64,000 nucleotides of DNA from Chthoniobacteraceae bacterium (GCA_947476255.1 CANJPY010000003.1:37551-101550), one strand, 5' to 3'. Positions 1 to 64,000 are shown, counted from the first letter of the stretch. A program made the numbers and translations. Notes: generated by a model not told the origin, from the letters alone.

Positions 1-1155
1 AAGTCCGTGTTTTTTCAGAAACACCGTCACTCTTTGCATCTGGCTTTGGACAGACACAGATGCGGCACTCCAAGACCCGAAAGCGCATACAAGGCAGATG
101 CCCCCAAGAAATGTCGGCCACCAACGGATGCCCGCATCTTTGATGAACCCAGTGACTAGCGCCCACACTAAGATGCATCCACCCGCCACCAGTCCAAGGT
201 ACCGTTCCTCAGTCACTCCATAGGCGTGGATTCTCTCTCGAATCGCAAAAAGGAGGAGAATGGAGAGAGGCGCAAGGGCCTTTGGGAACGCGCGGCAGAA
301 CCAATACGCCCACTTTTCATCCTTTTGGCCGCGCAGAGGGTGCAGCAGCAAAAACGCGAGAATACCAACTCCCGAAAGCAGCAGAACTGGGAGCGCCACC
401 CAACCGTGCGGCCAACTGCGACTGAGAGCGATCTTTGCGCCATAAACGTACAAGATACAAGTGAAGACGGCGACAAGCGGAGCCAGTGCAAATTGAGTAA
501 ACAATTTAAAACCCACGGGATGCTCAGAGTCGTTCGCAAGAGCCTCGAAGTCTCGGGGTACGCCTCTCAAAAAAAAGAGTGGGTGTACGCAACCTGTGAT
601 GAAAAAAAACAGGTTTGGATAGGCATGGTCGAATTTGAAATTGAACAGCTTATCCGCAGAAAGGAGGGCGAGTTCCAGGCCCGCTACAAGAACACCCGTG
701 TAGAGCGCCGCAGTGAAGAAGCTCTGAAATATGCGCCGATTAAACTGCCAGAAGCCGCCCTCGTTGGAAGTGATAAATCCTGCGATAGCAGCCAAACAAT
801 GAAGGCCCCCCAGCAGAAGCCCCCAACTCAGTATAAACGCAAAAGGGGCGTCAAAGCCCATGACCGGAAGTGTGCGAAAATAGATGACGAGTAACGGCAG
901 GGCCAGCCATTCAGGCCAGTGTTTGATTCTGGGGATGGTTCGCTCGGCGAAAATTCGCAAACTAAAGCAAAGAGGCACACCGATGGCCGCAGCCAGAGTC
1001 AGTCGTTGGCAAAAATGCGCGGTTGTCAGGACCGACTTTTCGTGGAGCGCCCACACCGCTGCGCCGGCCCAGACGAACGCGCTCGTGAGAAGGGCAGGGA
1101 AGCGTCCAAGAGAGGCGACAAGGGCGGTTTGAATTCTTGTGAAGATGGGTGGCAT
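1..1155 (-). CDS. Polytopic membrane protein, DUF4153-like. Only the N-terminal 385 aa are present because the gene runs off the left edge.
   Basis: This gene is absent from the ORF track because it has no stop codon inside the window. Manual translation of the minus strand from the ATG at 1155..1153 gives an open 385-codon frame down to nt 1: MPPIFTRIQTALVASLGRFPALLTSAFVWAGAAVWALHEKS... It contains many hydrophobic helices (FAFILSWGLLLGGLHCLAAIAGF, WVALPVLLLSGVGILAFLLL, GLVAGGCILVWALVTGF). The listed + ORF 226..894 is its charged antisense shadow. The family name is from memory of DUF4153 N-termini. Confidence 0.7.
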   Translation of the reverse strand, partial: MPPIFTRIQTALVASLGRFPALLTSAFVWAGAAVWALHEKSVLTTAHFCQRLTLAAAIGVPLCFSLRIFAERTIPRIKHWPEWLALPLLVIYFRTLPVMGFDAPFAFILSWGLLLGGLHCLAAIAGFITSNEGGFWQFNRRIFQSFFTAALYTGVLVAGLELALLSADKLFNFKFDHAYPNLFFFITGCVHPLFFLRGVPRDFEALANDSEHPVGFKLFTQFALAPLVAVFTCILYVYGAKIALSRSWPHGWVALPVLLLSGVGILAFLLLHPLRGQKDEKWAYWFCRAFPKALAPLSILLLFAIRERIHAYGVTEERYLGLVAGGCILVWALVTGFIKDAGIRWWPTFLGGICLVCAFGSWSAASVSVQSQMQRVTVFLKKHGL

Positions 1156-1378
1156 ATCGCGAAAGCCGCAGGAGCAATGAACTGTTCGAAATTAGACACT
1201 TAAAATTGCTTGGGATGCCACCTTTTTCGCCGCAACGCAGTATGCACCGTTTTTCTCAGCCACTCCGATTTTGCGCAGCCCGCGTTGCGCGGAGCCATTC
1301 CAAAAAATTCGATAGCACTGTGGCTTGGGTGCTAAAATGGCTCTTTATGATACTAACATTTAGCAGCTAACCTGCGAA

Positions 1379-2302
1379 ATGCACAACCTCACCTTGTCAT
1401 CGCGCGCTCTCTTGGCGCTAAGTTTTCTGGCACTTGGTTTTCTTCCCTTCGGTGCTTTGGCCGAAACCCGCGAACTTATTCTCGTGGCAGGTCAGTCAAA
1501 CGCTGTTGGCTTTGACGCCTATGCCGAGGAGCTCCCCGCCAATGCTGATGACTCCAAGACCATGTTTTGGTGGCGGGTCGGAGATCCTCCGCCAGACGAG
1601 TTTGATAGCACAAGTGCGCGGCAATGGACGCACCTGCAGTTTCAACCCCGTACTGAGGCGATGGCCGGTGAGGCTGCTCAAAAGGCGGGGCGTCAATACG
1701 GCAACTTCAACAAGAAAACCAAGGGAGGCTTTGGTCCGGAAATCGGAATGGTCCGTACGCTTGCGGACAAGGAGGCAAAGCGACTCGCCGTCATTAAAAC
1801 AGCCTTCAGCGGAACTTCCGTGGCTCGCGACTGGAACGTCGACCTGCCGGGAATTGCGGACCCCTGTTACCGCTCCATGATTGACGAGGCCAAGGCTGCC
1901 TTGCGTCTTGCCGAGGAAAAAGGAATCACGCTGCGCTTCCGCGCCTTTGTTTGGGTGCAAGGCGAGAGTGATGCCAACGCAAAGGACGCTCCCGTTTATG
2001 CCGCAAATTTGTCTAAAATGCTTCACCGACTGCGCGTCGATCTGGCTGCTCCCGATATGATTTTATTGTTGGGAGTGAACACGCGGTTTGGAAATGGAAA
2101 CAACACGTTTATGCCTGTAGTTGTTGAGGCACAAAAAGAAGTCGCCTCTGCGTTGCCCCGCACCTGCTATGTAGATACCGCTGGCGCTGAGACGCTGCCC
2201 CCCTCGCACACGCATTTTACAGCCAAAGGCACGCTTGAAATAGGCCGCAGGTACGCTGAAGCGCTCTTGGCTGTGGAAAAGTCTCTCGCTTCTCAAAAAT
2301 AA
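1379..2302 (+). CDS. Secreted SASA/DUF303-type carbohydrate O-acetylesterase (SGNH-like)
   Basis: ATG start followed by a signal peptide (LLALSFLALGFLPFGALA). It has the catalytic-Ser block LILVAGQSNAVG and the downstream block FVWVQGESDA that is typical of sialate O-acetylesterase-like domains. Confidence 0.85.
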   Translation: MHNLTLSSRALLALSFLALGFLPFGALAETRELILVAGQSNAVGFDAYAEELPANADDSKTMFWWRVGDPPPDEFDSTSARQWTHLQFQPRTEAMAGEAAQKAGRQYGNFNKKTKGGFGPEIGMVRTLADKEAKRLAVIKTAFSGTSVARDWNVDLPGIADPCYRSMIDEAKAALRLAEEKGITLRFRAFVWVQGESDANAKDAPVYAANLSKMLHRLRVDLAAPDMILLLGVNTRFGNGNNTFMPVVVEAQKEVASALPRTCYVDTAGAETLPPSHTHFTAKGTLEIGRRYAEALLAVEKSLASQK

Positions 2303-2406
2303 ACCTTCACTCCCTGTTCATTGCTTCAACAAAGGTCTGTGGGGAAGGCGTTTCCAAAAATCATTTGTATCCGCGCACAAATTCTTCCGAGGCTCATGCA
2401 CGCCCT

Positions 2407-5019
2407 CTAATTTTTCCGAATCCATGAAATGACGTCCGCCACAGCTTCACGGGAAAGAAGCTTCTCCAGGCCGTCCGGCATGAGTGACTTTGTCGACGTC
2501 TCGATTTTTTCGATCTGGCTGCGCAAGACCGTCTCTGCAGCGCCTCCACCAATCCCTATTCTCAAGCTGTTCGCATTTTCTTCCGCAATCAAACCAAAGA
2601 TCTTTCTGCCGTCTTTCATCAAAAGTGTATGTGCCAAATACCTCTGCTCAACGGCGCGGCTTGGGTCCAGAATGGCTTCTAAAAGTTGATTGGTAGGTTT
2701 GCTCGCTATCGTCTCCAAATCGGGTCCCATCTCGGTGCCCTCACCTTTGAGTCGATGACACCCTGAACAAAACGACACATAAATCTGATGCCCGCGTGAA
2801 GCGTCGCCAAGGAGTGTGTTTACGCTTGCGTACGAGCGTACAACCTCCTCCCGGTCAGAGTTATAATTTGTGACGGTCTTTGCCGGTGATGCTGGTGCTT
2901 TGCCTTTGGTTGGACCGGTTAATTTTTCCTGCCAGTTCGCCGCCGCTGTGTGTTCCGGCAAAGCATTCAAAAGCGCCACAAGCATCGCCGGGGTCGTGGC
3001 ATCGTTCTTTTCAAACTCCGCCCACACCCCTGATATCCGTGGATCCTGACTGATAACACCCAGCGTCATTGCGACAGCCACTCGCAATTTCAAATCCGGC
3101 TCCCTGCTGAGCTCTACCAGTTTGGAGACAACTTGGTCTGCTTTTAAATAAAACTCTGCCAGCTTCACTCCCTGCAACCGAAGCTCCGGACTCGGATTCT
3201 CCATCGCGCGCAGCAAAAGTTTTTCATCAAGAGTCCCGAGATTGTGCGCCGTCCAAAGTTGCTGGATCTGCGCGGGGACACTCCCTTTCCAATGGAGCGG
3301 TGTCCATTGGGAGCCGCGTTCAATCAATAATCTCTGTGCCGTATCACGAACCCAACCATTGGAGGATTCCAAGGCTTCCGCCAATTCATGCTCACCCATT
3401 TTCGTAAGATTTGGGATCCGGCTGTGTTTTACAGTCGTTGGGCGGACCCGATAAATTCTTCCCAAATCACTGCCCGCACGCAGGTCGAGATGGGCGAGAA
3501 GTTGCGCTGGGATCCACTCTGGGTGCTCTATAATGAGGCGGACCATGTCGACCACAAAAAGAGAGCCGTCAGGGCCTGTGCGGGCTTGTGTAAACCGGCT
3601 CCAATTGTCAGTACTCGCCAGAAATTCACTCGCCGGCTCATCTGCGGCCCGATGGCTTGAAAACGAGACTCCGCTGGGCTCGAGAACCTCCCGATGCACC
3701 AGATTGTTCGCAGGCTCGCAGATGAATACGCTCCGAGCGAAGTCGCCTCCAAACAAAACGTCCCGGTAGGGAATCGGATTGCAGGCGGACGTAAGCACAT
3801 TGACGGCTGTAGGTTGATTGAACCGTGCCACTGGGAGACTGGCCGGATAGATCGCCTTTCCATGCGGGTTTAAGTCTTGCTTCACCGAGGGCAGCGCCAC
3901 GTTTGGATTCCTGCCGAGTTGTCGGTCGTCGTAAAGGTAATGCCATCCGATACTGCTGTTGTTGTTCGCGAACCAGTTTCCATAATCGTCACGCCACCGA
4001 CCATACTGTGCGCGTCCGGACTGCAGTTGAAATTCCCCTGACAATGGGTTGAACCGAAAATCTCGGCCGCTCAAATCAAACGTCTTGCCCGATCGGACCT
4101 CAGTGACAGTGCCGCCACTGTCTCCATTACCTCCGTAAAACCACCCATCAAGCCCCCAGACAAACCCGTTTACAAGATGTTGAGGGTTGCCCTGTTTAAA
4201 GCCGGTGAAAAACGTGGTTTGCTTGTCGGCTTTTCCATCGTCATCGGTATCCTCCGCAAAAAAAATATCAGGCACGCTTGCAATAAAAGCGCCTCGTCCC
4301 CAACACGCCAGACCTGTCGGATAGGTGAGGTTATCCAGAAAAACCGTGGCTTTGTCATAGATGCCGTCGCCATTAGTGTCTTCCAAAATCTTGACGCGTC
4401 CCGAATATGTTTTTCCGTTGTGCTCATGAAACGGGTAGTCCCCCATTTCGACAACCCACATCCGGTCGCGAGCATCCCAATCCACAAAAATAGGATCCTG
4501 TACCAAAGGTTCATGGGCAACGAGGTCAGCCACGAATCCGGGTCGTAATCTTAGCGCGCGCAGTCCCTCCTGCGGCGACAGTGCTGCGGCAACAGGCGGG
4601 CGGCACAACTCTGTATAGGATATCCTCTTTTGGCCCTTGAGCCAGAGCGCTCCGTCATGAAACTCCGTTTCCGTCGCAGTTGTGAGAGGGATGCTGCCTG
4701 AATCACCCGCTTTTCCCTGCCGGATGATCTGGGTCCATCCCAGCGCCCAGCCCAGTGACTTCCGTTCATCCCGGTTGAAAAGAAATATTCCGTAAGACTC
4801 TTCATTTGAGAAAATCACATCTGGCTCCCCATCGCTGTTCAAGTCGACAAAGCGCAAACCTGGGGTTGTGGGGAGAAGTCCGGTCGGCAGAGGAAGTTCC
4901 GGATGTGGTCGCAAATCCTTGCTGGAAGCCCATGCGGAGGCGCCCCCCAAAATCAGCATCTGAACGCCAAGGGATGACAACAACATGCCGCAGGAAAAAC
5001 GGGGTTTACGATGCTTCAT
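2407..5019 (-). CDS. PVC-type heme-binding protein: FG-GAP-like N-terminus, putative membrane-bound dehydrogenase domain, HEAT repeats, C-terminal cytochrome c domain
   Basis: The protein is 870 aa with a signal peptide. FVDLNSDGEPDVIF is an FG-GAP/VCBS-like motif. LRPGFVADLVAHEPLVQDPIFVDWDARDRMWVVEM is the hallmark start of the Pirellula/Verrucomicrobium dehydrogenase domain. CSGCH (nt 2755..2769), followed by GPDL...LLEAILDPS...KSLMP, matches the Pirellula/Verrucomicrobium-type CxxCH heme domain. Confidence 0.9.
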   Translation of the reverse strand: MKHRKPRFSCGMLLSSLGVQMLILGGASAWASSKDLRPHPELPLPTGLLPTTPGLRFVDLNSDGEPDVIFSNEESYGIFLFNRDERKSLGWALGWTQIIRQGKAGDSGSIPLTTATETEFHDGALWLKGQKRISYTELCRPPVAAALSPQEGLRALRLRPGFVADLVAHEPLVQDPIFVDWDARDRMWVVEMGDYPFHEHNGKTYSGRVKILEDTNGDGIYDKATVFLDNLTYPTGLACWGRGAFIASVPDIFFAEDTDDDGKADKQTTFFTGFKQGNPQHLVNGFVWGLDGWFYGGNGDSGGTVTEVRSGKTFDLSGRDFRFNPLSGEFQLQSGRAQYGRWRDDYGNWFANNNSSIGWHYLYDDRQLGRNPNVALPSVKQDLNPHGKAIYPASLPVARFNQPTAVNVLTSACNPIPYRDVLFGGDFARSVFICEPANNLVHREVLEPSGVSFSSHRAADEPASEFLASTDNWSRFTQARTGPDGSLFVVDMVRLIIEHPEWIPAQLLAHLDLRAGSDLGRIYRVRPTTVKHSRIPNLTKMGEHELAEALESSNGWVRDTAQRLLIERGSQWTPLHWKGSVPAQIQQLWTAHNLGTLDEKLLLRAMENPSPELRLQGVKLAEFYLKADQVVSKLVELSREPDLKLRVAVAMTLGVISQDPRISGVWAEFEKNDATTPAMLVALLNALPEHTAAANWQEKLTGPTKGKAPASPAKTVTNYNSDREEVVRSYASVNTLLGDASRGHQIYVSFCSGCHRLKGEGTEMGPDLETIASKPTNQLLEAILDPSRAVEQRYLAHTLLMKDGRKIFGLIAEENANSLRIGIGGGAAETVLRSQIEKIETSTKSLMPDGLEKLLSREAVADVISWIRKN

Positions 5020-5160
5020 GTTCCGTAGTTAGCGCATTCGTTTATAGCGGGCAGCAATTTTTTATTTCGCTCACTTCGAAAGCGTGTATCGCGAGAGATA
5101 CGAGTTGTTGCGGAGGCTTCTCGGTGGAGTGCAAAAGTATAATTTAAGTAACTGAAGAGG

Positions 5161-5188
5161 AACAATTTGTACATTAATAAAAATTGTT
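5161..5188. promoter_or_regulatory. Candidate operator: 8-bp inverted repeat AACAATTT-N12-AAATTGTT in an AT-rich divergent intergenic region
   Basis: The perfect inverted repeat was read directly from the sequence. It lies in the 333-nt gap between divergent genes (5019 minus, 5353 plus), in the most AT-rich stretch of the window (about 5130-5270). A TTGACA hexamer follows at 5201..5206. No binding protein is known. Confidence 0.25.
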
Positions 5189-5352
5189 GTTTTCCGGTTT
5201 TTGACACAAAGCAGTGACATGAGTTTTACGGCAGGGCTAATGTCTTTTAGTATTAATTTTGCAAAGTCTCCGTGCTCTCCGGTATCAGCCGTGGTTAGTA
5301 GTCAACGCTGACGACAGGCGTCCTCAAACCTCCCGAACCTTTTTATCCTCCT

Positions 5353-8300
5353 ATGAAACGTCTTTTATTTTTGTTTATCGCTTTCATGACGGTGGTCATG
5401 CCCTCCGATGCTGCTCCAGATAGTGCAGCACGTGTCGAAGGCACGCTTGATAAAATGCGTGTTCTCTCCAAAGAGAGTAAATGGAACGATTTGATCGCTC
5501 AGTTCAAAGGGGAGGACCTTGCGTCTTGGGGGATTCAGCCTGACAAGGTTTCTGAGGCTGCCAGCCTGCGAGGGAAGGCTTATATTATTCTCAAAGACGG
5601 TGCGAATGCGGCAAAGGATTTGAAGCTAGCGGCGGAGCGTTCTCCTAAAAGCGGAGAGCGCTGGCACGAGTTGGGAGATTTGTACGGCGGCCTTCTAGGA
5701 GACGACGAACAGGCTTTGGGGGCTTACAATAAAGCTTTCCAGTGCACAGGAAAATCAATGGGTTGGCTCTCAATCAGCTCAACCATAAAAGTCGCATCCA
5801 TTCTTGCCAAGCAGGGCAAGTCTCAGGAGGCCCTGCAAATTAGCGAGCGTTACGACAGCTCGGAAATTTTACAAATGGCACCTGTTTGGGGAGACAAGCT
5901 GCGCGGGGTCAAAGAGACGATTACCTCGAAACTTGCCGCATCCATGCTTGTGATTTCAGACAACGGCGTGAGTGACTATCAAATCGTTCTTCCGGATAAC
6001 TATCCCACCCCTGCTATTCAGGCCGACATGCAGCAGGTGGGCCGGTTGCTGCAAACTGCGTTCAAAGCCAACGGCTCGGAGTTGGAGGTTGTTTTTGAAG
6101 CAGCCCGTCAGAAGACAAAACCGGGAATCTTTGTCGGCGCAACAGAGTTTGCGCGCAGTCATGGGGTGGCTCTTAAAGGCTGGAATTATGTGCACAAGGC
6201 GGTCGGACGCGACATCATTATTGCTGGTTGCGACGAACCCGCACCAGGAAGGGGACCGAACGCGCCTAAAGCGCCGGGGTTTGACCGCATCGGCAGCGCA
6301 AAAGCAGTGACAGACTTTCTTCAATCCTATGTCGGCACCCGGTTTTTATTTCCGGAACAAGGCGGCTTTGTGCCTCTTGCCAATGTCTCAAAGGTTGATC
6401 TTCTGACGACACCAACCATTGAGTACGTCCCGACGCCAAGAATCGTCGTGCCTCCAAACTTGGACACACAGAAGGTTCCGTTGCTTGATTACGATATCAG
6501 TTGGCCTCCCACGGTCAGTTTCTACCATCTCTCCCAGAATCGTTTTCCAACGGTGGATGTCCTCTACGCTGGACACACCTGGCATCGCGCGATTCCATCA
6601 AACGAGGCTGCGTTTGCAGCCCATCCCGAGCACTTTGCACTCATAGGTGGCAAGAGAACTTTGGTTGGAAGCGAAGCGCAGGTACAGTTTTGCATTTCCA
6701 ACCCAGAGGTGCAGGAATTGTTGTATCAAGACTTGGAAAAGAATTTCAAACTGGGCTTTAAATCTGTCGACCTTGGTCAACCAGACGGCTTTCGTGGTTG
6801 TGAATGCGAGCCTTGCACCAAACTTTTTGGGACGGGTTCGGATTGGAGTGAAAAGGTGTGGATTCTGCACCGCAATCTCGCTGAACGCGCCTACAAGGCG
6901 TTTCCAGACAGGACGGTGCCGATCTCTGTTTACGCAATCACGGAGACACTTCCAAAGACCTTTACTTCGTTTCCTCCCAACGTGCGCCTCGGCATGAGTG
7001 GCACCCGAGAGCATGAGCTTGCGCGGTGGCAGAAATTTGGCGCACCGCAGGGCTTCTCCACCTATCTCTATTACTGGTGTCCGAACATGATGCCGCGTTA
7101 TTTTCCCATGAGAACACCCGCGTACATGGAAAAAAACATCAAGCGCCTGATGGCGGCCAACGTACATTCCGTCACACGCGACGGCAATGGTGGCATTGCT
7201 TACGGACTCGAAGGTCCAACCTACTACACGATGGGAAAAATGTTCGATGGTCCCGATGCTCATACGGGCAAGGAGCTTGTCATCGAGTACGTCAGTGCTG
7301 CCTTTGGAAAGTCCGCCTCCGCCATGATGGGTTTCTATGACCAGCTCTACAACTCGCTGGAAATTTATTCCCGCTACATGGCCACCCGTGAGGATGGCTG
7401 GAGTTTTATCGACGTTTATGGACGCTCAAAAAAGCATCTCTCCAGTCCCGAGCCAGTGATTGCCTTTCTTTACCCAGTGGATCTGATTCAGTCGCTGGAG
7501 AAGCAACTCCGTCTCGCTGAGAAAGGAGACCTCAGTCCCAAAGTTCAAACACGCTTGGCCCTTGTGCGCGCTGAGTTCGATTATCTCAAGGGCGTTGTCA
7601 CTGCCGTGCATCTTTATAATGCCTACCAGATTTCTCCGGACCCTGCATCCCTGGATCGCCTGCTCAACGCAATCGACGCGAGACGTTCCGCCGTGGACAA
7701 CCTTTTTACCAAAGGTAACGAGCTCAAAGGCTGGCCTATGACACTTTTTCCTCCTACGGGCCACAGCGCCGACACCCTGAAACTCAAACATGACGGCTAT
7801 CAGGAGCCCTATAAAAACTCCTTCTTGAATTGGGACACTAAGGCCAAGCGACTTGCGCCCATGCCCAATGCAAAAGGACTTTCCGCTGGCTTGGTCAAAG
7901 CGCCGGTGACAATTGATTCTACGGCTTGGAACGGCATTGAAGCCCATCCGCTGGCGGCGGTGAACGCCCCCAACCTGGCCGCCATCAAAACGCAGGTTCG
8001 CGTGATTTACGACGAATCTCATCTTTACGTTCGATTTGAGAATGAAATGCCGCCTGACACTACAGTTGAGGCCGTTGAAAAAGAACGCGTTGAACTTTAT
8101 TTAATGCCAGGCACGGGTGCGCCTACGTTCCGCTTTAGTGCGGGAGGCAGGGCGGATTCCGCCACTCAGGCTGCCCGTGGGTTGATAGAGGACATGATGA
8201 ACCTCGGCTACGCCAAATTTGATCCTTTGTGGAAGGCCGATTGGAAACATACCTCTAACTATGACTCGAAGGCCAAGCGACTGAGCGTGCTGATGGCCAT

Positions 8301-9051
8301 CCCCTTGCGCTCCATCCCGCCTGCAGCGATCACGCCCGGCCAAAAATGGTTCGTTAATTTCCAGAGATCCAGTCCATCCGGGGTCTTTACATGGTCTGTG
8401 CTGCCGGGGGGCGCTGGTGTCGAAGACCCTCGGAGCAACGGAGAATTATCGTTTAACGGCACCAATTCCTCCGCTTCGTCCTCGGCTCATCCACTTAAAG
8501 TGGAGAGGGAAAAAATTTACAAAGATACTTTTGAAATACCGGGTCCGTGGAAGGAGCAGATCACGAAGGGGCCCGCTCTGGTTTTGACAGAATGGCGCTT
8601 CCGGGCCGATCCTACCGAGGTTGGCGCGAAGCAAGAGTGGTTTGCTCCCGCCCGCTATTCCGCCGCCGACTGGATTCCCGTAACGGTCCCCGCGTTTTGG
8701 GGAGAAAACGACGCTATTGGTAATCTCCTTGGAGACGGTTGGTACCGCGTTGCGTTCAACGTACCGGCTTCTTTGCAAGGTAAGAATCTCCGACTCATGT
8801 TTGCGGGTGTCGATGAACAAGCCTGGGTCTATCTAAACGGAAGGGCAGTCGGTGAGCACTCGGAGAAGTCGGAGAAAAAAGCTTACACCGCTCTCTACGA
8901 TGAACCGTTCATTGTCGAAGTGCCTGCCAGCCAACTCATCGCCGCCGGTCAAAACGTACTCTATGTGCGAGTGCACAACCAAGTCGGTGCAGGCGGTATT
9001 TGGCGTCCTGTTCATTTGATTGAAGCCGGTGCTCCCAACAATCTGAAGTGA
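5353..9051 (+). CDS. Secreted multidomain glycan-active protein: TPR module, DUF4838, CBM9-like domain, galactose-binding-like (GH2 N-terminal sugar-binding type) domain
   Basis: The protein is 1232 aa with a signal peptide. The TPR-like segment (aa about 40-190) is homologous to the ORF at 49468. The DUF4838 core carries FCISNPEVQELLYQDL...VDLGQPDGFRGCECEPCTKLF. The C-terminus has WIPVTVPAFWG...GDGWYRVAFNVP...LRLMFAGVDEQAWVYLNG...GIWRPVHL, the GH2-type sugar-binding jelly roll. Confidence 0.9.
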   Translation: MKRLLFLFIAFMTVVMPSDAAPDSAARVEGTLDKMRVLSKESKWNDLIAQFKGEDLASWGIQPDKVSEAASLRGKAYIILKDGANAAKDLKLAAERSPKSGERWHELGDLYGGLLGDDEQALGAYNKAFQCTGKSMGWLSISSTIKVASILAKQGKSQEALQISERYDSSEILQMAPVWGDKLRGVKETITSKLAASMLVISDNGVSDYQIVLPDNYPTPAIQADMQQVGRLLQTAFKANGSELEVVFEAARQKTKPGIFVGATEFARSHGVALKGWNYVHKAVGRDIIIAGCDEPAPGRGPNAPKAPGFDRIGSAKAVTDFLQSYVGTRFLFPEQGGFVPLANVSKVDLLTTPTIEYVPTPRIVVPPNLDTQKVPLLDYDISWPPTVSFYHLSQNRFPTVDVLYAGHTWHRAIPSNEAAFAAHPEHFALIGGKRTLVGSEAQVQFCISNPEVQELLYQDLEKNFKLGFKSVDLGQPDGFRGCECEPCTKLFGTGSDWSEKVWILHRNLAERAYKAFPDRTVPISVYAITETLPKTFTSFPPNVRLGMSGTREHELARWQKFGAPQGFSTYLYYWCPNMMPRYFPMRTPAYMEKNIKRLMAANVHSVTRDGNGGIAYGLEGPTYYTMGKMFDGPDAHTGKELVIEYVSAAFGKSASAMMGFYDQLYNSLEIYSRYMATREDGWSFIDVYGRSKKHLSSPEPVIAFLYPVDLIQSLEKQLRLAEKGDLSPKVQTRLALVRAEFDYLKGVVTAVHLYNAYQISPDPASLDRLLNAIDARRSAVDNLFTKGNELKGWPMTLFPPTGHSADTLKLKHDGYQEPYKNSFLNWDTKAKRLAPMPNAKGLSAGLVKAPVTIDSTAWNGIEAHPLAAVNAPNLAAIKTQVRVIYDESHLYVRFENEMPPDTTVEAVEKERVELYLMPGTGAPTFRFSAGGRADSATQAARGLIEDMMNLGYAKFDPLWKADWKHTSNYDSKAKRLSVLMAIPLRSIPPAAITPGQKWFVNFQRSSPSGVFTWSVLPGGAGVEDPRSNGELSFNGTNSSASSSAHPLKVEREKIYKDTFEIPGPWKEQITKGPALVLTEWRFRADPTEVGAKQEWFAPARYSAADWIPVTVPAFWGENDAIGNLLGDGWYRVAFNVPASLQGKNLRLMFAGVDEQAWVYLNGRAVGEHSEKSEKKAYTALYDEPFIVEVPASQLIAAGQNVLYVRVHNQVGAGGIWRPVHLIEAGAPNNLK

Positions 9052-9098
9052 GGCTTGGGCAAAGCCCAACGGTGACGAGCGGAGACGGGGCAGTGCGC

Positions 9099-12000
9099 TT
9101 ATTTTGACGGGGCGCCGCTTCTGACCGTAATCCATCCATTGGCTCGCACTAAAGTCGTTGGTTGATACGGGGCATCCCGTTCGATCTCAAGAATGCCGGG
9201 TTGCTGGGAGTCAAACATCCAATCAAGCATCGACTCCTTTTGAATCACGGGGAGAGACATGCCGTCGGCCACAACCTGCACCCTCCCGGAGTTTGATCCT
9301 ACGCGAGTCAGTCCGCCGCCTTTGATCCGGAGGCCTCCTAAGACCGGTTCGACCTGTTCAATCGGGTCCTTGCCAAGGACACTGACTCCATTTTCACAGA
9401 CGGCAAATTTGCCGCGCAATGAGTCTGCGGCAAGAACGCCGGAGCGTTCAGGTTTAAGTTCAGGATTCAATGCGCCCGATAAAAAATCTTTGCCCTGTAG
9501 CTTGTAGGGGGAGGCTGCCGCCGAGCATGAGACGTAGGCGCTGAAGTGAGGCGCTTTGATTCCAGCCATCCCAATCGGGCCATTGAACACGCGGCCGACT
9601 TTCTTTTCTTCAACAAGACGGTTGAAGACAGGCTGAAGTTGGGTGGTCGGTAATTTGCCCGCATCAAAGAGCACACCGCCTTTAAGCCCCGACCCCTGCC
9701 AGAATACCAGGGAGGGCACGCCGTCGGTTCGTTCTAAAACAATCGCTTGAAGAGATTTACAATCGTATCCTGCGATAATATCAACTTCGCGGTTACCCAC
9801 TTTACGCTTGCTCCAGACGGGTGTCAGGTCGTCTTTCCAAGGCCAGGCTGTTTGGAGACTAGATCGCCAGTTCTTGGCGGTTGCTGCTAAGTTCTGATTG
9901 TCTGTGGAAACCCATCCGCTGACATAGAGGAGACTGGGTTGGTGGCGGAGCCAGTCCACGAGTGCGGAGATGGTTTGATCTCGCAAGGGGGCTGCGGTTT
10001 GGCCGTTGAGTCCGATCATTCGATAGCCTGCTAGAGACTTTTCCGAAAGCTGGTTGATCTTCGCGATGCAGTCGAAATCTGCCGCGAGATCAAAGCCTGG
10101 AGAGCGCATGTCTGTGCCGACAAAAAGCACCTCATGGGAATGGGGTGGGAAAGGGACGCCAGAAAGAAGGTTGACGCCATCCTGAATCAGTTTTCGTTCA
10201 AGAAGAAAGCCGTTGCGCATGGCTTTTTTTTCCGCAGCTTCACGCGCAGCGTAGGGGTCCGTCTTCTTGGGGGGCGCATCCAGTTCGAGCAGGTCACTGC
10301 TAATTTTATCTTCCTTATTTAAAACCGATTCCAGCTTCGCACCTTTGGTTTCTTCCACCAATTGGTAGCGTTTCCCCAAGCCGCGAAAACTATGTTCGAG
10401 GGCTTCCTCAAAGGATTTGTTGCCGAGATGTAAATCTTCAAGTTGAACCCAGCGCCCAAAATCTTCGCCTTTCCATCCGACATGGACAAAAAGATAGATT
10501 GCGAAAAGCCCTGGATGTCCGCCTGCAAGCCAGGTGCATAACGAGTCTGCAGAAGTCACCGCTTTTTGAGTCAGTTCTGGGGACAAGGGTACAGGCGTGT
10601 TGTGTTGTATTTGTGTTTGATTCAGGCCCAAGCCAACGCCGACTTTTCCTTGATTCAGCCACAGCACAGGCCTTTCGGGCCATGTTGTTTTCAGTCGCCG
10701 GATTGCGGCGTATCTGCTCCTGCTTGGTGCTCCGTATTCGTAGCCGGCGGCGATATCAAAGTCCCAAAGATTGTCATAGGCACAGGGGCCGTTCTGGTCC
10801 GGCATAAAGGTCGCCACTTGAAATCCTGGGCGAAGTTTGCCGTACCGAAGGCGGATGTAGTCTACAATGCTATTAAATCCCTCGACTGCAATACGCTGCT
10901 CCCAATCCCACCAGGCATCTTTTTGTGCTTGGTTGAGGCGCTCTTTTTCTCCGTTGATCGTCTGTGGATCTATCCCCGCTTCGCGACAGAATAAACGCCA
11001 ACCGTTGTTCCATTCATTGAAGGGCCGGAAGTACATGCTTTCTTCGCCTAGAACAAGGCCATCCAAGCTCTCCCAATGCCCTTCAAACTCGGCGTCCAAA
11101 CCCAGCCAAAAAGCGTCTTTCCAAGACGAATTTAACAGCACTTGCGCGGGATTTTTCGCTGTTTTATTGGCGCGCGGGAGTATCACTTTTCCCTCAGACT
11201 GTGCCTTGTGCAATACTTCCCATTGAGGTGCGTCCGTCGGCTCTCGCCCTGGCGCAGTCAGAAGGTAAAAGCCCTCAAAGGGCGTCTGTGGATCCGAGGG
11301 CATGCCGCAGTTAAAAGACATCGCTTTCTCGGCGGAAACCCGGTTCACAGAGGGGCGCGGTATGGGTGTTCGTTCCCCTTTGCTTCGCGCCACGGCATCT
11401 TCTAAATAAAGGGCGGCGGCGTCTTCCGGCTTGGAGGAGAGTGCCTTCTCCAAAAGCGCTCGCTCCGCCGCAGTCGCTATTTGGGAGGCAACGGCTGCAG
11501 CCTGTAATCGGACCAAACGGTGCCCGTCCTCTAGCAGTGACGGTAAATGTTTTCGTGCGCGCTCTGGATCAAGCCTGCCTAGATGCCGCAGGGCTAAAGC
11601 TCGTACGTGGGGATCTTTATTTTTGGTGGCCGCTTCCAGATCGAAGAGAGCCTCTTGAGAATTTTCAGAGGCCAGAGCTTCGACGATTTGCCGCCGGACG
11701 TAGTGGTGTTCGACTTCTAGTTCAAACAACCGCTGCGCTCGGGGTTCCTTTGGTGCCAAGGCGTGGACAATAATACGGGCGGCTTCTGCGATGGAGGAGT
11801 CAGAATGCCCGGATAAAGCCAGAAGAGCCTGACGATAGTCCGCGAAAGCGGTGGGCGGAAGGTTGCCAAGGACTGATCGGAGCACCGTCCCGTCTGGATC
11901 GGTGAGGCCACGTTGTATCTCGTCCGGTTTGAGTGCGCCGATTTTGAGCAACCCTTTAAATGCAAGTGCGCGGCGCAGACCGCTGACATCGCTTATGAAA

Positions 12001-13277
12001 GAACGCAACTGCGGCACATTCTCCTGGGTTGGTTCGCCGGAAAGGACCGTCAGAGCTTCTTCACAAAGCGGATTTGCGGTGAGGCACGCGGCCGCGCGCG
12101 AGGCGAGCGCAGTCTCTTTCTGACCCCGGGTCGTGAGCGCCCAGACTGCGTAGAAGGCGGTCTCAGGGTCGGGATCATTTTTGAGAAAATCGAGTGCTGG
12201 CACAGGGATATCAGCCGGGTACTGAGCCAGGGCCCATGCAGTGGCACGCCGTAATATGGGGTCTGTGGCTTTTGCTGTGCGTAAAAAGTGTCCGAGTGCT
12301 GCTTTGGACTTCATCGTGCCGAGGCATCTTAGCGCGCCCGCCTGCCGCGTTTTTATTGCCGCACCTCCGTTACGAGGATTGTCTTTGCCGCTCGCAGGCG
12401 TCCCTAAAAGGGCGTCATCGAGATCGTCGTTTCCGGCCTGGAGGATGAAAGCCAGAAGATCTTTCTCAATGACTTCTGTCGAATGCTTGTTGAGGGCACA
12501 GAAGCGTCTGGTTTGAAGCGCAGACTCGTGTGAGAGCGCCTCTGGCAATGCCTGTTGCAACATGACGATGTAGCCGATCGGTTTCTGGACGGCGCGGTTG
12601 TCCGTGGAAAGGGTCGCGCCAGCGCGCACGATCGCAGCTGCGGCCCACGGGTCACTACCAGCTCGCGTGATGAAAGGGCGAAGCTGGTTTAATTGGGTAA
12701 CCCCCGAATTTTCCATAAGTTCGCCCTGAAGCCTTGGCGCTAGGTAATAGGACTCGAGAAACGTACCGTTGTCTAACGGAAGCCCCCGTTGAATAGGGCT
12801 GGATTTGGCGTCGAGTTTCATTTCTGTGGATAGCCACTCTGTGACCGTCTTTAGAACCGCGGGCGTCGAGGTTTCGTCTGACCATTGGAGCCCGCGTTCT
12901 GTCACACCTGAAGCGCGGAGGAGCCGGATCGTCAATTTGCCTTCCTGCCACTCCCAACGTACGAGCGCATCAAGCCCAAGCAGGGCATTGAGTTCAGGAA
13001 AGAGCTCCGAAGGCCGAGCGATTTTTGCCGGACTCAGAACGTCTGCAAAAGCGCTGGCACTTTGGCCTTCGTCAAAAAGTTGAACCTCAGGCGCCTGCTC
13101 AAACCATTCGTAGAGATAGAGTGCAAGAACTTGGTCGACACAAACCGCCCGGGATTTTAGGTGCTTTGACAGGATTCTCTTGCCGGGAGGTTGTACAAGC
13201 AAACGGATTGGACTCGCTTCAAGAATAGCGCTCTGCAGAAGCGAGAGCAGGGAGAGAACAAGAATGAAGATTCTCAC
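9099..13277 (-). CDS. Secreted 1392-aa HEAT-repeat protein of unknown function with large unassigned C-terminal domains
   Basis: The ORF is open over 9099..13493. I place the start at the in-frame GTG at 13277, which yields a signal peptide (M/V)RIFILVLSLLSLLQSAILEA; the 72 codons upstream are Cys/Arg-rich junk. PBS-lyase/HEAT-like repeats occur at DPILRRATAWALAQ, DPHVRALALRHLGRL and GHRLVRLQAAAVA. The C-terminal 700 aa have no motif I recognise with confidence. Confidence 0.8.
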   Translation of the reverse strand: MRIFILVLSLLSLLQSAILEASPIRLLVQPPGKRILSKHLKSRAVCVDQVLALYLYEWFEQAPEVQLFDEGQSASAFADVLSPAKIARPSELFPELNALLGLDALVRWEWQEGKLTIRLLRASGVTERGLQWSDETSTPAVLKTVTEWLSTEMKLDAKSSPIQRGLPLDNGTFLESYYLAPRLQGELMENSGVTQLNQLRPFITRAGSDPWAAAAIVRAGATLSTDNRAVQKPIGYIVMLQQALPEALSHESALQTRRFCALNKHSTEVIEKDLLAFILQAGNDDLDDALLGTPASGKDNPRNGGAAIKTRQAGALRCLGTMKSKAALGHFLRTAKATDPILRRATAWALAQYPADIPVPALDFLKNDPDPETAFYAVWALTTRGQKETALASRAAACLTANPLCEEALTVLSGEPTQENVPQLRSFISDVSGLRRALAFKGLLKIGALKPDEIQRGLTDPDGTVLRSVLGNLPPTAFADYRQALLALSGHSDSSIAEAARIIVHALAPKEPRAQRLFELEVEHHYVRRQIVEALASENSQEALFDLEAATKNKDPHVRALALRHLGRLDPERARKHLPSLLEDGHRLVRLQAAAVASQIATAAERALLEKALSSKPEDAAALYLEDAVARSKGERTPIPRPSVNRVSAEKAMSFNCGMPSDPQTPFEGFYLLTAPGREPTDAPQWEVLHKAQSEGKVILPRANKTAKNPAQVLLNSSWKDAFWLGLDAEFEGHWESLDGLVLGEESMYFRPFNEWNNGWRLFCREAGIDPQTINGEKERLNQAQKDAWWDWEQRIAVEGFNSIVDYIRLRYGKLRPGFQVATFMPDQNGPCAYDNLWDFDIAAGYEYGAPSRSRYAAIRRLKTTWPERPVLWLNQGKVGVGLGLNQTQIQHNTPVPLSPELTQKAVTSADSLCTWLAGGHPGLFAIYLFVHVGWKGEDFGRWVQLEDLHLGNKSFEEALEHSFRGLGKRYQLVEETKGAKLESVLNKEDKISSDLLELDAPPKKTDPYAAREAAEKKAMRNGFLLERKLIQDGVNLLSGVPFPPHSHEVLFVGTDMRSPGFDLAADFDCIAKINQLSEKSLAGYRMIGLNGQTAAPLRDQTISALVDWLRHQPSLLYVSGWVSTDNQNLAATAKNWRSSLQTAWPWKDDLTPVWSKRKVGNREVDIIAGYDCKSLQAIVLERTDGVPSLVFWQGSGLKGGVLFDAGKLPTTQLQPVFNRLVEEKKVGRVFNGPIGMAGIKAPHFSAYVSCSAAASPYKLQGKDFLSGALNPELKPERSGVLAADSLRGKFAVCENGVSVLGKDPIEQVEPVLGGLRIKGGGLTRVGSNSGRVQVVADGMSLPVIQKESMLDWMFDSQQPGILEIERDAPYQPTTLVRANGWITVRSGAPSK

Positions 13278-13583
13278 AGGGTGTGTTTCAGGTTGTAAAA
13301 TTTGGCAGAAATTTTTGAAAAACAGTGTTTTGCAACAGGGTGACGTGAGGCAAAAGCAGGGATTTAAAAGCTCAGGCCTCGCAGGGCAGCGTCCAGTTAA
13401 TCTAAACGAAGCGCTGGTATAGAGGGTGCGAAGAGATGAGACGACAGAACAAATCCCACAGACAGGTGTCCTGTGTTTAAGTGCTCTCCGCACCCTCGAA
13501 GGAACTGGTGTCGGTCCGCTCTGAGGCAGATTTCAGGTTCGGTCTTAGAACACTAAAAATGGACCCTGAATCGCTTTCTCAAA

Positions 13584-15203
13584 TCACTCATCGGTCCGGA
13601 ACGGGACTGCAGGGAGACCGTTCTTGTTGAAGAGGTTTGCCCATGCATGTCGGCCAGACCAAGCATAGCGCACAAACTGAGGTTTGGGAACTTCGCCCGA
13701 GGTGAGGACAACGGTTTCTCCGTCGATGCGGGCATCGGCCCAGTGAAACTTTTTGTCTTCGCCCGCGAGCGCAAATCCTTGGAGCGAATCCCCGTTTTTG
13801 AAGGCAAGGCCGTCGCCGGTGTGCGTGAATTTCACATGGACAGCGGAGTCCTTTATGGTTTGTGAGGCGTACGTAGGGCCGCTGGTCTCGACTTTCTTGC
13901 CATAGACAAAGCCAAGTGCCACGGCCGCCGCGCGGGAGCCATAACCGGATTTGCACGGGGGATGGATGCCATCGCCAAGGTCACTGCCAATGACCATGGC
14001 CGTGCGTGGATACGTGCCTATCTTGATGTGTTCTTCCCTGTATGCGCCGTCCCCGGGTACAGCCGCAGGCAGTTTTTCAAACTTGTTGGCGTACAGGTTG
14101 ATTGGGTTGTTGTAGTCGTAAGCACACCCGCCGCCGCTTGGTTTTTGAATATAAAGGAAAGGGAACTCTCCCTGGCCCCATTCCTTGCGCCAACCGCGAA
14201 GGAGCCCTCCCATCATTTGAAATTGGCCAACTCCGGTCACGGCCGTGCCGCTTTCCCCTTGATCCCATAACACACCGCGAATTCCGTAACCTACGAACGG
14301 CCGCATGTGGAGGTCATAGAGATGGCCAATTTCGCCCGTCGAATCTCCGGCACGCATTGGCTTTGCGGGCCGCGCAGGCGGGCGCGTCGTTTTGCGTTCT
14401 TCCTCGGACAACTTTTGAAACTTGGCGAACTCCTCCGCATACAACTTAGAGTCCTCCGTAAACTTCAGGATTGCAGCCTCATATGCTGCTGGATCTTTGT
14501 CGAAGGGATTCGTGGCACGTGCCTTTGTGATGGCATCCTGAATGGGTTTGTCTTCTTCGAAAGCTTGTTTCGAGAGCCAGAAACCCGAAGGCGTCCCCCC
14601 CACCGCTCCAACCAGCAAGCCAACAGGTACGTCCAATTCTTTTTGAAGCGGTTGGCCGAATGAAAACAACATCGCGGAAAAGCGTTTGTTGGTTTCGGGC
14701 GTCGATGTTTCCCATCCAGGGCGGCCCTTGGAAATCATGCGCAGGTTCGGATAGGCGCCGTTGGAAAGAGCTTCGAGGACTGCATCATCCTTGGTGTAAG
14801 AAGAGACGAGCATGTCCATGTTGGACTGCCCGGAGCCAACCCAGACCTCGCCAACTAAAATGTCTTCCAATGTAACCGGGGTCCCGCTCGCGCCGGTGAC
14901 GGTCATTGAACGCGGTGTGGTGGACGTAGTTAATGGATCGAGTTTGACGAGCCACTTTCCGTCCGCATTCGCGGCGGTTTCCTTTTTTTGCCCCGCGAAT
15001 TCTACTTTCACCTTTTCCTCGGGTGTGGCGGTTCCCCAAATGGGAACGGCCATCTCACGTTGTAGCACCATGTGACTGCTCAGAACCTTTGGTAACTTGA
15101 CTTCGGCGTGCAGTGCGGTTGCACACACAGCGTTGCTGAATAAAAGCAGCAGACCACGAGCGGCAAAAGCCTGCCCGGGACATTTTAGAGGGGGTGTTTT
15201 CAT
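13584..15203 (-). CDS. Secreted sialate O-acetylesterase-family (SASA) carbohydrate esterase, two-domain form
   Basis: I moved the start to the ATG at 15203 (MKTPPLKCPGQAFAARGLLLLFSNAVCATALHA is a signal peptide). It has the catalytic block VWVGSGQSNM, then GVLWDQGESG, and a C-terminal beta-sandwich (VRYAWSGRHAWANLFNKNGLPAVPFRTD) that is typical of this family. Confidence 0.9.
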   Translation of the reverse strand: MKTPPLKCPGQAFAARGLLLLFSNAVCATALHAEVKLPKVLSSHMVLQREMAVPIWGTATPEEKVKVEFAGQKKETAANADGKWLVKLDPLTTSTTPRSMTVTGASGTPVTLEDILVGEVWVGSGQSNMDMLVSSYTKDDAVLEALSNGAYPNLRMISKGRPGWETSTPETNKRFSAMLFSFGQPLQKELDVPVGLLVGAVGGTPSGFWLSKQAFEEDKPIQDAITKARATNPFDKDPAAYEAAILKFTEDSKLYAEEFAKFQKLSEEERKTTRPPARPAKPMRAGDSTGEIGHLYDLHMRPFVGYGIRGVLWDQGESGTAVTGVGQFQMMGGLLRGWRKEWGQGEFPFLYIQKPSGGGCAYDYNNPINLYANKFEKLPAAVPGDGAYREEHIKIGTYPRTAMVIGSDLGDGIHPPCKSGYGSRAAAVALGFVYGKKVETSGPTYASQTIKDSAVHVKFTHTGDGLAFKNGDSLQGFALAGEDKKFHWADARIDGETVVLTSGEVPKPQFVRYAWSGRHAWANLFNKNGLPAVPFRTDE

Positions 15204-15588
15204 AGTGGTTTTGTAAGTGAACAACTTCAGGGCACTCGCAGCCTCTTGGGTGATGCGAGATGCCTGACTGTTAAATAGCCGAAAGCTGTAATCGATCACA
15301 ACCACTATAAGGGTATTTGCTGGTCCCGCGTTCGCGGTTTGGGAATTTTAGATTTCAAGGTGTGTCAGCTTTAAAATTTCCGCTCCTGTGTTTTGTCAGA
15401 ACCCTGTGCGCCTCAGGGTTTCCATGCCCCACCGTGCGGAAACAGGACACCCCTGCAGAGCGACAGCGACCCTCGATTTTTGCAGGCATTATGAAAGTCG
15501 TTTCTAAGAATTTCGGCGCTGCGGGTTTTCCTTGAACGGTGGCAATAAAGGTCGCCCGTTGACTTGGGTTCGTTCTATCCATTCTTGC

Positions 15589-18500
15589 ATGAAGTCCTCT
15601 CGCCTGTTTTCCGTGAAAACCTTCGTTTTTTTAGTCCTGGGGCTTTGGTTTGTGCCTCAAGGTTTGGTTTGTGCCGCAGGGGGCGTCTCCCCGGATTTCA
15701 ACCGCGATATCCGCCCGATTCTTTCCGACAAATGCTACTACTGCCATGGTCCAGACGATGCCCATCGCAAAGGGAAGCTTAGGCTAGACACTGCCGAGGG
15801 CGCGGCAAAGGTTCTTGGGAATAAGAATGCCGCCAAAAGCGAACTTCTCCATCGCGTCACCTCCAAGGACCCAGATGAGGTGATGCCGCCGCCGGACGGG
15901 AATATCGGCAAGAGTTTGTCAGCAGCCGAAGTCGAATTGCTTAAGAGATGGGTTGAGAGTGGGGCTGTTTACTCCAAGCACTGGGCGTTCCTTCCGCCAG
16001 AGCGGCCTCGGATTGCGACGCAGCCCACCGAGCGTCTCCACCCCATTGACGCCCTCGCGCGCAGGCGCCTCACTGAAGAAAAGTTCTCATTCAACCCACC
16101 TGCCTCCAAGGAGACTTTGATTCGCAGGATGACCTTGGATCTCACCGGACTGCCTCCAACGGCATCGGAGATCGCTCAGTTCAAAACCGACACTTCCCCG
16201 GATGCCACTCAAAAATTGATCGACCGCGTTTTAGCGTCCCCCCATTACGGCGAACGGATGGCTTTGCTTTGGATGGATCTCGCTCGGTACGGAGATTCCA
16301 GCGTTTATCACGCAGACGGCCCGCGCGAAATGTGGGGTTGGCGGGACTGGGTGATCGGTGCGTTCAACGCGAACATGCCCTTTGACCAGTTTACGATTGA
16401 GCAGCTCGCCGGTGATCTTATTCCCAAGGCGACGCTGGCTCAAAAAGTAGCGTCGGGTTTTAATCGCAATCATGCCACCACAGACGAGGGTGGAGTCATC
16501 GCCGAGGAGTTCCGCGTCGACTACGTTGTGGACCGCGTCAAAACCACCTCCAATGTCTGGCTGGGACTAAGTTTGGAATGCGCTCAATGCCACGATCATA
16601 AATATGATCCGATTTCGCAAACTGAGTACTACCGTTTTTATTCGTTCTTCAACAATACCAAGGACGGCGGTATGCAGACCCGGAACGGGAATGCCGCGCC
16701 GATGGTTGAAATTCCAGATCCTGAGGCCGACGTAAAATTAAAGCTGGCACAAGAGGCTGTAAACAAAGCACTGGCAAACCTGCATGCGGCGGGACAGCCA
16801 AAGCTCAAAGGAAAAGTCTTCTCGGACTGGGCCGCGCCGAAGGACATCGAAAACGCCAAGCCCTTTCCCGTGGAGGGTGTGGTCATGCACATCCCCTGCG
16901 TGGAGTCCGACAAGACGATTCTTGTAAGCAGCTTGGAGGGCCTCAATGCTTCGACGGGAGGGATTGCACTTGCGAAAGCCGAGCGTGCAGGAACATCTGG
17001 ACTGACCCTTGCAGGGAATGTGTCCGCGGTATTTGACGGTGGGCCGCAGCTTGATGGTCACAGTCCGTTCTCGTTTTCAGTCTGGCTTAAAATTCCGGCT
17101 GTTTCCGGCTCGGCATCAATTTTGACCCGAATGAAAACGGATGCAACCTATCGGGGCTTCGATATTGGATTGGAGAATGGCAAGCCCGGGCTGCACCTTG
17201 TGCATCAATGGAACGGGAGTGCGCTTAAGTTGTACGCCAAGGATCCTCTTCAAAAGGATACTTGGCAGCATATCGTCCTCACATACGACGGTTCGGGCAA
17301 GGCGTCTGGGGTTCATCTTTTCGTGAATGGCGACCTCTGGGAAATGAAGGTTCAAGCTGATACACTATCTGCGTCGAGTGAGACAGACGCACCTCTGGTA
17401 TTTGGAGGTCGCCAGGATGGTTCCCGTTTCCGTGGCGATGTGTCAGAAGTAACTCTCTGGAAGCGCGAACTGGCAGTGAACGAAATCAAAGACGCTGCCC
17501 AAAGCTATATTCAAGCCCTGCGGTATTATCCCGTGGACTTGCGCACTGAGACGCAAGCAAAAGCTCTTGCACAGGCATTCCTTCTCGGACAGGACCGCTC
17601 TGATGCGACGCAGCGTACCGCTTATGCCAAGGCTCTTGATGCCGAACTAAAATCTCGAAAAGGACTGAGTAGTGTGATGGTGATGGAGGATCTTCCAGAG
17701 GCCCAACGTCGCGCGACGTTTGTACTTAGTCGCGGGCAGTACGATGCACCGCTCAAAGACCGTGAAGTGAAGCCTGGAGTTCCTGCCATACTTCCTCCCC
17801 TTTCTTCAGAAGGGGAATTCGACCGCTTGTCGCTTGCGCGCTGGTTGGTTCAGCCGGGGCATCCCCTGACGGCGAGGGTGACGGTAAATCGGATTTGGCA
17901 AATGCTTTTTGGCGAGGGCTTGGTAAGAACAAGCGAGGATTTTGGAATGCAGGGCGAAATGCCAAGCCACAGCGATTTATTGGACTGGCTGGCTGTCGAG
18001 TTTGTGGAATCCGGCTGGAATCTCAAGCACCTCATCCGGCAGATCGTTTCGAGCCAAACCTATGGCCAAGATGGGCGTCAGACCCCTCAAACATTGGAAC
18101 TTGACCCGGAAAACAGACTGCTTGCCCGAGGGCCGCGCATTCGTTTGCAGGCTGAGTTTATTAGGGACAATGCACTTGCTGTGAGCCATTTGCTAAACCC
18201 AAAAATCGGAGGCCCAAGTGTTAAACCATATCAGCCTGCGGGTGTCTGGGAAGAGGTGGCTCTCGACACCAACCTTTCGAAGTTTACGCCAGACACAGGA
18301 GAGAAACTTTACCGGCGCTCGATGTACACTTACTGGAAGCGGTCTTCTCCTCATCCCTCCATGGTGACCTTCGACGCTACTACGCGAGAGAAGTGTACCG
18401 GACGGCGCTCGCGCACTAACACTCCGCTGCAGGCTCTTGTGACATTAAACGACCCGCAGTTTGTCGAGGCCGCGCGCGCGTTTGCTCAACGTGTGATTCG

Positions 18501-18765
18501 CGAAAGCGGAACCTCTGCCTCAGATCGTGTCACCTTTGCCATTCGAGAAGCTCTTGGTCGTGAGCCGAGGTCTAGAGAAGTTGAAGCGCTCTCCGAACTG
18601 GCACGTACCGAGTTTGAAAGATTTCAAAACGAACCGGAGAAAGCACGCCGGTTGCTGTCGGTTGGTGAACATTCTCGCGACAAAACCATTCCTGAACAGG
18701 AGCATGCCACTTGGATGGTAATTGCAAATACAGTCCTTAATTTGGATGAATTTTTGGTCAAATAG
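15589..18765 (+). CDS. PSCyt1 / DUF1549 (PSCyt2) / LamG-like / DUF1553 (PSD1) secreted protein
   Basis: The start is at the ATG at 15589 (MKSSRLFSVKTFVFLVLGLWFV). CYYCH is at 15733..15747, followed by KGKLRLD. The DUF1549 block is LIRRMTLDLTGLPPT. A second motif, CAQCHDHKYDP, is at 16579... A laminin-G_3-like insert spans about 16990-17490 (FSFSVWLKIP...LTYDGSGKASGVHLFVNGD). The DUF1553 tail is VNRIWQMLFGEGLV... Confidence 0.93.
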   Translation: MKSSRLFSVKTFVFLVLGLWFVPQGLVCAAGGVSPDFNRDIRPILSDKCYYCHGPDDAHRKGKLRLDTAEGAAKVLGNKNAAKSELLHRVTSKDPDEVMPPPDGNIGKSLSAAEVELLKRWVESGAVYSKHWAFLPPERPRIATQPTERLHPIDALARRRLTEEKFSFNPPASKETLIRRMTLDLTGLPPTASEIAQFKTDTSPDATQKLIDRVLASPHYGERMALLWMDLARYGDSSVYHADGPREMWGWRDWVIGAFNANMPFDQFTIEQLAGDLIPKATLAQKVASGFNRNHATTDEGGVIAEEFRVDYVVDRVKTTSNVWLGLSLECAQCHDHKYDPISQTEYYRFYSFFNNTKDGGMQTRNGNAAPMVEIPDPEADVKLKLAQEAVNKALANLHAAGQPKLKGKVFSDWAAPKDIENAKPFPVEGVVMHIPCVESDKTILVSSLEGLNASTGGIALAKAERAGTSGLTLAGNVSAVFDGGPQLDGHSPFSFSVWLKIPAVSGSASILTRMKTDATYRGFDIGLENGKPGLHLVHQWNGSALKLYAKDPLQKDTWQHIVLTYDGSGKASGVHLFVNGDLWEMKVQADTLSASSETDAPLVFGGRQDGSRFRGDVSEVTLWKRELAVNEIKDAAQSYIQALRYYPVDLRTETQAKALAQAFLLGQDRSDATQRTAYAKALDAELKSRKGLSSVMVMEDLPEAQRRATFVLSRGQYDAPLKDREVKPGVPAILPPLSSEGEFDRLSLARWLVQPGHPLTARVTVNRIWQMLFGEGLVRTSEDFGMQGEMPSHSDLLDWLAVEFVESGWNLKHLIRQIVSSQTYGQDGRQTPQTLELDPENRLLARGPRIRLQAEFIRDNALAVSHLLNPKIGGPSVKPYQPAGVWEEVALDTNLSKFTPDTGEKLYRRSMYTYWKRSSPHPSMVTFDATTREKCTGRRSRTNTPLQALVTLNDPQFVEAARAFAQRVIRESGTSASDRVTFAIREALGREPRSREVEALSELARTEFERFQNEPEKARRLLSVGEHSRDKTIPEQEHATWMVIANTVLNLDEFLVK

Positions 18766-18818
18766 GCCGGTGTCGGAGTTCACATTTTTAATCCTCTAGT
18801 CCTGAAACATTTTTCGAC

Positions 18819-20231
18819 ATGATAAATCGCAGAGCCTTCATTTCACGTTCTGGAACTGCCCTAGGGGCGACCGCGCTCTCGGGCCTTCTGAATCCCAGCC
18901 TTTACGGAACGGCAGCGGCCAGCGCAGGGACCCACTTCGCTCCAAAAGCCAAGCGCTTGATCTACCTGTTCCTCGCCGGGGGCCCGTCGCATATCGATAC
19001 CTTCGACTACAAACCTGCAATGCGAAAGCTCCATGGAATCGAGCTCCCCGAATCCATCCGCAATGGCCAGCGGATCACGGGGATGACGAGTGGGCAAAAA
19101 GCGTTTCCCTGCGTTGCTCCGATGTTTGAGTTCAAGCAGTACGGTCAACGCGGCGCGTGGGTCAACAGCGACATCCTGCCGCACACGGCGTCAATGATCG
19201 ATGAGATGGCCGTGATCAAGTCTCTCCATACGGAGGCGATTAATCATGACCCAGCTATCACGTACATCGCCACGGGTGCCCAGCAGCCAGGACGTCCCAG
19301 CCTCGGTGCCTGGCTCAGTTATGGACTGGGTTCAGAGAATGCCAACATGCCCGCATTTGTCGTGATGATCTCGCAGGGACGCGGTCAAAAACAGGCGCTG
19401 TACTCGCGGCTGTGGGGGAGTGGTTTTTTGCCTTCGCGGCATCAAGGGGTGCAATTCCGCAGCTCTGGTGACCCGGTGTTGTATCTCTCGAATCCCGAGG
19501 GCTTGGATCGCTCGACTCGGCGGGCGCAACTTGATGTGCTAGGAGCGCTTAACGCCGATAGCGCTGAGCTTTCACGCGACCCTGAGACGATTGCGCGCAT
19601 TTCCCAGTATGAGATGGCGTTTCGCATGCAGACAGCGGTCCCGGAGGTGGTCGATATCTCGAAGGAACCCGAATCGGTGCGAAACCTCTACGGGCCTGAT
19701 GTAATGAAGCCTGGCAGTTTCGCTGCAAACTGTCTGCTCGCGCGGAGAATGTCTGAGCAGGGTGTTCGCTTTGTACAGATCTTTCATCAAGGCTGGGACC
19801 AGCATGGCTCGTTGCCCTCAAAACTAAGGCTGCAATGTGAGGACATTGATCAGGCTTGTGCCGGATTGTTGAAGGATCTTAAACAGCGCGGCATGTTGGA
19901 CGATACGCTGGTGGTTTGCGGAGGCGAATTCGGGCGCACCATCTACAGTCAGGGCGCCCTTAGTGCCGACAATCATGGGCGTGACCACCATGGCCGGTGT
20001 TTTTCTACGTGGTTGGCCGGAGGCGGCGTCAAGCCAGGGATGGAATACGGCGTTACCGACGATTTTTCTTATAACATCCTCGAGAACCCAGTTCACATTC
20101 GTGATCTAAACGCCACGATTTTACACTGCATGGGGGTTGATCATCGCCGCCTCACCTTCCGTTATCAGGGGTTGGACCAGCGGTTGACAGGCGTGGAGGA
20201 GGCTCGTGTGGTCAACGCATTGCTGTCTTAA
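18819..20231 (+). CDS. DUF1501 protein (Tat-exported, sulfatase/alkaline-phosphatase-like fold)
   Basis: It has a twin-arginine leader, [20 protein letters not shown]. The conserved DUF1501 blocks are [22 protein letters not shown] and HGRDHHG. The gene lies 53 nt downstream of the DUF1553 gene on the same strand. Confidence 0.93.
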
Positions 20232-20294
20232 AACCCGTGGTTCTCTTTGGGAGGCCAGTTTGCCTGTGGAATTTCTGAGATCGCCTGGCGCTCC

Positions 20295-23200
20295 TTAATC
20301 AAGGTAGATAAGTTCGTTCGTATTCAGCATCGCGCGGCAAAAAGCCCCAAGCCCATGGATGTTGATGAGCGCTGTTGCCGCTTCATGTTCTTTCGCTGTG
20401 GGAGGCCGCTGAAAGGTCAGTCGAAAAATCTGACTCACTGCATTTTCACTCTTTGCAACGCGGCTTCCGAGGGCGTTGGCCATATCGAGCGTGAAACCGT
20501 GATTGAGCAGTGTCAGCGCTTGCAGTGGGGTAGTTGTGTTTGCACGTTTCGGGGCAGCGAAAGCAATGTCCGGCAGGTCGAAGTCGGTGAGGACGTCGAC
20601 AACACTAGCGCGTGCGTTTTGATGATAGACGGCGCGGCGGTAGGTCTCGGGACCGTGCGTCTCTAGCGGGAAATAGGTGCTGACATTGTTTTGCGTGAAT
20701 TTGTAGAGACGGAAACCGGAGCCTCCCATGGGTTCCAGTTGGAGTTTGCCAGCCACGGCTAGCATGGTGTCGCGAATTTCCTCGGCGCTCAGTCGTCTTG
20801 GTGGAAAACGCCAAAGCAGGCGTGCACTTTTGTCCTCCTTAGCCGCTTCATCGCGATAGGATGCGCTTTGTTGGTAGGTCTGAGAAAGGAGGATTTCACG
20901 GTGAAGCGGTTTAAGTTTCCAACCGTGTACAAGGAGCCTGGTGGCGAGGTAGTCGAGCAACTCGGGATGTGTGGGTTTGCTCCCAAGAAATCCAAAGTCG
21001 CTTGGGGTATCAACAATGCCGGTTCCAAAGTGATGCTGCCAAACGCGGTTGGCCAGCACGCGTGGAGGGAGAGGATTGTCATTGCTGGTAATCCATTGAG
21101 CGAGCGCCACACGGCGCTGTCCTTCATCGGCATCGGCTTTTAAAGCGTAAGGCTTGGCCACTTGATCCAGCACGTTAAGGCTGGCGGGCACTACGGCCTC
21201 ACTGGGTTTCATGGGGTCTCCTCCTTTCTGGACAAAGGTAGGCTCCTTGGGTTGTGTGTGCATTCCGACCCACATCTGCGGAAGCGCAGGTACAGCATTG
21301 AGCTTTGTTTGAACCTGCGCGATTTGCTTTTGAAACGCTCCTAGCTTTTGCTGTTCCTCATCCGTTGTGCTATTGCGGCGGAAGCGTTCTATGCCGTGCG
21401 CTTGCGTCCACGGCTCGCGGCCTTCATCGCTGGCGACAGTGCGCCAAGATTGGCCGTCCATAGATACTTGAATCTCGTACTCACATGGCGTTGCGCCCCG
21501 CACTTTGCCTTCTTCGATGGTTCGATCACCGCGGGCATTAATAAATGTGATCCGATTGATCGTCTCTACTTTTGCAAACGAGAGTGTCAGAACGGCTGGG
21601 GTGCCGATAAACCATGCCTCTCCAAGCATGCCGTCGATGCAGTATTGCGGACCGTAAGCATCAGGAAAGTCCTCAGCCTTCGAAGATTTAGCACCCTCTG
21701 CGTTTGTGCCGTTGCTTGCCAGCGCCACATTGCGAGTCGGTTCGCTCGAGCTCCAGACTTGAAATTCCGTGAGTTTTCCTCCCCCCCCTCGCTTCAACTT
21801 GGCGCCTGGTTGATAATCACCCGTAAGACCGTGAATCACAAATCTGAGGTGCTTTGCTTCGGTGGCTGTAAAAGATTCGTCGGTGCCGTTCGGATCAATC
21901 TTAGGGCGCGTAAATTTCGTGGCTTCAAAGGTGTCTTTGGCGCGTTTTTCAATCGTCTGCTCAAGTTTGCTGCGTTGCGCTTCGAGTTCTTTTAATTCGG
22001 TAGTCAGCGGTGTGGTTGTTGTGGAAAAAGCCTGCAATTGCATTGGGTCAGCGACGATCCGCCGCCCGTGCACGGTACCTTCAAATGCAGCACGCAGACG
22101 GTAGTAGTCCTCGGTGGGAATAGGGTCGAATTTGTGGTTGTGGCAGCGGGCGCAGTTGATGGTGAGTCCCAGAAATGCACCGCTTGTGGCAGTGATCATG
22201 TCATCGAGTGTGGCTGCGCGGATGTTCTTCTGTGCCACGATGTCTTGATTTCCGACGTCGTCGTAGGGACCTGCCACGAGAAAGGCGCTGCCTACCTCAA
22301 TCTGAGGATTATCTTTCCCGACGACATCACCCGCCAGATGTTCGGTGATAAACTGGTTGAAGGGCTTGTCCGCGTTGATGGATTTGATGACGTAATCGCG
22401 GAACGGCCAGAGATCATCAATGATGAAGTTGCGCTCAAAGCCGTTACTTTCTCCGAAGCGGACCACGTCGAGCCAGTGCCGCCCCCAACGTTCGCCGTAA
22501 CGAGGCGAAGCAAGCAGGCGATCCACGAGTGTTTCGACGGCAGCGCGCGGATTTGTCTGGTGCGCTATTGAAAACGTTTCCACTTCCTCGGCTGTTGGAG
22601 GTAACCCGGTGAGGTCGTATGTCATTCTCCGAATTAGCGAGCGGGGCTCAGAGGGTTGGTTGAGACGGAGTCCTTTCTCAGTCAGTTTGGCGGTGATAAA
22701 GCCGTCGATAGAATCTTGCGAGAATGTTTTCGGTAATGGTTGCAGCGACCACCAAGACTTGTCGCCGCGTTTTGCCTCGATTTTCGCGCCGTCTCGAGGA
22801 TCTGGCGCTCCCATCCTGACCCATGTGAGGAGATCCGCGAGCTGTGGGTCCGAAAGTTTGGGTTTTTTCGGCGGCATTTTGAGGTCCTCCTCGAGATGCT
22901 GGACTGTACGGATCAGCAGGCTTTCCTCGGGGTTGCCGGGAATGATCGCGGGAGTGCCGCTGTCGCCCCCTTTCTCCCAGCCTGCTTTGGAGTCCAAGTA
23001 GAGGTTACCCTTGAGCTTCTTGGCCTCCGCGCTGTGGCACGAGTAACAATGTTCAACAAGAAGGGGCCGCACCCGCTGTTCAAAGAAGATCATCCCAGCG
23101 GCGTCTGCGGCGTTGGAGCTGGCCGAGAGCAAAGCCAGGACGCCTAAAATTGATGCAAGAAGCTTACAGGTACCATCCTTGGAGGCTGTATTCACAATAC

Positions 23201-23318
23201 TTTCCAGCAGCGGGGAGGCGAACAGAGCGCTCCATTGAATCTGGTTGAAAATCTTTCTCATACGCCGGTTTAACGGAGCCCTATTCACGCGTTTGTCTTT
23301 GGTGGTTGGTGCGTTCAT
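20295..23318 (-). CDS. PSCyt1 / DUF1549 / F5/8 type C (discoidin) / DUF1553 secreted protein
   Basis: The start is an ATG at 23318. Motifs are CYSCH...KGNLYLD, LIRRMTYDLTGLPPT and CARCHNHKFDP. A discoidin-like insert spans about 21430-21860 (YGPQYCIDGMLGEAWF...INRITF...YEIQVSMDGQSWRTV). The DUF1553 tail is ANRVWQHHFGTGIV. Confidence 0.92.
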   Translation of the reverse strand: MNAPTTKDKRVNRAPLNRRMRKIFNQIQWSALFASPLLESIVNTASKDGTCKLLASILGVLALLSASSNAADAAGMIFFEQRVRPLLVEHCYSCHSAEAKKLKGNLYLDSKAGWEKGGDSGTPAIIPGNPEESLLIRTVQHLEEDLKMPPKKPKLSDPQLADLLTWVRMGAPDPRDGAKIEAKRGDKSWWSLQPLPKTFSQDSIDGFITAKLTEKGLRLNQPSEPRSLIRRMTYDLTGLPPTAEEVETFSIAHQTNPRAAVETLVDRLLASPRYGERWGRHWLDVVRFGESNGFERNFIIDDLWPFRDYVIKSINADKPFNQFITEHLAGDVVGKDNPQIEVGSAFLVAGPYDDVGNQDIVAQKNIRAATLDDMITATSGAFLGLTINCARCHNHKFDPIPTEDYYRLRAAFEGTVHGRRIVADPMQLQAFSTTTTPLTTELKELEAQRSKLEQTIEKRAKDTFEATKFTRPKIDPNGTDESFTATEAKHLRFVIHGLTGDYQPGAKLKRGGGGKLTEFQVWSSSEPTRNVALASNGTNAEGAKSSKAEDFPDAYGPQYCIDGMLGEAWFIGTPAVLTLSFAKVETINRITFINARGDRTIEEGKVRGATPCEYEIQVSMDGQSWRTVASDEGREPWTQAHGIERFRRNSTTDEEQQKLGAFQKQIAQVQTKLNAVPALPQMWVGMHTQPKEPTFVQKGGDPMKPSEAVVPASLNVLDQVAKPYALKADADEGQRRVALAQWITSNDNPLPPRVLANRVWQHHFGTGIVDTPSDFGFLGSKPTHPELLDYLATRLLVHGWKLKPLHREILLSQTYQQSASYRDEAAKEDKSARLLWRFPPRRLSAEEIRDTMLAVAGKLQLEPMGGSGFRLYKFTQNNVSTYFPLETHGPETYRRAVYHQNARASVVDVLTDFDLPDIAFAAPKRANTTTPLQALTLLNHGFTLDMANALGSRVAKSENAVSQIFRLTFQRPPTAKEHEAATALINIHGLGAFCRAMLNTNELIYLD

Positions 23319-23333
23319 TGGAGGCGGGAGAAC

Positions 23334-24749
23334 TCAGGCGAGGATGTTTTTGAGAACATGACCGTGAACGTCCGTGAGGCGCCGGTTTGCACCGTTGTGG
23401 TAATGGGTAAGTTTTTCGTGATCGAGCCCTAACAAGTGGAGAACCGTCGCGTAAAAGTCATAGACCGTTGTGACGTCCACGACCGAACGGCGGCCGAACT
23501 CGTCGGTTGCCCCGTGGCTAACCCCTCCCTTGACCCCCGCACCCATCATCCAAGTCGTGAAGGCGTCTGGGTTATGGTCGCGTCCGCTGGTTCCCTCCTG
23601 ATGGGTGGGCATCCGGCCAAATTCGGTGCACCACAGGACAAGCACGTCGTCTAACATGCCGCGTTGCTTCATGTCGGTGAGCAGTGCCGCCGTGGGTTGG
23701 TCAAAAATAGGGCAATGCCGTTCGTAGTCAGCTTTGAGTGTTTTGTGGGCGTCCCAGTTTAGAAGGCCGTCTACGTTGCTCGCGCGTGAGGCGCAATAAA
23801 GGCTTACATAACGCACGCCTTTTTCGAGAAACCGACGTGCGAGCAAACAGTTCTTTGCATAAGCGGCCTTCAGCTTGTTCTCGTCCGTTGTGCCGTAGAG
23901 GCTGTGAATATGAGCAGGTTCGTTTGATAAATTGCTGACCTCTGGAGCGGTGAGTTGCATCTTCGCCGCAAGTTCATACGCGGCCATTCGTGCACGAAGT
24001 TCGTCGTTCCCGGGGTGGATTGCGGCGTGACCCGTATTGAGGACATTGAGAAACTCACGTGTTGCCTGTTCGTCGTCGTCTGTGACGGATATCGGGCGCG
24101 CAAGATTGCGGAGTGGTTGCTGCGCAGCCATTGCTACGGCCTGATGCTGCGCAGGAAGAAATCCATTCCCCCAGTTGGCTTTGCCGTTCGGAGGTTCGCC
24201 GCGGAGATCCTGAATGGAAACATAAGTGGGCATGTTTTCGTTGGCCGTACCCAAGGCATAACTCACCCATGAGCCTGCACTGGGAAAGCCCTCGCGAGTG
24301 AAGCATGAATTCATGTAAATACATCCGGGCCCGTGCGTGTTTGTGCGCGAGGTCATGCTGTGAATGAAGGCCATTTCATCCGCATGCTTGGCAATGTGAG
24401 GGAGCATCGAGGAGATCATCTTTCCGCTTTGTCCGGCGGGCGCAAACGCCCACGGCGATTTCATCAGGTTGCCGTTTTTACCCTGAAACGTGACCTCTTT
24501 TTCTGCCCCTGGCATCGGTGTGCCGTGAAATTTTTCCAACTCCGGTTTGTGGTCCCACAGGTCGATATGCGATGCCGCCCCGGGGCAGAAGATTTGGAGA
24601 ACTTGCTTTGCCCGAGGCGCGAAATGGGGTTGCTGTTGAGTCGCTGCTGCGAGGTCATGAGTACACAGACGCGAGAGTGCAACACCCGTGAGTCCTGTGG
24701 TCATCTGAGCGAGGAGTTGTCGACGGGTAAAATCGAGCGGCGTGGTCAT
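23334..24749 (-). CDS. DUF1501 protein (Tat-exported, sulfatase-like fold)
   Basis: Conserved blocks are CPGAASHIDLWDHKP, TEFGRMP and SGRDHNPD. I place the start at the ATG at 24749, which gives a canonical Tat leader MTTPLDFTRRQLLAQMTTGLTGVALS. The ATG at 24815 and the TTG at 24863 (the track start) are alternatives. The stop is 15 nt upstream of the DUF1553 gene start. Confidence 0.9.
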   Translation of the reverse strand: MTTPLDFTRRQLLAQMTTGLTGVALSRLCTHDLAAATQQQPHFAPRAKQVLQIFCPGAASHIDLWDHKPELEKFHGTPMPGAEKEVTFQGKNGNLMKSPWAFAPAGQSGKMISSMLPHIAKHADEMAFIHSMTSRTNTHGPGCIYMNSCFTREGFPSAGSWVSYALGTANENMPTYVSIQDLRGEPPNGKANWGNGFLPAQHQAVAMAAQQPLRNLARPISVTDDDEQATREFLNVLNTGHAAIHPGNDELRARMAAYELAAKMQLTAPEVSNLSNEPAHIHSLYGTTDENKLKAAYAKNCLLARRFLEKGVRYVSLYCASRASNVDGLLNWDAHKTLKADYERHCPIFDQPTAALLTDMKQRGMLDDVLVLWCTEFGRMPTHQEGTSGRDHNPDAFTTWMMGAGVKGGVSHGATDEFGRRSVVDVTTVYDFYATVLHLLGLDHEKLTHYHNGANRRLTDVHGHVLKNILA

Positions 24750-25214
24750 TGGACAGGTTGGGCGATTAACGGTGGAGGAGATGATTTCGACGGGTAGTGT
24801 GTCGGCGACGTTCATGGGATCGCCTTTGCCTGAGGAAGTACGGTGGCCGTGGATCCTGAACAACAGCCTGATAATATTGGGTTATACCATGGATGCGCGT
24901 GACAGGTCAACGCGGGATTGTATACAATTTCGGGCTTTCCTCGAAATCGTGACCGCAGCGCCACAGCTTTGTTTCACGACGGCGCGGCGATCGACGCGCG
25001 CCCCCATCTCAGGGCGTAGGTTGGTTGAAGTTAGTGCTCAAACCAATCCCAAAAAAATGCAGCAGAGTGCTTTACCAATGGCAGCTGCACGCTGATGATG
25101 AAGTACATTTCGATTTCAAAGAAGTCGGGTGAAGGGGAGCATGGCGCCGCTTTAGGCCGCATTGATCTCGCCAGTTTTTGAAGCCCTGAACCCGGTTGCC
25201 TCGCAAATCCGATG

Positions 25215-25243
25215 CTAAAAAACAGGTCGCAAACAACCTGTTA
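25215..25243 (-). terminator. Candidate intrinsic terminator downstream of the LRR gene
   Basis: The minus strand reads AACAGGT-TGTTTGCG-ACCTGTT followed by TTTTTT, that is, a 7-bp stem plus a U-tract. It lies about 140 nt after the stop at 25382. The stem is short and AT-containing, so this call is tentative. Confidence 0.35.
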
Positions 25244-25381
25244 CTAGATGGTTAAGGTGTTTTTCAGCGGCTGCCAATTAAAGCGGACGGATGGAAAAGC
25301 ATGGCGCGCGGATGGTTATAGTCCACGAATTCCTTCCTCAGGGCGCACGCCAAGTTGCGCTCGGGGCTGCGCATGCTGCGC

Positions 25382-26344
25382 TCAGGGCTTTTGCTGTATC
25401 CTAGGATGTTTCTCCCAAAAACGCTGGAATTGCTCCTTCGTTTTTGTAACGAGAGTCTCGTCGGGCTGGGTCCAAACAATATCGGTTTTGGGGTGATCAG
25501 ATCTGAGCTTGGCGATGTCTGCCTCACTCGCGACGACTTTCGAGAGAACGATTTTCTTCAGTGATTCCAAAGATTTCAAATGCACGAAGCCTGTGTCGTA
25601 GGTCAGCCAGGTTTCGTTGATTTCAATCTCTTCAAGAGACTTGATGCCGCCGAGGGTCACGAGACTGGCATCGGTGATGCGCGGGCTGTACTGAGGGCTT
25701 AGTTTTATGACTCGCAGCTTGGGCAAAACTCCCAGAGCAGATACACCCTCATCCGTAACGGCATAAGTATGCTGGAGATCAATGCTTTGAAGGGATTTAA
25801 TTTGGGCTAACGCCGCCGTGACGCGGTTGTCGACGCGGCATCCTCCGAGGCGTACGTGCTCGAGATTAGTGCAGGAGGCAAGGTGCGCCAGGCCAGGGCC
25901 AAGGGGCTCTTTTTGTGGGAGATGACCGGGCGCGTACCATCCCCAGTGGTCAAGGCCGAATGATTTTAGACTTTTCCATCCGGAGAATGCCTTGAAGCCC
26001 TCGTCGCTTAACTCGGCTCCGTTGGCGAAAAACTTCTCCAGTTGGTCGAGACCCCTTAATTCTCTGGCGGTGTTATCGTCAAGGCGTGCAGTTTCTGGAC
26101 TGATATCTGCGCGCTTAAGTGTATGCATGGAGCCGATCAGCGCATAGTCTTCGAGGGTAATCTGAGCCTTGGCTCCGACTGAGAGTTCGCCGACTGCGCC
26201 ATCTTTTTCGAGCTTGAACCGCACTCCCTTCGCGCTGAGCGTGTCCACTGCGGGGGGATTGGAGGCGAGCGCGAGCGAGCCTATCAATGCCGCGTGCACT
26301 GCCGCGATCGCGCTGGCCTTGGAAATTAAACGAGGTGATTTCAT
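25382..26344 (-). CDS. Secreted leucine-rich-repeat protein (RNI-like / cysteine-containing LRR type)
   Basis: The start is the ATG at 26344, which overlaps the upstream stop as ATGA (26344..26341). It has a signal peptide, MKSPRLISKASAIAAVHAALIGSLALA. Repeats of about 25 aa are present (LEHVRLGGCRVDNRVTAALAQIKSLQSIDLQHT.AVTDEGVSALGVLPKLRVIKL...). The 135-aa N-terminal extension in the track overlaps the upstream gene and is rejected. Confidence 0.85.
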   Translation of the reverse strand: MKSPRLISKASAIAAVHAALIGSLALASNPPAVDTLSAKGVRFKLEKDGAVGELSVGAKAQITLEDYALIGSMHTLKRADISPETARLDDNTARELRGLDQLEKFFANGAELSDEGFKAFSGWKSLKSFGLDHWGWYAPGHLPQKEPLGPGLAHLASCTNLEHVRLGGCRVDNRVTAALAQIKSLQSIDLQHTYAVTDEGVSALGVLPKLRVIKLSPQYSPRITDASLVTLGGIKSLEEIEINETWLTYDTGFVHLKSLESLKKIVLSKVVASEADIAKLRSDHPKTDIVWTQPDETLVTKTKEQFQRFWEKHPRIQQKP

Positions 26345-27690
26345 AACAACTCTTTCACCACACCGCTTGCCAGGCCGCCTTGGAAATCTTCGGGCAACTT
26401 CATTCCAACTCGGTCTACAACCGTTTTCCAAACGTTGGCTACAGGGACGTCCATTTGCACCAGGTGCCCCTGATGTTTGAGTCCGAGAGCGGAGCCTCCG
26501 CAAAGGAGCAGCGGTAGATGTTTTGAATCGTGGGCGTTTGGTCCGCCGTTGGTGGTGGCCCAGGCGGCCATGGTGTGGTCCAGCAGTGTGCCGCTTCCTT
26601 CCTTGACTGCTTTGAGCTTGCCGAGAAAGTAGGCCCATTCGGAGAGGTATAACGCGTCCACTTCCCTCCATTGCGCGATTTTGTCGTCCTCTTGCGCGTT
26701 GTGGGTGAGCGTGTGGAGGTCCCATTTGCTCTTGGTTTGGTATCCGTAGCACTTCGCTTCATCACCCTCGGTACGAGGAATATGACTCACTGCACGAGTG
26801 CTGTCTGTTTCAAAGGCTAGTGCAATCATGTCGAACATCATCCGGGTATATTCCGAGTAGCCGCGTCCGTCGCTGGCGATACGGTCGCGGAGGGAACCTT
26901 GGCCGAAGTCTGGACGCTGGACTCTGGGTTTCGGACGATCAATCCATTCACCCTCGACTTTGATGCGTTCTTCAAGATCGCGGATGGAAGTAAAGTATTG
27001 ATCGAGCCGCTCGCGATCCGCCGTCCCCACTTGGCGCTGGAGAGCCGCTGCTTGTTCCTTGATGGAATCGAGCAGACTCGCGCGGCGAGCCATGGCCTGT
27101 TTGGCTGCTGCAAGTGTGTTGGAATCCTCGCTTCCGAAGAGTTTCTCAAAGAGCACCTCCGGACGGTTTTCAGGAGTGATGGGCGTATGGTTCTTGCTCC
27201 AGGAGAGGGTCATGGGCGATGAGCCCCCGAAGCCTGTCTCGCGCGCGGTGCCGAGAACGAGCGAAGGAAAGCGGGTTTGGCTGCCATGGTGCAGGGCGAT
27301 TTGCTGGTCCACGGACATCAGCGTCTTCGCATTCCGCACGGTGTTGATGCCAGTGAGGAGACAGCAGCAAGACCCGTGGCCTCCGGTGAAGGAAGTGAGT
27401 TCCGTCATCACTGTCATCTCGTCTTTGAATGGAGCAAGCGACTGAAGTGTGGGCGTGAGGGTGTAATTCTTGCCGGTGTCTGGTGGCGTGAAACCCGTGA
27501 TTTCCAAGCCCAGTCCCCAATAGGTGAACATGGCGCGGCGCGGTACTTCATGGGCTGCCATGGAGCCTGCGGTTGTGATGGACTTTGCGTTTTCGCTCAT
27601 CACTTCAAGCCACGGCAAGCCCACGGCAGCGCCAAGGCCTTTGAGAAATGTTCGGCGTGCGATGCGCCACGAGTTGGTCTGGATATTCAT
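26341..27690 (-). CDS. DUF1552 protein (Tat-exported)
   Basis: The start is the ATG at 27690: MNIQTNSWRIARRTFLKGLGAAVGLPWL, a twin-arginine leader. It has an HTLTHN (HxxSHH-like) motif and the C-terminus GVVKELL, as in the paralog at 36352. It lies 16 nt downstream of the DUF1592-type gene. Confidence 0.9.
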   Translation of the reverse strand: MNIQTNSWRIARRTFLKGLGAAVGLPWLEVMSENAKSITTAGSMAAHEVPRRAMFTYWGLGLEITGFTPPDTGKNYTLTPTLQSLAPFKDEMTVMTELTSFTGGHGSCCCLLTGINTVRNAKTLMSVDQQIALHHGSQTRFPSLVLGTARETGFGGSSPMTLSWSKNHTPITPENRPEVLFEKLFGSEDSNTLAAAKQAMARRASLLDSIKEQAAALQRQVGTADRERLDQYFTSIRDLEERIKVEGEWIDRPKPRVQRPDFGQGSLRDRIASDGRGYSEYTRMMFDMIALAFETDSTRAVSHIPRTEGDEAKCYGYQTKSKWDLHTLTHNAQEDDKIAQWREVDALYLSEWAYFLGKLKAVKEGSGTLLDHTMAAWATTNGGPNAHDSKHLPLLLCGGSALGLKHQGHLVQMDVPVANVWKTVVDRVGMKLPEDFQGGLASGVVKELL

Positions 27691-27706
27691 GTGGGTGAGG
27701 GGGGGA

Positions 27707-30559
27707 TTACTTGGTTTGGAAAAACGTGGACGCCACCGTCGCGTGAATGATTTCTTGCATCCTGTAGTCGTGCGATGCGGCGTACGCAGTGATCTGCTCC
27801 ACAGTGAGATGATCTGCATAACCAATCGGGCGGCCAAGGGCGTAGCAGAGCAGTTTCTCGGTGAAGCCTTTGATGAACTTTTCTTTCTCTGCCAGCAACG
27901 CCAACTTGAACTCGGAAACGGTTGCAAATTCCCTTCCACTCGGGAGTTTGCCGCTGACATCGAGCGCGGGTGAGGCTTTGTCTCCGCGCATGCCTTCGCC
28001 ATTTTGGCGGTCGCGCCACATGCCGATTGCATCGTAGTTTTCCAAGGCCGTGCCGAAAGGATCGACGCGGGTATGGCAACTCGCGCAGTTTTCGGAAGTC
28101 CGGTGTTCTTCGAGACGCTCACGCACGCTGCGCTGTTTTTTGTCCTTGAGTGGAGGCAAGTCTCCCGCGTTCGGCGGAGGCGGGGGTACTGGCTGATTCC
28201 AAAGTGTGTCGAGCACCCAAGTGGCGCGGCGCACTGGGAGCGTGCGTGTGCCGTCGGCGAGGTAGGTGAGGATTCCTGACATTCCTAGCACGCCTCCTCG
28301 GCGGTGATCCGCAGGCGCCTGCACGCGGCGGAAGGAATCTCCTTCAACGCTTTCAACACCGTAGTGCCTCGCCATGCGTTCGTTGATGACAAGGAAATCG
28401 CTGTCGAGGAAATAGGTGATGGGAAGGTTGTTTTTCAACAGTTCGTTGAAAAATTCCAGAGGTTCGCGTTTTGAGCTGTCGCGAAGCGTGTCATCGTAGT
28501 CTCGATAAAACGCACGGTTGGGCGGGTTGCCGTTGTCGAAGTTCCGCACGCCGAGCCATTGTCCGGCGAAGTTGCGGACAAACTCCCAGGATTTCGGGTC
28601 TGCAAGCATGCGCTTGACTTGAGCGGTCAGAACCCCGGGATCACGCAGCTTGTTCTGGGAGGCGAGGTCATAGAGTTGGGCGTCCGGCGCGCTGCTCCAG
28701 AGCAGATAGGACAGACGGCTTGCGAATAACCAGTCATCAACGGGCTGCGGGTCTGGCCGGGATTTGGCAGTCACGCTTGACGGCGTCCCATCAGCGTGGG
28801 TTTCTTCGCTGCCGAGATACAGGAACGTTGGCGAGCAGAGGACGTTTTTGACTCCCGCTCGGACTGCCTCGGTAAAGGAAAGACTGGCTTCTGCTTTTGT
28901 CGCGAGCGTCCAGCGCACAATGCGATCCAATTCCTCGGGCGTTGTTTTTCTGCGGTAGGCTCGAGGCAGAAATTTCGCGAAGATCGCTCGTAGATAGGCG
29001 TCATCTTCGCGTTCTTCTCCCTCAAAAAACAAGACATGACGCCCGGTTGGAGGCCACTCGAGAAGGGGGCCTTCCCATTCCGCTGTTCCCAACCAGATTC
29101 TGGGACGGTCGGCGATGTCCCGTTTTGGATCGAAAATGTAATACGGGCCTTCGAACGTTCTGCGGTTTTCGAGCGCAGTCGCAAAAGCTTCCTCCTGTTT
29201 TTTTTGCAGGGATGCTATTTCCTCTGGTGGTTTCTTTTCGGTTTTTGCCTTGATGAGGTCGTTGGCAATCGAGTTGGGCTTGTATTGTACGTCGTGGTAG
29301 GCGGGGTTGAGCTTGGTGATGTCTTGGTCGCCGTTGTCCCAGCCGATGTTGAAGGAGCGATTCGTGCCGGGCGGGCCGGCTTGAAGATACATGACAAACT
29401 CGTACTCCTTCGGTTCCTCGAGGGGAGCGTCTACGACCACTGTTTTCATCACTTCAAAGGGACTTCCGTAGCAATATTCTGCTGTTAGGCGAACGTCTTT
29501 CTGAGCCTCCTTGCCCCGTCCAGCAAACGCGCCCGCCTTGATACGAAACCGATACCATCCGTCGCGCGTCACCCCTTTTTTTCCCCAATCCCACGCATAA
29601 AAGCCGCTTCGCAGGTTTCCCGGCTTTCGGTAGTTGTTGCCCCCTGAAAGATATTCGATGCCTCCGTTTTTGAGCGTCCACGGAAATGGACCGTGAGGCA
29701 CGTAGCGTTTTTCCTTTGAGTTTCGATCGTTGAAAGTATCGACGTAGATCGTACGCAACGGTTCTTTGAGCGTTGCCACAAATCCTGGCGTGGGATTGTC
29801 GTCCAAGATTTTGCCGGTCTCATCCTTGTAAGCAACGCCAATCCCGTGGACGTATTTTACTGCGGTTGGGTCCCACGTGAGTTTCGTCACCTCGGGTTTC
29901 TGGGCAAAGACACCTTCAGCGAGCACCATGTCCGCCACTGCAATGTAGCGATCCAACTGCCCCTCATCCATAAAGAGACTCGCCGCTCCGCGATCAAAAC
30001 CGCCGACTTTGCCGTCAGCCGGCAATTCTTTTTCAATCCGCCTCGCAAATCCTTCCTCCAATGAAAAAAGCTCCCGTACCGTATTGGAATACTCCACGCG
30101 GTTCATCCGCCGCATGGGAACCCGTCCCCCCGCACCTTGCGCTTGCTTGGTTGTTTCCTCAAGTTTCTGGGCGACCCACGAAACGACGGTAAACGCGTGG
30201 GTGGGATCTGGGCGCGTTTTTTTTGGCGGTGGCATTTCACCGGAGTTGATTTTGTCCATCACCTCTTTCCACATCCCAGCGTTGTTTCCAGAGGCAAAAT
30301 CGTCGGTCAGTAAGTCAATGCGAAAGCCCGCGCGCGCGCTGCCAGCATCGTGGCAATCCATGCAATGCGCCTCGATGAAAGACGACGTAGGTCTTGGCAA
30401 TTCCGCAGCTTGACTGTGTGGTTGGAAAGCGAGCAACCAAAGGAGGCCAAGGATCAGGCGCGAGCGCTTTGGGTGGTTGGAAGCCCGATGATGTTCAGGG
30501 CGAAGATGGAATGCAAAGATTCGGGACGCTCGGTCCTGTAGTAATTGCTTTGTCATCAT
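27707..30559 (-). CDS. DUF1587/DUF1595/DUF1592/DUF1588/DUF1585-type secreted CxxCH protein (950 aa)
   Basis: The N-terminus has CMDCHDAGSARAGFRIDL...INSGEMPP. There is a single central module (GWYRFRIKAGA ... AEWEGP). The DUF1592/1588 region has LSYLLWSSAPD, FAGQWLGVRNF and GVLGMSGILT. The C-terminus has CASCHTRVDPFGTALENYD, which is DUF1585-like. Confidence 0.92.
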   Translation of the reverse strand: MMTKQLLQDRASRIFAFHLRPEHHRASNHPKRSRLILGLLWLLAFQPHSQAAELPRPTSSFIEAHCMDCHDAGSARAGFRIDLLTDDFASGNNAGMWKEVMDKINSGEMPPPKKTRPDPTHAFTVVSWVAQKLEETTKQAQGAGGRVPMRRMNRVEYSNTVRELFSLEEGFARRIEKELPADGKVGGFDRGAASLFMDEGQLDRYIAVADMVLAEGVFAQKPEVTKLTWDPTAVKYVHGIGVAYKDETGKILDDNPTPGFVATLKEPLRTIYVDTFNDRNSKEKRYVPHGPFPWTLKNGGIEYLSGGNNYRKPGNLRSGFYAWDWGKKGVTRDGWYRFRIKAGAFAGRGKEAQKDVRLTAEYCYGSPFEVMKTVVVDAPLEEPKEYEFVMYLQAGPPGTNRSFNIGWDNGDQDITKLNPAYHDVQYKPNSIANDLIKAKTEKKPPEEIASLQKKQEEAFATALENRRTFEGPYYIFDPKRDIADRPRIWLGTAEWEGPLLEWPPTGRHVLFFEGEEREDDAYLRAIFAKFLPRAYRRKTTPEELDRIVRWTLATKAEASLSFTEAVRAGVKNVLCSPTFLYLGSEETHADGTPSSVTAKSRPDPQPVDDWLFASRLSYLLWSSAPDAQLYDLASQNKLRDPGVLTAQVKRMLADPKSWEFVRNFAGQWLGVRNFDNGNPPNRAFYRDYDDTLRDSSKREPLEFFNELLKNNLPITYFLDSDFLVINERMARHYGVESVEGDSFRRVQAPADHRRGGVLGMSGILTYLADGTRTLPVRRATWVLDTLWNQPVPPPPPNAGDLPPLKDKKQRSVRERLEEHRTSENCASCHTRVDPFGTALENYDAIGMWRDRQNGEGMRGDKASPALDVSGKLPSGREFATVSEFKLALLAEKEKFIKGFTEKLLCYALGRPIGYADHLTVEQITAYAASHDYRMQEIIHATVASTFFQTK

Positions 30560-30958
30560 GGAGGAAAAAGGGGGGGGCGCTCTAGGGCGCGGATTAAAGG
30601 AAAAAGGCTCAAGAGATACCCTCCGCTTATCCGAATCTTAGTCAGTTGCCGGATTTTGGGTAGGGGGAAGTGGGTGTTGCCGGTAGTCCATGAAAAAAGG
30701 GACCGCTCTGGGAGTGATGGCCTGGTTGGTAAGGAACCGAGTGGCCACTAGATGGCCCGAAGAAGACGAGTCTGGATGGTCCTTTCTTGGGCGGAGGCTC
30801 GGGACTCAGACCGCGGTGAATGAATGCCGAAGATCGTTTTACACGGTGCGTTAAAATACTTGCGTCTGAGTGAAACCCGTCTCCGTAGAATGGATGGAGA
30901 GGTCACTATTTCCGTGCGGGCGCAAAGCCCATTCTGGTTGTACCGGGCCTTGCACCGG

Positions 30959-31022
30959 CCTTAAAAGCGGACTTAAAAGCGGACTTAAAAGCGGACTTAA
31001 AAGCGGCCTTAAAAGCGGCCTT
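30959..31022. repeat. 12-nt tandem repeat, about 5.3 copies ((C/A)CTTAAAAGCGG)
   Basis: Read directly: ccttaaaagcgg acttaaaagcgg acttaaaagcgg acttaaaagcgg ccttaaaagcgg cctt. It sits in the 5' intergenic region between divergent genes. Confidence 0.95.
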
Positions 31023-31096
31023 GGAGGGGTGGATGGAAACCGTGCCGCGGGAGCACGTTTAGAATCTGTTGAAGAGGGGTTCGAATCTGGGGGAAT

Positions 31097-33607
31097 ATGA
31101 AAACACGCAAAGGTAAGGATCGGTTTGGAGGCAAATGTGCTGTGCTGACAGAGAAGGGGACTTGGTTTTGTAATGGGCAACCTCTAAGCGATGCGGACGC
31201 GAGGAACAACGGTGCTGCGCTGTGGCGGTACCCGCGAGAAGGTCCCCCAGGTGGGCTGGGCGCGGATCGCGCGCGCGGTCTGCGCGGTCTGCGCACGCGC
31301 GCATGTGGAGCGAAGCGCTTGAGCGGGATTCTATGGGCAACCTTATTTTTAGCGGTGTTTATCGGAGTTCTGTCGCCCGCCCGGGGGAGCATCGCCTTTG
31401 GCTCCATCAATAATTTTGACGTGGTCAACGACACGGGGGCGATATGTCACGGGTTTGAGATCGAGATCGATGGCATCCGAAGCAAGGATATCACCTACAC
31501 CTACGACTGGAACCACTATGGGGTGCCCACTATCACTGAGGATATTAGCAACCCCATGCTTCCCAGAGTGTTTGTGCGCTACCAAAGTGCAAAGAACCCT
31601 GATGGATCGTGGGCCTCTTTTACGGCGATACCGGCGGCACCCATTGGCCCTACGGACGGGCACCAGTTTACCAACCCATCGGTTAATTTTGGCGGTGAAC
31701 ACTTCGGAGTAGGCTTTTATGGGACACCCGTTTCCGTACAGTACCACTGGCTCATAGACAACGGCGCAGGCGGCTTGGGTTTTGGCGGGGCCGTGAATAT
31801 TGCGACGCCGGCGTTTTCCTACTTTCCGCCGGTGAATGCGGCTCCCGCCCAAGTTCAGGCGGTCATAGTGCCTCCGCCGCCGCCGGAGCTTCCGGCGCTT
31901 GAATTCGGAGAGGCGATTTGGGTGAAAGTAACGAAGACATCCACCCACAGTTCCAAGAAGGTGGAATTAAAGGACCTTGTTTCGGATGATCCGAACGATC
32001 CCAACGACAAGAATTGGACCAATGGGGAGCCGGATGAAGTGGAGGTGGAGTGGCAGATTCTTCAGACGGATTTTAAGGCGGGCAACGGGGGCAAGAATGG
32101 CGAGTTGGCAAGTGCGGCAGACGCACTTAAAAATGGAGATGAGGTGGTGACCCTGCGATATGACTTTTTCAAATATATCGGGCCGCTTGACCCGGAGACA
32201 GGTGAGGCACTCGCCGAGAATGTGGGCCCAGATGGATTGCACGGAGTGGGAACGGCGCAAATCGGAGGGCTGGAGGTGGACTTGGCAACGGTGGTGGTCG
32301 TGGGAGACTACATCGGGGCCCAAATGGCGGGCTTCGATGCGGCGGCGCAGATCGGACTGATTGATCATCTGCAGGACGGGGTTCTTAACACCCCCTATGT
32401 GGAGCGGACGCTGGTGGTGGGAGGAACCCCACCGATTATAAGCGTCCGGACAGGCGCGCTTCCCAACGGGCTGACCTTTGACCCAGTCACGGGAGTGCTC
32501 TCGGGCATCCCCGCGCAAAGCGGTTCATTCCCGTTCACTCTACACTCAACGGATGCGAGCGCCAAGGGAGGGGATGTGACGAACTCGTATGTGCTGACGA
32601 TTTTGGAAGACGGCCAGTTGCCCCCGCCGCCCCATCTTACGGTCACAACAGTGGCTGTCCCGGCCCAAGGGGGAGTGACAAAGGGCGGGGGCGAGTACGC
32701 TCTCGGTGCCTTGGTGACCGTGGTGGCGGTGGAAACGCCAGGCAACGCGTTTTTAAATTGGACGGAAGGCGGCACCATTGTTGCGACGACGGAGAGTTAT
32801 TCCTTCACGGGGAACGTCAACCGGAAATTGGAGGCGAATTTTCTTCCCACCTACGAGATCAGCCCGAGTGCGGCCCCAGATGAGGGCGGTGTTGTCAGCG
32901 GTGCGGGCCTCTACCGGAGTGGTGATCTGGTCACACTGATGGCGGCTCCCAATGCTGGGTTTCGGTTTCTAAATTGGACAGAGGGCGGTGTGGAGGTGCG
33001 TTCCTCGCAGGCGTACACGCTCAAGGTGGAGGGCCCGCGCTCGCCTGTGGCGCACTTTGAAAAAATAACCTGCCAGATCGTGACCTCTTCCCTCCCTGCT
33101 CAGGGAGGAGCCACAAGTGGAGGAGGGGCGTTTTTCTGGGGTGAAAAGGTGACGGTTCTGGCGACGCCAAATCCGGGATACCTGTTTCAAAGTTGGACTG
33201 AGGCTGGTCGCGTGGTGAGTCTGAACCCGGAGTACGCGTTCGTTGCGGAGAATTCGCGCACGCTCGTGGCGAAATTTACCCCCCAGAAGCCACCTCTGGC
33301 TATCGGAGCGTTGCACTTGGTTTCTCCGGTAATCGGGGGCATGCGCAGCCTGGGGGTAGTCACCATTGACGGGAAGGCACCGCTCGGGGGCGTTTCAGTG
33401 GTTCTGGAAAATTCGGCACCACTCGTGTTACGCGTGCCACGGACGGTTGTGATTCCTAAAGATAAAAAGTCCGCAACCTTCAGAATCGACACAACCAAAG
33501 TGAGCAAGGTCACGGAAGTGATTGTTAGAGCCAAACTCAATGGCTCGGAACGCGCGGGGACGGTGAAGGTGGTTGGCCATAAATTCCACGGAAACCATGG
33601 ACACTGA
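31097..33607 (+). CDS. Surface protein: novel N-terminal domain, putative Ig (He_PIG/cadherin-like) domain, about 4 divergent InlB B-repeat domains
   Basis: The Ig-like segment is LPNGLTFDPVTGVLSGIPAQSGSFPFTLHSTD. Four repeats of about 75 aa have the form P..GG.V.G.G.Y..G..VT..A.PN.GF.F..WTEGG. Proline linkers (PPPPPELP, LPPPPH) are present. The start is uncertain: the ATG at 31097 gives an Arg/Gly-rich 74-aa lead, whereas the in-frame TTG at 31319 would begin just before the hydrophobic segment ILWATLFLAVFIGVLSPARG. Confidence 0.8.
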   Translation: MKTRKGKDRFGGKCAVLTEKGTWFCNGQPLSDADARNNGAALWRYPREGPPGGLGADRARGLRGLRTRACGAKRLSGILWATLFLAVFIGVLSPARGSIAFGSINNFDVVNDTGAICHGFEIEIDGIRSKDITYTYDWNHYGVPTITEDISNPMLPRVFVRYQSAKNPDGSWASFTAIPAAPIGPTDGHQFTNPSVNFGGEHFGVGFYGTPVSVQYHWLIDNGAGGLGFGGAVNIATPAFSYFPPVNAAPAQVQAVIVPPPPPELPALEFGEAIWVKVTKTSTHSSKKVELKDLVSDDPNDPNDKNWTNGEPDEVEVEWQILQTDFKAGNGGKNGELASAADALKNGDEVVTLRYDFFKYIGPLDPETGEALAENVGPDGLHGVGTAQIGGLEVDLATVVVVGDYIGAQMAGFDAAAQIGLIDHLQDGVLNTPYVERTLVVGGTPPIISVRTGALPNGLTFDPVTGVLSGIPAQSGSFPFTLHSTDASAKGGDVTNSYVLTILEDGQLPPPPHLTVTTVAVPAQGGVTKGGGEYALGALVTVVAVETPGNAFLNWTEGGTIVATTESYSFTGNVNRKLEANFLPTYEISPSAAPDEGGVVSGAGLYRSGDLVTLMAAPNAGFRFLNWTEGGVEVRSSQAYTLKVEGPRSPVAHFEKITCQIVTSSLPAQGGATSGGGAFFWGEKVTVLATPNPGYLFQSWTEAGRVVSLNPEYAFVAENSRTLVAKFTPQKPPLAIGALHLVSPVIGGMRSLGVVTIDGKAPLGGVSVVLENSAPLVLRVPRTVVIPKDKKSATFRIDTTKVSKVTEVIVRAKLNGSERAGTVKVVGHKFHGNHGH

Positions 33608-34007
33608 GTTTGATGTTACGCCAGGGCGAGCAGCCTTCCTCTCCTGCCAAAGTCTGCTCGCGCGTCATCGTACAGAGGCACTCCCACCATTATTTATCCA
33701 AAAAACGGCAGTGCACAATTAGAGGCTGGAGGCGTCTTCGCGATTAAGCTGTGGTTGAGCGTAGCTCCTACTCGACCGGACCTCTCATCAAATTATTGCA
33801 TCTCGGAGGTATGCCAGACTCCACGCGTATTGCCTCCACCTCGTTCATTCATATCAGACCCAGTCAGCCTTCTTTTGTCTGGCATCCCTTTGGGATGCGT
33901 GGCTGGGGGAAGGACGGAACCGGTGGGGTCGCTACGCTCAACCACCTCAGATGTTGGTTAATGGCTGAGAATCCTCCGGGTTCAGGAGCTACTCAGCCTC
34001 GAGGAAA

Positions 34008-34077
34008 CATGAGGTCGCATGAGGGCGCATGAGGGCGCATGAGGTCGCATGAGGTCGCATGAGGTCGCATGAGGGCG
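34008..34077. repeat. 10-nt tandem repeat, 7 copies (CATGAGG[T/G]CG)
   Basis: Read directly. The order of unit variants is T,G,G,T,T,T,G. It lies in the 660-nt gap between convergent genes (33607 plus, 34266 minus). Confidence 0.95.
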
Positions 34078-34265
34078 ACCGCCATGTCATCCCCGTCGTT
34101 GGAGACAGGGTACGGAGACTCACCCACAGGCGCGTCTGCCTGCCTATTTATCTTAGGTTCAGGCGTGCGAAAACAGCGTTTGCCACAGTGGGCCTCCGCT
34201 ATTTAACAAAACCTGTCGGGGAAAGTCGCACGTGGAAGATGTGCCTCGCAGATAACCAGAAGGCT

Positions 34266-34889
34266 TCAGAGGACGGGAGCTTGAGCTTTTCTTGAGAAAC
34301 CACCTTTGATAACGGTTAAAAAGCCCCCGATTTTGCAGAATATTTTCGGAATGATGAACCAAAGGGCGATCAGTACTGCCAGGCAAACGCTGGCTGTGAC
34401 ATACGGGTATCGGAGCAATAAAATCGTTCCGGTGGCAACTGCGGCGTCTTCAGCAACAGAAAGCACTGCGTTGCTGACAGGCTCTGGAGATGCGTTGGCA
34501 ATTAAGCGAGTGCCCATTTTGGCCGTGTGCGTGGTCGCACTCGCCATTCCTGCCAAGAGGGCAGCTGCAACAGACCACTCCGTCGAGACAGCACCAAGGC
34601 TGCTCAGGCAGGCAGCCATGGCTCCGATCGGCCTGATCAATGTGTGCACCGTGTCCCAGACAGAATCAACCACGGGAATCTTGTCTGCTACCATTTCTAA
34701 GGCGCAAATGACTCCTGATATCCCAATAATCCATGGATTTGCGAGAGATTCCAGACCCTGAAAATGGTCCTGCACCTGAAGGATATTAAATCGGATTGCC
34801 ACCCCGGTCAGGAATGTCGCGAGGTACAAATTAACGCCGGAAAGCGCACCAAAACCAAGAGATGTACTGAGGAGGAGAACTGGATTCAT
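34266..34889 (-). CDS. DUF4126 family membrane protein
   Basis: The protein is 207 aa with an ATG at 34889. The N-terminus MNPVLLLSTSLGFGALSGVNLYLATFLTG, the central block MVADKIPVVDSVWDTVHT and the hydrophobic C-terminal helices match my recollection of DUF4126. Confidence 0.8.
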   Translation of the reverse strand: MNPVLLLSTSLGFGALSGVNLYLATFLTGVAIRFNILQVQDHFQGLESLANPWIIGISGVICALEMVADKIPVVDSVWDTVHTLIRPIGAMAACLSSLGAVSTEWSVAAALLAGMASATTHTAKMGTRLIANASPEPVSNAVLSVAEDAAVATGTILLLRYPYVTASVCLAVLIALWFIIPKIFCKIGGFLTVIKGGFSRKAQAPVL

Positions 34890-35287
34890 TTTGACCCAAA
34901 ATCCGAAATGTAATCATTCTGCTGTGAGGTCTTTGGTTAGATAGAGTGACGACACGAGAAGCAACTCCAAATCTTGTACGAGACGAAGCAGCTCATGTTT
35001 TGCGCCTCCGTTCTCGAAAGATCCAGTTCTTTTGCACATTTATCACTGACAGAGGGCGGCTGCCAACGATGACGAGGATGCAAGGGAGGTGTGGAGGGAC
35101 TCCAACAAACGAGGGACCATCTACCGGTGCATTAAAGAAAATAAAACAGATTCACAGCCATCCCACAGCCTGAGGAAAACGGGTTCTTAAAGGAATTTTA
35201 CACAGAGAGAACGGCGAAATTTGAGTGGAGGCAATTGCAGTTTTTACGGGCAGAATTTTTTCTCAGGTGGATGCTGTCCCATGAGGT

Positions 35288-35836
35288 TTACGTTGTTGAA
35301 GGGATGTTTTGTGCTGCGGGAGGGGGCATCCCAGAGAGCCAGAGCAGCTGCCAGGCTTCCTGAAGCGCCCCGATAAATCGTATTTGCCCCGATGCTGTCC
35401 CATCGCTTTTTAAGAGCCCAAGCAGGTCGAGCCGTTCCCAAACCGCGGAGCGCACCACCGCAAAGAGTTGCGTAAAGCTCTGCGCCCAGGCTGACAAAAA
35501 TCCTTGGAAGCGCAGCAGCACGTACACCAGTAGAGCCGTGTACACCTGCCAGCGCACTGCGTTGGCGCTATGACCTTAAAAAATGCTCAGCTTCAAGGTC
35601 TGTTTGACCTGTTTAAAAAGCACCTCAATGTCCCAGCGCTTGCGGTAGAGGTCGCAAACCGAGCGAGGGCTCCAGCTTAGATTGTTGGTGATAAAACCCA
35701 TCAAGCGTTCTTCTCCGTCCATTTCGAGCATCACCTCCACGCGTCGCAGCAGAACGCCCTCGTGCTTGGCGTTCTTGAGGACGACGAGCTGGTCCTTGAG
35801 AGTGCCTTTGACGCCTTTGGTGAGGGTCCACATCAA
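35288..35836 (-). pseudogene. IS4-family DDE transposase remnant (C-terminal about 180 aa, frameshifted, 5'-truncated)
   Basis: ORF 35576..35836 contains YRKRWDIEVLFKQVKQTLKLS, the IS4 DDE_Tnp_1 signature around the catalytic E. The continuation GHSANAVRWQVYTALLVYVLLRF is in another frame (ORF 35288..35557). The shift occurs at the T-run near 35570-35576. There is no N-terminal half. Confidence 0.75.
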
Positions 35837-36077
35837 TGAGCGGGTACGCGGCTGGATCGGGTACTTTGACTACGCGCAAAGGGATGAGGTGTTTGGGAAG
35901 ATGCAGAGGCAGGTGTGTAATCGAGTCCGGAGATGGCTGTGGAAGAAACACGCCAAGAGCCGGGCGCATTACGGGCCGCAGTATCGGAACGAACGCCGCG
36001 CGGCAATGCAAATGAAGCAAACCGGAGAACAGCCTCCGAGAGCCAGATGCGGGAAATCCGCCCGTCCGGTTCGATGA
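35832..36077 (+). mobile_element. Group II intron reverse transcriptase/maturase fragment (C-terminal maturase/X domain only)
   Basis: INERVRGWIGYFDYAQRDEVFGKMQRQVCNRVRRWLWKKH matches the RGWxxYF maturase motif. It abuts the truncated IS4 remnant at about 35835. A 12-bp hairpin follows (GGGAGATGAGGA at 36080..36091 pairing with TCCTCGTCTCCC at 36118..36129, one G-U pair). No RT fingers/palm domain is present. Confidence 0.6.
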
Positions 36078-36351
36078 GGGGGAGATGAGGACAGGGAGTG
36101 GTTGTGGCCGCAAACTATCCTCGTCTCCCTACTCTATTAGGCGGAGTGAAATTGGGGCATGCCGCTCGGAAAACGGTGTTGTCAATCTCGGGAGGTGAGG
36201 TGGAATTGCAAAGCACATCCACCTGCGCGAGAGAATTTTCGTGTGGAAAAGCGATCTCCTGGCGACTCGGTATTCGTAGTTTAACAAGGCGCAGCAGCGG
36301 AAATCGAGAACGCCATATACCTTTACTTTTTTGAGCCTAGCGGTATTGCAC

Positions 36352-37644
36352 CTATCCCGTTACCAGTTCCTTCAAAACGCCGGTACTGTCGCCATGTCTT
36401 ATGGCTGGAGCACCGACGCCTTGAAGCAATGTCAGCCAGACGTTGCAGAGCGGCGTGTCTTTGGCCACTACAAGGTGGTGGCCGAGGTTGATGTTTGCAC
36501 CGCCCCCAGTCAGAAGCATGGGGCAGTTGTCGAGGTAGTGAATCGTGCGGATGTTGCTGCCGTACGCAAGTACGCTGTTATCAAACAAACTTGTGCCATC
36601 AGTTTCCTTGGTGGCCTTCAGTTTGTCTATGAGTCCAGCCAGCAGCTCGCTCTGCGTGGCATCGCGTTTCTGCGAGGCCACCATACGGTCGCCGGGCGAG
36701 TAGTGGCTCATGTCGTGCGGCGCGACCTTGGTGCCCAGACTCTGAAGCAGCGTACCGACGGGCTGACGGTAGGTTAGGACTCGCGCTGTGTCTGTCTGCA
36801 GGGCTGCGACGATCAGGTCGTACATCACTTTGATCTCTTCTTTGCCCGCGAGTCCTTCTTTCGGCTCGGTCATTGGGGCCCTTGACTTCGGTACGCTGAG
36901 CCATTGCTCGTCCTTGCCGAGCCGTACTTCAATGTCACGAATGCTTTGAAAATACTCGTCGAGCTTCTCTGTGTCGGTTTTCGTGAGGCCACGTTGCAGA
37001 TCGCTGGCATCGCTTAGAACGGCATCGAGTATACTGCGTTTTTGCGTGAGCATCGCCTGTCGTTCGCTCAACGGAGTCGTTTCGTTTGAAAACAGCCGGT
37101 GAAACGCCTGCACGGGATTCTCCAGACCGGCCATTGGCTTGCCGCGCATGTCCCACGCGAGCGACAGACCGGGCCCATGGCCCGAATTGGCAACATCCGG
37201 AGAATTGAGCTGGATGGAGGCAAATCGCGTGTCTTTGCCCAGATGCGCCGCTGCAACCTGATCAGCGCTAATGCTGTTGTGAAAGCTCTGTCCGGGTTCG
37301 CCATACCGGTTCGCTCCTGTGAGCCAGAACGTGCTGCCCCAGTGCGCTTCATTGGCAAACTTGTTCGAGCACCCCTGCACCACGGTAATGTCCTTCTGAT
37401 GGCGCGCCAACGGCAGCAACCCATCGGGCATGTCCCACGTCGAGCCCGTTTTCGTCTTGTCAGGAAACCACGTCTCATTTGTCACCCCCCAGCCAAAGTT
37501 CAGGAACACCATGCGCTTTGGGTGAGTGGTGGGTTTTGTGTTGCCGAATACGCGAAATCCCAGAGATTCAAGCGTCGGCAAAGCGACGAGGGCGCTGGCG
37601 CTGCGCAAGAAGTGGCGGCGTGATTGCAGGGGATTCGTGTTCAT
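36352..37644 (-). CDS. DUF1552 protein (Tat-exported)
   Basis: The ATG is at 37644. The leader is MNTNPLQSRRHFLRSASALVALPTL, a twin-arginine type. It has an HDMSHY (HxxSHH) motif and the C-terminus GVLKELVTG. It lies 24 nt downstream of the 1883-aa gene. Confidence 0.92.
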   Translation of the reverse strand: MNTNPLQSRRHFLRSASALVALPTLESLGFRVFGNTKPTTHPKRMVFLNFGWGVTNETWFPDKTKTGSTWDMPDGLLPLARHQKDITVVQGCSNKFANEAHWGSTFWLTGANRYGEPGQSFHNSISADQVAAAHLGKDTRFASIQLNSPDVANSGHGPGLSLAWDMRGKPMAGLENPVQAFHRLFSNETTPLSERQAMLTQKRSILDAVLSDASDLQRGLTKTDTEKLDEYFQSIRDIEVRLGKDEQWLSVPKSRAPMTEPKEGLAGKEEIKVMYDLIVAALQTDTARVLTYRQPVGTLLQSLGTKVAPHDMSHYSPGDRMVASQKRDATQSELLAGLIDKLKATKETDGTSLFDNSVLAYGSNIRTIHYLDNCPMLLTGGGANINLGHHLVVAKDTPLCNVWLTLLQGVGAPAIRHGDSTGVLKELVTG

Positions 37645-37668
37645 AAGGTAAGGGAGATTACGGGAGGA

Positions 37669-40600
37669 TTATTTGGTGTGAAATTCCTTGCTGTCGACCA
37701 GCGTGTGCAAGAACTCGCGCATGGCGAAGTCATTCTTCTGCGTCCGCTGCACCATTTTCGCAGCGAGCTCTTCGTCGGTGAAGCCGAAAGGTCTGCCAAG
37801 CGCATACTGGATGAGGGCTTCCGAGAGACTAAGCGCGAATTTTTCGGGCTTTGCAGCGATCAGGTCGCGTAACTCGAAATAATTTTTGAAGGCCGGCCCT
37901 TTGTGTAAGGCGGCAGAGGGGTCGATGGTCCAGGTCTTGAGGCCGTTTTTTGCGGGTCGACCCGTGGAGTCGACGGCTTGAAAACTGTCTTCGGTACGCC
38001 ATTTGCCCACAGCGTTGAAGTTCTCCAAACCAAATCCGATCGGATCAATGGCACGGTGGCAGCTTGCGCATTGTGGCTCCTCTTGATGAGCCAGCAGGCG
38101 TTCCCGCGTGGTCAGTGGCATGCCGTTGAGCCGCGTGATTTGCGGGACATTTGGAGGCGCGGGAGGCGGCGCTTCATGCAAGAGCTTCCGCAGTACCCAC
38201 GCCCCGCGCTCGACGGGGCTTGTGCGCTCTCCGTTGCTACCCATTGCAAGCACGGCGGCCATGCCGAGCAATCCGCCGCGAGGTGACTCTTTTGGCAGTG
38301 ACACTTTCCGGAAATCATCGCCGCTTACTCCTTCAATTCCATAAAAGTTCGCGAGAAGACCGTTAACGATAACGTAGTCGCACTTAAGCAGGTCGCGCGC
38401 GCTCCCGTTTGTGCGCAACAGATGTGCGAAGGTCTCATACACTTCGCGGCGCGTGGCGGCCTTTGTGCTTTCGTCAAAATCGCGAAATTGCTTCGTGTCA
38501 AACTGGAAGAAATCCAGCCGCTCCATACCCAGCCATTGATTCACGAAGCCGCTGACAAACTCGTTCGCCTTCTCGCTGGCGATCATTCGATCCACTTCCC
38601 TTGCGAGTACCTCGTGCTTCAGCAATTCACCGCTGCGAGCGAGTACGAGCAGCGTGTTGTCAGGCGGCGCGCTCCAGAGAAAATACGAAAGGCGCGTGGC
38701 GAGTTCCGCGGCCGTGAGTAGGCGCGGCTTTTTCTCCCCGGCGGGTTCACTGAGATAAAGGAAACGCGGAGAGGCGAGCACAACGCTGAGCGGCGTCTTG
38801 AGAGCGTTCTCGAACGCATCACCGGCCTTGCGCCGTGTTTCGTAAAGCCCCATGAGCTTGCCGAGGTAGGCATCGCTCGGCGGCCTGTCACGAAACGCAA
38901 GCACGGCAAACTTCTCTATGATCGTGCGCGCGTGATCGCTCTCGCTCGCGTTCTTTGTGTTCGTGAAAACCACTGGTGCAGGCACGGACTTCGCGCCGCT
39001 CTTATTCAGGGGGCCTTCGTATTCGATCCAATCCATCCATAGCACCGGATCGCGCTGTTTGGCGTCGGCGATCTGCCGCGTGCGACCGGGTAGACTGATG
39101 CCTTCTTTTTTCAAGGGGCGCTTCTCCATCAGGATAAACTTGCGCGGACCGCCCGGAGTGATTTTGAACGGCATCTCGATGATCTCGGGTTGGTCGAGGG
39201 TCCCGGTGATTTGCTTGTTTGTGAGAAAGGTGCGGTCGTCCTTGTCGATGGGACTGGCTTCAACGAAAGTCAGGAATGCGCGCTCGGTTGGCATGTTCGG
39301 CACGCGGCCTATCTTTACGCGCATCACGTACTCGCCCATCGCGGTGTCGGAGGGCAGGTCGATGGCATACTCGGAGGTTTCCTGGACGGTGTTGTCGAGA
39401 TAGAGGCCGGTCTTTGACAGGGGCCGGTCGAGGTATTGCTGAAACCAGCGGTTGTTACTGTCCCACACCGTCTTGGCAAACTCGGCGTGGGATTTGTCGG
39501 TGAAACCAAAGTCCTTCAGTTTCGTCTCGTCACTTCCTGCATCCTTCCACTTCGCACACTGCTCATTGAGATACTTGTAACGCAAATGCCCGCGTTCCAG
39601 CTCGGCGCGGCGGGTTTCAGGCTCGATGTGCTCCGTCTTTGTGACGGGTACCTGGCTCACCAGTGGCCCTTCCCACTCCACCCAGTCGATCCACAGCGCA
39701 GACACGGCGCCAATTCCGTTCTCCTTCTTCCCTGCTTCTTGCATCTCTCCGTCCAGTTTTACATCACGTTTCTCCCGCAGAACAAAAGTACGCGGGCCGT
39801 TTGCCGTGATGTTTACGGGAGCTTCAATGATCTGCGGCGCATCGGTGGTCGCGCTGATCTGGAAGGTTTGCATCAAGGTGAAGTCCTCCGCTCCTGCCTT
39901 GCGACTCCCGAGAGCGACGAAGTGCCGTTCCCTGGGCGTGCCCTTTACTGCGCCTATCCTAAAACGCAGCACGTAGTCGCCGGGTTCCGCATTCTCTACC
40001 TCATGTTTGGTCTTCATCCAGCCTGAAGGCTGATCCGGAGGCAGCGTGATGACCTCCTCGGTGTGAACGCTTTGAATGGTGAGGTAAGCGCCTGTTTTCG
40101 TCAACGGATCGTTCAGGTAGCGTTCGAAGACCGGGGAAGCTTTTTCAAAGGCGCGCACGCGGAACTTCGCTTCTTGCTCATCGGGAATGCCCTTCTGTGG
40201 TTCGCCAGTTTCCAAAAACTTCTTCGCCGCCTCGTAACCGCCTTTGAAATATCCGTTGTACGTGCCGCCCACCATTGCATTTGCATGTAGCTCAACCTCA
40301 CGGCGTTCTTTCATGGTTTTTGCTCCCGCGAATGTCGGTGCGCTTGAGGTCACGGGGCCCGCCAATTCGATCCAATCCACCCAAACCGCTGGTTTGGGCC
40401 CGGCGCCGTGTTTTTCTTTGTAAGCACGAAACGCACTCATGCCTGCTTCACCGTTGTAGGTTGGTTGCTTTTCCCTCACTGCAAACTCCCGCAGTGAAAG
40501 TGGAGTATCGCTCATGCTGGGGGCATTCAGGGTCACCGGCACCTCGATGATCTGGGGATTGGCAATTGTTCCATGGACTTGATGGGTGCTCAAAAGTTTG

Positions 40601-43320
40601 AAATCACGAGGCAGGTCCTTGCCGGCATTGGGACCGGGGTTGCCAATCTCAATAAAGCAACGGTCCTTGGGCGCACCCTCGAGGGCGGCGACCCTCAGCC
40701 GCAGCGTGTAGTTGCCGGCTGCGGATGTCTCATCGGCTTTGATTTCGACCGTCGATGGCCCCCAGAAGGTTGTGAGGCAAACGCCCGTCTGGTGCTCCGG
40801 GATCTTCAGGTAGTCTACGGTGTACTGATAGGAATCTACGTAACGCTCGGGGTGCATGCGGAAGCGAAGCGGGTAATAGTCTGTATCGCCTTTCTGCGGG
40901 AGCCCTTTGAGCAGATCAAAATTATCTGCCCCTCTGAGTGAACGCACCAGTTCCCCCGCGCTCAAAAGTTCTCCTCCGGCGGAAAAAGCGCGCCGGTTTG
41001 CATAGGTTTTTACGCGAATATCTGCATTCTCGGGCTTCTCCAAAATCTTGAGGATGCTTGTAGCCATTCTCTCGGTGTCGGTGCGCCAATCGTCGAGATA
41101 GGCGATTCTTTTGTGGACGGCCTTGTTTGCATCGATTTCCGGCTCGATGTGGATGGTCTTCGCCAATGCCGTCCCCATCGCAGAAGTAGTCGGCGCCTTA
41201 GCCTCGGCCGGGCCTTCTAACTCTACAAAATCCACCCAGATGCACGGACGCGGCCCGGTCCCCGTTTTATCCCAGGCTTCGCGGAACATCGCATACTCGG
41301 CTCCCCGCGTGTTTGGGCGTTTGTCACGGATGGCGAAGTTGCGGTCACCGCTCGCGTTGATTTCCACAGGGATTTCCATGACCTGGGGGTTTTCGAGTGT
41401 TCCAGTGACCTGATGCGAGCTGAGCACGTTGAAATCCGCCGCGTCCGCCTTGCCCGTGCCGATTTCGATAAAACGCCGGTCCTTCGTTGATTCCTCCGAG
41501 GCCGCAATGCGCACCCGCAGCGTGTAACGCCCCGCAGGCCAGTTCACCGGCGCCGTGATTCCAGTGTAACGGCCAAGGGAGTAAAGCATCAACCAAGCGC
41601 CGGTATCACGCGCCGGCAGCTTCATGTAGTCGGCATAGTATTGATGATGGTAGTTGTACTCGCTGCGAGCAAACTGAGCATCGTCCGAATCTTTGAACCC
41701 AAACATTGTCGGGGCAGGCGCATCTGGAATCCTGGCGAAGTGATTGTAAAATAAATGAGGCGACTGCTTCACCTTAGGGTCTTCATGGAGTTGCCTTGCG
41801 ATCTCTGTGTTCCCGTCTTTTTTCGCCGCTTCATCGATCGCAGAACACCATTTCTGAAAGCGCGAATACTTTTCCTCATAACCCTCAGCATAGATGGGCA
41901 TGTATTTGTTCGCCCACTGCTCGGGGTCTTTGCGGAGCTTCTGAGACTTCGTATTGCCTGCTGTGATTGACTCTGGCTGCGTATTCACAGGCCCTTCGAC
42001 CTCAATCCAATCAATCCACAGCGCAAACTCGGGGCCGGTGCCGTTGCGCTGCTTGCCCTCGGCGAACAAGCGGTGAGATGCCTCCTCCGACTCATAAGTG
42101 CCCTTTTCCTGAAAGAAAAAACCGTGGCCTTTCGCCGGCGAAAACTTCAGTGGAATCTCCAGCACCTGTGGATTCTCGAGTGTGCCTGTGACTTGATAAC
42201 TGCTCGCTACGGCACGCACGCCGCTGTCGTGCTGCGAGCCAAACTCGACAAAGTGCCGCGTGGCTGGCGTGTTCGACGTCGCCGCGATGCGCACGCGCAC
42301 GACGTAATCGCCCGCAGGCCAGTCGCCAGGGATGCGGAAGGGCTGATACGGATTCAGAAACGCGTCCTCGATGGTGAGGAAGGTGCCCGTCTTCGTCGCC
42401 GGATGTTCAACATAGACGCGCTGATACGGCACGTAGTGCATCCAGTTCCGGCGGCCGTCTTCATCGGCATTCACCGCATCCACAAAGCCAAAGTCCTTCG
42501 GCGAAGGCGCATCCTTGATGCGCTGCCATTGCGAGTAGAGATGCGTGGCGGCGTCCTTTTGCTCCACTCGAATCTGCAAGGCGATGGCCGTATTCTCCGG
42601 CTTCAGCGCCGCCGCATCCACCGCTGCGGTCCATTTCACATAGCGCTCATGCGCGTCCGTGCGTTCGGCAAGCGACTTCACGATGCGGGCATTCCTTTCC
42701 TCCGCCTCCACATGCATTCGCCGCGGCTGCGTACCCGACGGCGAGACGAAGCGCGCGAAGTGCTCATCCAGCGCCTGCCGCCCGAGCGTTAAATATTGCT
42801 CGAACTGGTCTGAAGACATGAAAAGCGAAGAACCCACTGTATCAAACGTGCCGGAGCCACCATCCGCGGGTAGTTCGCGCACGTTGATGTCCACGCCGAG
42901 CAAATCACGGATGGTGTTTTTGTATTCGCGCCGGTTTAGCCGCCGCATGGTGATCTTGCCGCCCGAATCGCCCAGCGCGCGTCGCGCTGCCATGAGCGTG
43001 TGCGAGAGTGAATCGAGAAATTCCGTTTTCGCCATGCGTTCCGGTTGTTTCGCATCTTCAGGCGGCATCTCGCCCGAATTGAGCTGGTTGAGGATTTTCT
43101 GCCAGCGATCCGCATTCTCCACGGAGTCGAGCACGAAGGAAATGTCGTCGAGCCGCAGTTTGCCCTTTTGCTTCTCCTCGTTGTGGCACTCTACGCAGTA
43201 ATCCTTGAAAAACGCGCGGTGCTTTTGATCCAGCAGCGCGTGCGGGGCCTCGGCGGCAGGTGCTGATAGACAAGCAAAAATCGGCAGGGAAAGGATTGGA
43301 AAGAGCCAACGAGTTTGCAT
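37669..43320 (-). CDS. Giant (1883 aa) DUF1587/1595/1592/1588/1585-type secreted CxxCH protein with a 5-fold internal module expansion
   Basis: It has a signal peptide. The N-terminus is [18 protein letters not shown]...LNSGEMPP. Five modules end in [48 protein letters not shown] and [12 protein letters not shown]. The C-terminus has [32 protein letters not shown] and [18 protein letters not shown]. Confidence 0.93.
39010..42723 (-). repeat. Five tandem protein-level modules (218-285 aa each) inside the 1883-aa gene
   Basis: Approximate module boundaries in nt are 41989..42723, 41209..41988, 40354..41208, 39664..40353 and 39010..39663. Four motifs recur in each module: KTG.(Y/F/W)L; WPAG.Y.(V/L)R(V/L)RIAA (with variants); [15 protein letters not shown] (with variants); and W(I/V/M)D(W/F)(I/V)E.EGP. 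I saw no obvious nucleotide-level identity, so the duplication is old. Confidence 0.8.
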
Positions 43321-43361
43321 AGCTTAGTGACAGGTTTTTGTGAGTCCTTGGATGGGCGCCC

Positions 43362-43654
43362 TCAGCGCGGCATCTCATTGATGAGACGGTCCTCCAGATC
43401 CGAGAGAAAACTCGTGTGTCGCTGAGGGAAAGTCTGAGCCTTCATCACTTGAAACGGGGCGATGCGAAATGCCCACGCAAGGAAGTTTGTTCCGAGATGC
43501 CCCCCGGCGCCTTCGCCGAGACTACCAGAAATGTCTGCCGAAAATCATTCTCCTCCTCCGCAAAATCAGGCAACGACGCCAGAATGGCGCCTTTGATACG
43601 CGGTTGATGGCGGAAAAAAAGCTGAAGCACCTCCTGTGTTTGACTATCGCTCAT
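43362..43654 (-). pseudogene. Decayed ECF sigma-70 factor (Rhodopirellula/Verrucomicrobium-type): sigma-2 region only, frameshifted, sigma-4 missing
   Basis: Frame 1 reads MSDSQTQEVLQLFFRHQPRIKGAILASLPDFAEEENDFRQTFLVVSAKA. After a C6/G6 run (43500..43505) the homology continues in another frame: GTNFLAWAFRIAPFQVMKAQTFPQRHTSFLSDLEDRLINEMPR, then a stop at 43362. This matches the LxLF..HQ.R..G.I......A.AEDxLQET...........GTNF.AWA.RIARF.V pattern of this ECF group. There is no room for region 4 before the next gene, which starts at 43320. Confidence 0.6.
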
Positions 43655-44274
43655 TAAAGTGAATACATCTGCAGTCCGCTGAACATTAGCAAAGAAACCG
43701 GCCAAAACTTAGCCCTGAGAAATACAAATACTCTTCGAGACACTGGTCCGGCTGGGGGAATGGGAGAAAAGTGCACGCTTTCAGCGGATTTTGCCCCTGA
43801 CGTACCACGGATGTACGCCGCCGCGGAGTAATGTTTGGATGCTGAAACGCACCTTGATACAGAGGAAAATCGGCTAAAGATGACTTGAACTATGCGTGCA
43901 TTCACTGCGCATCATGACCCCTCGCTCAACATCGGCGGAGTTGGCGTAGTTTACTCAAATATCCCGTCAAGAAAGTGGATGGGCTTTTCTCTTTGAATCC
44001 ATTCATGCGAGAACTGGATTTTCGGAGAACTAGGGGCGAAGAAGGGCGAGGCATGGGGCGTCGCAAGGGGTGAGGTTCATTTTGTGTCTTAACTCTCTTT
44101 GTCCAACCCCTCCGATCAAAACCAATGCCATTTCTATTCCTGTTTTTTCGGGCTCACACTATTGCAGGCCCTAGATAGCGAATTTTGCTAAGAAATATGC
44201 TGCGGAAGGAGTTGTTCTCGGGTGGCGTACTGCCGCGTAGCCGCTGACCTATCCCCTCCACCATCCCCCAACTC

Positions 44275-45672
44275 ATGGCTGAAGCTTCTTCAACTGCTGC
44301 GAACCTGTCGGGCAATTCTTCTTCGGGATCTCTTCTTCATCTCCCCCGGCGTGGCTTTCTAAAGGCGGGCCTTCTAAACATGGCGGGTCTGACGCTGGCG
44401 GATGTCCTCCGGAGCGACGCACGTGCTGCGGCGGCCGGCAAGTCGGCGTCGAAGGAAAAATCAGTCATTATACTGTGGATGAGGGGCGGCCCAAGCCAGC
44501 ATGAAACTTGGGATCCCAAGCCTGACGCTGCCGCAGAGTATCGCGGCGCCTTTGGAGCCATGAAGACCAAAGTGCCGGGCATTCGAATTTGTGACCTCCT
44601 GCCGCATAGTGCTCGAATCATGGACAAGTGGTCCATCATACGGAGCCTCTACCACAACAATGCCGGGCATTCTGCTGGAGACCAAATCTGTTTCACCGGA
44701 TATCCCCCCGGCCAGATGGCGGATCAGAATTACTATCCGAGCTGCGGTGCGATTGTCACAAAACAGTTGCAGCAGGCAAATCCGCGCATGCCTGCGTACG
44801 TAGTCATTCCAAAGATGATGCCTGGGACAGGTGCGGCATACCTTGGGACCACTTGCAGTCCCTTTGAAACCGGAGCCGATCCTGCGAATGAAGGTCCCTT
44901 CAGTGTCCCGGATTTCACTCTGCCGGAGTGTCTCTCCCTGAACAGATTGCAAGAAAGGCATTCTCTTCTCCAGAGCTTTGACAATCTGAGGCGGGACATG
45001 GACGTCTCAGGCCAGATAGCATCTCTCGACCGGTTCCAGCAACAGGCTTGGGAAATGATTTCGGGACCGGAGGCCCGCCGTGCCTTTGATCTTGATTCCG
45101 AACCACGGTCCGTGCGGGAACGTTACGGCTTCTTCCCGAAATACGATGCGCCCACTCCTGATCGCTGTGGAGTTCCTGCGTGGAGTCAGCGTGTTTTGCT
45201 CGCTCGGCGGTTGGTCGAAGCCGGGGTACGCTTAGTCACCGTAGACCTGCGCTGGTGGGATACCCATGTGAAAGGCTACGAGACAATGAAAGACGGTTTT
45301 CTGCCTCGATGGGACCTTGCCTACAGTGCTCTCATTGAGGATCTCGAACAGCGCGGCCTGCTCTCCTCCACCCTTGTTGTGGCTTGGGGTGAATTCGGCC
45401 GCACTCCAAAGGTCAACGCAACGGGCGGGCGCGATCATTGGCCCAACGTTTTCAGCGCCGCGCTCGCAGGTGGGGGCGTCCAAGGGGGGCGAGTCGTAGG
45501 GGAATCCGACGCGCGCGGCGGCGAACCTGCAGACAATCCCAAACAGCCTCAGGACGTTCTCGCCACAATCTACAGGCATCTGGGAATCGACACCAACGCT
45601 CAATACGAAGACCGCGTTGGACGCCCCATTTCAGTGCTGCCCTTTGGTACCCCAGTCGACGAACTATTCTAG
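44275..45672 (+). CDS. DUF1501 protein (Tat-exported), with no adjacent DUF1553 partner
   Basis: The Tat leader is LPRRGFLKAGLLNMAGLTLA. Conserved blocks are MRGGPSQHETWDPKP, WGEFGRTPK and GGRDHWPN. Confidence 0.92.
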   Translation: MAEASSTAANLSGNSSSGSLLHLPRRGFLKAGLLNMAGLTLADVLRSDARAAAAGKSASKEKSVIILWMRGGPSQHETWDPKPDAAAEYRGAFGAMKTKVPGIRICDLLPHSARIMDKWSIIRSLYHNNAGHSAGDQICFTGYPPGQMADQNYYPSCGAIVTKQLQQANPRMPAYVVIPKMMPGTGAAYLGTTCSPFETGADPANEGPFSVPDFTLPECLSLNRLQERHSLLQSFDNLRRDMDVSGQIASLDRFQQQAWEMISGPEARRAFDLDSEPRSVRERYGFFPKYDAPTPDRCGVPAWSQRVLLARRLVEAGVRLVTVDLRWWDTHVKGYETMKDGFLPRWDLAYSALIEDLEQRGLLSSTLVVAWGEFGRTPKVNATGGRDHWPNVFSAALAGGGVQGGRVVGESDARGGEPADNPKQPQDVLATIYRHLGIDTNAQYEDRVGRPISVLPFGTPVDELF

Positions 45673-45999
45673 CCAGAGCGTCATCCGCCGCCAGCGCTCC
45701 TGATTGTGTCTTTGGTGCGCCACGCGAAATGACTCGCCCAGAAACTGTGTAACGCCTTCGCCGTTGGGCTAGTGCAGCATAAAAGCATCCCCTGCTTCGT
45801 GCACTTCAGGCGGTAGCATTCGATGCTGGTGCGTCAAAACGGGCGCAAGCCGATGATGCAAGCAAACCACCTGAACAAACAGCACAGTCAAAATCACATT
45901 TTCAAAGCCGCGCTGCGGAGAACACTGAAAATATCAATGCCTACAAATGACCGCGCTTTTTAATGGCTCGCAGGTTGGTCCGGCCATTACAAAAAACGA

Positions 46000-48885
46000 T
46001 CATTTTAATACTTCGGCGTGGTTAAGCCTGAGGTCTATTTCGCCAAGTCTGCGTAGATCGTCGAGCGAACGGGATATTTGCGGCAGGGCGGCGTTTAGGT
46101 CCGTATCTGAAAGCGCCGTCGCCAGATCCATTTTCTCTCCAGCCCTTCCTTTATTTCCTATCATGTGAAGGCGGGCGCCTCGGCCCAGTGCGAATTCCGG
46201 CCGACAATTGTAAAAAAAGTTCCCGAGAAGGAGCAGAGAAAAGGGGCCGTCTCCCTTGTGAATAATACGTTTGAGCGGCTCGCTCACATAAAACTGGTCG
46301 GGGCCGATACTCAACTCCCCCTTGTAGCCGTCTATCAAGATTCCGGGGAGATTGTCGGCTTTATCCTCGCGGTCGAGCTTGGCTCCTTGAATTGTCACTC
46401 GGCCTGCGGGATCATCCAATGCTCCTTTAAGAAGCAGAAAACGCGCGTCCGATTCCATATAAAGATCACTTACGGTGATGCTGTTACCGTCCTTGATCGT
46501 AATCGTCGGATTTTCGCAGACACCCAGCTTTGACATGATTCCCGTGAAGCCGCTTCGCTCTTTTGATTTGCCCTCCACTACGATATGGCCGGTGTTGTAC
46601 GAGGCATTACAAAGGATTGTCGCATCGGCCGAATCAACGCAGTGAAGATTTCCCCGCATGTACTTCACAAGAACGGTGTCGTTCTTTTTCAATCCCTCAA
46701 GGCGCAATCCGCGCTTGTCGCTCTGGTCCACAGAACCCCATGCTTTCTCGCTGTAAACGGGACTGACGACGAAAAGCCGGTCGTAGCAGATATGGGATGT
46801 TTTTTTTCCGGTTGAGGTCTGGAGGATATCGTTCCCGTTTTTTGTACTGGGAATGCTCCCAATGCAGATATTTTGAACCGTGAGATGATCCGGGTCAGCA
46901 ACATGAAGGATCGTACCACCTTCCGGGCCTTTCCATTCGATGCGAGTCCCCTCGCCAGAGCCACCAAGACGATAGTTCGCCCCTGACATTTCTATGGTTC
47001 GCCCTACAAAATAGTTTCCAGTGGGGAAGTAAGCCTCCGCATCATTCCCAGTTTCGCGGGCCGCGTTGATGGTATTTTGAACGGCATCAGTGTCATCGGC
47101 TTTTCCGTCGCCTTTGGCTCCAAAGTCACGCTTCGCATCAAAAATTTTCCCCACCATTGGAATGGATGTCTTGAGAAAAGACTGTTTCGCGGAAACCAAA
47201 GAGCCCTTAAGTTCACCCTCTGGAATCTCGTAAACTATACAGGAAAATCCAGATATGTCTGGACTGACAAAAACGGGCGCGCCTGATTCCGTCCTGTTGT
47301 CTGAGACAAGGAGTCGTCCTCCATTGCCATTGATGACTAGCGGTGGGTTTTTTGTGTCCTTGTAAAACCTGCAGTCAAACAAGAGGCCGTTTGCAAATTC
47401 CATGGCTCCTGCCGGATTCTTCCAGTCAGCAATCTGGCAGTCTTGCACCACCATCCCCGAGATTGGATCATTGTTTTTAAGGAACATCATCGACCCATAG
47501 GAGGTGCAGCGCCTGACAGAACTGCTGTGTTCTCCGAGCGAATCAATATCACAGCTGGAATTGCGTTCGAAATGGCAGTCGCGCACGTAGGCATTGCCGC
47601 TCCGATTGAGTATTCCGGTTCCGCAGTTCCGGAATTCACACCCTTGTATAGTGTTGTCGTAATCATTGTTACGAGTAAACGCTATGCCCGTTTTACAGCG
47701 TTCAAAAAGGCAGTTGTCATACAGCACCTCTGCCGTTTCAAGGTTTCCCTCATGCTCCTTGCCGATGCTGATGGCTTCGCCTGTGAAGTTCAGGCAGGCG
47801 ACATGTTGGTAAAGCATGTCGGTCTCGTAAATTCTTGCAGCATGCAAAACTCCAGTTGCCGCCTTTCCGTTGCCGTCCAGCACGAAGCCTGTGTAGCTCG
47901 AGTGCGAATAGCCGAGAGACTTGATCATTACCCCGCCGTCTTCACCATCCCAGACGATCTTTGTGGAACGTCCATTACCCACGATACACCCCTGAAATAT
48001 TCCACCGGCATTGTAGGCGCCACCGAGGTCCAAGGTTTTCGTGATACGGTAGGTTCCTGAGGGAATATGAAGCGTTGTTCCATTCTTCATGGCCTTGAAG
48101 GCCGACTGAAGAGCCTCGGTGTCGTCTGCAATGCCATTGCCTACAGCTGCTTTCGTGATGTCTTTTTTGACGTCAATCCAATCGGATCTCTTTCCCTTGG
48201 GAATATCAGGAATCATTGGCGCCGAAGTCGGCGCGGGTGCGTCGAAAGCATAGTCCACCGGCTTGTTATTTCCGTCGACTTCGATGATCGCAAGATTCCG
48301 GAAATAAACCGTACCTTGACCAGAGACAGCCAGATTTGGCTGGAAGCGCATGACTCCCTCAGGAAGTGCGGCATCGCATTGGGAGTTTGCAGGCCCGAGA
48401 ATAAAAGAGACTTCGGTCCACTTGCCACCTGTAGGTCCGGAGATGCATTGCAACTCTTTGGCTCCCGGCCAAGGGATCATTTTGTTGCCTTCAATCCCGT
48501 ACCCGTAGCCAAGCGACAGCACGACACTCAATGTGTCTTTGGTAAAGACCTCGAAACTCAGGCGACTTCTCCGCTCATTGAACACATAGCAAGAGCCTTT
48601 GACGCTAGTGAGCACAAAATTACGATTGTCTTTTGCACCGCCTCTGGGAACCGCCACCACCGTAAGTTTGGCGATTTTTTCCCCGCCCACAGCCCCGTTT
48701 TTGACAGGATCCTCGAAAACTGTTTCAGCCTTCGCATACTCTTCAAAGCCTCTTTGGAGGCTAAGACCATTGAAAAAGCCCGTGCGCGCAGGAAGCAAAT
48801 TGACGGGTGCCCCAAAAACGTTGGCGGAAGACAGAAGATTTACTGAGACGACGAAGGCGCGAACCAGGCGCCAGATAAAGTTCAT
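46000..48885 (-). CDS. Secreted protein with two pectate-lyase-superfamily (right-handed beta-helix, Pectate_lyase_3-like) domains
   Basis: The start is the ATG at 48885 (MNFIWRLVRAFVVSVNLLSSANVFGAP is a signal peptide). There are two copies of the beta-helix N-cap motif: AAVGNGIADDTEALQSAFKAMKNGTTLHIPSGTYRI, and DFGAKGDGKADDTDAVQNTINAARE...YFPTGNYFV. Cys/Asn-rich coil repeats lie between them (FRNCGTGILN, VRDCHFERNSSCDI). Confidence 0.85.
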   Translation of the reverse strand: MNFIWRLVRAFVVSVNLLSSANVFGAPVNLLPARTGFFNGLSLQRGFEEYAKAETVFEDPVKNGAVGGEKIAKLTVVAVPRGGAKDNRNFVLTSVKGSCYVFNERRSRLSFEVFTKDTLSVVLSLGYGYGIEGNKMIPWPGAKELQCISGPTGGKWTEVSFILGPANSQCDAALPEGVMRFQPNLAVSGQGTVYFRNLAIIEVDGNNKPVDYAFDAPAPTSAPMIPDIPKGKRSDWIDVKKDITKAAVGNGIADDTEALQSAFKAMKNGTTLHIPSGTYRITKTLDLGGAYNAGGIFQGCIVGNGRSTKIVWDGEDGGVMIKSLGYSHSSYTGFVLDGNGKAATGVLHAARIYETDMLYQHVACLNFTGEAISIGKEHEGNLETAEVLYDNCLFERCKTGIAFTRNNDYDNTIQGCEFRNCGTGILNRSGNAYVRDCHFERNSSCDIDSLGEHSSSVRRCTSYGSMMFLKNNDPISGMVVQDCQIADWKNPAGAMEFANGLLFDCRFYKDTKNPPLVINGNGGRLLVSDNRTESGAPVFVSPDISGFSCIVYEIPEGELKGSLVSAKQSFLKTSIPMVGKIFDAKRDFGAKGDGKADDTDAVQNTINAARETGNDAEAYFPTGNYFVGRTIEMSGANYRLGGSGEGTRIEWKGPEGGTILHVADPDHLTVQNICIGSIPSTKNGNDILQTSTGKKTSHICYDRLFVVSPVYSEKAWGSVDQSDKRGLRLEGLKKNDTVLVKYMRGNLHCVDSADATILCNASYNTGHIVVEGKSKERSGFTGIMSKLGVCENPTITIKDGNSITVSDLYMESDARFLLLKGALDDPAGRVTIQGAKLDREDKADNLPGILIDGYKGELSIGPDQFYVSEPLKRIIHKGDGPFSLLLLGNFFYNCRPEFALGRGARLHMIGNKGRAGEKMDLATALSDTDLNAALPQISRSLDDLRRLGEIDLRLNHAEVLK

Positions 48886-49467
48886 GGAGTGCAGTTTTTT
48901 AAATTGAGGAATATGTGCGCCCATTTTTCCCTCTTCAATCTGGATATCTAAGAGCGTGCGCAACGCTTGCAAGAAAACGTATCGGGTTGTCACGTAAAAT
49001 ACACGCGATATGAACCGTCAACTTTGCGTATCCATGTATCCGCAGGTTTTTCCTAAAGCAGGCTGGAGTGAGTTTTGTTATGTGTTCGGTTAGCACTCCT
49101 GTGGGCTCCCACTCCCCGACTGAACCATCCTTCTACGGCACCTCTGAGTAAAACATTTTGAGATGTTTTAAATGGTGACGCACGACGATATTTAAAGTTG
49201 CATCCTGTTGCTATTCTGCTAGAAAGCGTTCCTGAAGTTCCTCTTTTATACCCTGCTGCCAAACAGAAATTGACTAACCGCAGCGGAGATCTCAGACAAG
49301 ATTTTCTCGAATGATTTCATAAGAAGCACCCTTTGTTTCTTTGCCTTTTTCTCTCGGTGATTTTCAGCCTCCGCCGGCCTTAAAAAACACTAAGGAAGGA
49401 AGTGCTAGGCTTTTTTCCGCCCATTTAAACCCCTGACTCAAAGCTCCATCTCGCACGTCGATTCCGT

Positions 49468-50340
49468 ATGTTAAGACAAGTTCTTTTTTTAAGCCTTATT
49501 CTGTTTTTTTGCGGGAATGCATCCGCCGACTACATTTTCGAGCGCCGGATCGCAATGGAGTTGCTCAAGGCTGGTCGGCAGGAGGACGCACTCGCCGCGT
49601 TTCAAAAGATGGGGGCTGGAGAATATTCAGATTTCCAAAAGTCAGACGCCTTGGAGCAGGCGGCAATGTGCGCGCAACGGCTCAAAAGAGACAAGGAAGC
49701 GGCAGACCTGGCGGCCCGGATTCCGTTGATACACGCGTCCAGGACATGCCAGATCCGGCTTCTGGCAGAGCATCGAAAGTGGACTGAAATCCTTGCCCAA
49801 TTCAAGGATGAGAAGTTTGCGGCCTGGCCCGACGATTATGCGGCGGAAGCGTTCTATCTGAGGGGACAGGCTCGTTATTTTATGAACGATGGCGAGGGCG
49901 CCGCTGTGGACTTAAGACAGGCTGTCGAGTTGTCCCCAGACAACGGCACTAAAGGGCGGGCTGCGTTGGCGCTGGGCGAGAATTACAGGAACCGCTTAAA
50001 AGACGATGAACAGGCTTTGTCGGCGTATGAGCAGACCGTGCAGTGGATTCCCGCTGGAGGCCACTACGTCCCTTACACAGCCGCGGTCTCCGCAGCGGCA
50101 ATCCTGCGCGCGCAAGGGAAGCATGAAAGGGCACTCGCAATGGCGGTGAAATTTGATCCGGATAAGGCACAGGGATATTGGCGGGGAATGTTATTGGTTT
50201 CGAGGGCGGAGACTCTAGTCGCGCAGGGAAAAAAAGCGGAGGCCGCTGTGTTGTACAAGGCGGCAATGGCAGTGCAAGGCCTTGCTGAAAGTGATCGGAA
50301 AGAATGGGAGAAGAAATCTCTGGAACTGGAGCGAAACTAA
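49468..50340 (+). CDS. Secreted TPR-repeat protein (stand-alone homolog of the N-terminal module of the 5353 gene)
   Basis: It has a signal peptide, MLRQVLFLSLILFFCGNASA. The segment HRKWTEILAQFKDEKFAAW...EAFYLRGQARYFMNDGEGAAVDLRQAVELSP...LKDDEQALSAYEQTVQ aligns with ESKWNDLIAQFKGEDLASW...EAASLRGKAYIILKDGANAAKDLKLAAERSP...LGDDEQALGAYNKAFQ in the 5353 protein. Confidence 0.85.
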   Translation: MLRQVLFLSLILFFCGNASADYIFERRIAMELLKAGRQEDALAAFQKMGAGEYSDFQKSDALEQAAMCAQRLKRDKEAADLAARIPLIHASRTCQIRLLAEHRKWTEILAQFKDEKFAAWPDDYAAEAFYLRGQARYFMNDGEGAAVDLRQAVELSPDNGTKGRAALALGENYRNRLKDDEQALSAYEQTVQWIPAGGHYVPYTAAVSAAAILRAQGKHERALAMAVKFDPDKAQGYWRGMLLVSRAETLVAQGKKAEAAVLYKAAMAVQGLAESDRKEWEKKSLELERN

Positions 50341-50394
50341 AGGCGAAAGCGCATTTCCTCTTTTCTTGATACGGCTTTAAAACACACCGCCCCT

Positions 50395-52806
50395 ATGAAC
50401 CGACTTGTCCACATTATCATCATCGCTTTCACTCTTTCTTTTTGGGCTGCGGGCCATGCCGAAGTTACCTTGACCGTCGATGGACGCCCCGGGGCCGACA
50501 TTGTGGTCTCAGGCACAGCCACGCGTACGGCGAGGCTCGCTGCCGCGGAATTGCAGCACTACCTTGAGAAAATGAGTGGCGCGAAACTGGCCATTCGAAC
50601 CATTCCTGGAAACGACGTGGCTGCACATATTTATGTTGGTAAAAGCACGTACACAGAAGCGCTAAACTTGAGCGACGACGCTCTAAATTACGGGGCTTTT
50701 CGAACAGTCGTAGGGAAGGATTGGCTGGCCCTCCTTGGGCAGGACCGAGAGTTTCAGCCTCGCGAAACCTATGTCCGTGAAGAGGGGGGGCGGCCAAAGT
50801 ACTTCGAAAAATGGGACGCTCTTACCGGAGGCACTTGGGCCAATCCCGTGGAACGGGACCAGTTTAATGCAGCCCTGAAAATCTCGGCCTACGACGGGCG
50901 CGGTTCCTTGAACGCAGTCTATGATTTCCTGCGCGGTCTTGGTGTCCGTTGGTATTATCCCGGCGACATTGGCGAGGTGGTTCCGCATGTCACGAAAGTA
51001 ACAGCTCAACCTGTGGACAAAACCGTCGTCCCAGATTTCGCCTACCGCCACCTTTATATCTACTACGCCGATTTCATGCGCGCGTCTGCTCAGGACGTAA
51101 TGTGGCAGTTACGACTGGGACTGAATCAGGACAACGGATTCGAAGGCGGCCATGGGATGGTTAACGTTCATATCCGGGACAAGTCGAACCGGGAGCATTT
51201 TGCGTTATACGGAGGCACCCGATCCGTCAGCGAACCTTATGGACTGGGGTTTCCCTGCCTCTCCTCTGAATCGCTCCAAAACTCGGTGGTGAAATACACC
51301 GAAGCGGTCTTCAAGGTTTATCCAGATTTGCCCATGGTCTCCCTCTCCCCGGTGGACGGCTACAGCTCGTTGTGTCAATGCGACCTCTGCAGTGGAAAAG
51401 GCACTCCCGAGCGGGGCTGGAACGGGAGACTTTCGGACTATGTCTGGAGCTTTGAGAACCGCGTGGCGGCGGAGGTCTACAAAACGCATCCGGAAAAACA
51501 ATTGAGTATTGCAGCTTATTCCGCCTATCAGTTGCCGCCTGCCAAGATAGAAAAGCTGAGTCCCAATATTTCCGTGGTTTTGTGCCGCTGGCGCAGTGGC
51601 TTTGACAACCCGCAAGCCCGCGGGGACTTCGCCAGTCTCACGGACGCATGGCTGGCGAAAAGCCCGCGGGAACTATACACCTATGATTACTATCTGCACT
51701 GCCGCCCGGGGCTTCCCACGGAAGGTGTGCCGGTCTACTTCCCCCATATTATTTCCGACGATCTGCGCTCCTTGAAGGGAAAGACCAAGGGCGAATTTAT
51801 TGAGGTATACGGCAAATCAAAAACGGACAAATCGGGCTGGGAACCTCTGGCCGCAAACCACCTAAACTGCTATATTACCTCGCGTTTTTGGTGGGATGTC
51901 AGTCAGGACGTAGATGCCATTCTTGCAGAGTACTACGAGAAGTTTTATGGCCCCGCCAAGGCCGAGATGAAAAACTTTGTAGAGTACGCAGAAGCTAACG
52001 GAACGAAGGCCATTACTGACGTGCAGGTGATAGACAGGCTGACAGCGCTGCTGAAATCTGCGAGGGAAAAAGCGGGGGACTCAGTCTATGGAAAACGCAT
52101 TGATCTTCTCGCCACGTTTATGAGCCCCTTGCTGCAAAAGCGTGAGCAACTTTCCAGACGCCGTGAAGACGTGCCCAAAGCACGTTGCTATATGCGGCCC
52201 GACACCGAGGTTAAGCTCGACGGAAAGCTCGATGAACCCTTTTGGCAGGGCATCGCCGAATATGGGCTTGCGGAACTGGAAACCGGCAGGGCACCGGCCT
52301 ACGGAACCACCTTCAAAGCAGTCTGGGCCAAAGACAGCCTGTATATCGGTATTGTCTGCCGCGAAGCGCACAAACAGAAGCCGATCATCGGTTCCATTAG
52401 AAACGGCGATTCTGCAATCTTCAATGGCGACACCATTGAATTGCTGTTGGAAACCCAGGCCCATTCTTATTACCAAATAGCCATCAGTCCCTCCGGCGCT
52501 TTGATCAACTTGGACCGAAAAGGCGGGATGAATTCTTTGTGGTCTTCACAGGCGCAGATTGCAGCACATTCTGGCGAGGGTTTCTGGAACCTCGAAATCC
52601 GGTTGCCCGTCGCTGGAGAAGGACAAGAAGCCGTTGACCCCAACAACGGAGTCGCCGGCCGGATGCCTACAGAAACTTATCCTTGGTACTTTAACGTTTG
52701 CAGACAGCGCGTGAGAAATCAGGGAACGGAATTCTCTGCTTTCTCTCCCACCGGCAAAAAGAACTTTCATGAAGTCCTCAAGTTCGGTGAGCTTTTTGTG
52801 AAGTGA
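50395..52806 (+). CDS. Secreted DUF4838 protein with C-terminal CBM9-like domain
   Basis: It has a signal peptide. The DUF4838 core is PCLSSESLQNSVVKYTEAVF...SLSPVDGYSSLCQCDLCSGKG. The CBM9-like tail is LDEPFWQGI...FKAVWAKDSLYIGIVC...GDTIELLLETQAHSYYQIAISPSGALINLD. It lies 54 nt downstream of the TPR gene. Confidence 0.9.
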   Translation: MNRLVHIIIIAFTLSFWAAGHAEVTLTVDGRPGADIVVSGTATRTARLAAAELQHYLEKMSGAKLAIRTIPGNDVAAHIYVGKSTYTEALNLSDDALNYGAFRTVVGKDWLALLGQDREFQPRETYVREEGGRPKYFEKWDALTGGTWANPVERDQFNAALKISAYDGRGSLNAVYDFLRGLGVRWYYPGDIGEVVPHVTKVTAQPVDKTVVPDFAYRHLYIYYADFMRASAQDVMWQLRLGLNQDNGFEGGHGMVNVHIRDKSNREHFALYGGTRSVSEPYGLGFPCLSSESLQNSVVKYTEAVFKVYPDLPMVSLSPVDGYSSLCQCDLCSGKGTPERGWNGRLSDYVWSFENRVAAEVYKTHPEKQLSIAAYSAYQLPPAKIEKLSPNISVVLCRWRSGFDNPQARGDFASLTDAWLAKSPRELYTYDYYLHCRPGLPTEGVPVYFPHIISDDLRSLKGKTKGEFIEVYGKSKTDKSGWEPLAANHLNCYITSRFWWDVSQDVDAILAEYYEKFYGPAKAEMKNFVEYAEANGTKAITDVQVIDRLTALLKSAREKAGDSVYGKRIDLLATFMSPLLQKREQLSRRREDVPKARCYMRPDTEVKLDGKLDEPFWQGIAEYGLAELETGRAPAYGTTFKAVWAKDSLYIGIVCREAHKQKPIIGSIRNGDSAIFNGDTIELLLETQAHSYYQIAISPSGALINLDRKGGMNSLWSSQAQIAAHSGEGFWNLEIRLPVAGEGQEAVDPNNGVAGRMPTETYPWYFNVCRQRVRNQGTEFSAFSPTGKKNFHEVLKFGELFVK

Positions 52807-52879
52807 AGGTTTGCAAAAAAGGGCGAATGTCGTCCTGCGGGAATACATTGCCGCTGTTGGAAATGCATCCTGTCCGGTG

Positions 52880-55800
52880 TTAATTTTTGCTCGTAAGAAA
52901 TTTAAGCAGCTCAAACGCCTTTTGTTCAGGCAGGCCTTCCAGAAGGCCCGGAGGCATCAGCGACTGCGGAAGCTTCTCATGTTTTGCGATATCAGACTTC
53001 GCGGTAACCACAGGCAGGCCCAGGGTGCGCAACGTCACTGCGGTTGGCGATTCCTGATCAAGAAGCCCCGACACGACCGCGCCGTCTTTTTTGGTGATCA
53101 CATGAAGTTGGAAGTTCTCGCCAACAACAGCGTTTGGATCGACGATGTTTTCCAAAAAGTAATCCAAGCCATGCCGCCAGGAACCTCCAAGATCAGGCCC
53201 CAGGTTCCCGCCCTGGCCGTTGATGGCATGGCAAACACCACAGAGCTGTTTGAAGGTTTCTGCACCGGCTTTCACGTCGTAGGCCCACAGCGGAGCCGCT
53301 GAGTAGCTTTTTTTGAGTCGTGCCATTGTCTCTTTTGAAGCCTCCGAGGAATCGTTCACTTTGCCCCAGGACTCATCGAGCAGGCGGTCGATTTCGGCGT
53401 TCTTCAAATTGCGCATCTGCCTGACTTGCAACGAAGAAACATGCTTTCGCTCGAATGCTCCCTGTTTCAGGGCTACCAGGAGCGGGGCGGCAAGTTCAGC
53501 GCGGGCGGTCAGCGTTGCGAGAGCCTTGCTTTGGTCGTTAGGGTTTAAAGACTCAAAGCGTTTGATCAAGGCCGCCGCCACAGACGGATCCTTGGCGCGG
53601 GCGAGCAGCGGGATAATGGCGCTTCTGAGAGCCTCGTTTTCGAGGAGCTTTGCAAAAAGAGGGAGGGATTCAGGATCATCCACTTTACGCAGTTGCTCAA
53701 AGGCGAATTGGCGGCGCGTATCTATTGCTTTGTCGTCCCCGAGAATGTTTCGCAGTTTAGCAACGACTTGTTTATCGCCAAACAAAGTGGAGAGGCTGTC
53801 GGCAGCATCTTCGAGCTCGCGATCTTTGGTGCTAAGAAGCCGGGTGCGTGCGGCGTCCCAACCAGCAGGCATCCGCAAAGAGGCATCGTCTTTCAGTGCG
53901 AAGGCCATGATGCGCAGAATACGAGCTGCGCTTGCATCGTCTTTCTTTGCGATAATGTTCAGCAGTTGTTCGCGTCCCTTTTCCGTGCGAGCAGCAAACC
54001 AGAGGATAGAATCGGCGAGACTCCGTTGTGGCGTGGTATTTGCAATTTCAAGGGCGCGAGGCATGTCCTCTCCTGTGATGCGACCAAGACCGCACCAAAC
54101 CATGCGAGGGAGGAAGCGGTCGTCCGCATCTTCGCCGTGGGCAGCCAACGCGGTGCCAATGTCCCACGCCAGAGGTGCAGACACCTGCGGCATCGCGGAA
54201 GCGAGAGCTAGGCGAACTGTGGGTGACGGATCGTCTTTGGCAAGGGCTACTAGAGTTGCGGCGGGCAAGGCGGGCGCATCAGAACGTTCGGTGGCCAGTT
54301 GAATTGCCCACGAGCGCAGAATATCGTCTGGAGCTTTGGCAAGTGTTTCTAGAGCGGTGCCATCGAGAGCGCCGATGACATGCAGCGTCCATACAGCGCG
54401 TAACGCCAGGCTGGTATCCGTGGAGCGAGTTTGTTCTGCAAGGATTCGCACGGCTTCGGGTTCAATGGGCTTCGCTGTTTTCCGGTATTGGAGAAGGTTA
54501 CGGGCCTGCCTGGAGTACCAGTCGTTGCGATGGGTATGAAGTTTTGCGAGTTCAATGTCCGATTTGTTCCCGAGGTCGACCTTGACGGGCTTGAAAGTCT
54601 CGGCCCACGAAACCCGGTAAACGCGGCCGTTGGTCCTGTCCCATTTTTCGTCTGCGGGCGTATGGCAGTGTTGAAGATCGCACCAGTCAATGAGATATAC
54701 CGCTCCATCGGGCCCCGTTTGGAGGTCGATGGCCATGTAACGGGGATCTGGCGCAATGAGCAGATCGTGGCCCGCGTGTACCGTTTCGTACGCGGAACCT
54801 TTCCGTTCATTCACCTGATGGTTCATTTGGTGTCCGAACAGATTGTTGGTAAAAAGGTGGTTGCGGTAGGTTTCCGGCCAGTTGTCCCCGAGGTAGATCA
54901 TGGTGCCGACATGGCTGTGACCGCCATAAATCGAGTCACTGCCGGGCTTTCCAGCGCCGCCAGCACCGCTGTCGTAGCGGGCTGCGGCCGGCAGGAAGTT
55001 CTTGAGATGAGGCGCGAACTCGGGACCCGCATTCGAAATAAAGGGAGCGTAGTTCCCGTTTGCCTGATTCCAAAAGTGGCCGTTGCGAATGATATAGGTC
55101 GTGCCACCGCCACCCCAGAAGCTGCGGCAATGGGTCATGAAGAGGTGTCCGTTGCTGTTGAAATCGATTCCCCACTGGTTGCTACCGCCGTGAGCAAACA
55201 TCTCAAATTCACGACGCACGGGATGGTAACGCCAAACACCCGAGCGAAAGTCGATGCGCTTGTCATCGGGCGTGCCGGGTTTACCAACCTGCGAACGGGT
55301 GAAGACGCCCTGATTGCCATAGAGCCATCCATCCGGGCCCCAGCTGAAGCTGTTTAAGGTTTCATGCGTGTCTTGATACCCCCATCCATCAAGCAGGACC
55401 TCAGGCTTCCCTGGTTTATCGTCGGCGCCTCGCGGAATAAAGAGCAGTTCTGGCGCGGCTCCAACCCACACCCCGCCGAACCCAACTTCAAGACCACTCA
55501 CCAAGTTGAGGCCCTCGAAAAACACCGTCCTTTTATCGAAGGAGCCATCGCCTTTGGTATCTTCAAGAATAAGAATGCGGTCTTCGTTTTTGCCATCCTT
55601 GCGCTTGTTTGGATAACTGTAGGCTTCTGCAATCCAAAGTCGGCCGCGCTCATCGATGGCGAAAGCGACGGGCTGTTTGACGTCAGGCTCCGCAGCCAGC
55701 AGTTCGGCTTGAAATCCGGGAGTCAGCATCATTGTTGCGATCACCTGCTGCCCATCGGCATTGGCGACGGCCGTGGGCTTGGCGGGATTGGCCACGAGGT

Positions 55801-57193
55801 GCTTGAGAACGGGACTTTCCTTTTGCCGCGCAGCTCGCGAGACATTGGCTGCGGCGCCTTGGACGGTCGCGGCGGCTGCAGTGGCGGATCTGGGAGCAGG
55901 TGCTGTTGCGGGCGTGAGTTCGGGCTCCTTGCCATGGAAGACGAAGTCATCGTAGTTCACATGGCCCCAACCACCGGTGAACGTATCCACAATACGGATA
56001 AAGATCTGTTTTCCGGAGAACGGACGCAGATCCAACACTTCGCGACGCATGTCCTCCCGATTGACACCCGCCGCCGCCTTGATGACTTTCCCAGTGGCTT
56101 GCTCCACAATTTCCACACGCGTCTTGTTGAGGTCGCTTCCGCCTCCGACCAAAAAACTGGCCCAGGGATGTTTGACCTCGAAGGCCACGGAGGTCAGGGT
56201 TCCAGTGACGAGGTCTCCGGCGCGTTCGTAACCACCCAGCCAGTAGTCTCCAACATGATTGCTTTGTTCCGAAGGCTTCCGTGGTCTGACTGTATCTCCC
56301 TTGACGGGCTGACCTTGCCACGCATTCCCCTCAGCCTTCCAGTCGCTGAGATTTCCTGCTTCGAAGCCAATGTTTAATGGACGACCGGAGGCATCAACGG
56401 GTTTGATCGAGGACGTATCCGGTTTGAGCAGTCCACCACCGGCGCGCGCTGGAGGTTTAGGAACGGGCGCTGCGATGTTGAGTTTGGAGCGCTGCCCTTC
56501 CACTCCACCAAGACTATCCCATGTCGGAGCATTGGGCGTAGGAGGAAGGTTGTGAATAAAAATGTCCTTAATTTGAACAACAGCATGGCCTCCGCTGTGG
56601 ACCTGCACTCCAATGATCCCGTCGGATGCGATGTTGGGATCCTGTTCCATGAAATCGGTCCCCTGAACGCCGTTGATCCAAGTTTGAATGCGCGGGCCGT
56701 CGGCCTTAATCACATACTCGTTCCAATCGTTGACTTTCAGCGCGGGACGCAGCGCATCCATATCAGACTTTGAAATGAGTTTGTTGCGGCGGCTCTCGTC
56801 ATAGATTGCGCCATACCAGGTGGGTTCGCCGTAATCGCATTGGTACCCCGAGACCTCGTGGTTTCCTGTGACGCGACGCGAGCGGATTTGGACTCCCGAG
56901 TTGATCATCCCGGTGGATGGATCACCGGTGAGCTTCAACTGCAGCCGAAGAATAAAATTGGAATGGCTGGTCTTGGTACAAATGAAGTCGTTGTAAGGAA
57001 TTTTTTTCTGTCCATCACCGCCTGTCAGAACACCATCCACAAAGCCCCAAACCGATCCTGGAAGAATGTCCCAACCTGAAGTGGATTTTCCGTCGAACAG
57101 CGGTACTGCGGAATCTGGCAGGACTGGCACCGGTTCGGCTCTTCCCGCAAGTGCAACTAGAAGAAAAACAACGGCAGAGAGAAAGATACGCAT
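52880..57193 (-). CDS. 1437-aa PVC-type fusion: DUF1080 (3-keto-disaccharide hydrolase), GH32-C/LamG-like jelly roll, putative membrane-bound dehydrogenase domain, HEAT repeats, cytochrome c (CxxCH)
   Basis: It has a signal peptide. DUF1080 is seen as LFDGKSTSGWDI...VDGVLTG...NSGVQIRS...WNEYVIKADGPRIQTWINGV...GIIGVQVHSGGHAVVQIKDIFI. The jelly roll is FEAGNLSDWKAEGNAWQGQPV...GDYWLGGYE...GTLTSVAFEV...GGWGHVNYDDFVFH. The dehydrogenase start is LTPGFQAELLAAEPDVKQPVAFAIDERGRLWIAE. CGVCH is at 53228..53242, followed by GPDLGG...FLENIVDPN...QSLMP. Confidence 0.92.
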   Translation of the reverse strand: MRIFLSAVVFLLVALAGRAEPVPVLPDSAVPLFDGKSTSGWDILPGSVWGFVDGVLTGGDGQKKIPYNDFICTKTSHSNFILRLQLKLTGDPSTGMINSGVQIRSRRVTGNHEVSGYQCDYGEPTWYGAIYDESRRNKLISKSDMDALRPALKVNDWNEYVIKADGPRIQTWINGVQGTDFMEQDPNIASDGIIGVQVHSGGHAVVQIKDIFIHNLPPTPNAPTWDSLGGVEGQRSKLNIAAPVPKPPARAGGGLLKPDTSSIKPVDASGRPLNIGFEAGNLSDWKAEGNAWQGQPVKGDTVRPRKPSEQSNHVGDYWLGGYERAGDLVTGTLTSVAFEVKHPWASFLVGGGSDLNKTRVEIVEQATGKVIKAAAGVNREDMRREVLDLRPFSGKQIFIRIVDTFTGGWGHVNYDDFVFHGKEPELTPATAPAPRSATAAAATVQGAAANVSRAARQKESPVLKHLVANPAKPTAVANADGQQVIATMMLTPGFQAELLAAEPDVKQPVAFAIDERGRLWIAEAYSYPNKRKDGKNEDRILILEDTKGDGSFDKRTVFFEGLNLVSGLEVGFGGVWVGAAPELLFIPRGADDKPGKPEVLLDGWGYQDTHETLNSFSWGPDGWLYGNQGVFTRSQVGKPGTPDDKRIDFRSGVWRYHPVRREFEMFAHGGSNQWGIDFNSNGHLFMTHCRSFWGGGGTTYIIRNGHFWNQANGNYAPFISNAGPEFAPHLKNFLPAAARYDSGAGGAGKPGSDSIYGGHSHVGTMIYLGDNWPETYRNHLFTNNLFGHQMNHQVNERKGSAYETVHAGHDLLIAPDPRYMAIDLQTGPDGAVYLIDWCDLQHCHTPADEKWDRTNGRVYRVSWAETFKPVKVDLGNKSDIELAKLHTHRNDWYSRQARNLLQYRKTAKPIEPEAVRILAEQTRSTDTSLALRAVWTLHVIGALDGTALETLAKAPDDILRSWAIQLATERSDAPALPAATLVALAKDDPSPTVRLALASAMPQVSAPLAWDIGTALAAHGEDADDRFLPRMVWCGLGRITGEDMPRALEIANTTPQRSLADSILWFAARTEKGREQLLNIIAKKDDASAARILRIMAFALKDDASLRMPAGWDAARTRLLSTKDRELEDAADSLSTLFGDKQVVAKLRNILGDDKAIDTRRQFAFEQLRKVDDPESLPLFAKLLENEALRSAIIPLLARAKDPSVAAALIKRFESLNPNDQSKALATLTARAELAAPLLVALKQGAFERKHVSSLQVRQMRNLKNAEIDRLLDESWGKVNDSSEASKETMARLKKSYSAAPLWAYDVKAGAETFKQLCGVCHAINGQGGNLGPDLGGSWRHGLDYFLENIVDPNAVVGENFQLHVITKKDGAVVSGLLDQESPTAVTLRTLGLPVVTAKSDIAKHEKLPQSLMPPGLLEGLPEQKAFELLKFLTSKN

Positions 57194-57529
57194 AGGAGAT
57201 GTCAGTTGCTGGAGTTGGACGCGGATTCAAGCAAGTAAAACGGACCTCAGGGAGGACAGCTACGAACAGGTTGCCGTTTACGAGTATGCCTCAGGATAAC
57301 CCTGCTTGAGGACATTTACAGCGGACAAATTTTGTGAACAATCGGTCACGATGTGCAACCGAGGTCGTTTGTGGCGGGACGGCGCACAGATCCTATGGCG
57401 TAAAGCTGCGGCCCACAATGGGAGGTGGCTTCAGCCGCGTTGCGCCGTGAGAGTGTGTCTTGATAGAAGGGTGATACGATGATCTCTTTCCAGGGCACCA
57501 ACGGAGGGCAGATTCTACCTCCGCACGTT

Positions 57530-58441
57530 TTAGCGTTCCAATTGCGACGGATTAGCAGGTGTGTCTTCATCAAGGACCTGAATCTGGTTGATCGTCTTGA
57601 ACAACTGATGGTCCGCATAAGTCCAAACCAACTGCTTGTCCGGCGTCACCTCGTACAAATGAGGATTCTTCCCAATGTGTCCGTGCCCCAGCCAGTTGCA
57701 CAGGATCGTATTGCCGTTTGGAAGCCTCTGTATCCCAGCCATTAAGCGCAGAGGATTGCCCTCCAGGTCGTTCTCACCGATGCTCCACACCACATCGCCC
57801 ATGGCGTTGAGTTCCAGGACCTGGTGCCCGTCGCCGCATGTCACCAGCCAGTTTCCGTTTTTTAGCGCGACCACCTCATGCGGGTTGCCTGGCACCACCT
57901 GTTCCCTCACCACGCGTCCGCTCGGATCCACCTCAGCGACCTTGCGGTCAGTCATGTACGTGACAAGATAATTGCCATTCGCCAGCTTTCGGGCACCACG
58001 AAACTGTCCGTGTGTCGCCACCTTTGCCCCCGGAACCAAGGGCACTTCCTTCGCAATTTTCCCCATGCGGTCCACTTCAATAAGGCGTTTGGTGCCGCAT
58101 TCCACTACGAGCACATTCCCCTCAGGAAGCGGTTGCGCGGAATGCACCTCCACGCCCTCCGGCGCGACGTATTCCCAAACCACTTTTTTGCCAAGAGTCA
58201 CTTCCTTCGCACCGTTGCAATACGCATAGAGGATGTTCCCGTTGGGCAGCAACCAGCAATCCTGGGGTTCCTTTGCCTCAATCCGCCACTCGATATTGCC
58301 CTCGGTGTTTACGATACACACCTGCCCCCCGGTGTAGTCGCAGCATAAAAAACGGTGTTTGATAGACTCAGCCGCTGATAGCTTGGAGGCGGTGAAAAAT
58401 CCAAGCAGCGCTATGGCGGAAAGGAGAAGCTTTGGCGGCAT
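57530..58441 (-). CDS. Secreted six-bladed beta-propeller-like protein (PQQ-like/ASST-like repeats), unknown function
   Basis: The start is the ATG at 58441 (MPPKLLLSAIALLGFFTASKLSAA). Repeats of about 45 aa carry an x-NGN-h-L-h motif: LPNGNILYA, LPEGNVLVV, LANGNYLVT, LKNGNWLVT, LPNGNTILC. The 194-aa N-terminal extension in the track is Arg-rich, overlaps the divergent aminotransferase gene start at 58760, and is rejected. Confidence 0.8.
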   Translation of the reverse strand: MPPKLLLSAIALLGFFTASKLSAAESIKHRFLCCDYTGGQVCIVNTEGNIEWRIEAKEPQDCWLLPNGNILYAYCNGAKEVTLGKKVVWEYVAPEGVEVHSAQPLPEGNVLVVECGTKRLIEVDRMGKIAKEVPLVPGAKVATHGQFRGARKLANGNYLVTYMTDRKVAEVDPSGRVVREQVVPGNPHEVVALKNGNWLVTCGDGHQVLELNAMGDVVWSIGENDLEGNPLRLMAGIQRLPNGNTILCNWLGHGHIGKNPHLYEVTPDKQLVWTYADHQLFKTINQIQVLDEDTPANPSQLER

Positions 58442-58759
58442 GATGCGTTTTATTTTAAAGCAATGTAGTGTTCGGGGCTTGTGCAACAATGCATAGGCTG
58501 CGACGACTTCGTCAACGTTCCAAATCTGCGACGGATTCCGTCCGAGGCGCCTCCCTCCGTTGCCTGAAAACGGTAGTTGCTGTTCAGCGGCGTCTGCGTT
58601 TCCTTGCTTGGAGAACCGGAAGGGAATCCGTTTTGCGGGTCCAACAAAACCGGAGCAAAAACCGGAGCAATCCTGAAACCAACGAGTGAGATATGCTTCA
58701 CTCAATGAGTTAATGCAGCCCCTCCCACCGCACGAACGCAGAACGATACTTTTAATTTT

Positions 58760-59923
58760 ATGCCAAAAACAGCTTCCCGTCTCGGTGGTTTTACGGAGTC
58801 CGTGATTCGCGGGATGTCGCGCCTCGCGGCCCAACATAACGCCATCAATCTGGCGCAGGGGTTTCCTGAGGGGAACCCGCCGCGCCAGCTCATTGATGCT
58901 CTGATTTGTGCCGCGGAGGGCCCGCACCACCAATATGCGATGACATGGGGCGCGCCACGTTTCCGCCAAGCGCTCGCGAGGAAGGTGCAACGGTTTACGG
59001 GACTCGCGCTGGATCCGGATCAAAACTTCGTGGTGACTTGTGGGAGCACGGAGGCGATGATGGTGGCGCTGATGACGGCGTGTAATCCCGGGGATCGTGT
59101 CGTTGTGTTTTCACCGTTCTACGAGAACTACGTGGCAGACACTATCCTTTCGGGGGCGGTGCCGATTTATGTGCCGCTGCGCGCGCCTGATTTCCGATAT
59201 GATTTGGCGGAATTGACGTTGGCTTTTGCGCAGAACCCAAAGGCCGTCATCGTGTGCAATCCTTCCAATCCGAGTGGCAAGGTCTTTACCCGGGAAGAGC
59301 TGCTGGAAATTGGCGCCTTGGCGCAAAAATACGATGCGTTTGTGATTACGGACGAAGTGTACGAGCACATTGTATTTGCGCCGCATAAACACACGGCAAT
59401 GGCAGCGTTGCCCGGCCATTTTGAGCGCACCATCACATGCAACTCGCTTTCCAAAACTTACTCCATGACGGGGTGGCGCCTCGGATTTGTCCAAGCGGCC
59501 CCAGAGGTGATCGCTCAGGCAAAGAAGGTGCACGATTTTCTCACCGTGGGAGCGGCTGCGCCCCTTCAGGAAGCAGCGGTCACAGGGCTCGAATTTCCTG
59601 ACAGCTATTATGAAGAACTCAGGGCTTCTTATACCAGCCGGAGGGACATTTTCTTGGACGGTTTGGCGGCAAGCGGTTTGAAATGGACTGAGCCGGAGGG
59701 CGCCTATTTTGTGCTGCTCGATATTTCACCATTGGGGTTTGCAACAGATACTCAGGCGGCGGAGTGGCTGACCCGTGAAATCGGTGTGGCTGGGGTGCCG
59801 GGGTCAAGTTTCTTTCGCGAACCTGAGCATCGGTATGTTCGATTTCACTTTGCCAAAAATGAGGCGACATTGACCGAAGCAACCCGACGCTTGAGTCACA
59901 TTAAGAAACTACGGGGCTTGTAA
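58760..59923 (+). CDS. Pyridoxal-phosphate-dependent aminotransferase, class I/II (YbdL/kynurenine-aminotransferase-like)
   Basis: The N-terminus has INLAQGFP, followed by Y....G and the PSNPSGKVFT block. The PLP-lysine motif is NSLSKTYSMTGWRLG, and the C-terminus has VRFHFAK. The protein is 387 aa. Confidence 0.92.
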   Translation: MPKTASRLGGFTESVIRGMSRLAAQHNAINLAQGFPEGNPPRQLIDALICAAEGPHHQYAMTWGAPRFRQALARKVQRFTGLALDPDQNFVVTCGSTEAMMVALMTACNPGDRVVVFSPFYENYVADTILSGAVPIYVPLRAPDFRYDLAELTLAFAQNPKAVIVCNPSNPSGKVFTREELLEIGALAQKYDAFVITDEVYEHIVFAPHKHTAMAALPGHFERTITCNSLSKTYSMTGWRLGFVQAAPEVIAQAKKVHDFLTVGAAAPLQEAAVTGLEFPDSYYEELRASYTSRRDIFLDGLAASGLKWTEPEGAYFVLLDISPLGFATDTQAAEWLTREIGVAGVPGSSFFREPEHRYVRFHFAKNEATLTEATRRLSHIKKLRGL

Positions 59924-60272
59924 CGGACGTTCCCAAAGCAAATGTGGCGCCAACTTCTGCTTGCGCATGGAGCGGCATGGAGCGGCTTGAGATTTCGAGT
60001 TTATACGGTTGGTGACAGCGCGGATACGGTTTCAAAAAAGGAGGGAGCCTCCGCCGCAGGCCGCTTGCAGGGCGCGGTTCAGCAGAGCGCGTTGTGGTAC
60101 GAAGGCGGCCTGGATTCCTCGCTGGAGGACTCCCAGGGTGGTTGTGGAAGATTCGGACAACCAATGGTTGCCACCTGGAGAGTCCGTGAGAGATGCCACC
60201 TCCTGAAGCTGCTCGACAACCTCTTTGGATCTATCAAAATCACGGTTTGGTTACCTCACCCCACCCCCCGAT

Positions 60273-62366
60273 ATGAAAATTCGTGCATTGTTCCTTCCTC
60301 TGCTTTCGTCTCTTTCCTTGGTTGCCCGAGCAGACGACGTCCGCACCCAGCCTCTTAAAGATCTCAATGGCTATTTTCCGTTCAATGCGCCGAACTCTCT
60401 GAGCGAATGGGACGCGCGTCGCGAGGAGGTAAAGACCCGCATTCAAGTTGCAGCCGGTCTGTGGCCGATGCCCACAAAGACTCCGCTCAACGCCGTCATT
60501 CACGGCAAGATTGAGCGCGACGAGTATACCGTCGAAAAGGTTTATTTCGAGAGCGCTCCGGGTTTTTATTGCACGGGCAACTTGTATCGTCCGAAGCACA
60601 TTACGGGCAAAGTTCCCGGCGTGTTGTCGGCTCACGGCCACAACAAGGACGCCCGCCACGCTCTGGCGACACCTTTGGTCACCCGGCGGGAGATCGCCGG
60701 AGGCGCCGAGCGTTTCGAGAAAGGCGGGCTTTCCATCTATCAGAGCCGGTGTGTGCAACTCGCACGCATGGGGTGCGTTGTGTGGCAGTGGGACATGATC
60801 AGTGACTCAGATTCCATTCAGATTCCGAGGGAAGTCGTTCACACGTTTGCGAAGCAACGTTCGGAAATGAACACGACAGAAAACTGGGGCTTTTACAGTC
60901 CGCAGGCGGAGGCGCATAATCAGGGAATACTGGGGTTGCAGTTGCTAAATTCCCTGCGAGGCATTGACTTCCTTTTGAGCCTGCCCGAGGTTGATCCAGA
61001 GCGGATAGCGATGACTGGGGAGAGTGGTGGAGGGACGCAGACCATGCTCGCATCCGCCGTGGACGACAGGATCAAACTTTCGTTTCCGGTGGTGATGGTA
61101 AGCACTTCGATGCAGGGAGGGTGCACGTGTGAAAATGCGAGTCTGCTGCGGATTGGCACCGGCAATGTGGAGTTTGCAGCGCTATTTGCGCCCAAGCCTC
61201 TGGGCATGAACACGGCAAACGACTGGACCAAGGAATTGGCGGTGAAAGGGTTCCCAGATTTGCAGAAGATATATGAACTCCACGGCAGGAAGGGCGATGT
61301 TTTCTTGCTGCGTGGCGAACACTTCCAGCACAACTACAACTCTGTCACACGCTCCGCTTTCTACACCTTTCTCAACAAGCACTTCAAACTCAACCAGCCT
61401 GCGCCGGTCATTGAGCGCGACTTCGAACCCCTGAGCCTCGAGGAGCTTTCCGTCTGGGATGCCAGCCATCCGGCGCCCAAGGCTGCTGATCCCAATTTCG
61501 AGCGCAATCTCTTAAAATGGTTAACCGAAGACTCCGGCAAACAGCTGCGAGCTGCCGCAGCGACGGAAGAGGGGCTGCAAAAAACAATACGTCCTGCCGT
61601 CGAAACCATCATCGGCCGCAGCTATGCAAAGGCCGGAGACGTGGAGTGGATCGTGAACGCGAAAAAGGACCTTGGTGACCGCTTCGAAATGAGCGGGACA
61701 TTGCACAACAAGACCCATGGCGAAGACATCCGTGTCGCCTGGCTGTATCCCAAAAAGGCCAAGGACCGCGCCGTAATCTGGCTCTCGGACAAAGGTGCCG
61801 CCGCGGTGACAGACCCCGCTGTCCTGCAACTCGTCAAATCCGGAGCGACCGTCCTTTGCGCCGACCTTTTTGAAGCAGGTACGCGCCAAACCGGCGTCGT
61901 TGCCAACCCGCGTGAATTCGCGGGCTTTACACACGGCTACAACGACTCCGTTTTCGCAAGGCGAACTCACGATGTTTTATCACTGATCACTTTCGTGCGT
62001 AACGGCAAGGTGGGCAGTCACCAAAACCCGCCGAGGGTCTTGCTCGCAGGCTGGGAGAGCACAGGCCCGGTCGTTCTCGCCGCACGCGCCTTGGCGGGTG
62101 ATGCTGTCGACCGGACGGCCGCGGATACCAATGGGTTTCGCTTTGGCAAGCTGCTCGATTACCGCGATCCGATGTTTATTCCTGGAGGCGCCAAGTACCT
62201 TGATCTTCCCGGAATGGTGGCGCTCTGCGCGCCCAAACCTCTCTGGCTCGCCGGCGAAGGTCAAAAGCCCGAAGTCTTTGGTGCGAAGTTTCAAGAACTC
62301 ACTGCCTATTCCGGCGGGGCAGAGAAAAAGCAAACAACCGCCGCTGAGTGGTTCTTAAAAGAGTAA
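60273..62366 (+). CDS. Secreted alpha/beta-hydrolase, acetylxylan-esterase-like
   Basis: The start is the ATG at 60273 (MKIRALFLPLLSSLSLVARA). The N-terminal AXE-like segment is EWDARREEVKTRIQVAAGLWPMP...YTVEKVYFESAPGFYCTGNLYRP. The nucleophile elbow is MTGESGGG. The substrate is not inferable. Confidence 0.8.
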   Translation: MKIRALFLPLLSSLSLVARADDVRTQPLKDLNGYFPFNAPNSLSEWDARREEVKTRIQVAAGLWPMPTKTPLNAVIHGKIERDEYTVEKVYFESAPGFYCTGNLYRPKHITGKVPGVLSAHGHNKDARHALATPLVTRREIAGGAERFEKGGLSIYQSRCVQLARMGCVVWQWDMISDSDSIQIPREVVHTFAKQRSEMNTTENWGFYSPQAEAHNQGILGLQLLNSLRGIDFLLSLPEVDPERIAMTGESGGGTQTMLASAVDDRIKLSFPVVMVSTSMQGGCTCENASLLRIGTGNVEFAALFAPKPLGMNTANDWTKELAVKGFPDLQKIYELHGRKGDVFLLRGEHFQHNYNSVTRSAFYTFLNKHFKLNQPAPVIERDFEPLSLEELSVWDASHPAPKAADPNFERNLLKWLTEDSGKQLRAAAATEEGLQKTIRPAVETIIGRSYAKAGDVEWIVNAKKDLGDRFEMSGTLHNKTHGEDIRVAWLYPKKAKDRAVIWLSDKGAAAVTDPAVLQLVKSGATVLCADLFEAGTRQTGVVANPREFAGFTHGYNDSVFARRTHDVLSLITFVRNGKVGSHQNPPRVLLAGWESTGPVVLAARALAGDAVDRTAADTNGFRFGKLLDYRDPMFIPGGAKYLDLPGMVALCAPKPLWLAGEGQKPEVFGAKFQELTAYSGGAEKKQTTAAEWFLKE

Positions 62367-62596
62367 CGCGATCTCCCGCGGCCCGTTTTGAATTGCAGTT
62401 CACTGCGGGCTTGCGCGGTTCTCTACGACTCCGCGAAGGGGGGCGGTGCCATCTTCGTACTTGGGTGGCAGCAAGTACGCGACACTCCTTGGGGTTGCCT
62501 CCAACACTCTTCCCATTACTGGACTGCCAGCAGTAGCGGCGTCCGCCATTGCGTTGCCACGGAGGGACCGTCAAACATGGGAGCTTCGGACCGCCG

Positions 62597-64000
62597 CTAT
62601 TTCATGGGGAAGTCGTCTTTGAGGAGGACCCTTCGGATGGCTGTGGGTTTGGATTCTTTGTTCGCCGAGTCCACATAGGTTGCGAACAAATAGAGCGGTG
62701 TTTCAGGACGCAGTCGGCTCACAAGAACCACCGGAGCCGCCGAGGAACTCTTTTGAGCGGTTAGTGTTCCGAGGGACTGGGCGCCGGCACCGTTCTCATA
62801 GGCGGAGACATAAACCCGGTATTCTTTCGCATCGGCGACGGGTTCCAGGGAGACCTCCACCCGAGTGCCGTCGTATTGGTGTTCGGGCGGATTGATTTTG
62901 GTAATAACCGGCGCGGGCAGGATGTGTTTGGAGGTAAAATCAGCATGCGGGTTCGGAAGCGAGGAGGCATCGGACTGGAAGCGCACCACGTTCGCAGCCC
63001 GCTTCTGGAGGTCCACAGGGGCTGAGGTCATCTGGTTCGGATTGTCGTAAATGGCAACCAGATTGGAGAACTGCACGGAGCTGTCAGGAACTTCCAACAA
63101 CTGGTCGACATACACGTGGTGGGTACGGTGTTCGATCATGACGCGCCGCAGTTTGAGGGGGAGATCTACAACGCCATCTCCGCCGTAAGATCCCCACCAG
63201 ACGGTGTCCTTTTCGCGGTAATTGTCCGCGGGTTGTGTGGCTGGGAGAGGGAATTCCACAAACCGCCAGCCGTCGAAGTTGAAGTAGCTCCAGCAGTGGG
63301 TGTCGTCACAATTCCAATCATCCTTTGTGCCTGTGCTCAGCCAGATTTCTCCTTTGGCGTCTTCGAGTTCGTAGGCAATTCTGCCCCAGTTGGATTTGCC
63401 GTTGATCCACACGCCGAGGGAGCGCGCCTTGCCGGGAATCTCCAAAGTTTTGTCCGGGGCAAAGGCACCGTACCAGGCGGCGAGCGGGCGTTGCTTTTCT
63501 GGCTTGTGCAGCGTGACTTGCCACACCTTGCTTTTACGCTCGGGAGAGTCGACGGTTTCGGAGGTCATCTGCGCGGCGAAGCGAGGGGCGCCCCAGTGGC
63601 TCTTCGCGTAACGCTCGTCACCTGCGGGCTCAAAAGTCCAGGGTGAAGCGAATGTGTCCAGAGCATGCATGTATCTGCCCGGAGTCTCATTGTAGGCGGG
63701 TTCCCCCAGTTCAATGCGTTCGATGGGCTGCTCGCTCGTGACCCAAACAGGAGACGCCCCGAGCAAGAGCTCCCCAGTATTCTCGACGAGACGCAGGGGC
63801 GACTCATTGCTGTTTTCGTCCACGGAGAACGGTTTCGCGTTCTTTGCAAACACCAGCTTCGCAGTGCGTTTTCCACGGAGTGTCCACAGGCTGTAGACGA
63901 AACTTTTCGGCGTCTTGCCCGCAAAGCGCACGCAGTAGACGGATAGGGATCCCGTTGGCACGAACCCATCGGGCGACACGTGCGAATCCAGAAGCCGGGT
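62597..64000 (-). CDS. Hypothetical secreted protein, C-terminal part only (the gene continues past the right edge); FN3-like C-terminal domain
   Basis: The track start at 63979 is a GTG, and the frame stays open to nt 64000 (...TRLLDSHVSPDGF...), so the true start is outside the window. The C-terminus PAPVITKINPPEHQYDGTRVEVSLEPVADAKEYRVYVSAYENG looks fibronectin-III-like. I recognise no catalytic motif. Confidence 0.7.
   Translation of the reverse strand, partial: TRLLDSHVSPDGFVPTGSLSVYCVRFAGKTPKSFVYSLWTLRGKRTAKLVFAKNAKPFSVDENSNESPLRLVENTGELLLGASPVWVTSEQPIERIELGEPAYNETPGRYMHALDTFASPWTFEPAGDERYAKSHWGAPRFAAQMTSETVDSPERKSKVWQVTLHKPEKQRPLAAWYGAFAPDKTLEIPGKARSLGVWINGKSNWGRIAYELEDAKGEIWLSTGTKDDWNCDDTHCWSYFNFDGWRFVEFPLPATQPADNYREKDTVWWGSYGGDGVVDLPLKLRRVMIEHRTHHVYVDQLLEVPDSSVQFSNLVAIYDNPNQMTSAPVDLQKRAANVVRFQSDASSLPNPHADFTSKHILPAPVITKINPPEHQYDGTRVEVSLEPVADAKEYRVYVSAYENGAGAQSLGTLTAQKSSSAAPVVLVSRLRPETPLYLFATYVDSANKESKPTAIRRVLLKDDFPMK

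Follow-up and report, generated by a model that had tools for sequence, protein, structure and literature searches.

A 30-kb verrucomicrobial array of DUF1501 and DUF1552 gene pairs: candidate heme- and metal-dependent periplasmic enzymes of two published families

Here, we describe a 30-kb array from a freshwater Verrucomicrobium, located in a window (the whole stretch of DNA analysed) of 64,000 nucleotides, in which four two-gene cassettes (A-D) and a single small gene (E) belong to published, uncharacterised gene-pair families (Table 1). Two cassettes combine a PSCyt1/PSCyt2/PSD1 protein with DUF1501, two combine a PSCyt1/PSD3-5/PSCyt3/PSD2 protein with DUF1552, and E is a lone DUF1501 gene; a Pfam scan returned these domain strings for all nine proteins, in agreement with the five units of the initial annotation. 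The reading that we prefer, and whose chances we consider evenly balanced, is that each cassette encodes a periplasmic, substrate-specific heterodimer of a heme protein and a metalloenzyme, with the paralogues acting on different substrates. New here are the predicted homology of DUF1501 with DUF1552, an alignment of DUF1501 with S1 sulfatases that places a His opposite the sulfatase Cys, the occurrence of PSCyt1 and a CxxCHxxxDP motif in both types of large partner, and a predicted lectin-like insert in A1.

The array had at first been taken for a PVC-specific and undescribed system, and neither description holds. The DUF1501 module, comprising DUF1501 with PSCyt1/PSCyt2/PSD1, Tat and signal peptides, and LamG and F5/8C inserts, appears in Kamneva et al. 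2012 (Genome Biol Evol, PMC3542564), and both pairings appear in He et al. 2017 (PMC5615132, Text S1), where PSCyt2 genes adjoin DUF1501 genes, PSCyt3 genes adjoin DUF1552 genes, and up to 71 DUF1501 genes are counted per genome. The latter study also states carbohydrate-binding inserts and predicts a periplasmic or cytoplasmic location, and publications (including PMC5615132 and PMC3542564) put forward redox roles tied to carbohydrates and report an enrichment in oxic lake layers. The domains of these pairs date to 2004, when Studholme et al. first defined them, according to He et al. 2017 (PMC5615132). Taxonomically, relatives 56-59% identical are found in isolates of Algoriphagus, Aquiflexum, and Dyadobacter (Bacteroidota) and in Bryobacterales, Saprospiraceae, and Poribacteria MAGs; judged by identity, the pairs have close relatives among cultured Bacteroidota and among Acidobacteriota. 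Belonging to two published families, the locus is thus real and typical. The initial view that these families have no demonstrated function stands, as none was found in the literature for the DUF1501/DUF1552 pairs.

Table 1. Features of the array, in window coordinates, with their domain content and motifs (E-values are from Pfam)
Feature	Coordinates	Strand	Domains and motifs
A1, large partner, cassette A	15589..18765	+	In order: signal peptide; PSCyt1 (CYYCH), 2e-14; PSCyt2/DUF1549 (CAQCHDHKYDP), 1e-83; ConA/LamG-like insert (Laminin_G_3), 1e-19; PSD1/DUF1553, 6e-103
A2, DUF1501, cassette A	18819..20231	+	1e-155; leader NRRAFI; NHDP, WDQH, GEFGRT, and GRDHH blocks
B1, large partner, cassette B	20295..23318	-	PSCyt1 (CYSCH), PSCyt2 (CARCH), F5/8-type-C-like insert (weak match), PSD1 (Pfam)
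B2, DUF1501, cassette B	23334..24815	-	1e-135; leader TRRQLL
LRR protein, Sec signal peptide, cassette C side	25382..26344	-	Weak LRR_4/LRR_14 (Pfam); gene call in locus L165
C2, DUF1552 (HXXSHH), cassette C	26341..27690	-	1.6e-74; leader ARRTFLK; HTLTHN
C1, large partner, cassette C	27707..30559	-	PSCyt1 (CMDCH), PSD3, ~300-aa insert, PSD5, PSD4/DUF1592, PSCyt3/DUF1588 (CASCHTRVDP), PSD2 (Pfam)
Mobile-element debris, C-D interval	35244..36137	.	Fragments of transposase-like and maturase-like ORFs and of a group II intron (domain V/VI)
D2, DUF1552 (HXXSHH), cassette D	36352..37644	-	8e-73; leader SRRHFLR; HDMSHY
D1, large partner, 1883 aa, cassette D	37669..43320	-	PSCyt1 (CVECH), PSD3, ~1270-aa insert, PSD5, PSD4/DUF1592, PSCyt3/DUF1588 (CASCH), PSD2 (Pfam)
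E, unpaired DUF1501	44275..45672	+	5e-97; leader PRRGFLK; GEFGRT, GRDHW; divergent from D1

Module genes occupy 72% of the array, against a median of 40% (maximum 88%) of the DNA surrounding relatives of D2; the clustering seen here is real yet typical of these families. The paralogues of the array share 38% (A2/B2), 33% (A2/E), 30% (C2/D2), and 31% (A1/B1) identity and are ancient. Orthologues of A2, 68-87% identical, range across Verrucomicrobiota and Planctomycetota, and D2 is >80% identical to many Verrucomicrobiota proteins. Among the gene calls, A1 is 100% identical to a protein of 1058 aa (P0241), and B2 corresponds to a call of 493 aa from the same organism (L165). The transposase-like and maturase-like fragments between cassettes C and D were recognised by eye from ORF translations, and the intron fragment next to them, at 36038-36137, was identified by Rfam (RF00029), where it scores 45.7 bits and the gathering score is 40.

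Each large gene lies on the same strand as its small neighbour, with gaps of 53 nt (A1-A2), 15 nt (B2-B1), 16 nt (C1-C2), and 24 nt (D1-D2); the pairs are as initially annotated except in cassette B, where the order is reversed and the DUF1501 gene B2 lies upstream of B1. This adjacency recurs elsewhere, as a same-strand large partner adjoins DUF1501 (PF07394) in 63 of 71 related loci and DUF1552 (PF07586), in either order, in 62 of 71. Partner gaps have medians of <=43 nt or about 0-24 nt, the pair in Stieleria neptunia is separated by 2 nt, and dense mixed arrays are common. Further, the divergence of the small partner tracks that of the large one (Spearman 0.60, n = 33). By their arrangement, the large/small pairs behave as operons would. 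Some small genes stand without a large partner, namely 8-9 loci per related set and gene E, so it appears that the small protein can occur alone or with other partners, e.g., LRR proteins. The divergent arrangement of E and D1 is repeated in three related loci (L002, L162, and L163), and E-like genes at two others (L118 and L120) do have a PSCyt2-type partner. As for LRR proteins, the LRR gene in the array starts within the C2 stop codon, the two sharing 4 nt (ATGA), and LRR genes adjoin DUF1501 in two loci that have no large partner (L027 and L036); they make up 4 of the 114 immediate neighbours in 68 related loci. The LRR protein is a possible third component of cassette C.

The two proteins of a pair appear to leave the cytoplasm by different routes. 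Twin-arginine motifs, which had been read in each small protein, were found by motif search in every small gene, and all 15 DUF1501 sequences compared keep the RR pair, which is invariant or nearly so overall. The small-partner leaders fit an S/T-R-R-x-F-L-K consensus, with only weak Pfam TAT_signal matches for C2 and D2 (E 0.02-0.03). The 12-aa Kyte-Doolittle means of the h-regions are 2.2-2.8 for the large proteins and 1.1-1.5, following the RR, for the small ones, which fits Tat export of the small partners and Sec export of the large partners, and with it the two-part logic proposed at the outset, i.e., a Sec-type large protein with heme motifs adjoining a Tat-type, sulfatase-like small one. 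The true starts of B1 and C1 are uncertain because the hydrophobic segment lies 35-53 residues past the first possible start.

In the large partners, motif search located the two CxxCH motifs of each protein at the genes where they had been reported (Table 1), and the PSCyt1, PSCyt2 (PF07583), and PSD1 (PF07587) matches of A1 and B1 are far over the Pfam gathering thresholds. Across 116 large partners homologous to A1, C49, C52, H53, M99, P100, and P101 are invariant at the first site and C331, C334, H335, H337, K338, D340, and P341 at the second. The first and second CxxCH are kept in 66/73 and 71/73 PSCyt2-type proteins and in 20/20 and 19/20 PSCyt3-type proteins, respectively, and PSCyt1 and a CxxCHxxxDP[IF] tail are common to both large types; beyond PSCyt1, homology between these types is weak (PSCyt2 versus PSD4, 31% by profile comparison). 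Profile positions 19-120 of PSCyt1 match the solved heme c domains of hydrazine synthase alpha (E 1.3e-4) and FoxE (E 1e-3), so that PSCyt1, with its CxxCH, a predicted distal Met ligand, and this homology, has the profile of a class I c-type cytochrome. For the second CxxCH site, neither Foldseek of the A1 model nor profile comparison with solved structures returned a solved relative. The inserts vary by cassette, with LamG in A1, F5/8C in B1, and two without family assignment in C1 and D1. In the AF2 model of A1 (pLDDT 85.9, pTM 0.83), the insert is a predicted lectin-like jelly roll, and Foldseek matched the model only on lectin-like domains (trans-sialidase, clostridial neurotoxins, and an arabinanase). 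The C1 insert had no Pfam match, fragments of the D1 insert had no significant family (an AA9 match at E 0.019 is below the cut-off), and D1 had no PDB relative by sequence.

The small partners may share one fold. DUF1501 and DUF1552 are, on profile comparison, homologous (hhalign 98.2%, E 3e-14, 355 columns; second comparison 97.7%, E 1.8e-12), which suggests that the two pair families diverged from a single ancestral pair. DUF1501 also matches the S1 sulfatase profile (95.3%, E 2.4e-8, local; 94.4% over 350 columns, global), and DUF1552 does so at 57%; the structure prediction for D2 had a pLDDT of 50, so for DUF1552 the profile comparison alone suggests the fold. Sequence searches of the small partners against the PDB gave only weak matches. 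When the profiles are aligned globally, H143-x-P145 and T152-G153 of A2 lie opposite the sulfatase C-x-P-x-R...TG, and an invariant His would, with low local confidence, replace the formylglycine Cys in DUF1501, since the N-terminal alignment that sets this register scores 0.3% as a separate local match. A motif search found no C/S-x-P-x-R in any of the five small partners. The sulfatase/alkaline-phosphatase-like blocks first ascribed to all DUF1501 proteins (GEFGRT, GRDHH/GRDHW) hold for A2 and E and read TEFGRM/GRDHN in B2; likewise, C2 and D2 do match the HXXSHH/DUF1552 family, though their letters depart from the HxxSHH-like motif reported for them.

Homology to the sulfatase profile would fit a hydrolytic small subunit, a sulfatase- or phosphatase-like esterase that would strip ester groups from substrates bound to the large subunit, with a heme that is structural, regulatory, or otherwise non-catalytic. 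Other Tat-exported metallophosphatases, such as PhoD and PhoX, are known and count in its favour. So does the proximity of S1 sulfatase genes, which are no more than 10 kb away in 10 of 30 long DUF1552 loci and also in several DUF1501 loci, in agreement with He et al. 2017 (PMC5615132). However, the canonical nucleophile motif is missing, with a His instead, and hundreds of large partners keep both heme motifs and the Met ligand invariant, which is hard to reconcile with a dispensable heme; we consider hydrolysis doubtful, with an appreciable chance of being correct.

Alternatively, as initially suggested, the cassettes might each combine capture and processing as a unit of a PVC-style polysaccharide-utilisation island, in the role of the SusC/D pairs of Bacteroidota. 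The window is indeed glycan-themed (Pfam: SASA esterases, DUF4838, a beta-helix protein, an AXE1-like esterase, and a 3-keto-disaccharide-hydrolase domain), lectin-like inserts are present in the large partners, and PSCyt genes have been tied to sulfatases and carbohydrate-binding modules (including He et al. 2017, PMC5615132). Yet the 114 immediate neighbours fall into 160 Pfam families, none dominant, with no glycoside-hydrolase family among the top 25, and without a dominant CAZyme family across these 68 loci the analogy is weak. Moreover, PSCyt gene density is inverse to glycoside-hydrolase density (r = -0.62; He et al. 2017, PMC5615132), the pair has no transporter or outer-membrane component (Pfam matched no transporter or SusC/SusD-type family among the large window ORFs scanned), the same pairs occur in Bacteroidota that own true SusC/D PULs, and part of the glycan-themed flank (46000-52806) is absent in a close strain. 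The window's glycan theme thus survives from the initial proposal, while a polysaccharide-utilisation role is improbable.

Two further readings have very little likelihood. Membrane-targeted electron-transport machinery of the intracytoplasmic membranes of compartmentalised PVC bacteria is the reading of Kamneva et al. [quoted passage not shown] Equally remote is a MauG-like maturase, in which a diheme-motif large protein would oxidatively mature the cofactor of the small protein with no external substrate; two conserved heme motifs beside a Tat-type partner recall it by analogy, against which large variable lectin-like inserts are unexpected in a dedicated maturase and orphan small genes exist.

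In the heterodimer reading that we prefer, the large protein would cross the membrane unfolded via Sec and acquire covalent heme in the periplasm at its class-I cytochrome c domain (CxxCH and the invariant MPP methionine), possibly with a second heme at the invariant CxxCHxxxDP site, while its variable insert, lectin-like or subfamily-specific, would pick the substrate. The small protein, with a predicted sulfatase/alkaline-phosphatase-type fold and an invariant His for the formylglycine Cys, would reach its fold, probably with a bound metal, while still in the cytoplasm and leave via Tat. Both would join in the periplasm as a substrate-specific enzyme whose heme connects the His-rich metal site to the respiratory electron pool, each paralogous cassette having its own substrate, most plausibly substituted sugars or oligosaccharides. 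A bolder version, which we offer as speculation with a small chance of being right, derives both types from one ancient two-subunit periplasmic enzyme in which a sulfatase fold carries a His-ligated redox-active metal instead of formylglycine and c-type heme wires it to the respiratory chain; its chemistry would be oxidative and non-hydrolytic, would work alongside glycoside hydrolases and sulfatases, and would strip or cleave substituents of sugars or of dissolved organic matter, with tens of substrate-specific paralogues per genome. To our knowledge, characterised alkaline-phosphatase-superfamily enzymes are all hydrolases, transferases, or mutases and none is redox, so a heme-wired metal site would be unprecedented.

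Few uncharacterised gene families of Planctomycetota and Verrucomicrobiota are as expanded as the DUF1501/DUF1552 pairs, with about 15,700 clusters at 50% identity for DUF1552 alone. If the pairs are substrate-specific periplasmic enzymes, they would represent a large unaccounted share of the carbon turned over by abundant heterotrophs in fresh and marine waters. The locus does not itself open this question; it is a compact example with both cassette types, its A1/A2 genes are a very conserved orthologue pair suited to biochemistry, and the hypotheses are narrowed by the predicted DUF1501-DUF1552 homology, the putative His-for-formylglycine substitution, and the shared CxxCHxxxDP motif.

Among known systems, cassettes A and B match the module of Kamneva et al. 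2012, or 'Group II' of He et al. 2017, in domain string, DUF1501 Tat motif, large-protein signal peptide, inserts, and same-strand adjacency, with no essential difference beyond the reversed order of cassette B and the unpaired E. Cassettes C and D share the domain string and adjacency of 'Group III' (PSCyt3/PSD2-5 with DUF1552), from which they differ in the unusually long D1 insert and in the overlapping LRR gene of cassette C. Formylglycine-dependent S1 sulfatases of the alkaline-phosphatase superfamily have a profile homologous to and collinear with DUF1501 over ~350 columns, with the C-terminal GEFGRT opposite SDHG, whereas the small partners have an invariant His where C/S-x-P-x-R would stand, predicted Tat export, and a heme-motif protein as partner. 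SusC/SusD PULs resemble the cassettes in proposed role only, as modular, paralogous, substrate-specific units, and are set apart by homology, a TonB-dependent transporter, a lipoprotein binder, and a conserved CAZyme neighbourhood, all of which the cassettes lack. Cellobiose dehydrogenase and Cellvibrio Cbp2D are likewise exported and combine a heme domain with carbohydrate-binding modules; the cassettes have no flavin, PQQ, or LPMO partner and instead a predicted alkaline-phosphatase-fold protein, and the PSD3 domain of Cbp2D, which joins a c-type cytochrome X183 to DUF1587/PSD3 (Branch et al. 2021, PMC8981238), is common to C1 and D1.

The region under study (15589-45672) holds four large/small cassettes (A1/A2 to D1/D2) and one unpaired DUF1501 gene (E). 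The initial annotation had read nine genes of these kinds from the sequence alone; Pfam agrees for all nine, and the eight CxxCH and five twin-arginine motifs that it reported were all found where it put them, while NCBIfam offered an informative model for none of the nine proteins. N-terminal segments are strongly hydrophobic in large partners, whereas in small partners an RR precedes a weakly hydrophobic stretch, which is the usual contrast between Sec and Tat export. Together, module genes make up 72% of the 30-kb region, with gaps of 53, 15, 16, and 24 nt inside pairs A, B, C, and D, respectively.

Cassette genes and mobile-element fragments in the window
Feature	Coordinates	Strand	Content
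A1	15589-18765	+	PSCyt1, PSCyt2/DUF1549, Laminin_G_3, PSD1/DUF1553 (Pfam)
A2	18819-20231	+	DUF1501 (Pfam)
B1	20295-23318	-	PSCyt1, PSCyt2, weak F5/8-type-C, PSD1 (Pfam)
B2	23334-24815	-	DUF1501 (Pfam)
C1	27707-30559	-	PSCyt1, PSD3, PSD5, PSD4/DUF1592, PSCyt3/DUF1588, PSD2 (Pfam)
C2	26341-27690	-	HXXSHH/DUF1552 (Pfam)
D1	37669-43320	-	1883 aa; domains as C1 plus large insert (Pfam)
D2	36352-37644	-	HXXSHH/DUF1552 (Pfam)
E	44275-45672	+	DUF1501 (Pfam)
Group II intron domain V/VI fragment	36038-36137		Rfam RF00029, 45.7 bits
Maturase-like ORF fragment	35682-36077	+	Within mobile-element debris
Transposase-like fragments	35288-35836	-	Within mobile-element debris

The mobile-element debris (35244-36137) lies between a DUF4126 gene and D2, and the divergent D1 and E are separated by a non-coding gap of ~950 nt (43321-44274), in which a 69-aa ORF is called on a related contig. 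Three exported proteins of very large size are encoded at 2407-5019, 9099-13493, and 52880-57193 (all on the minus strand), two with DUF7133 plus weak HEAT matches and the third with HEAT repeats only; a cytochrome c domain is present in one DUF7133/HEAT protein, and a 3-keto-disaccharide-hydrolase domain at the N-terminus of the other. Exported proteins abound across the window, and one of those encoded outside the five cassettes also bears a heme motif; this gives a hint of oxidative sugar chemistry as a periplasmic theme.

Relatives of cassettes A and D in other genomes and metagenomes (A2-type and D2-type loci; individual loci carry L-numbers) show the pairs to behave as units. Of 71 A2-type loci whose upstream DNA is long enough, 63 have a PSCyt2/PSD1 gene directly upstream on the same strand, at an estimated median gap of no more than 43 nt (2 nt in Stieleria neptunia). 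For D2-type loci, 62 of the 71 that are informative have an adjoining DUF1592-type gene on the same strand, before or after the small gene, mostly at 0-24 nt. The two partners diverge from the window pair in a correlated way (Spearman 0.60, p = 2e-4, n = 33), with slower evolution in the small partner (57-70% identity versus 38-50% for the large). Given this conserved same-strand adjacency, the small gaps, and the correlated divergence, co-inheritance of the pairs and their co-transcription are well supported, and we infer that the partners associate physically. A consensus scan found no terminator-like site in any partner junction, though promoter and terminator counts were at shuffle level overall, so that the scan is uninformative and lends no support. 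Separately, a leucine-rich-repeat (LRR) gene with a Sec signal (25382-26344, minus strand) overlaps the C2 stop codon by 4 nt (ATGA), LRR genes adjoin DUF1501 genes in two loci that have no PSCyt2-type partner (L027 and L036), and 4 of 114 neighbour ORFs at A2-type loci match LRR_8; an LRR protein may act as a third partner or as a substitute one.

Two labels of the initial annotation, "undescribed" and "PVC-specific", have to be given up. In Rhodopirellula baltica, PSD1 and PSCyt2 occur in 41 copies apiece. DUF1501 with PSCyt1/PSCyt2/PSD1 was described as a module, a "novel molecular system" whose function was left open, with its twin-arginine and signal peptides and its Laminin_G_3 and F5/8C inserts already noted (Kamneva et al. 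2012, PMC3542564). A later study placed PSCyt2 genes beside DUF1501 genes and PSCyt3 genes beside DUF1552 genes, counted as many as 71 DUF1501, 50 PSCyt2, and 17 DUF1552 genes within a single genome, and discussed carbohydrate-binding inserts, neighbouring sulfatases, and an analogy to cellobiose dehydrogenase (He et al. 2017, PMC5615132). Our full-text search of the literature up to 2026 found no functional study of these families, and the window cassettes are a further instance of a published, still uncharacterised kind of gene pair. Taxonomically, A2 orthologues are 68-87% identical in Verrucomicrobiota and Planctomycetota alike, and when a single genome per species was scanned, relatives 56-73% identical turned up in further lineages, among them cultured Bacteroidota (Algoriphagus, Aquiflexum, Dyadobacter) and MAGs of Saprospiraceae, Bryobacterales, Poribacteria, and others; hence, the system is not restricted to the PVC group. 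DUF1552 comprises 15,677 clusters at 50% identity (E <= 0.001), and sequences of the window organism, which its best hits place in an uncultured Verrucomicrobiota lineage, recur in several metagenome assemblies. In Cytophagia-type genomes (Bacteroidota isolates and MAGs; L059, L061, L077, L080, L057), the A-type large partner is shorter (about 770-790 aa) and the pair is directly followed by a ~712-aa gene weakly similar to part of B1, which looks like a three-gene variant.

Clustering of the cassettes is real, yet typical of these families: in 9 of 35 long A2-type loci another small-partner gene lies no more than 10 kb away, module DNA occupies a median of 40% (maximum 88%) of D2-relative neighbourhoods, and some arrays mix both cassette types (e.g., L093, L118, L120). 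Since the window paralogues are mutually only 30-38% identical, the array was assembled from anciently diverged subfamilies rather than by recent duplication.

In the large partners, the CxxCH and the MPP methionine of PSCyt1 are invariant and its profile matches heme domains of hydrazine synthase alpha and FoxE; on sequence grounds, PSCyt1 is a genuine cytochrome c domain. The second CxxCH is likewise invariant, with a common tail (CxxCHxxxDP[IF]) in both cassette types. Profile similarity between the two large types reaches 95% for PSCyt1, versus 31% for PSCyt2 with PSD4 and <1% for PSD1 with PSD2, values suggestive at most, and we do not claim homology beyond PSCyt1. AlphaFold2 gave a confident model of A1 (pLDDT 85.9, pTM 0.83), and among the 50 Foldseek matches listed, all fall on the insert, with relatives in lectin-like jelly rolls of trans-sialidases, clostridial neurotoxin binding domains, and an arabinanase, and none is a solved relative of the helical PSCyt2/PSD1 core. 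Inserts vary by cassette: LamG in A1, F5/8C-like in B1, and segments of ~300 aa (C1) and ~1270 aa (D1) that have no assigned family. For D1, a PDB sequence search returned nothing, a weak GEVED match was dropped, and so was an AA9 (LPMO) fragment, attractive through the Cbp2D link, as its E of 0.019 missed the cut-off.

The two small-partner families are homologous over their whole length when diverse profiles are compared (hhalign 98.2%, E 3e-14, 355 columns; 97.7%, E 1.8e-12 in a second comparison), whereas shallow profiles gave 26%, and significance is reached with diverse profiles only. The AlphaFold2 model of D2 was poor (pLDDT 50, from 122 sequences mostly >80% identical) and had no Foldseek match at E <= 0.001; sulfatase/phosphonate-monoester-hydrolase chains appeared at E > 1 only and were discarded as evidence.

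The reading that we prefer, with an even chance for its general architecture, is a periplasmic two-subunit enzyme, in which a Sec-exported, heme-loaded large subunit would pick the substrate with its insert, and a Tat-exported, metal-bearing, sulfatase-fold small subunit would perform the chemistry. Redox chemistry, with the heme joining the reaction site to an electron pool, is considerably more doubtful. A plain esterase, whose heme would have no part in catalysis, is an unlikely though serious alternative. Less probable again is a PUL-like unit, as the initial annotation interpreted its otherwise sound observations: the glycan-type flanks that it listed are there (SASA esterases, DUF4838 proteins, a beta-helix protein, and also an AXE1-like esterase), and 10 of 30 long D2-type loci have S1 sulfatases within 10 kb (a count that has no genomic background rate for comparison), in line with He et al. 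2017, but a Pfam census of 114 ORFs lying <= 454 nt from a module gene in 68 A2-type loci gave 160 families, none dominant (PSCyt1, 7; TPR, 5; LRR, 4; CHB_HEX_C_1, 4; DUF2231, 4; MR_MLE, 3) and no glycoside-hydrolase family in the top 25. Moreover, He et al. 2017 reported an inverse correlation with glycoside-hydrolase density, and part of the glycan-themed flank (46000-52806) is missing from a closely related strain. On these results, each cassette is a pair complete in itself whose surroundings vary, rather than one component of a conserved PUL-like locus; the inserts keep a link to sugars plausible. Overall, the earlier interpretation is supported in part. A role in intracytoplasmic membranes and a MauG-like maturase are both highly improbable.

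At the strain level, the beta-helix, TPR, and DUF4838 genes of 46000-52806 sit between E and a 1437-aa gene in the window and L162, while L002 and L163 have a 209-aa ORF in their place, with flanking proteins identical or 99% identical. A1 adjoins a SASA (sialate O-acetylesterase-like) gene, and genes for a sulfatase, a DHDPS/NanA-like lyase, a GntR regulator, and an SSF transporter are found close to the A-pair orthologue of Stieleria neptunia (L001, 1-4005); the sialic-acid (nonulosonic-acid) theme for cassette A prompted by the SASA, DHDPS, SSF, and GntR neighbours was unconfirmed by the 68-locus census.

The functional question is old and large, and this locus makes it no more testable than published descriptions already do. 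For the small partners, PDB sequence searches gave weak sulfatase, LtaS, and ENPP4 matches only for DUF1501 (E 0.03-1) and nothing relevant for DUF1552. Against an S1 sulfatase profile built from sulfatases in the fetched loci, DUF1501 matched in the C-terminal core (95.3%, E 2.4e-8), with GEFGRT aligned to SDHG. Global alignment is collinear over 350 columns and sets the invariant NH143-D-P-A...T-G in register with C-x-P-x-R...T-G, at low local confidence there; at the equivalent position DUF1552 has His100, which is invariant, and it also keeps a conserved His cluster (H309, H313, H368). Although the profile match suggests a core shared with S1 sulfatases, the C/S-x-P-x-R motif occurs in none of the five small partners, and to judge from these alignments they are probable sulfatase-fold relatives and not formylglycine sulfatases.

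Follow-up and report, generated by a model that had tools for sequence, protein, structure and literature searches.

What fills the middle of a 1883-residue DUF1592-type protein, and what might it do there? Within the window, the 64,000 nucleotides of Chthoniobacteraceae DNA analysed here, the open reading frame that a sequence-only reading had singled out as DUF1592-type exists on the (-) strand, and its Pfam flanks are confirmed, in the order PSCyt1, PSD3, a gap, PSD5, PSD4, PSCyt3 and PSD2. The gap itself, 1275 residues from aa 189 to aa 1463, has no significant Pfam match.

37669..43320 (-), whole gene, an exported two-haem DUF1592-type protein of 1883 aa with five tandem modules (ORF listing, Pfam architecture, homologs)
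43246..43320 (-), probable Sec signal peptide, aa 1-25, [25 protein letters not shown] (read from sequence)
43054..43197 (-), PSCyt1 (planctomycete cytochrome c), aa 42-89 (Pfam E 3.9e-9)
42757..42945 (-), PSD3/DUF1587, aa 126-188, N-terminal flank of the module array (Pfam E 2.6e-22)
38746..38931 (-), PSD5/DUF1595, aa 1464-1525, C-terminal flank of the module array (Pfam E 1.4e-16)
38335..38718 (-), PSD4/DUF1592, aa 1535-1662 (Pfam E 1e-39)
37987..38280 (-), PSCyt3/DUF1588, aa 1681-1778 (Pfam E 6.3e-34)
37681..37899 (-), PSD2/DUF1585, aa 1808-1880 (Pfam E 1.3e-15)
36352..37644 (-), DUF1552 (HXXSHH) partner gene, 430 aa (Pfam E 8e-73)

PSCyt1 and PSD3 score 37.4 and 79.5 bits against Pfam cut-offs of 22 and 23, and the four C-terminal domains all exceed their gathering cut-offs. 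Haem motifs lie within PSCyt1 (CVECH, aa 42-46) and PSCyt3 (CASCH, aa 1751-1755); among 111 homologs the PSCyt1 CxxCH is nearly invariant, and the two cysteines and the histidine of the PSCyt3 motif are invariant. Judged by its residues, the N-terminus is likely a Sec signal peptide. The DUF1552 partner, with a twin-arginine-type N-terminus (SRRHFLR), starts 25 nt past the stop codon of the 1883-aa gene, and a same-strand adjacent DUF1552 gene is found at 55 of the 65 evaluable related loci. With all domains present, both CxxCH motifs predicted to bind haem and DUF1552 next door, the protein belongs to the DUF1592-type PSCyt/PSD family.

The gap had been read as five tandem copies of one module, and pairwise comparison of the pieces cut at the proposed ranges bears this out: all ten pairs align significantly by BLASTP (E 1e-16 to 1e-47), at 27-44% identity over 154-273 columns. 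The motifs claimed for each copy are found in order in every one (KTGxYL, GxYxxRxR, RxF, PQxxExP, WxDWxExEGP), the alignment of the five has 24 invariant columns, and the boundaries set by an HMM built from the five pieces agree with both pairwise comparison and alignment. Clustering distinguishes four positional types, A at the first position, B in the variable middle (0-4 copies), C penultimate and D last.

41989..42750 (-), module 1, type A (first), aa 191-444 (HMM boundaries, pairwise E 1e-24 to 1e-47, type clustering)
41209..41988 (-), module 2, type B (variable middle), aa 445-704, the modelled copy (pairwise comparison, HMM, clustering, AF2, Foldseek)
40354..41208 (-), module 3, a divergent B-like extra module, aa 705-989 (pairwise comparison, own cluster, lineage-specific)
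39664..40353 (-), module 4, type C (penultimate), aa 990-1219 (pairwise comparison, alignment, HMM, clustering)
39010..39663 (-), module 5, type D (last), aa 1220-1437 (pairwise comparison, HMM, clustering)

Linkers between modules are only ~8-15 aa. Module 3, the longest at 285 aa, forms a cluster of its own; its best match within the protein is module 2 (43-44% identity), and its sole ortholog, gapless and 79% identical, is in a 77% ortholog of the whole protein from a JGI metagenome (P0002). Module 4 has a short helical arm and an insertion ([16 protein letters not shown]).

Repeats are a known cause of mis-assembly, and the source is probably a metagenome assembly, a combination that would suit collapse or expansion of a repeat by the assembler. 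Against this, the copies are strongly diverged as protein, and any DNA repeats in the gene are too short or too dissimilar to mislead an assembler. The earlier statement that there is no nucleotide-level repeat proves essentially right: TRF found no tandem DNA repeat in the gene, and direct repeats are limited to stretches of 29-70 nt at 60-83% identity over conserved motif codons, spaced 648-855 nt apart. Independent assemblies also yield the same five-module protein, P0001 matching it in length with 8 substitutions and no indels, and P0002 keeping the five modules at 72-83% identity each. Because DNA similarity is residual and both proteins keep five modules, the array is not an artefact of assembly. 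Chance resemblance is countered by pairwise E-values down to 1e-47, and we consider either explanation scarcely credible. Together with a within-protein module identity of at most 53% in every homolog compared, these observations uphold the description of an old, maintained expansion.

The number of modules between these flanks ranges from one to six among relatives, with ~250-270 aa per added copy: proteins with one copy are 863-916 aa long, with two 1143-1178 aa and with three ~1400 aa, and their Pfam flanks are identical. Among the 120 closest proteins, three modules are found in 62, four in 45, five in 12 and six in 1, and complete genes of GTDB species genomes have 1-5. Where one-copy relatives have a single ~250-aa module between PSD3 and PSD5, tandem multiplication has here produced five; five-copy proteins have more than one origin, higher copy numbers being independent in several lineages, and in some genomes paralogs of unequal length lie side by side. 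The array is ancient and specialised by position. Median identity to homologs is 78% for module 4 (59-65% even in Pirellulales proteins) and 82% for module 5, and the C-terminal Pfam region, at 64%, lies below both.

The module had also been described as single-copy in a paralog elsewhere in the window.

27707..30559 (-), 950-aa DUF1592-type paralog of a different subfamily (Pfam; flanks 31-34% identical; hhalign 84% probability)

That claim holds insofar as the paralog has the same flanking Pfam domains and one middle region, but that middle is only a remote homolog of the module. BLAST and a five-sequence profile reach only its final W..EWEGP strand, and the module HMM gives E 0.02-0.08 on the paralog's family; hhalign with deep profiles aligns the paralog middle with the module at 84% probability (E 8e-6, 112 core columns), and the reversed control of this comparison returned nothing. 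These results place the 950-aa protein, whose own DUF1552 partner lies within ORF 26341..28122, in a different DUF1592 subfamily; true single- and two-copy members of the five-module protein's subfamily exist elsewhere.

Structure prediction of one module, module 2, gave a confident AF2 model (pLDDT 93.4, pTM 0.84) with a strand, a helical arm and a beta-sandwich; modules 4 and 5 have the same predicted order of secondary structure. Every module is a compact unit of two parts, a helical arm of ~60-100 aa, preceded by a short N-terminal strand (H-x-E-P-E), and a jelly-roll beta-sandwich of ~130 aa whose last strand is W-x-D-W-x-E-x-E-G-P. The arrangement between modules is ill-defined (pTM 0.34). 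Foldseek matches module 2 to EphA2/A7 ligand-binding domains (E 1e-4), CBM6 (1uxz, E 6e-4, TM 0.46) and CBM35 (2w1w, TM 0.48), as well as to CBM29, BC2L-C lectin and MAM, and a two-module model to tandem CBM22 (4xup, E 6e-5), tandem CBM32, GH101 CBM-like domains, reelin repeats and neuropilin b1b2. The similarity is generic (target-normalised TM 0.35-0.48, 4-18% identity), and the modules share the jelly-roll CBM fold at fold level only: none belongs to a CBM sequence family, Pfam CBM and lectin models give no match to any of them even at E<=1, NCBIfam and PDB sequence searches with the modules returned nothing, and the helical arm has no structural match. Because they are seated in strands, the universally conserved aromatics look like core rather than an exposed sugar platform. 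The ~250-residue module, a helical arm joined to a lectin-like beta-sandwich, is undescribed, and no Pfam model covers it.

We give about an even chance to the proposal that a periplasmic redox protein here carries an array of binding modules, each specialised and not interchangeable with the others, possibly linked to glycans. It is favoured because the predicted sandwiches appear to share the fold of non-catalytic ligand-binding domains (CBM6/22/35, Eph ligand-binding, MAM), because the modules have neither haem motif nor catalytic signature, and because their conservation exceeds that of the C-terminal Pfam domains. With such an array, the redox pair of cytochrome and DUF1552 protein would be able to dock a polymeric substrate or periplasmic partner proteins at several distinct sites, and extra B-type modules would add reach and sites. 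A glycan is the likeliest substrate because of the gene neighbourhood: the window is rich in genes of carbohydrate-active type (SASA esterases, DUF4838, GH2_N, pectate-lyase-like, 3-keto-disaccharide hydrolase, AXE1), and in its PSCyt2/PSD1 proteins the corresponding middle position is taken by Laminin_G_3 or F5/8-C sandwiches.

15532..20231, PSCyt2-PSD1 (DUF1549/DUF1553) + DUF1501 pair (Pfam)
20295..24863, second PSCyt2-PSD1 (DUF1549/DUF1553) + DUF1501 pair (Pfam)

PSCyt/PSD proteins have no known function, although CBMs are often present and a role in carbohydrate metabolism has been proposed (PMC5615132). According to predictions by He et al. (PMC5615132), PSCyt proteins are periplasmic or cytoplasmic, not extracellular; a glycan would then need to be imported as an oligomer to serve as ligand.

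The modules might instead be ligand-free spacers, a molecular ruler setting the distance from the N-terminal haem domain to the C-terminal haem/DUF1552 unit, with copy number tuning length, for instance where a wide PVC-type periplasm has to be spanned. The discrete series of copy numbers with its regular step and identical flanks suits this idea, as do the short linkers, the independent origins of higher copy numbers and the adjoining paralogs of different length. Spacers, however, are normally fast-evolving and interchangeable, whereas the positions of this array are each occupied by an orthologous type of their own, and conservation in modules 4 and 5 exceeds that of the C-terminal Pfam domains. 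Because the modules lack haem motifs, a long rod would place the two haems beyond electron-transfer range, and AF2 gives no confident rigid packing between modules. Judged by fold and by the pattern of conservation, specific binding is more likely than a passive ruler, which we regard as improbable.

If the sandwiches bind proteins rather than glycans, the array could be a scaffold for a multi-enzyme or oligomeric complex with the DUF1552 partner, other periplasmic enzymes or further copies of the same protein. The top Foldseek matches are protein-binding jelly rolls (EphA2/A7, meprin MAM, the TNF-like BC2L-C N-terminal domain), high position-specific conservation suits fixed protein interfaces, and the DUF1552 gene is almost always co-located. 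Yet there is one DUF1552 gene per multi-module gene regardless of copy number, and CBM folds score about equally with the protein-binding folds; a scaffold seems to us rather unlikely.

A catalytic role, with modules as LPMO-like (AA9) copper oxidases fed by the haems, is suggested by a weak Pfam AA9 match in module 5 (E 2e-4 when the whole protein is searched, 0.011 with the module alone), by AA9 among the precomputed domains of several homologs, and by the cytochrome-LPMO electron transfer known for Cellvibrio japonicus Cbp2D (PMC8981238). The match spans ~55 residues around the G-x-Y-x-x-R strand and reaches 16-22 bits against a Pfam cut-off of 27.8. The histidine brace of an LPMO requires a mature N-terminal histidine and a second histidine; because the modules are internal, such a brace is impossible, and the 21 module positions that are universally conserved include no histidine. 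The 50 Foldseek matches listed contain neither an AA9 nor an AA10 structure. An AA9/AA10 identity looks refuted by sequence, and we consider catalytic modules very improbable.

How, then, does this array of putative binding modules compare with known systems? The single-module DUF1592-type family was reportedly first defined in Rhodopirellula baltica by Studholme et al. in 2004. Its members have the same six Pfam domains in the same order, both CxxCH motifs, an export signal and an adjacent DUF1552 gene, and single-copy members of the five-module protein's own subfamily have one recognisable module in the PSD3-PSD5 slot; that slot is ~250-300 aa long, in contrast to the five modules and 1275 aa found here. 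DUF1592-type proteins have been surveyed in freshwater Verrucomicrobia (PMC5615132). The PSCyt2-PSD1 + DUF1501 pairs share an N-terminal planctomycete cytochrome c, a central beta-sandwich, a C-terminal PSD domain and an adjacent exported partner, but belong to unrelated domain families, with a single sandwich (Laminin_G_3 or F5/8 type C) and DUF1501 as partner.

Tandem CBMs of glycoside hydrolases (Xyn10C CBM22-1/CBM22-2, 4xup; CBM6, 1uxz; CBM35, 2w1w; ZmpB CBM32, 7jnd) resemble the array in their jelly-roll beta-sandwiches, short linkers, predicted non-catalytic accessory role and setting in an exported protein of a polysaccharide-degrading organism. They differ in that the present modules, putative glycan binders, fall in no CBM sequence family, in the 60-100-aa helical arm inserted here after the first strand, and in the carrier, a haem protein rather than a hydrolase. 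A CBM2-bearing Cellvibrio 'DUF1592 domain-containing protein' was reported in a study of a lignocellulose-degrading community (PMC6004670). C. japonicus Cbp2D (CBM2, YceI-like X158, FN3, DUF1587 and c-type cytochrome X183/X132 domains) has another overall architecture, with one classical CBM2 and no repeated helix-plus-sandwich module (PMC8981238). The window genes that were scanned with Pfam include no LPMO gene. Like the protein described here, Cbp2D is exported and is a c-type cytochrome of several domains, in which DUF1587/PSD3 is joined to a non-catalytic binding module, predicted in our case; its cytochrome domain has been studied as an LPMO electron donor, and it is proposed to deliver electrons during polysaccharide breakdown (PMC8981238).

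In the large DUF1592-type protein, an undescribed helix-plus-jelly-roll module has been amplified in tandem; the amplification is real and ancient, and it lies inside a known family of unknown function. The domains that Pfam assigns lie at the two ends of the protein.

37669..43320 (-): gene of the large protein, 1883 aa
aa 42-89: PSCyt1
aa 126-188: PSD3/DUF1587
aa 1464-1525: PSD5/DUF1595
aa 1535-1662: PSD4/DUF1592
aa 1681-1778: PSCyt3/DUF1588
aa 1808-1880: PSD2/DUF1585

Across aa 189-1463 the Pfam scan gave no significant match. NCBIfam returned no match for this protein, its DUF1552 partner (36352..37644, minus strand) or the paralog at 27707..30559 (minus strand), and PDB sequence searches returned nothing for the large protein, DUF1552 or a DUF1501 protein. 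The large protein has two conserved CxxCH motifs and an N-terminus that resembles a Sec signal peptide, as read from the sequence and not by a predictor.

Self-BLAST of the whole protein yields its identity match only, and the protein was therefore cut at the five ranges proposed in the sequence-only reading and the pieces compared pairwise. All ten pairs are significant (BLASTP E 1e-16 to 1e-47, 27-44% identity), the ordered motifs described in that reading are common to all five pieces, whose alignment has 24 invariant columns, and an HMM built from them places the modules at 191-444, 445-704, 705-989, 990-1219 and 1220-1437. The absence of nucleotide-level repeats was likewise borne out: TRF was null, the DNA repeat search found no meaningful repeat, and direct repeats in the gene are limited to 29-70-nt stretches of 60-83% identity over motif codons. 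Nor is the array an assembly artefact, as had also been proposed. A database protein from another assembly (P0001) has the same length, with 8 substitutions and no indels, and a 77%-identical ortholog on a JGI metagenome contig (P0002) retains the five modules, each at 72-83% identity.

The five-copy form is one member of a natural series of one to six copies. By length, the 120 closest proteins form four classes, near 1330, 1600, 1860 and 2114 aa, corresponding to three, four, five and six modules in 62, 45, 12 and 1 of them, respectively. Complete genes at 78 loci from GTDB species genomes, every one a Verrucomicrobiota or Planctomycetota MAG or single-cell assembly and several bearing species labels that are obviously wrong, carry one, two, three, four or five modules in 2, 4, 32, 20 and 1 cases. 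Freshwater MAGs with the gene (loci L001, L011, L016, L020, L022, L032, L053 and L055) are titled 'Akkermansia muciniphila', 'Candidatus Kuenenia stuttgartiensis' or 'Klebsiella sp.', labels that look like placeholders or errors. An exhaustive search of 1.84 billion representative proteins with the module profile returned only 265 matches at E<=1e-3; many of these are proteins of 850-940 aa that contain one copy, located around residues 190-460. Because matches are this few and the Pfam flanks are identical in one-, two- and three-copy proteins, the module is restricted to one small DUF1592 subfamily, always between PSD3 and PSD5.

The paralog had been taken for a single-copy bearer of the same module. 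Remote homology of its middle region stands, but the protein itself belongs to another subfamily, the true single-copy counterparts lying elsewhere. It shares six Pfam domains with the large protein, with flanks only 31-34% identical. Within its middle region, nothing but the last strand is matched by BLAST or by a small, five-sequence profile, and the module HMM reaches E 0.02-0.08 at best on the paralog family. When deep profiles of 429 modules and of 121 members of the paralog family were aligned with hhalign, the match had 84% probability (E 8e-6, 112 core columns) and reproduced the motif pairing proposed earlier; the reversed control gave nothing. The start of the paralog is uncertain (950 aa as an ORF, 884 aa in the database version P0121). 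The mechanical ORF of its DUF1552 partner, 26341..28122 (-), overlaps the 3' end of 27707..30559 (-) by about 415 nt; since the DUF1552 domain begins only at residue 196 of this ORF, the partner's true start is probably just after 27707.

Clustering of the 429 modules separated four positional types.

Positional types and the corresponding modules of the large protein
Type A: first position; module 1
Type B: variable middle, 0-4 copies; module 2
Type C: penultimate position; module 4
Type D: last position; module 5

Module 3 groups solely with its counterpart in the P0002 ortholog (79% identity), and this extra module is lineage-specific. The ortholog of module 2 sits in third place rather than second in two other five-copy proteins (P0007 and P0009), and in fourth place in the six-copy protein P0003. 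Pirellulales and other Planctomycetota MAGs (loci L068 and L070-L077) encode four modules, three distant long ones followed by a type C, and lack type D. These shifts, together with the Pirellulales layout, show that higher copy numbers were reached more than once. Because the type C module in these proteins is 59-65% identical to module 4, and the other three only about 32-35% identical to any module of the large protein, type C far exceeds every other module in conservation across the two phyla. Two modules within any one protein are at most 53% identical, which makes all observed expansions old.

Median identity of regions of the large protein to homologs
N-terminal region: 78%
Module 1: 67%
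Module 2: 75%
Module 4: 78%
Module 5: 82%
C-terminal Pfam region: 64%

To judge from these medians, constraint on the modules appears at least equal to that on the named domains, and their conservation is position-specific. A passive ruler, in which modules merely set length, is disfavoured by conservation that is both high and specific to position. We infer instead that the modules may be specialised, non-interchangeable units of putative binding function.

An AlphaFold2 model of module 2, built with an alignment of 29 diverse modules (pLDDT 93.4, pTM 0.84), has a short N-terminal strand with a conserved H-x-E-P-E, a helical arm (residues about 23-121) and a beta-sandwich (residues about 131-259) in which one helix precedes the final W-x-D-W-x-E-x-E-G-P strand. 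Modules 4 and 5 are modelled with the same order of elements and shorter arms. In Foldseek searches against the PDB, the sandwich matched the ligand-binding domains of EphA2 and EphA7 (E 1e-4), CBM6 (E 6e-4, TM 0.46) and CBM35 (TM 0.48), as well as CBM29, the N-terminal domain of the BC2L-C lectin and MAM, all of them jelly-roll ligand-binding domains at identities of 4-18%; a two-module model matched tandem CBM22, tandem CBM32, GH101 accessory domains, reelin repeats and neuropilin b1b2. Because identities are this low and the Pfam models for CBMs and lectins match none of the modules, even at E<=1, the likeness is one of fold and not of family membership. The modules, which carry neither haem nor catalytic motifs, are predicted to have a ligand-binding type of fold. 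Foldseek found no structural match for the helical arm. Pfam AA9 and GEVED were rejected as module families, their matches being partial, sub-threshold and limited to one strand (G-x-Y-x-x-R). The two-module model, of aa 990-1883 and aimed at inter-module packing and the C-terminal fold, had a pTM of 0.34, too low to define geometry; its Foldseek matches were tandem jelly-roll proteins only, and its helical C-terminal region drew none. When conserved surface positions specific to a type were sought, 5 columns emerged, too few to be informative.

A DUF1552 gene directly adjoins the multi-module gene on the same strand, on either side, at 55 of 65 evaluable loci, and this conserved partner has a twin-arginine-type N-terminus. 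BLAST found no similarity between DUF1552 and DUF1501, and searches of the literature brought up no work on the function of either DUF1592 or DUF1552. Several genomes hold two subfamily members of differing module number (3+2, 1+3, 2+4) on the same strand and a few kb apart, at loci that also contain several DUF1552 genes.

Loci with paired subfamily members
L041, 131..7808
L048, 370..9966
L036, 5683..13434
L012, L019 and L033

Beside the DUF1552 partner of the large gene, between it and a DUF4126 gene, lies an Rfam match to group II intron domain V/VI (RF00029, 36038..36137, plus strand; 45.7 bits against a gathering score of 40, local E 3.9e-7). Since no reverse-transcriptase-sized ORF lies upstream of it on the plus strand, the match may represent a fragment, or an intron that is degenerate or lacks an ORF. 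On the other side of the large gene, a 954-nt gap with short ORFs only (43321..44274) separates its start from a divergent DUF1501 gene (44275..45672, plus strand) that, unlike the other two DUF1501 genes in the window, has no adjacent PSCyt2/PSD1 partner.

Carbohydrate-active-type genes are plentiful in the neighbourhood. Two large DUF7133 proteins (2407..5019 and 52880..57193, both minus strand) reinforce the redox-plus-carbohydrate theme of the window: both have HEAT repeats, accompanied in one by a cytochrome c domain and in the other by a 3-keto-disaccharide hydrolase domain. In the mechanism we propose, the modules would give a periplasmic cytochrome/DUF1552 pair several docking sites on a polymeric substrate, probably a glycan, or on partner proteins, and additional B-type modules would add reach and sites. 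Apart from the genomic context, a protein scaffold would fit the data about as well as glycan binding. We think it improbable that selection has used module number as a 'dial', raising it independently in several lineages of Verrucomicrobiota and Planctomycetota, with helix-plus-sandwich units forming a semi-rigid, position-coded stalk that sets the distance from the N-terminal haem domain to the C-terminal haem/DUF1552 unit or presents an ordered series of different ligand sites; if true, the stalk would be a device in the periplasm for measuring long polymers or handling them processively, something undescribed for redox proteins.

What is new is an undescribed module of ~250 aa that accounts for the unannotated central part of one DUF1592 subfamily, and a copy number that was raised repeatedly and then apparently kept under strong purifying selection. 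The chemistry of the family is not revealed by module analysis; the four types can be tested for binding, and natural variants of one to six copies can be compared.

Two PSCyt1-PSCyt2-PSD1 (DUF1549/DUF1553) genes in the window, at 15532..20231 (+) and 20295..24863 (-), are each paired with a DUF1501 gene and encode a middle beta-sandwich, Laminin_G_3 in one and F5/8 type C in the other; their design is like that of the DUF1592 proteins, but the domains are unrelated. Of the protein families of Planctomycetota and Verrucomicrobiota that have no known function at all, PSCyt/PSD proteins rank with the most abundant; they often bear CBMs and have been proposed to act on carbohydrates (PMC5615132). 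A Cellvibrio DUF1592 protein with a CBM2 turned up in a study of a lignocellulose-degrading community (PMC6004670), and Cbp2D combines CBM2, cytochromes and DUF1587 (PMC8981238). For the proposed mechanism these would serve as parallels only.
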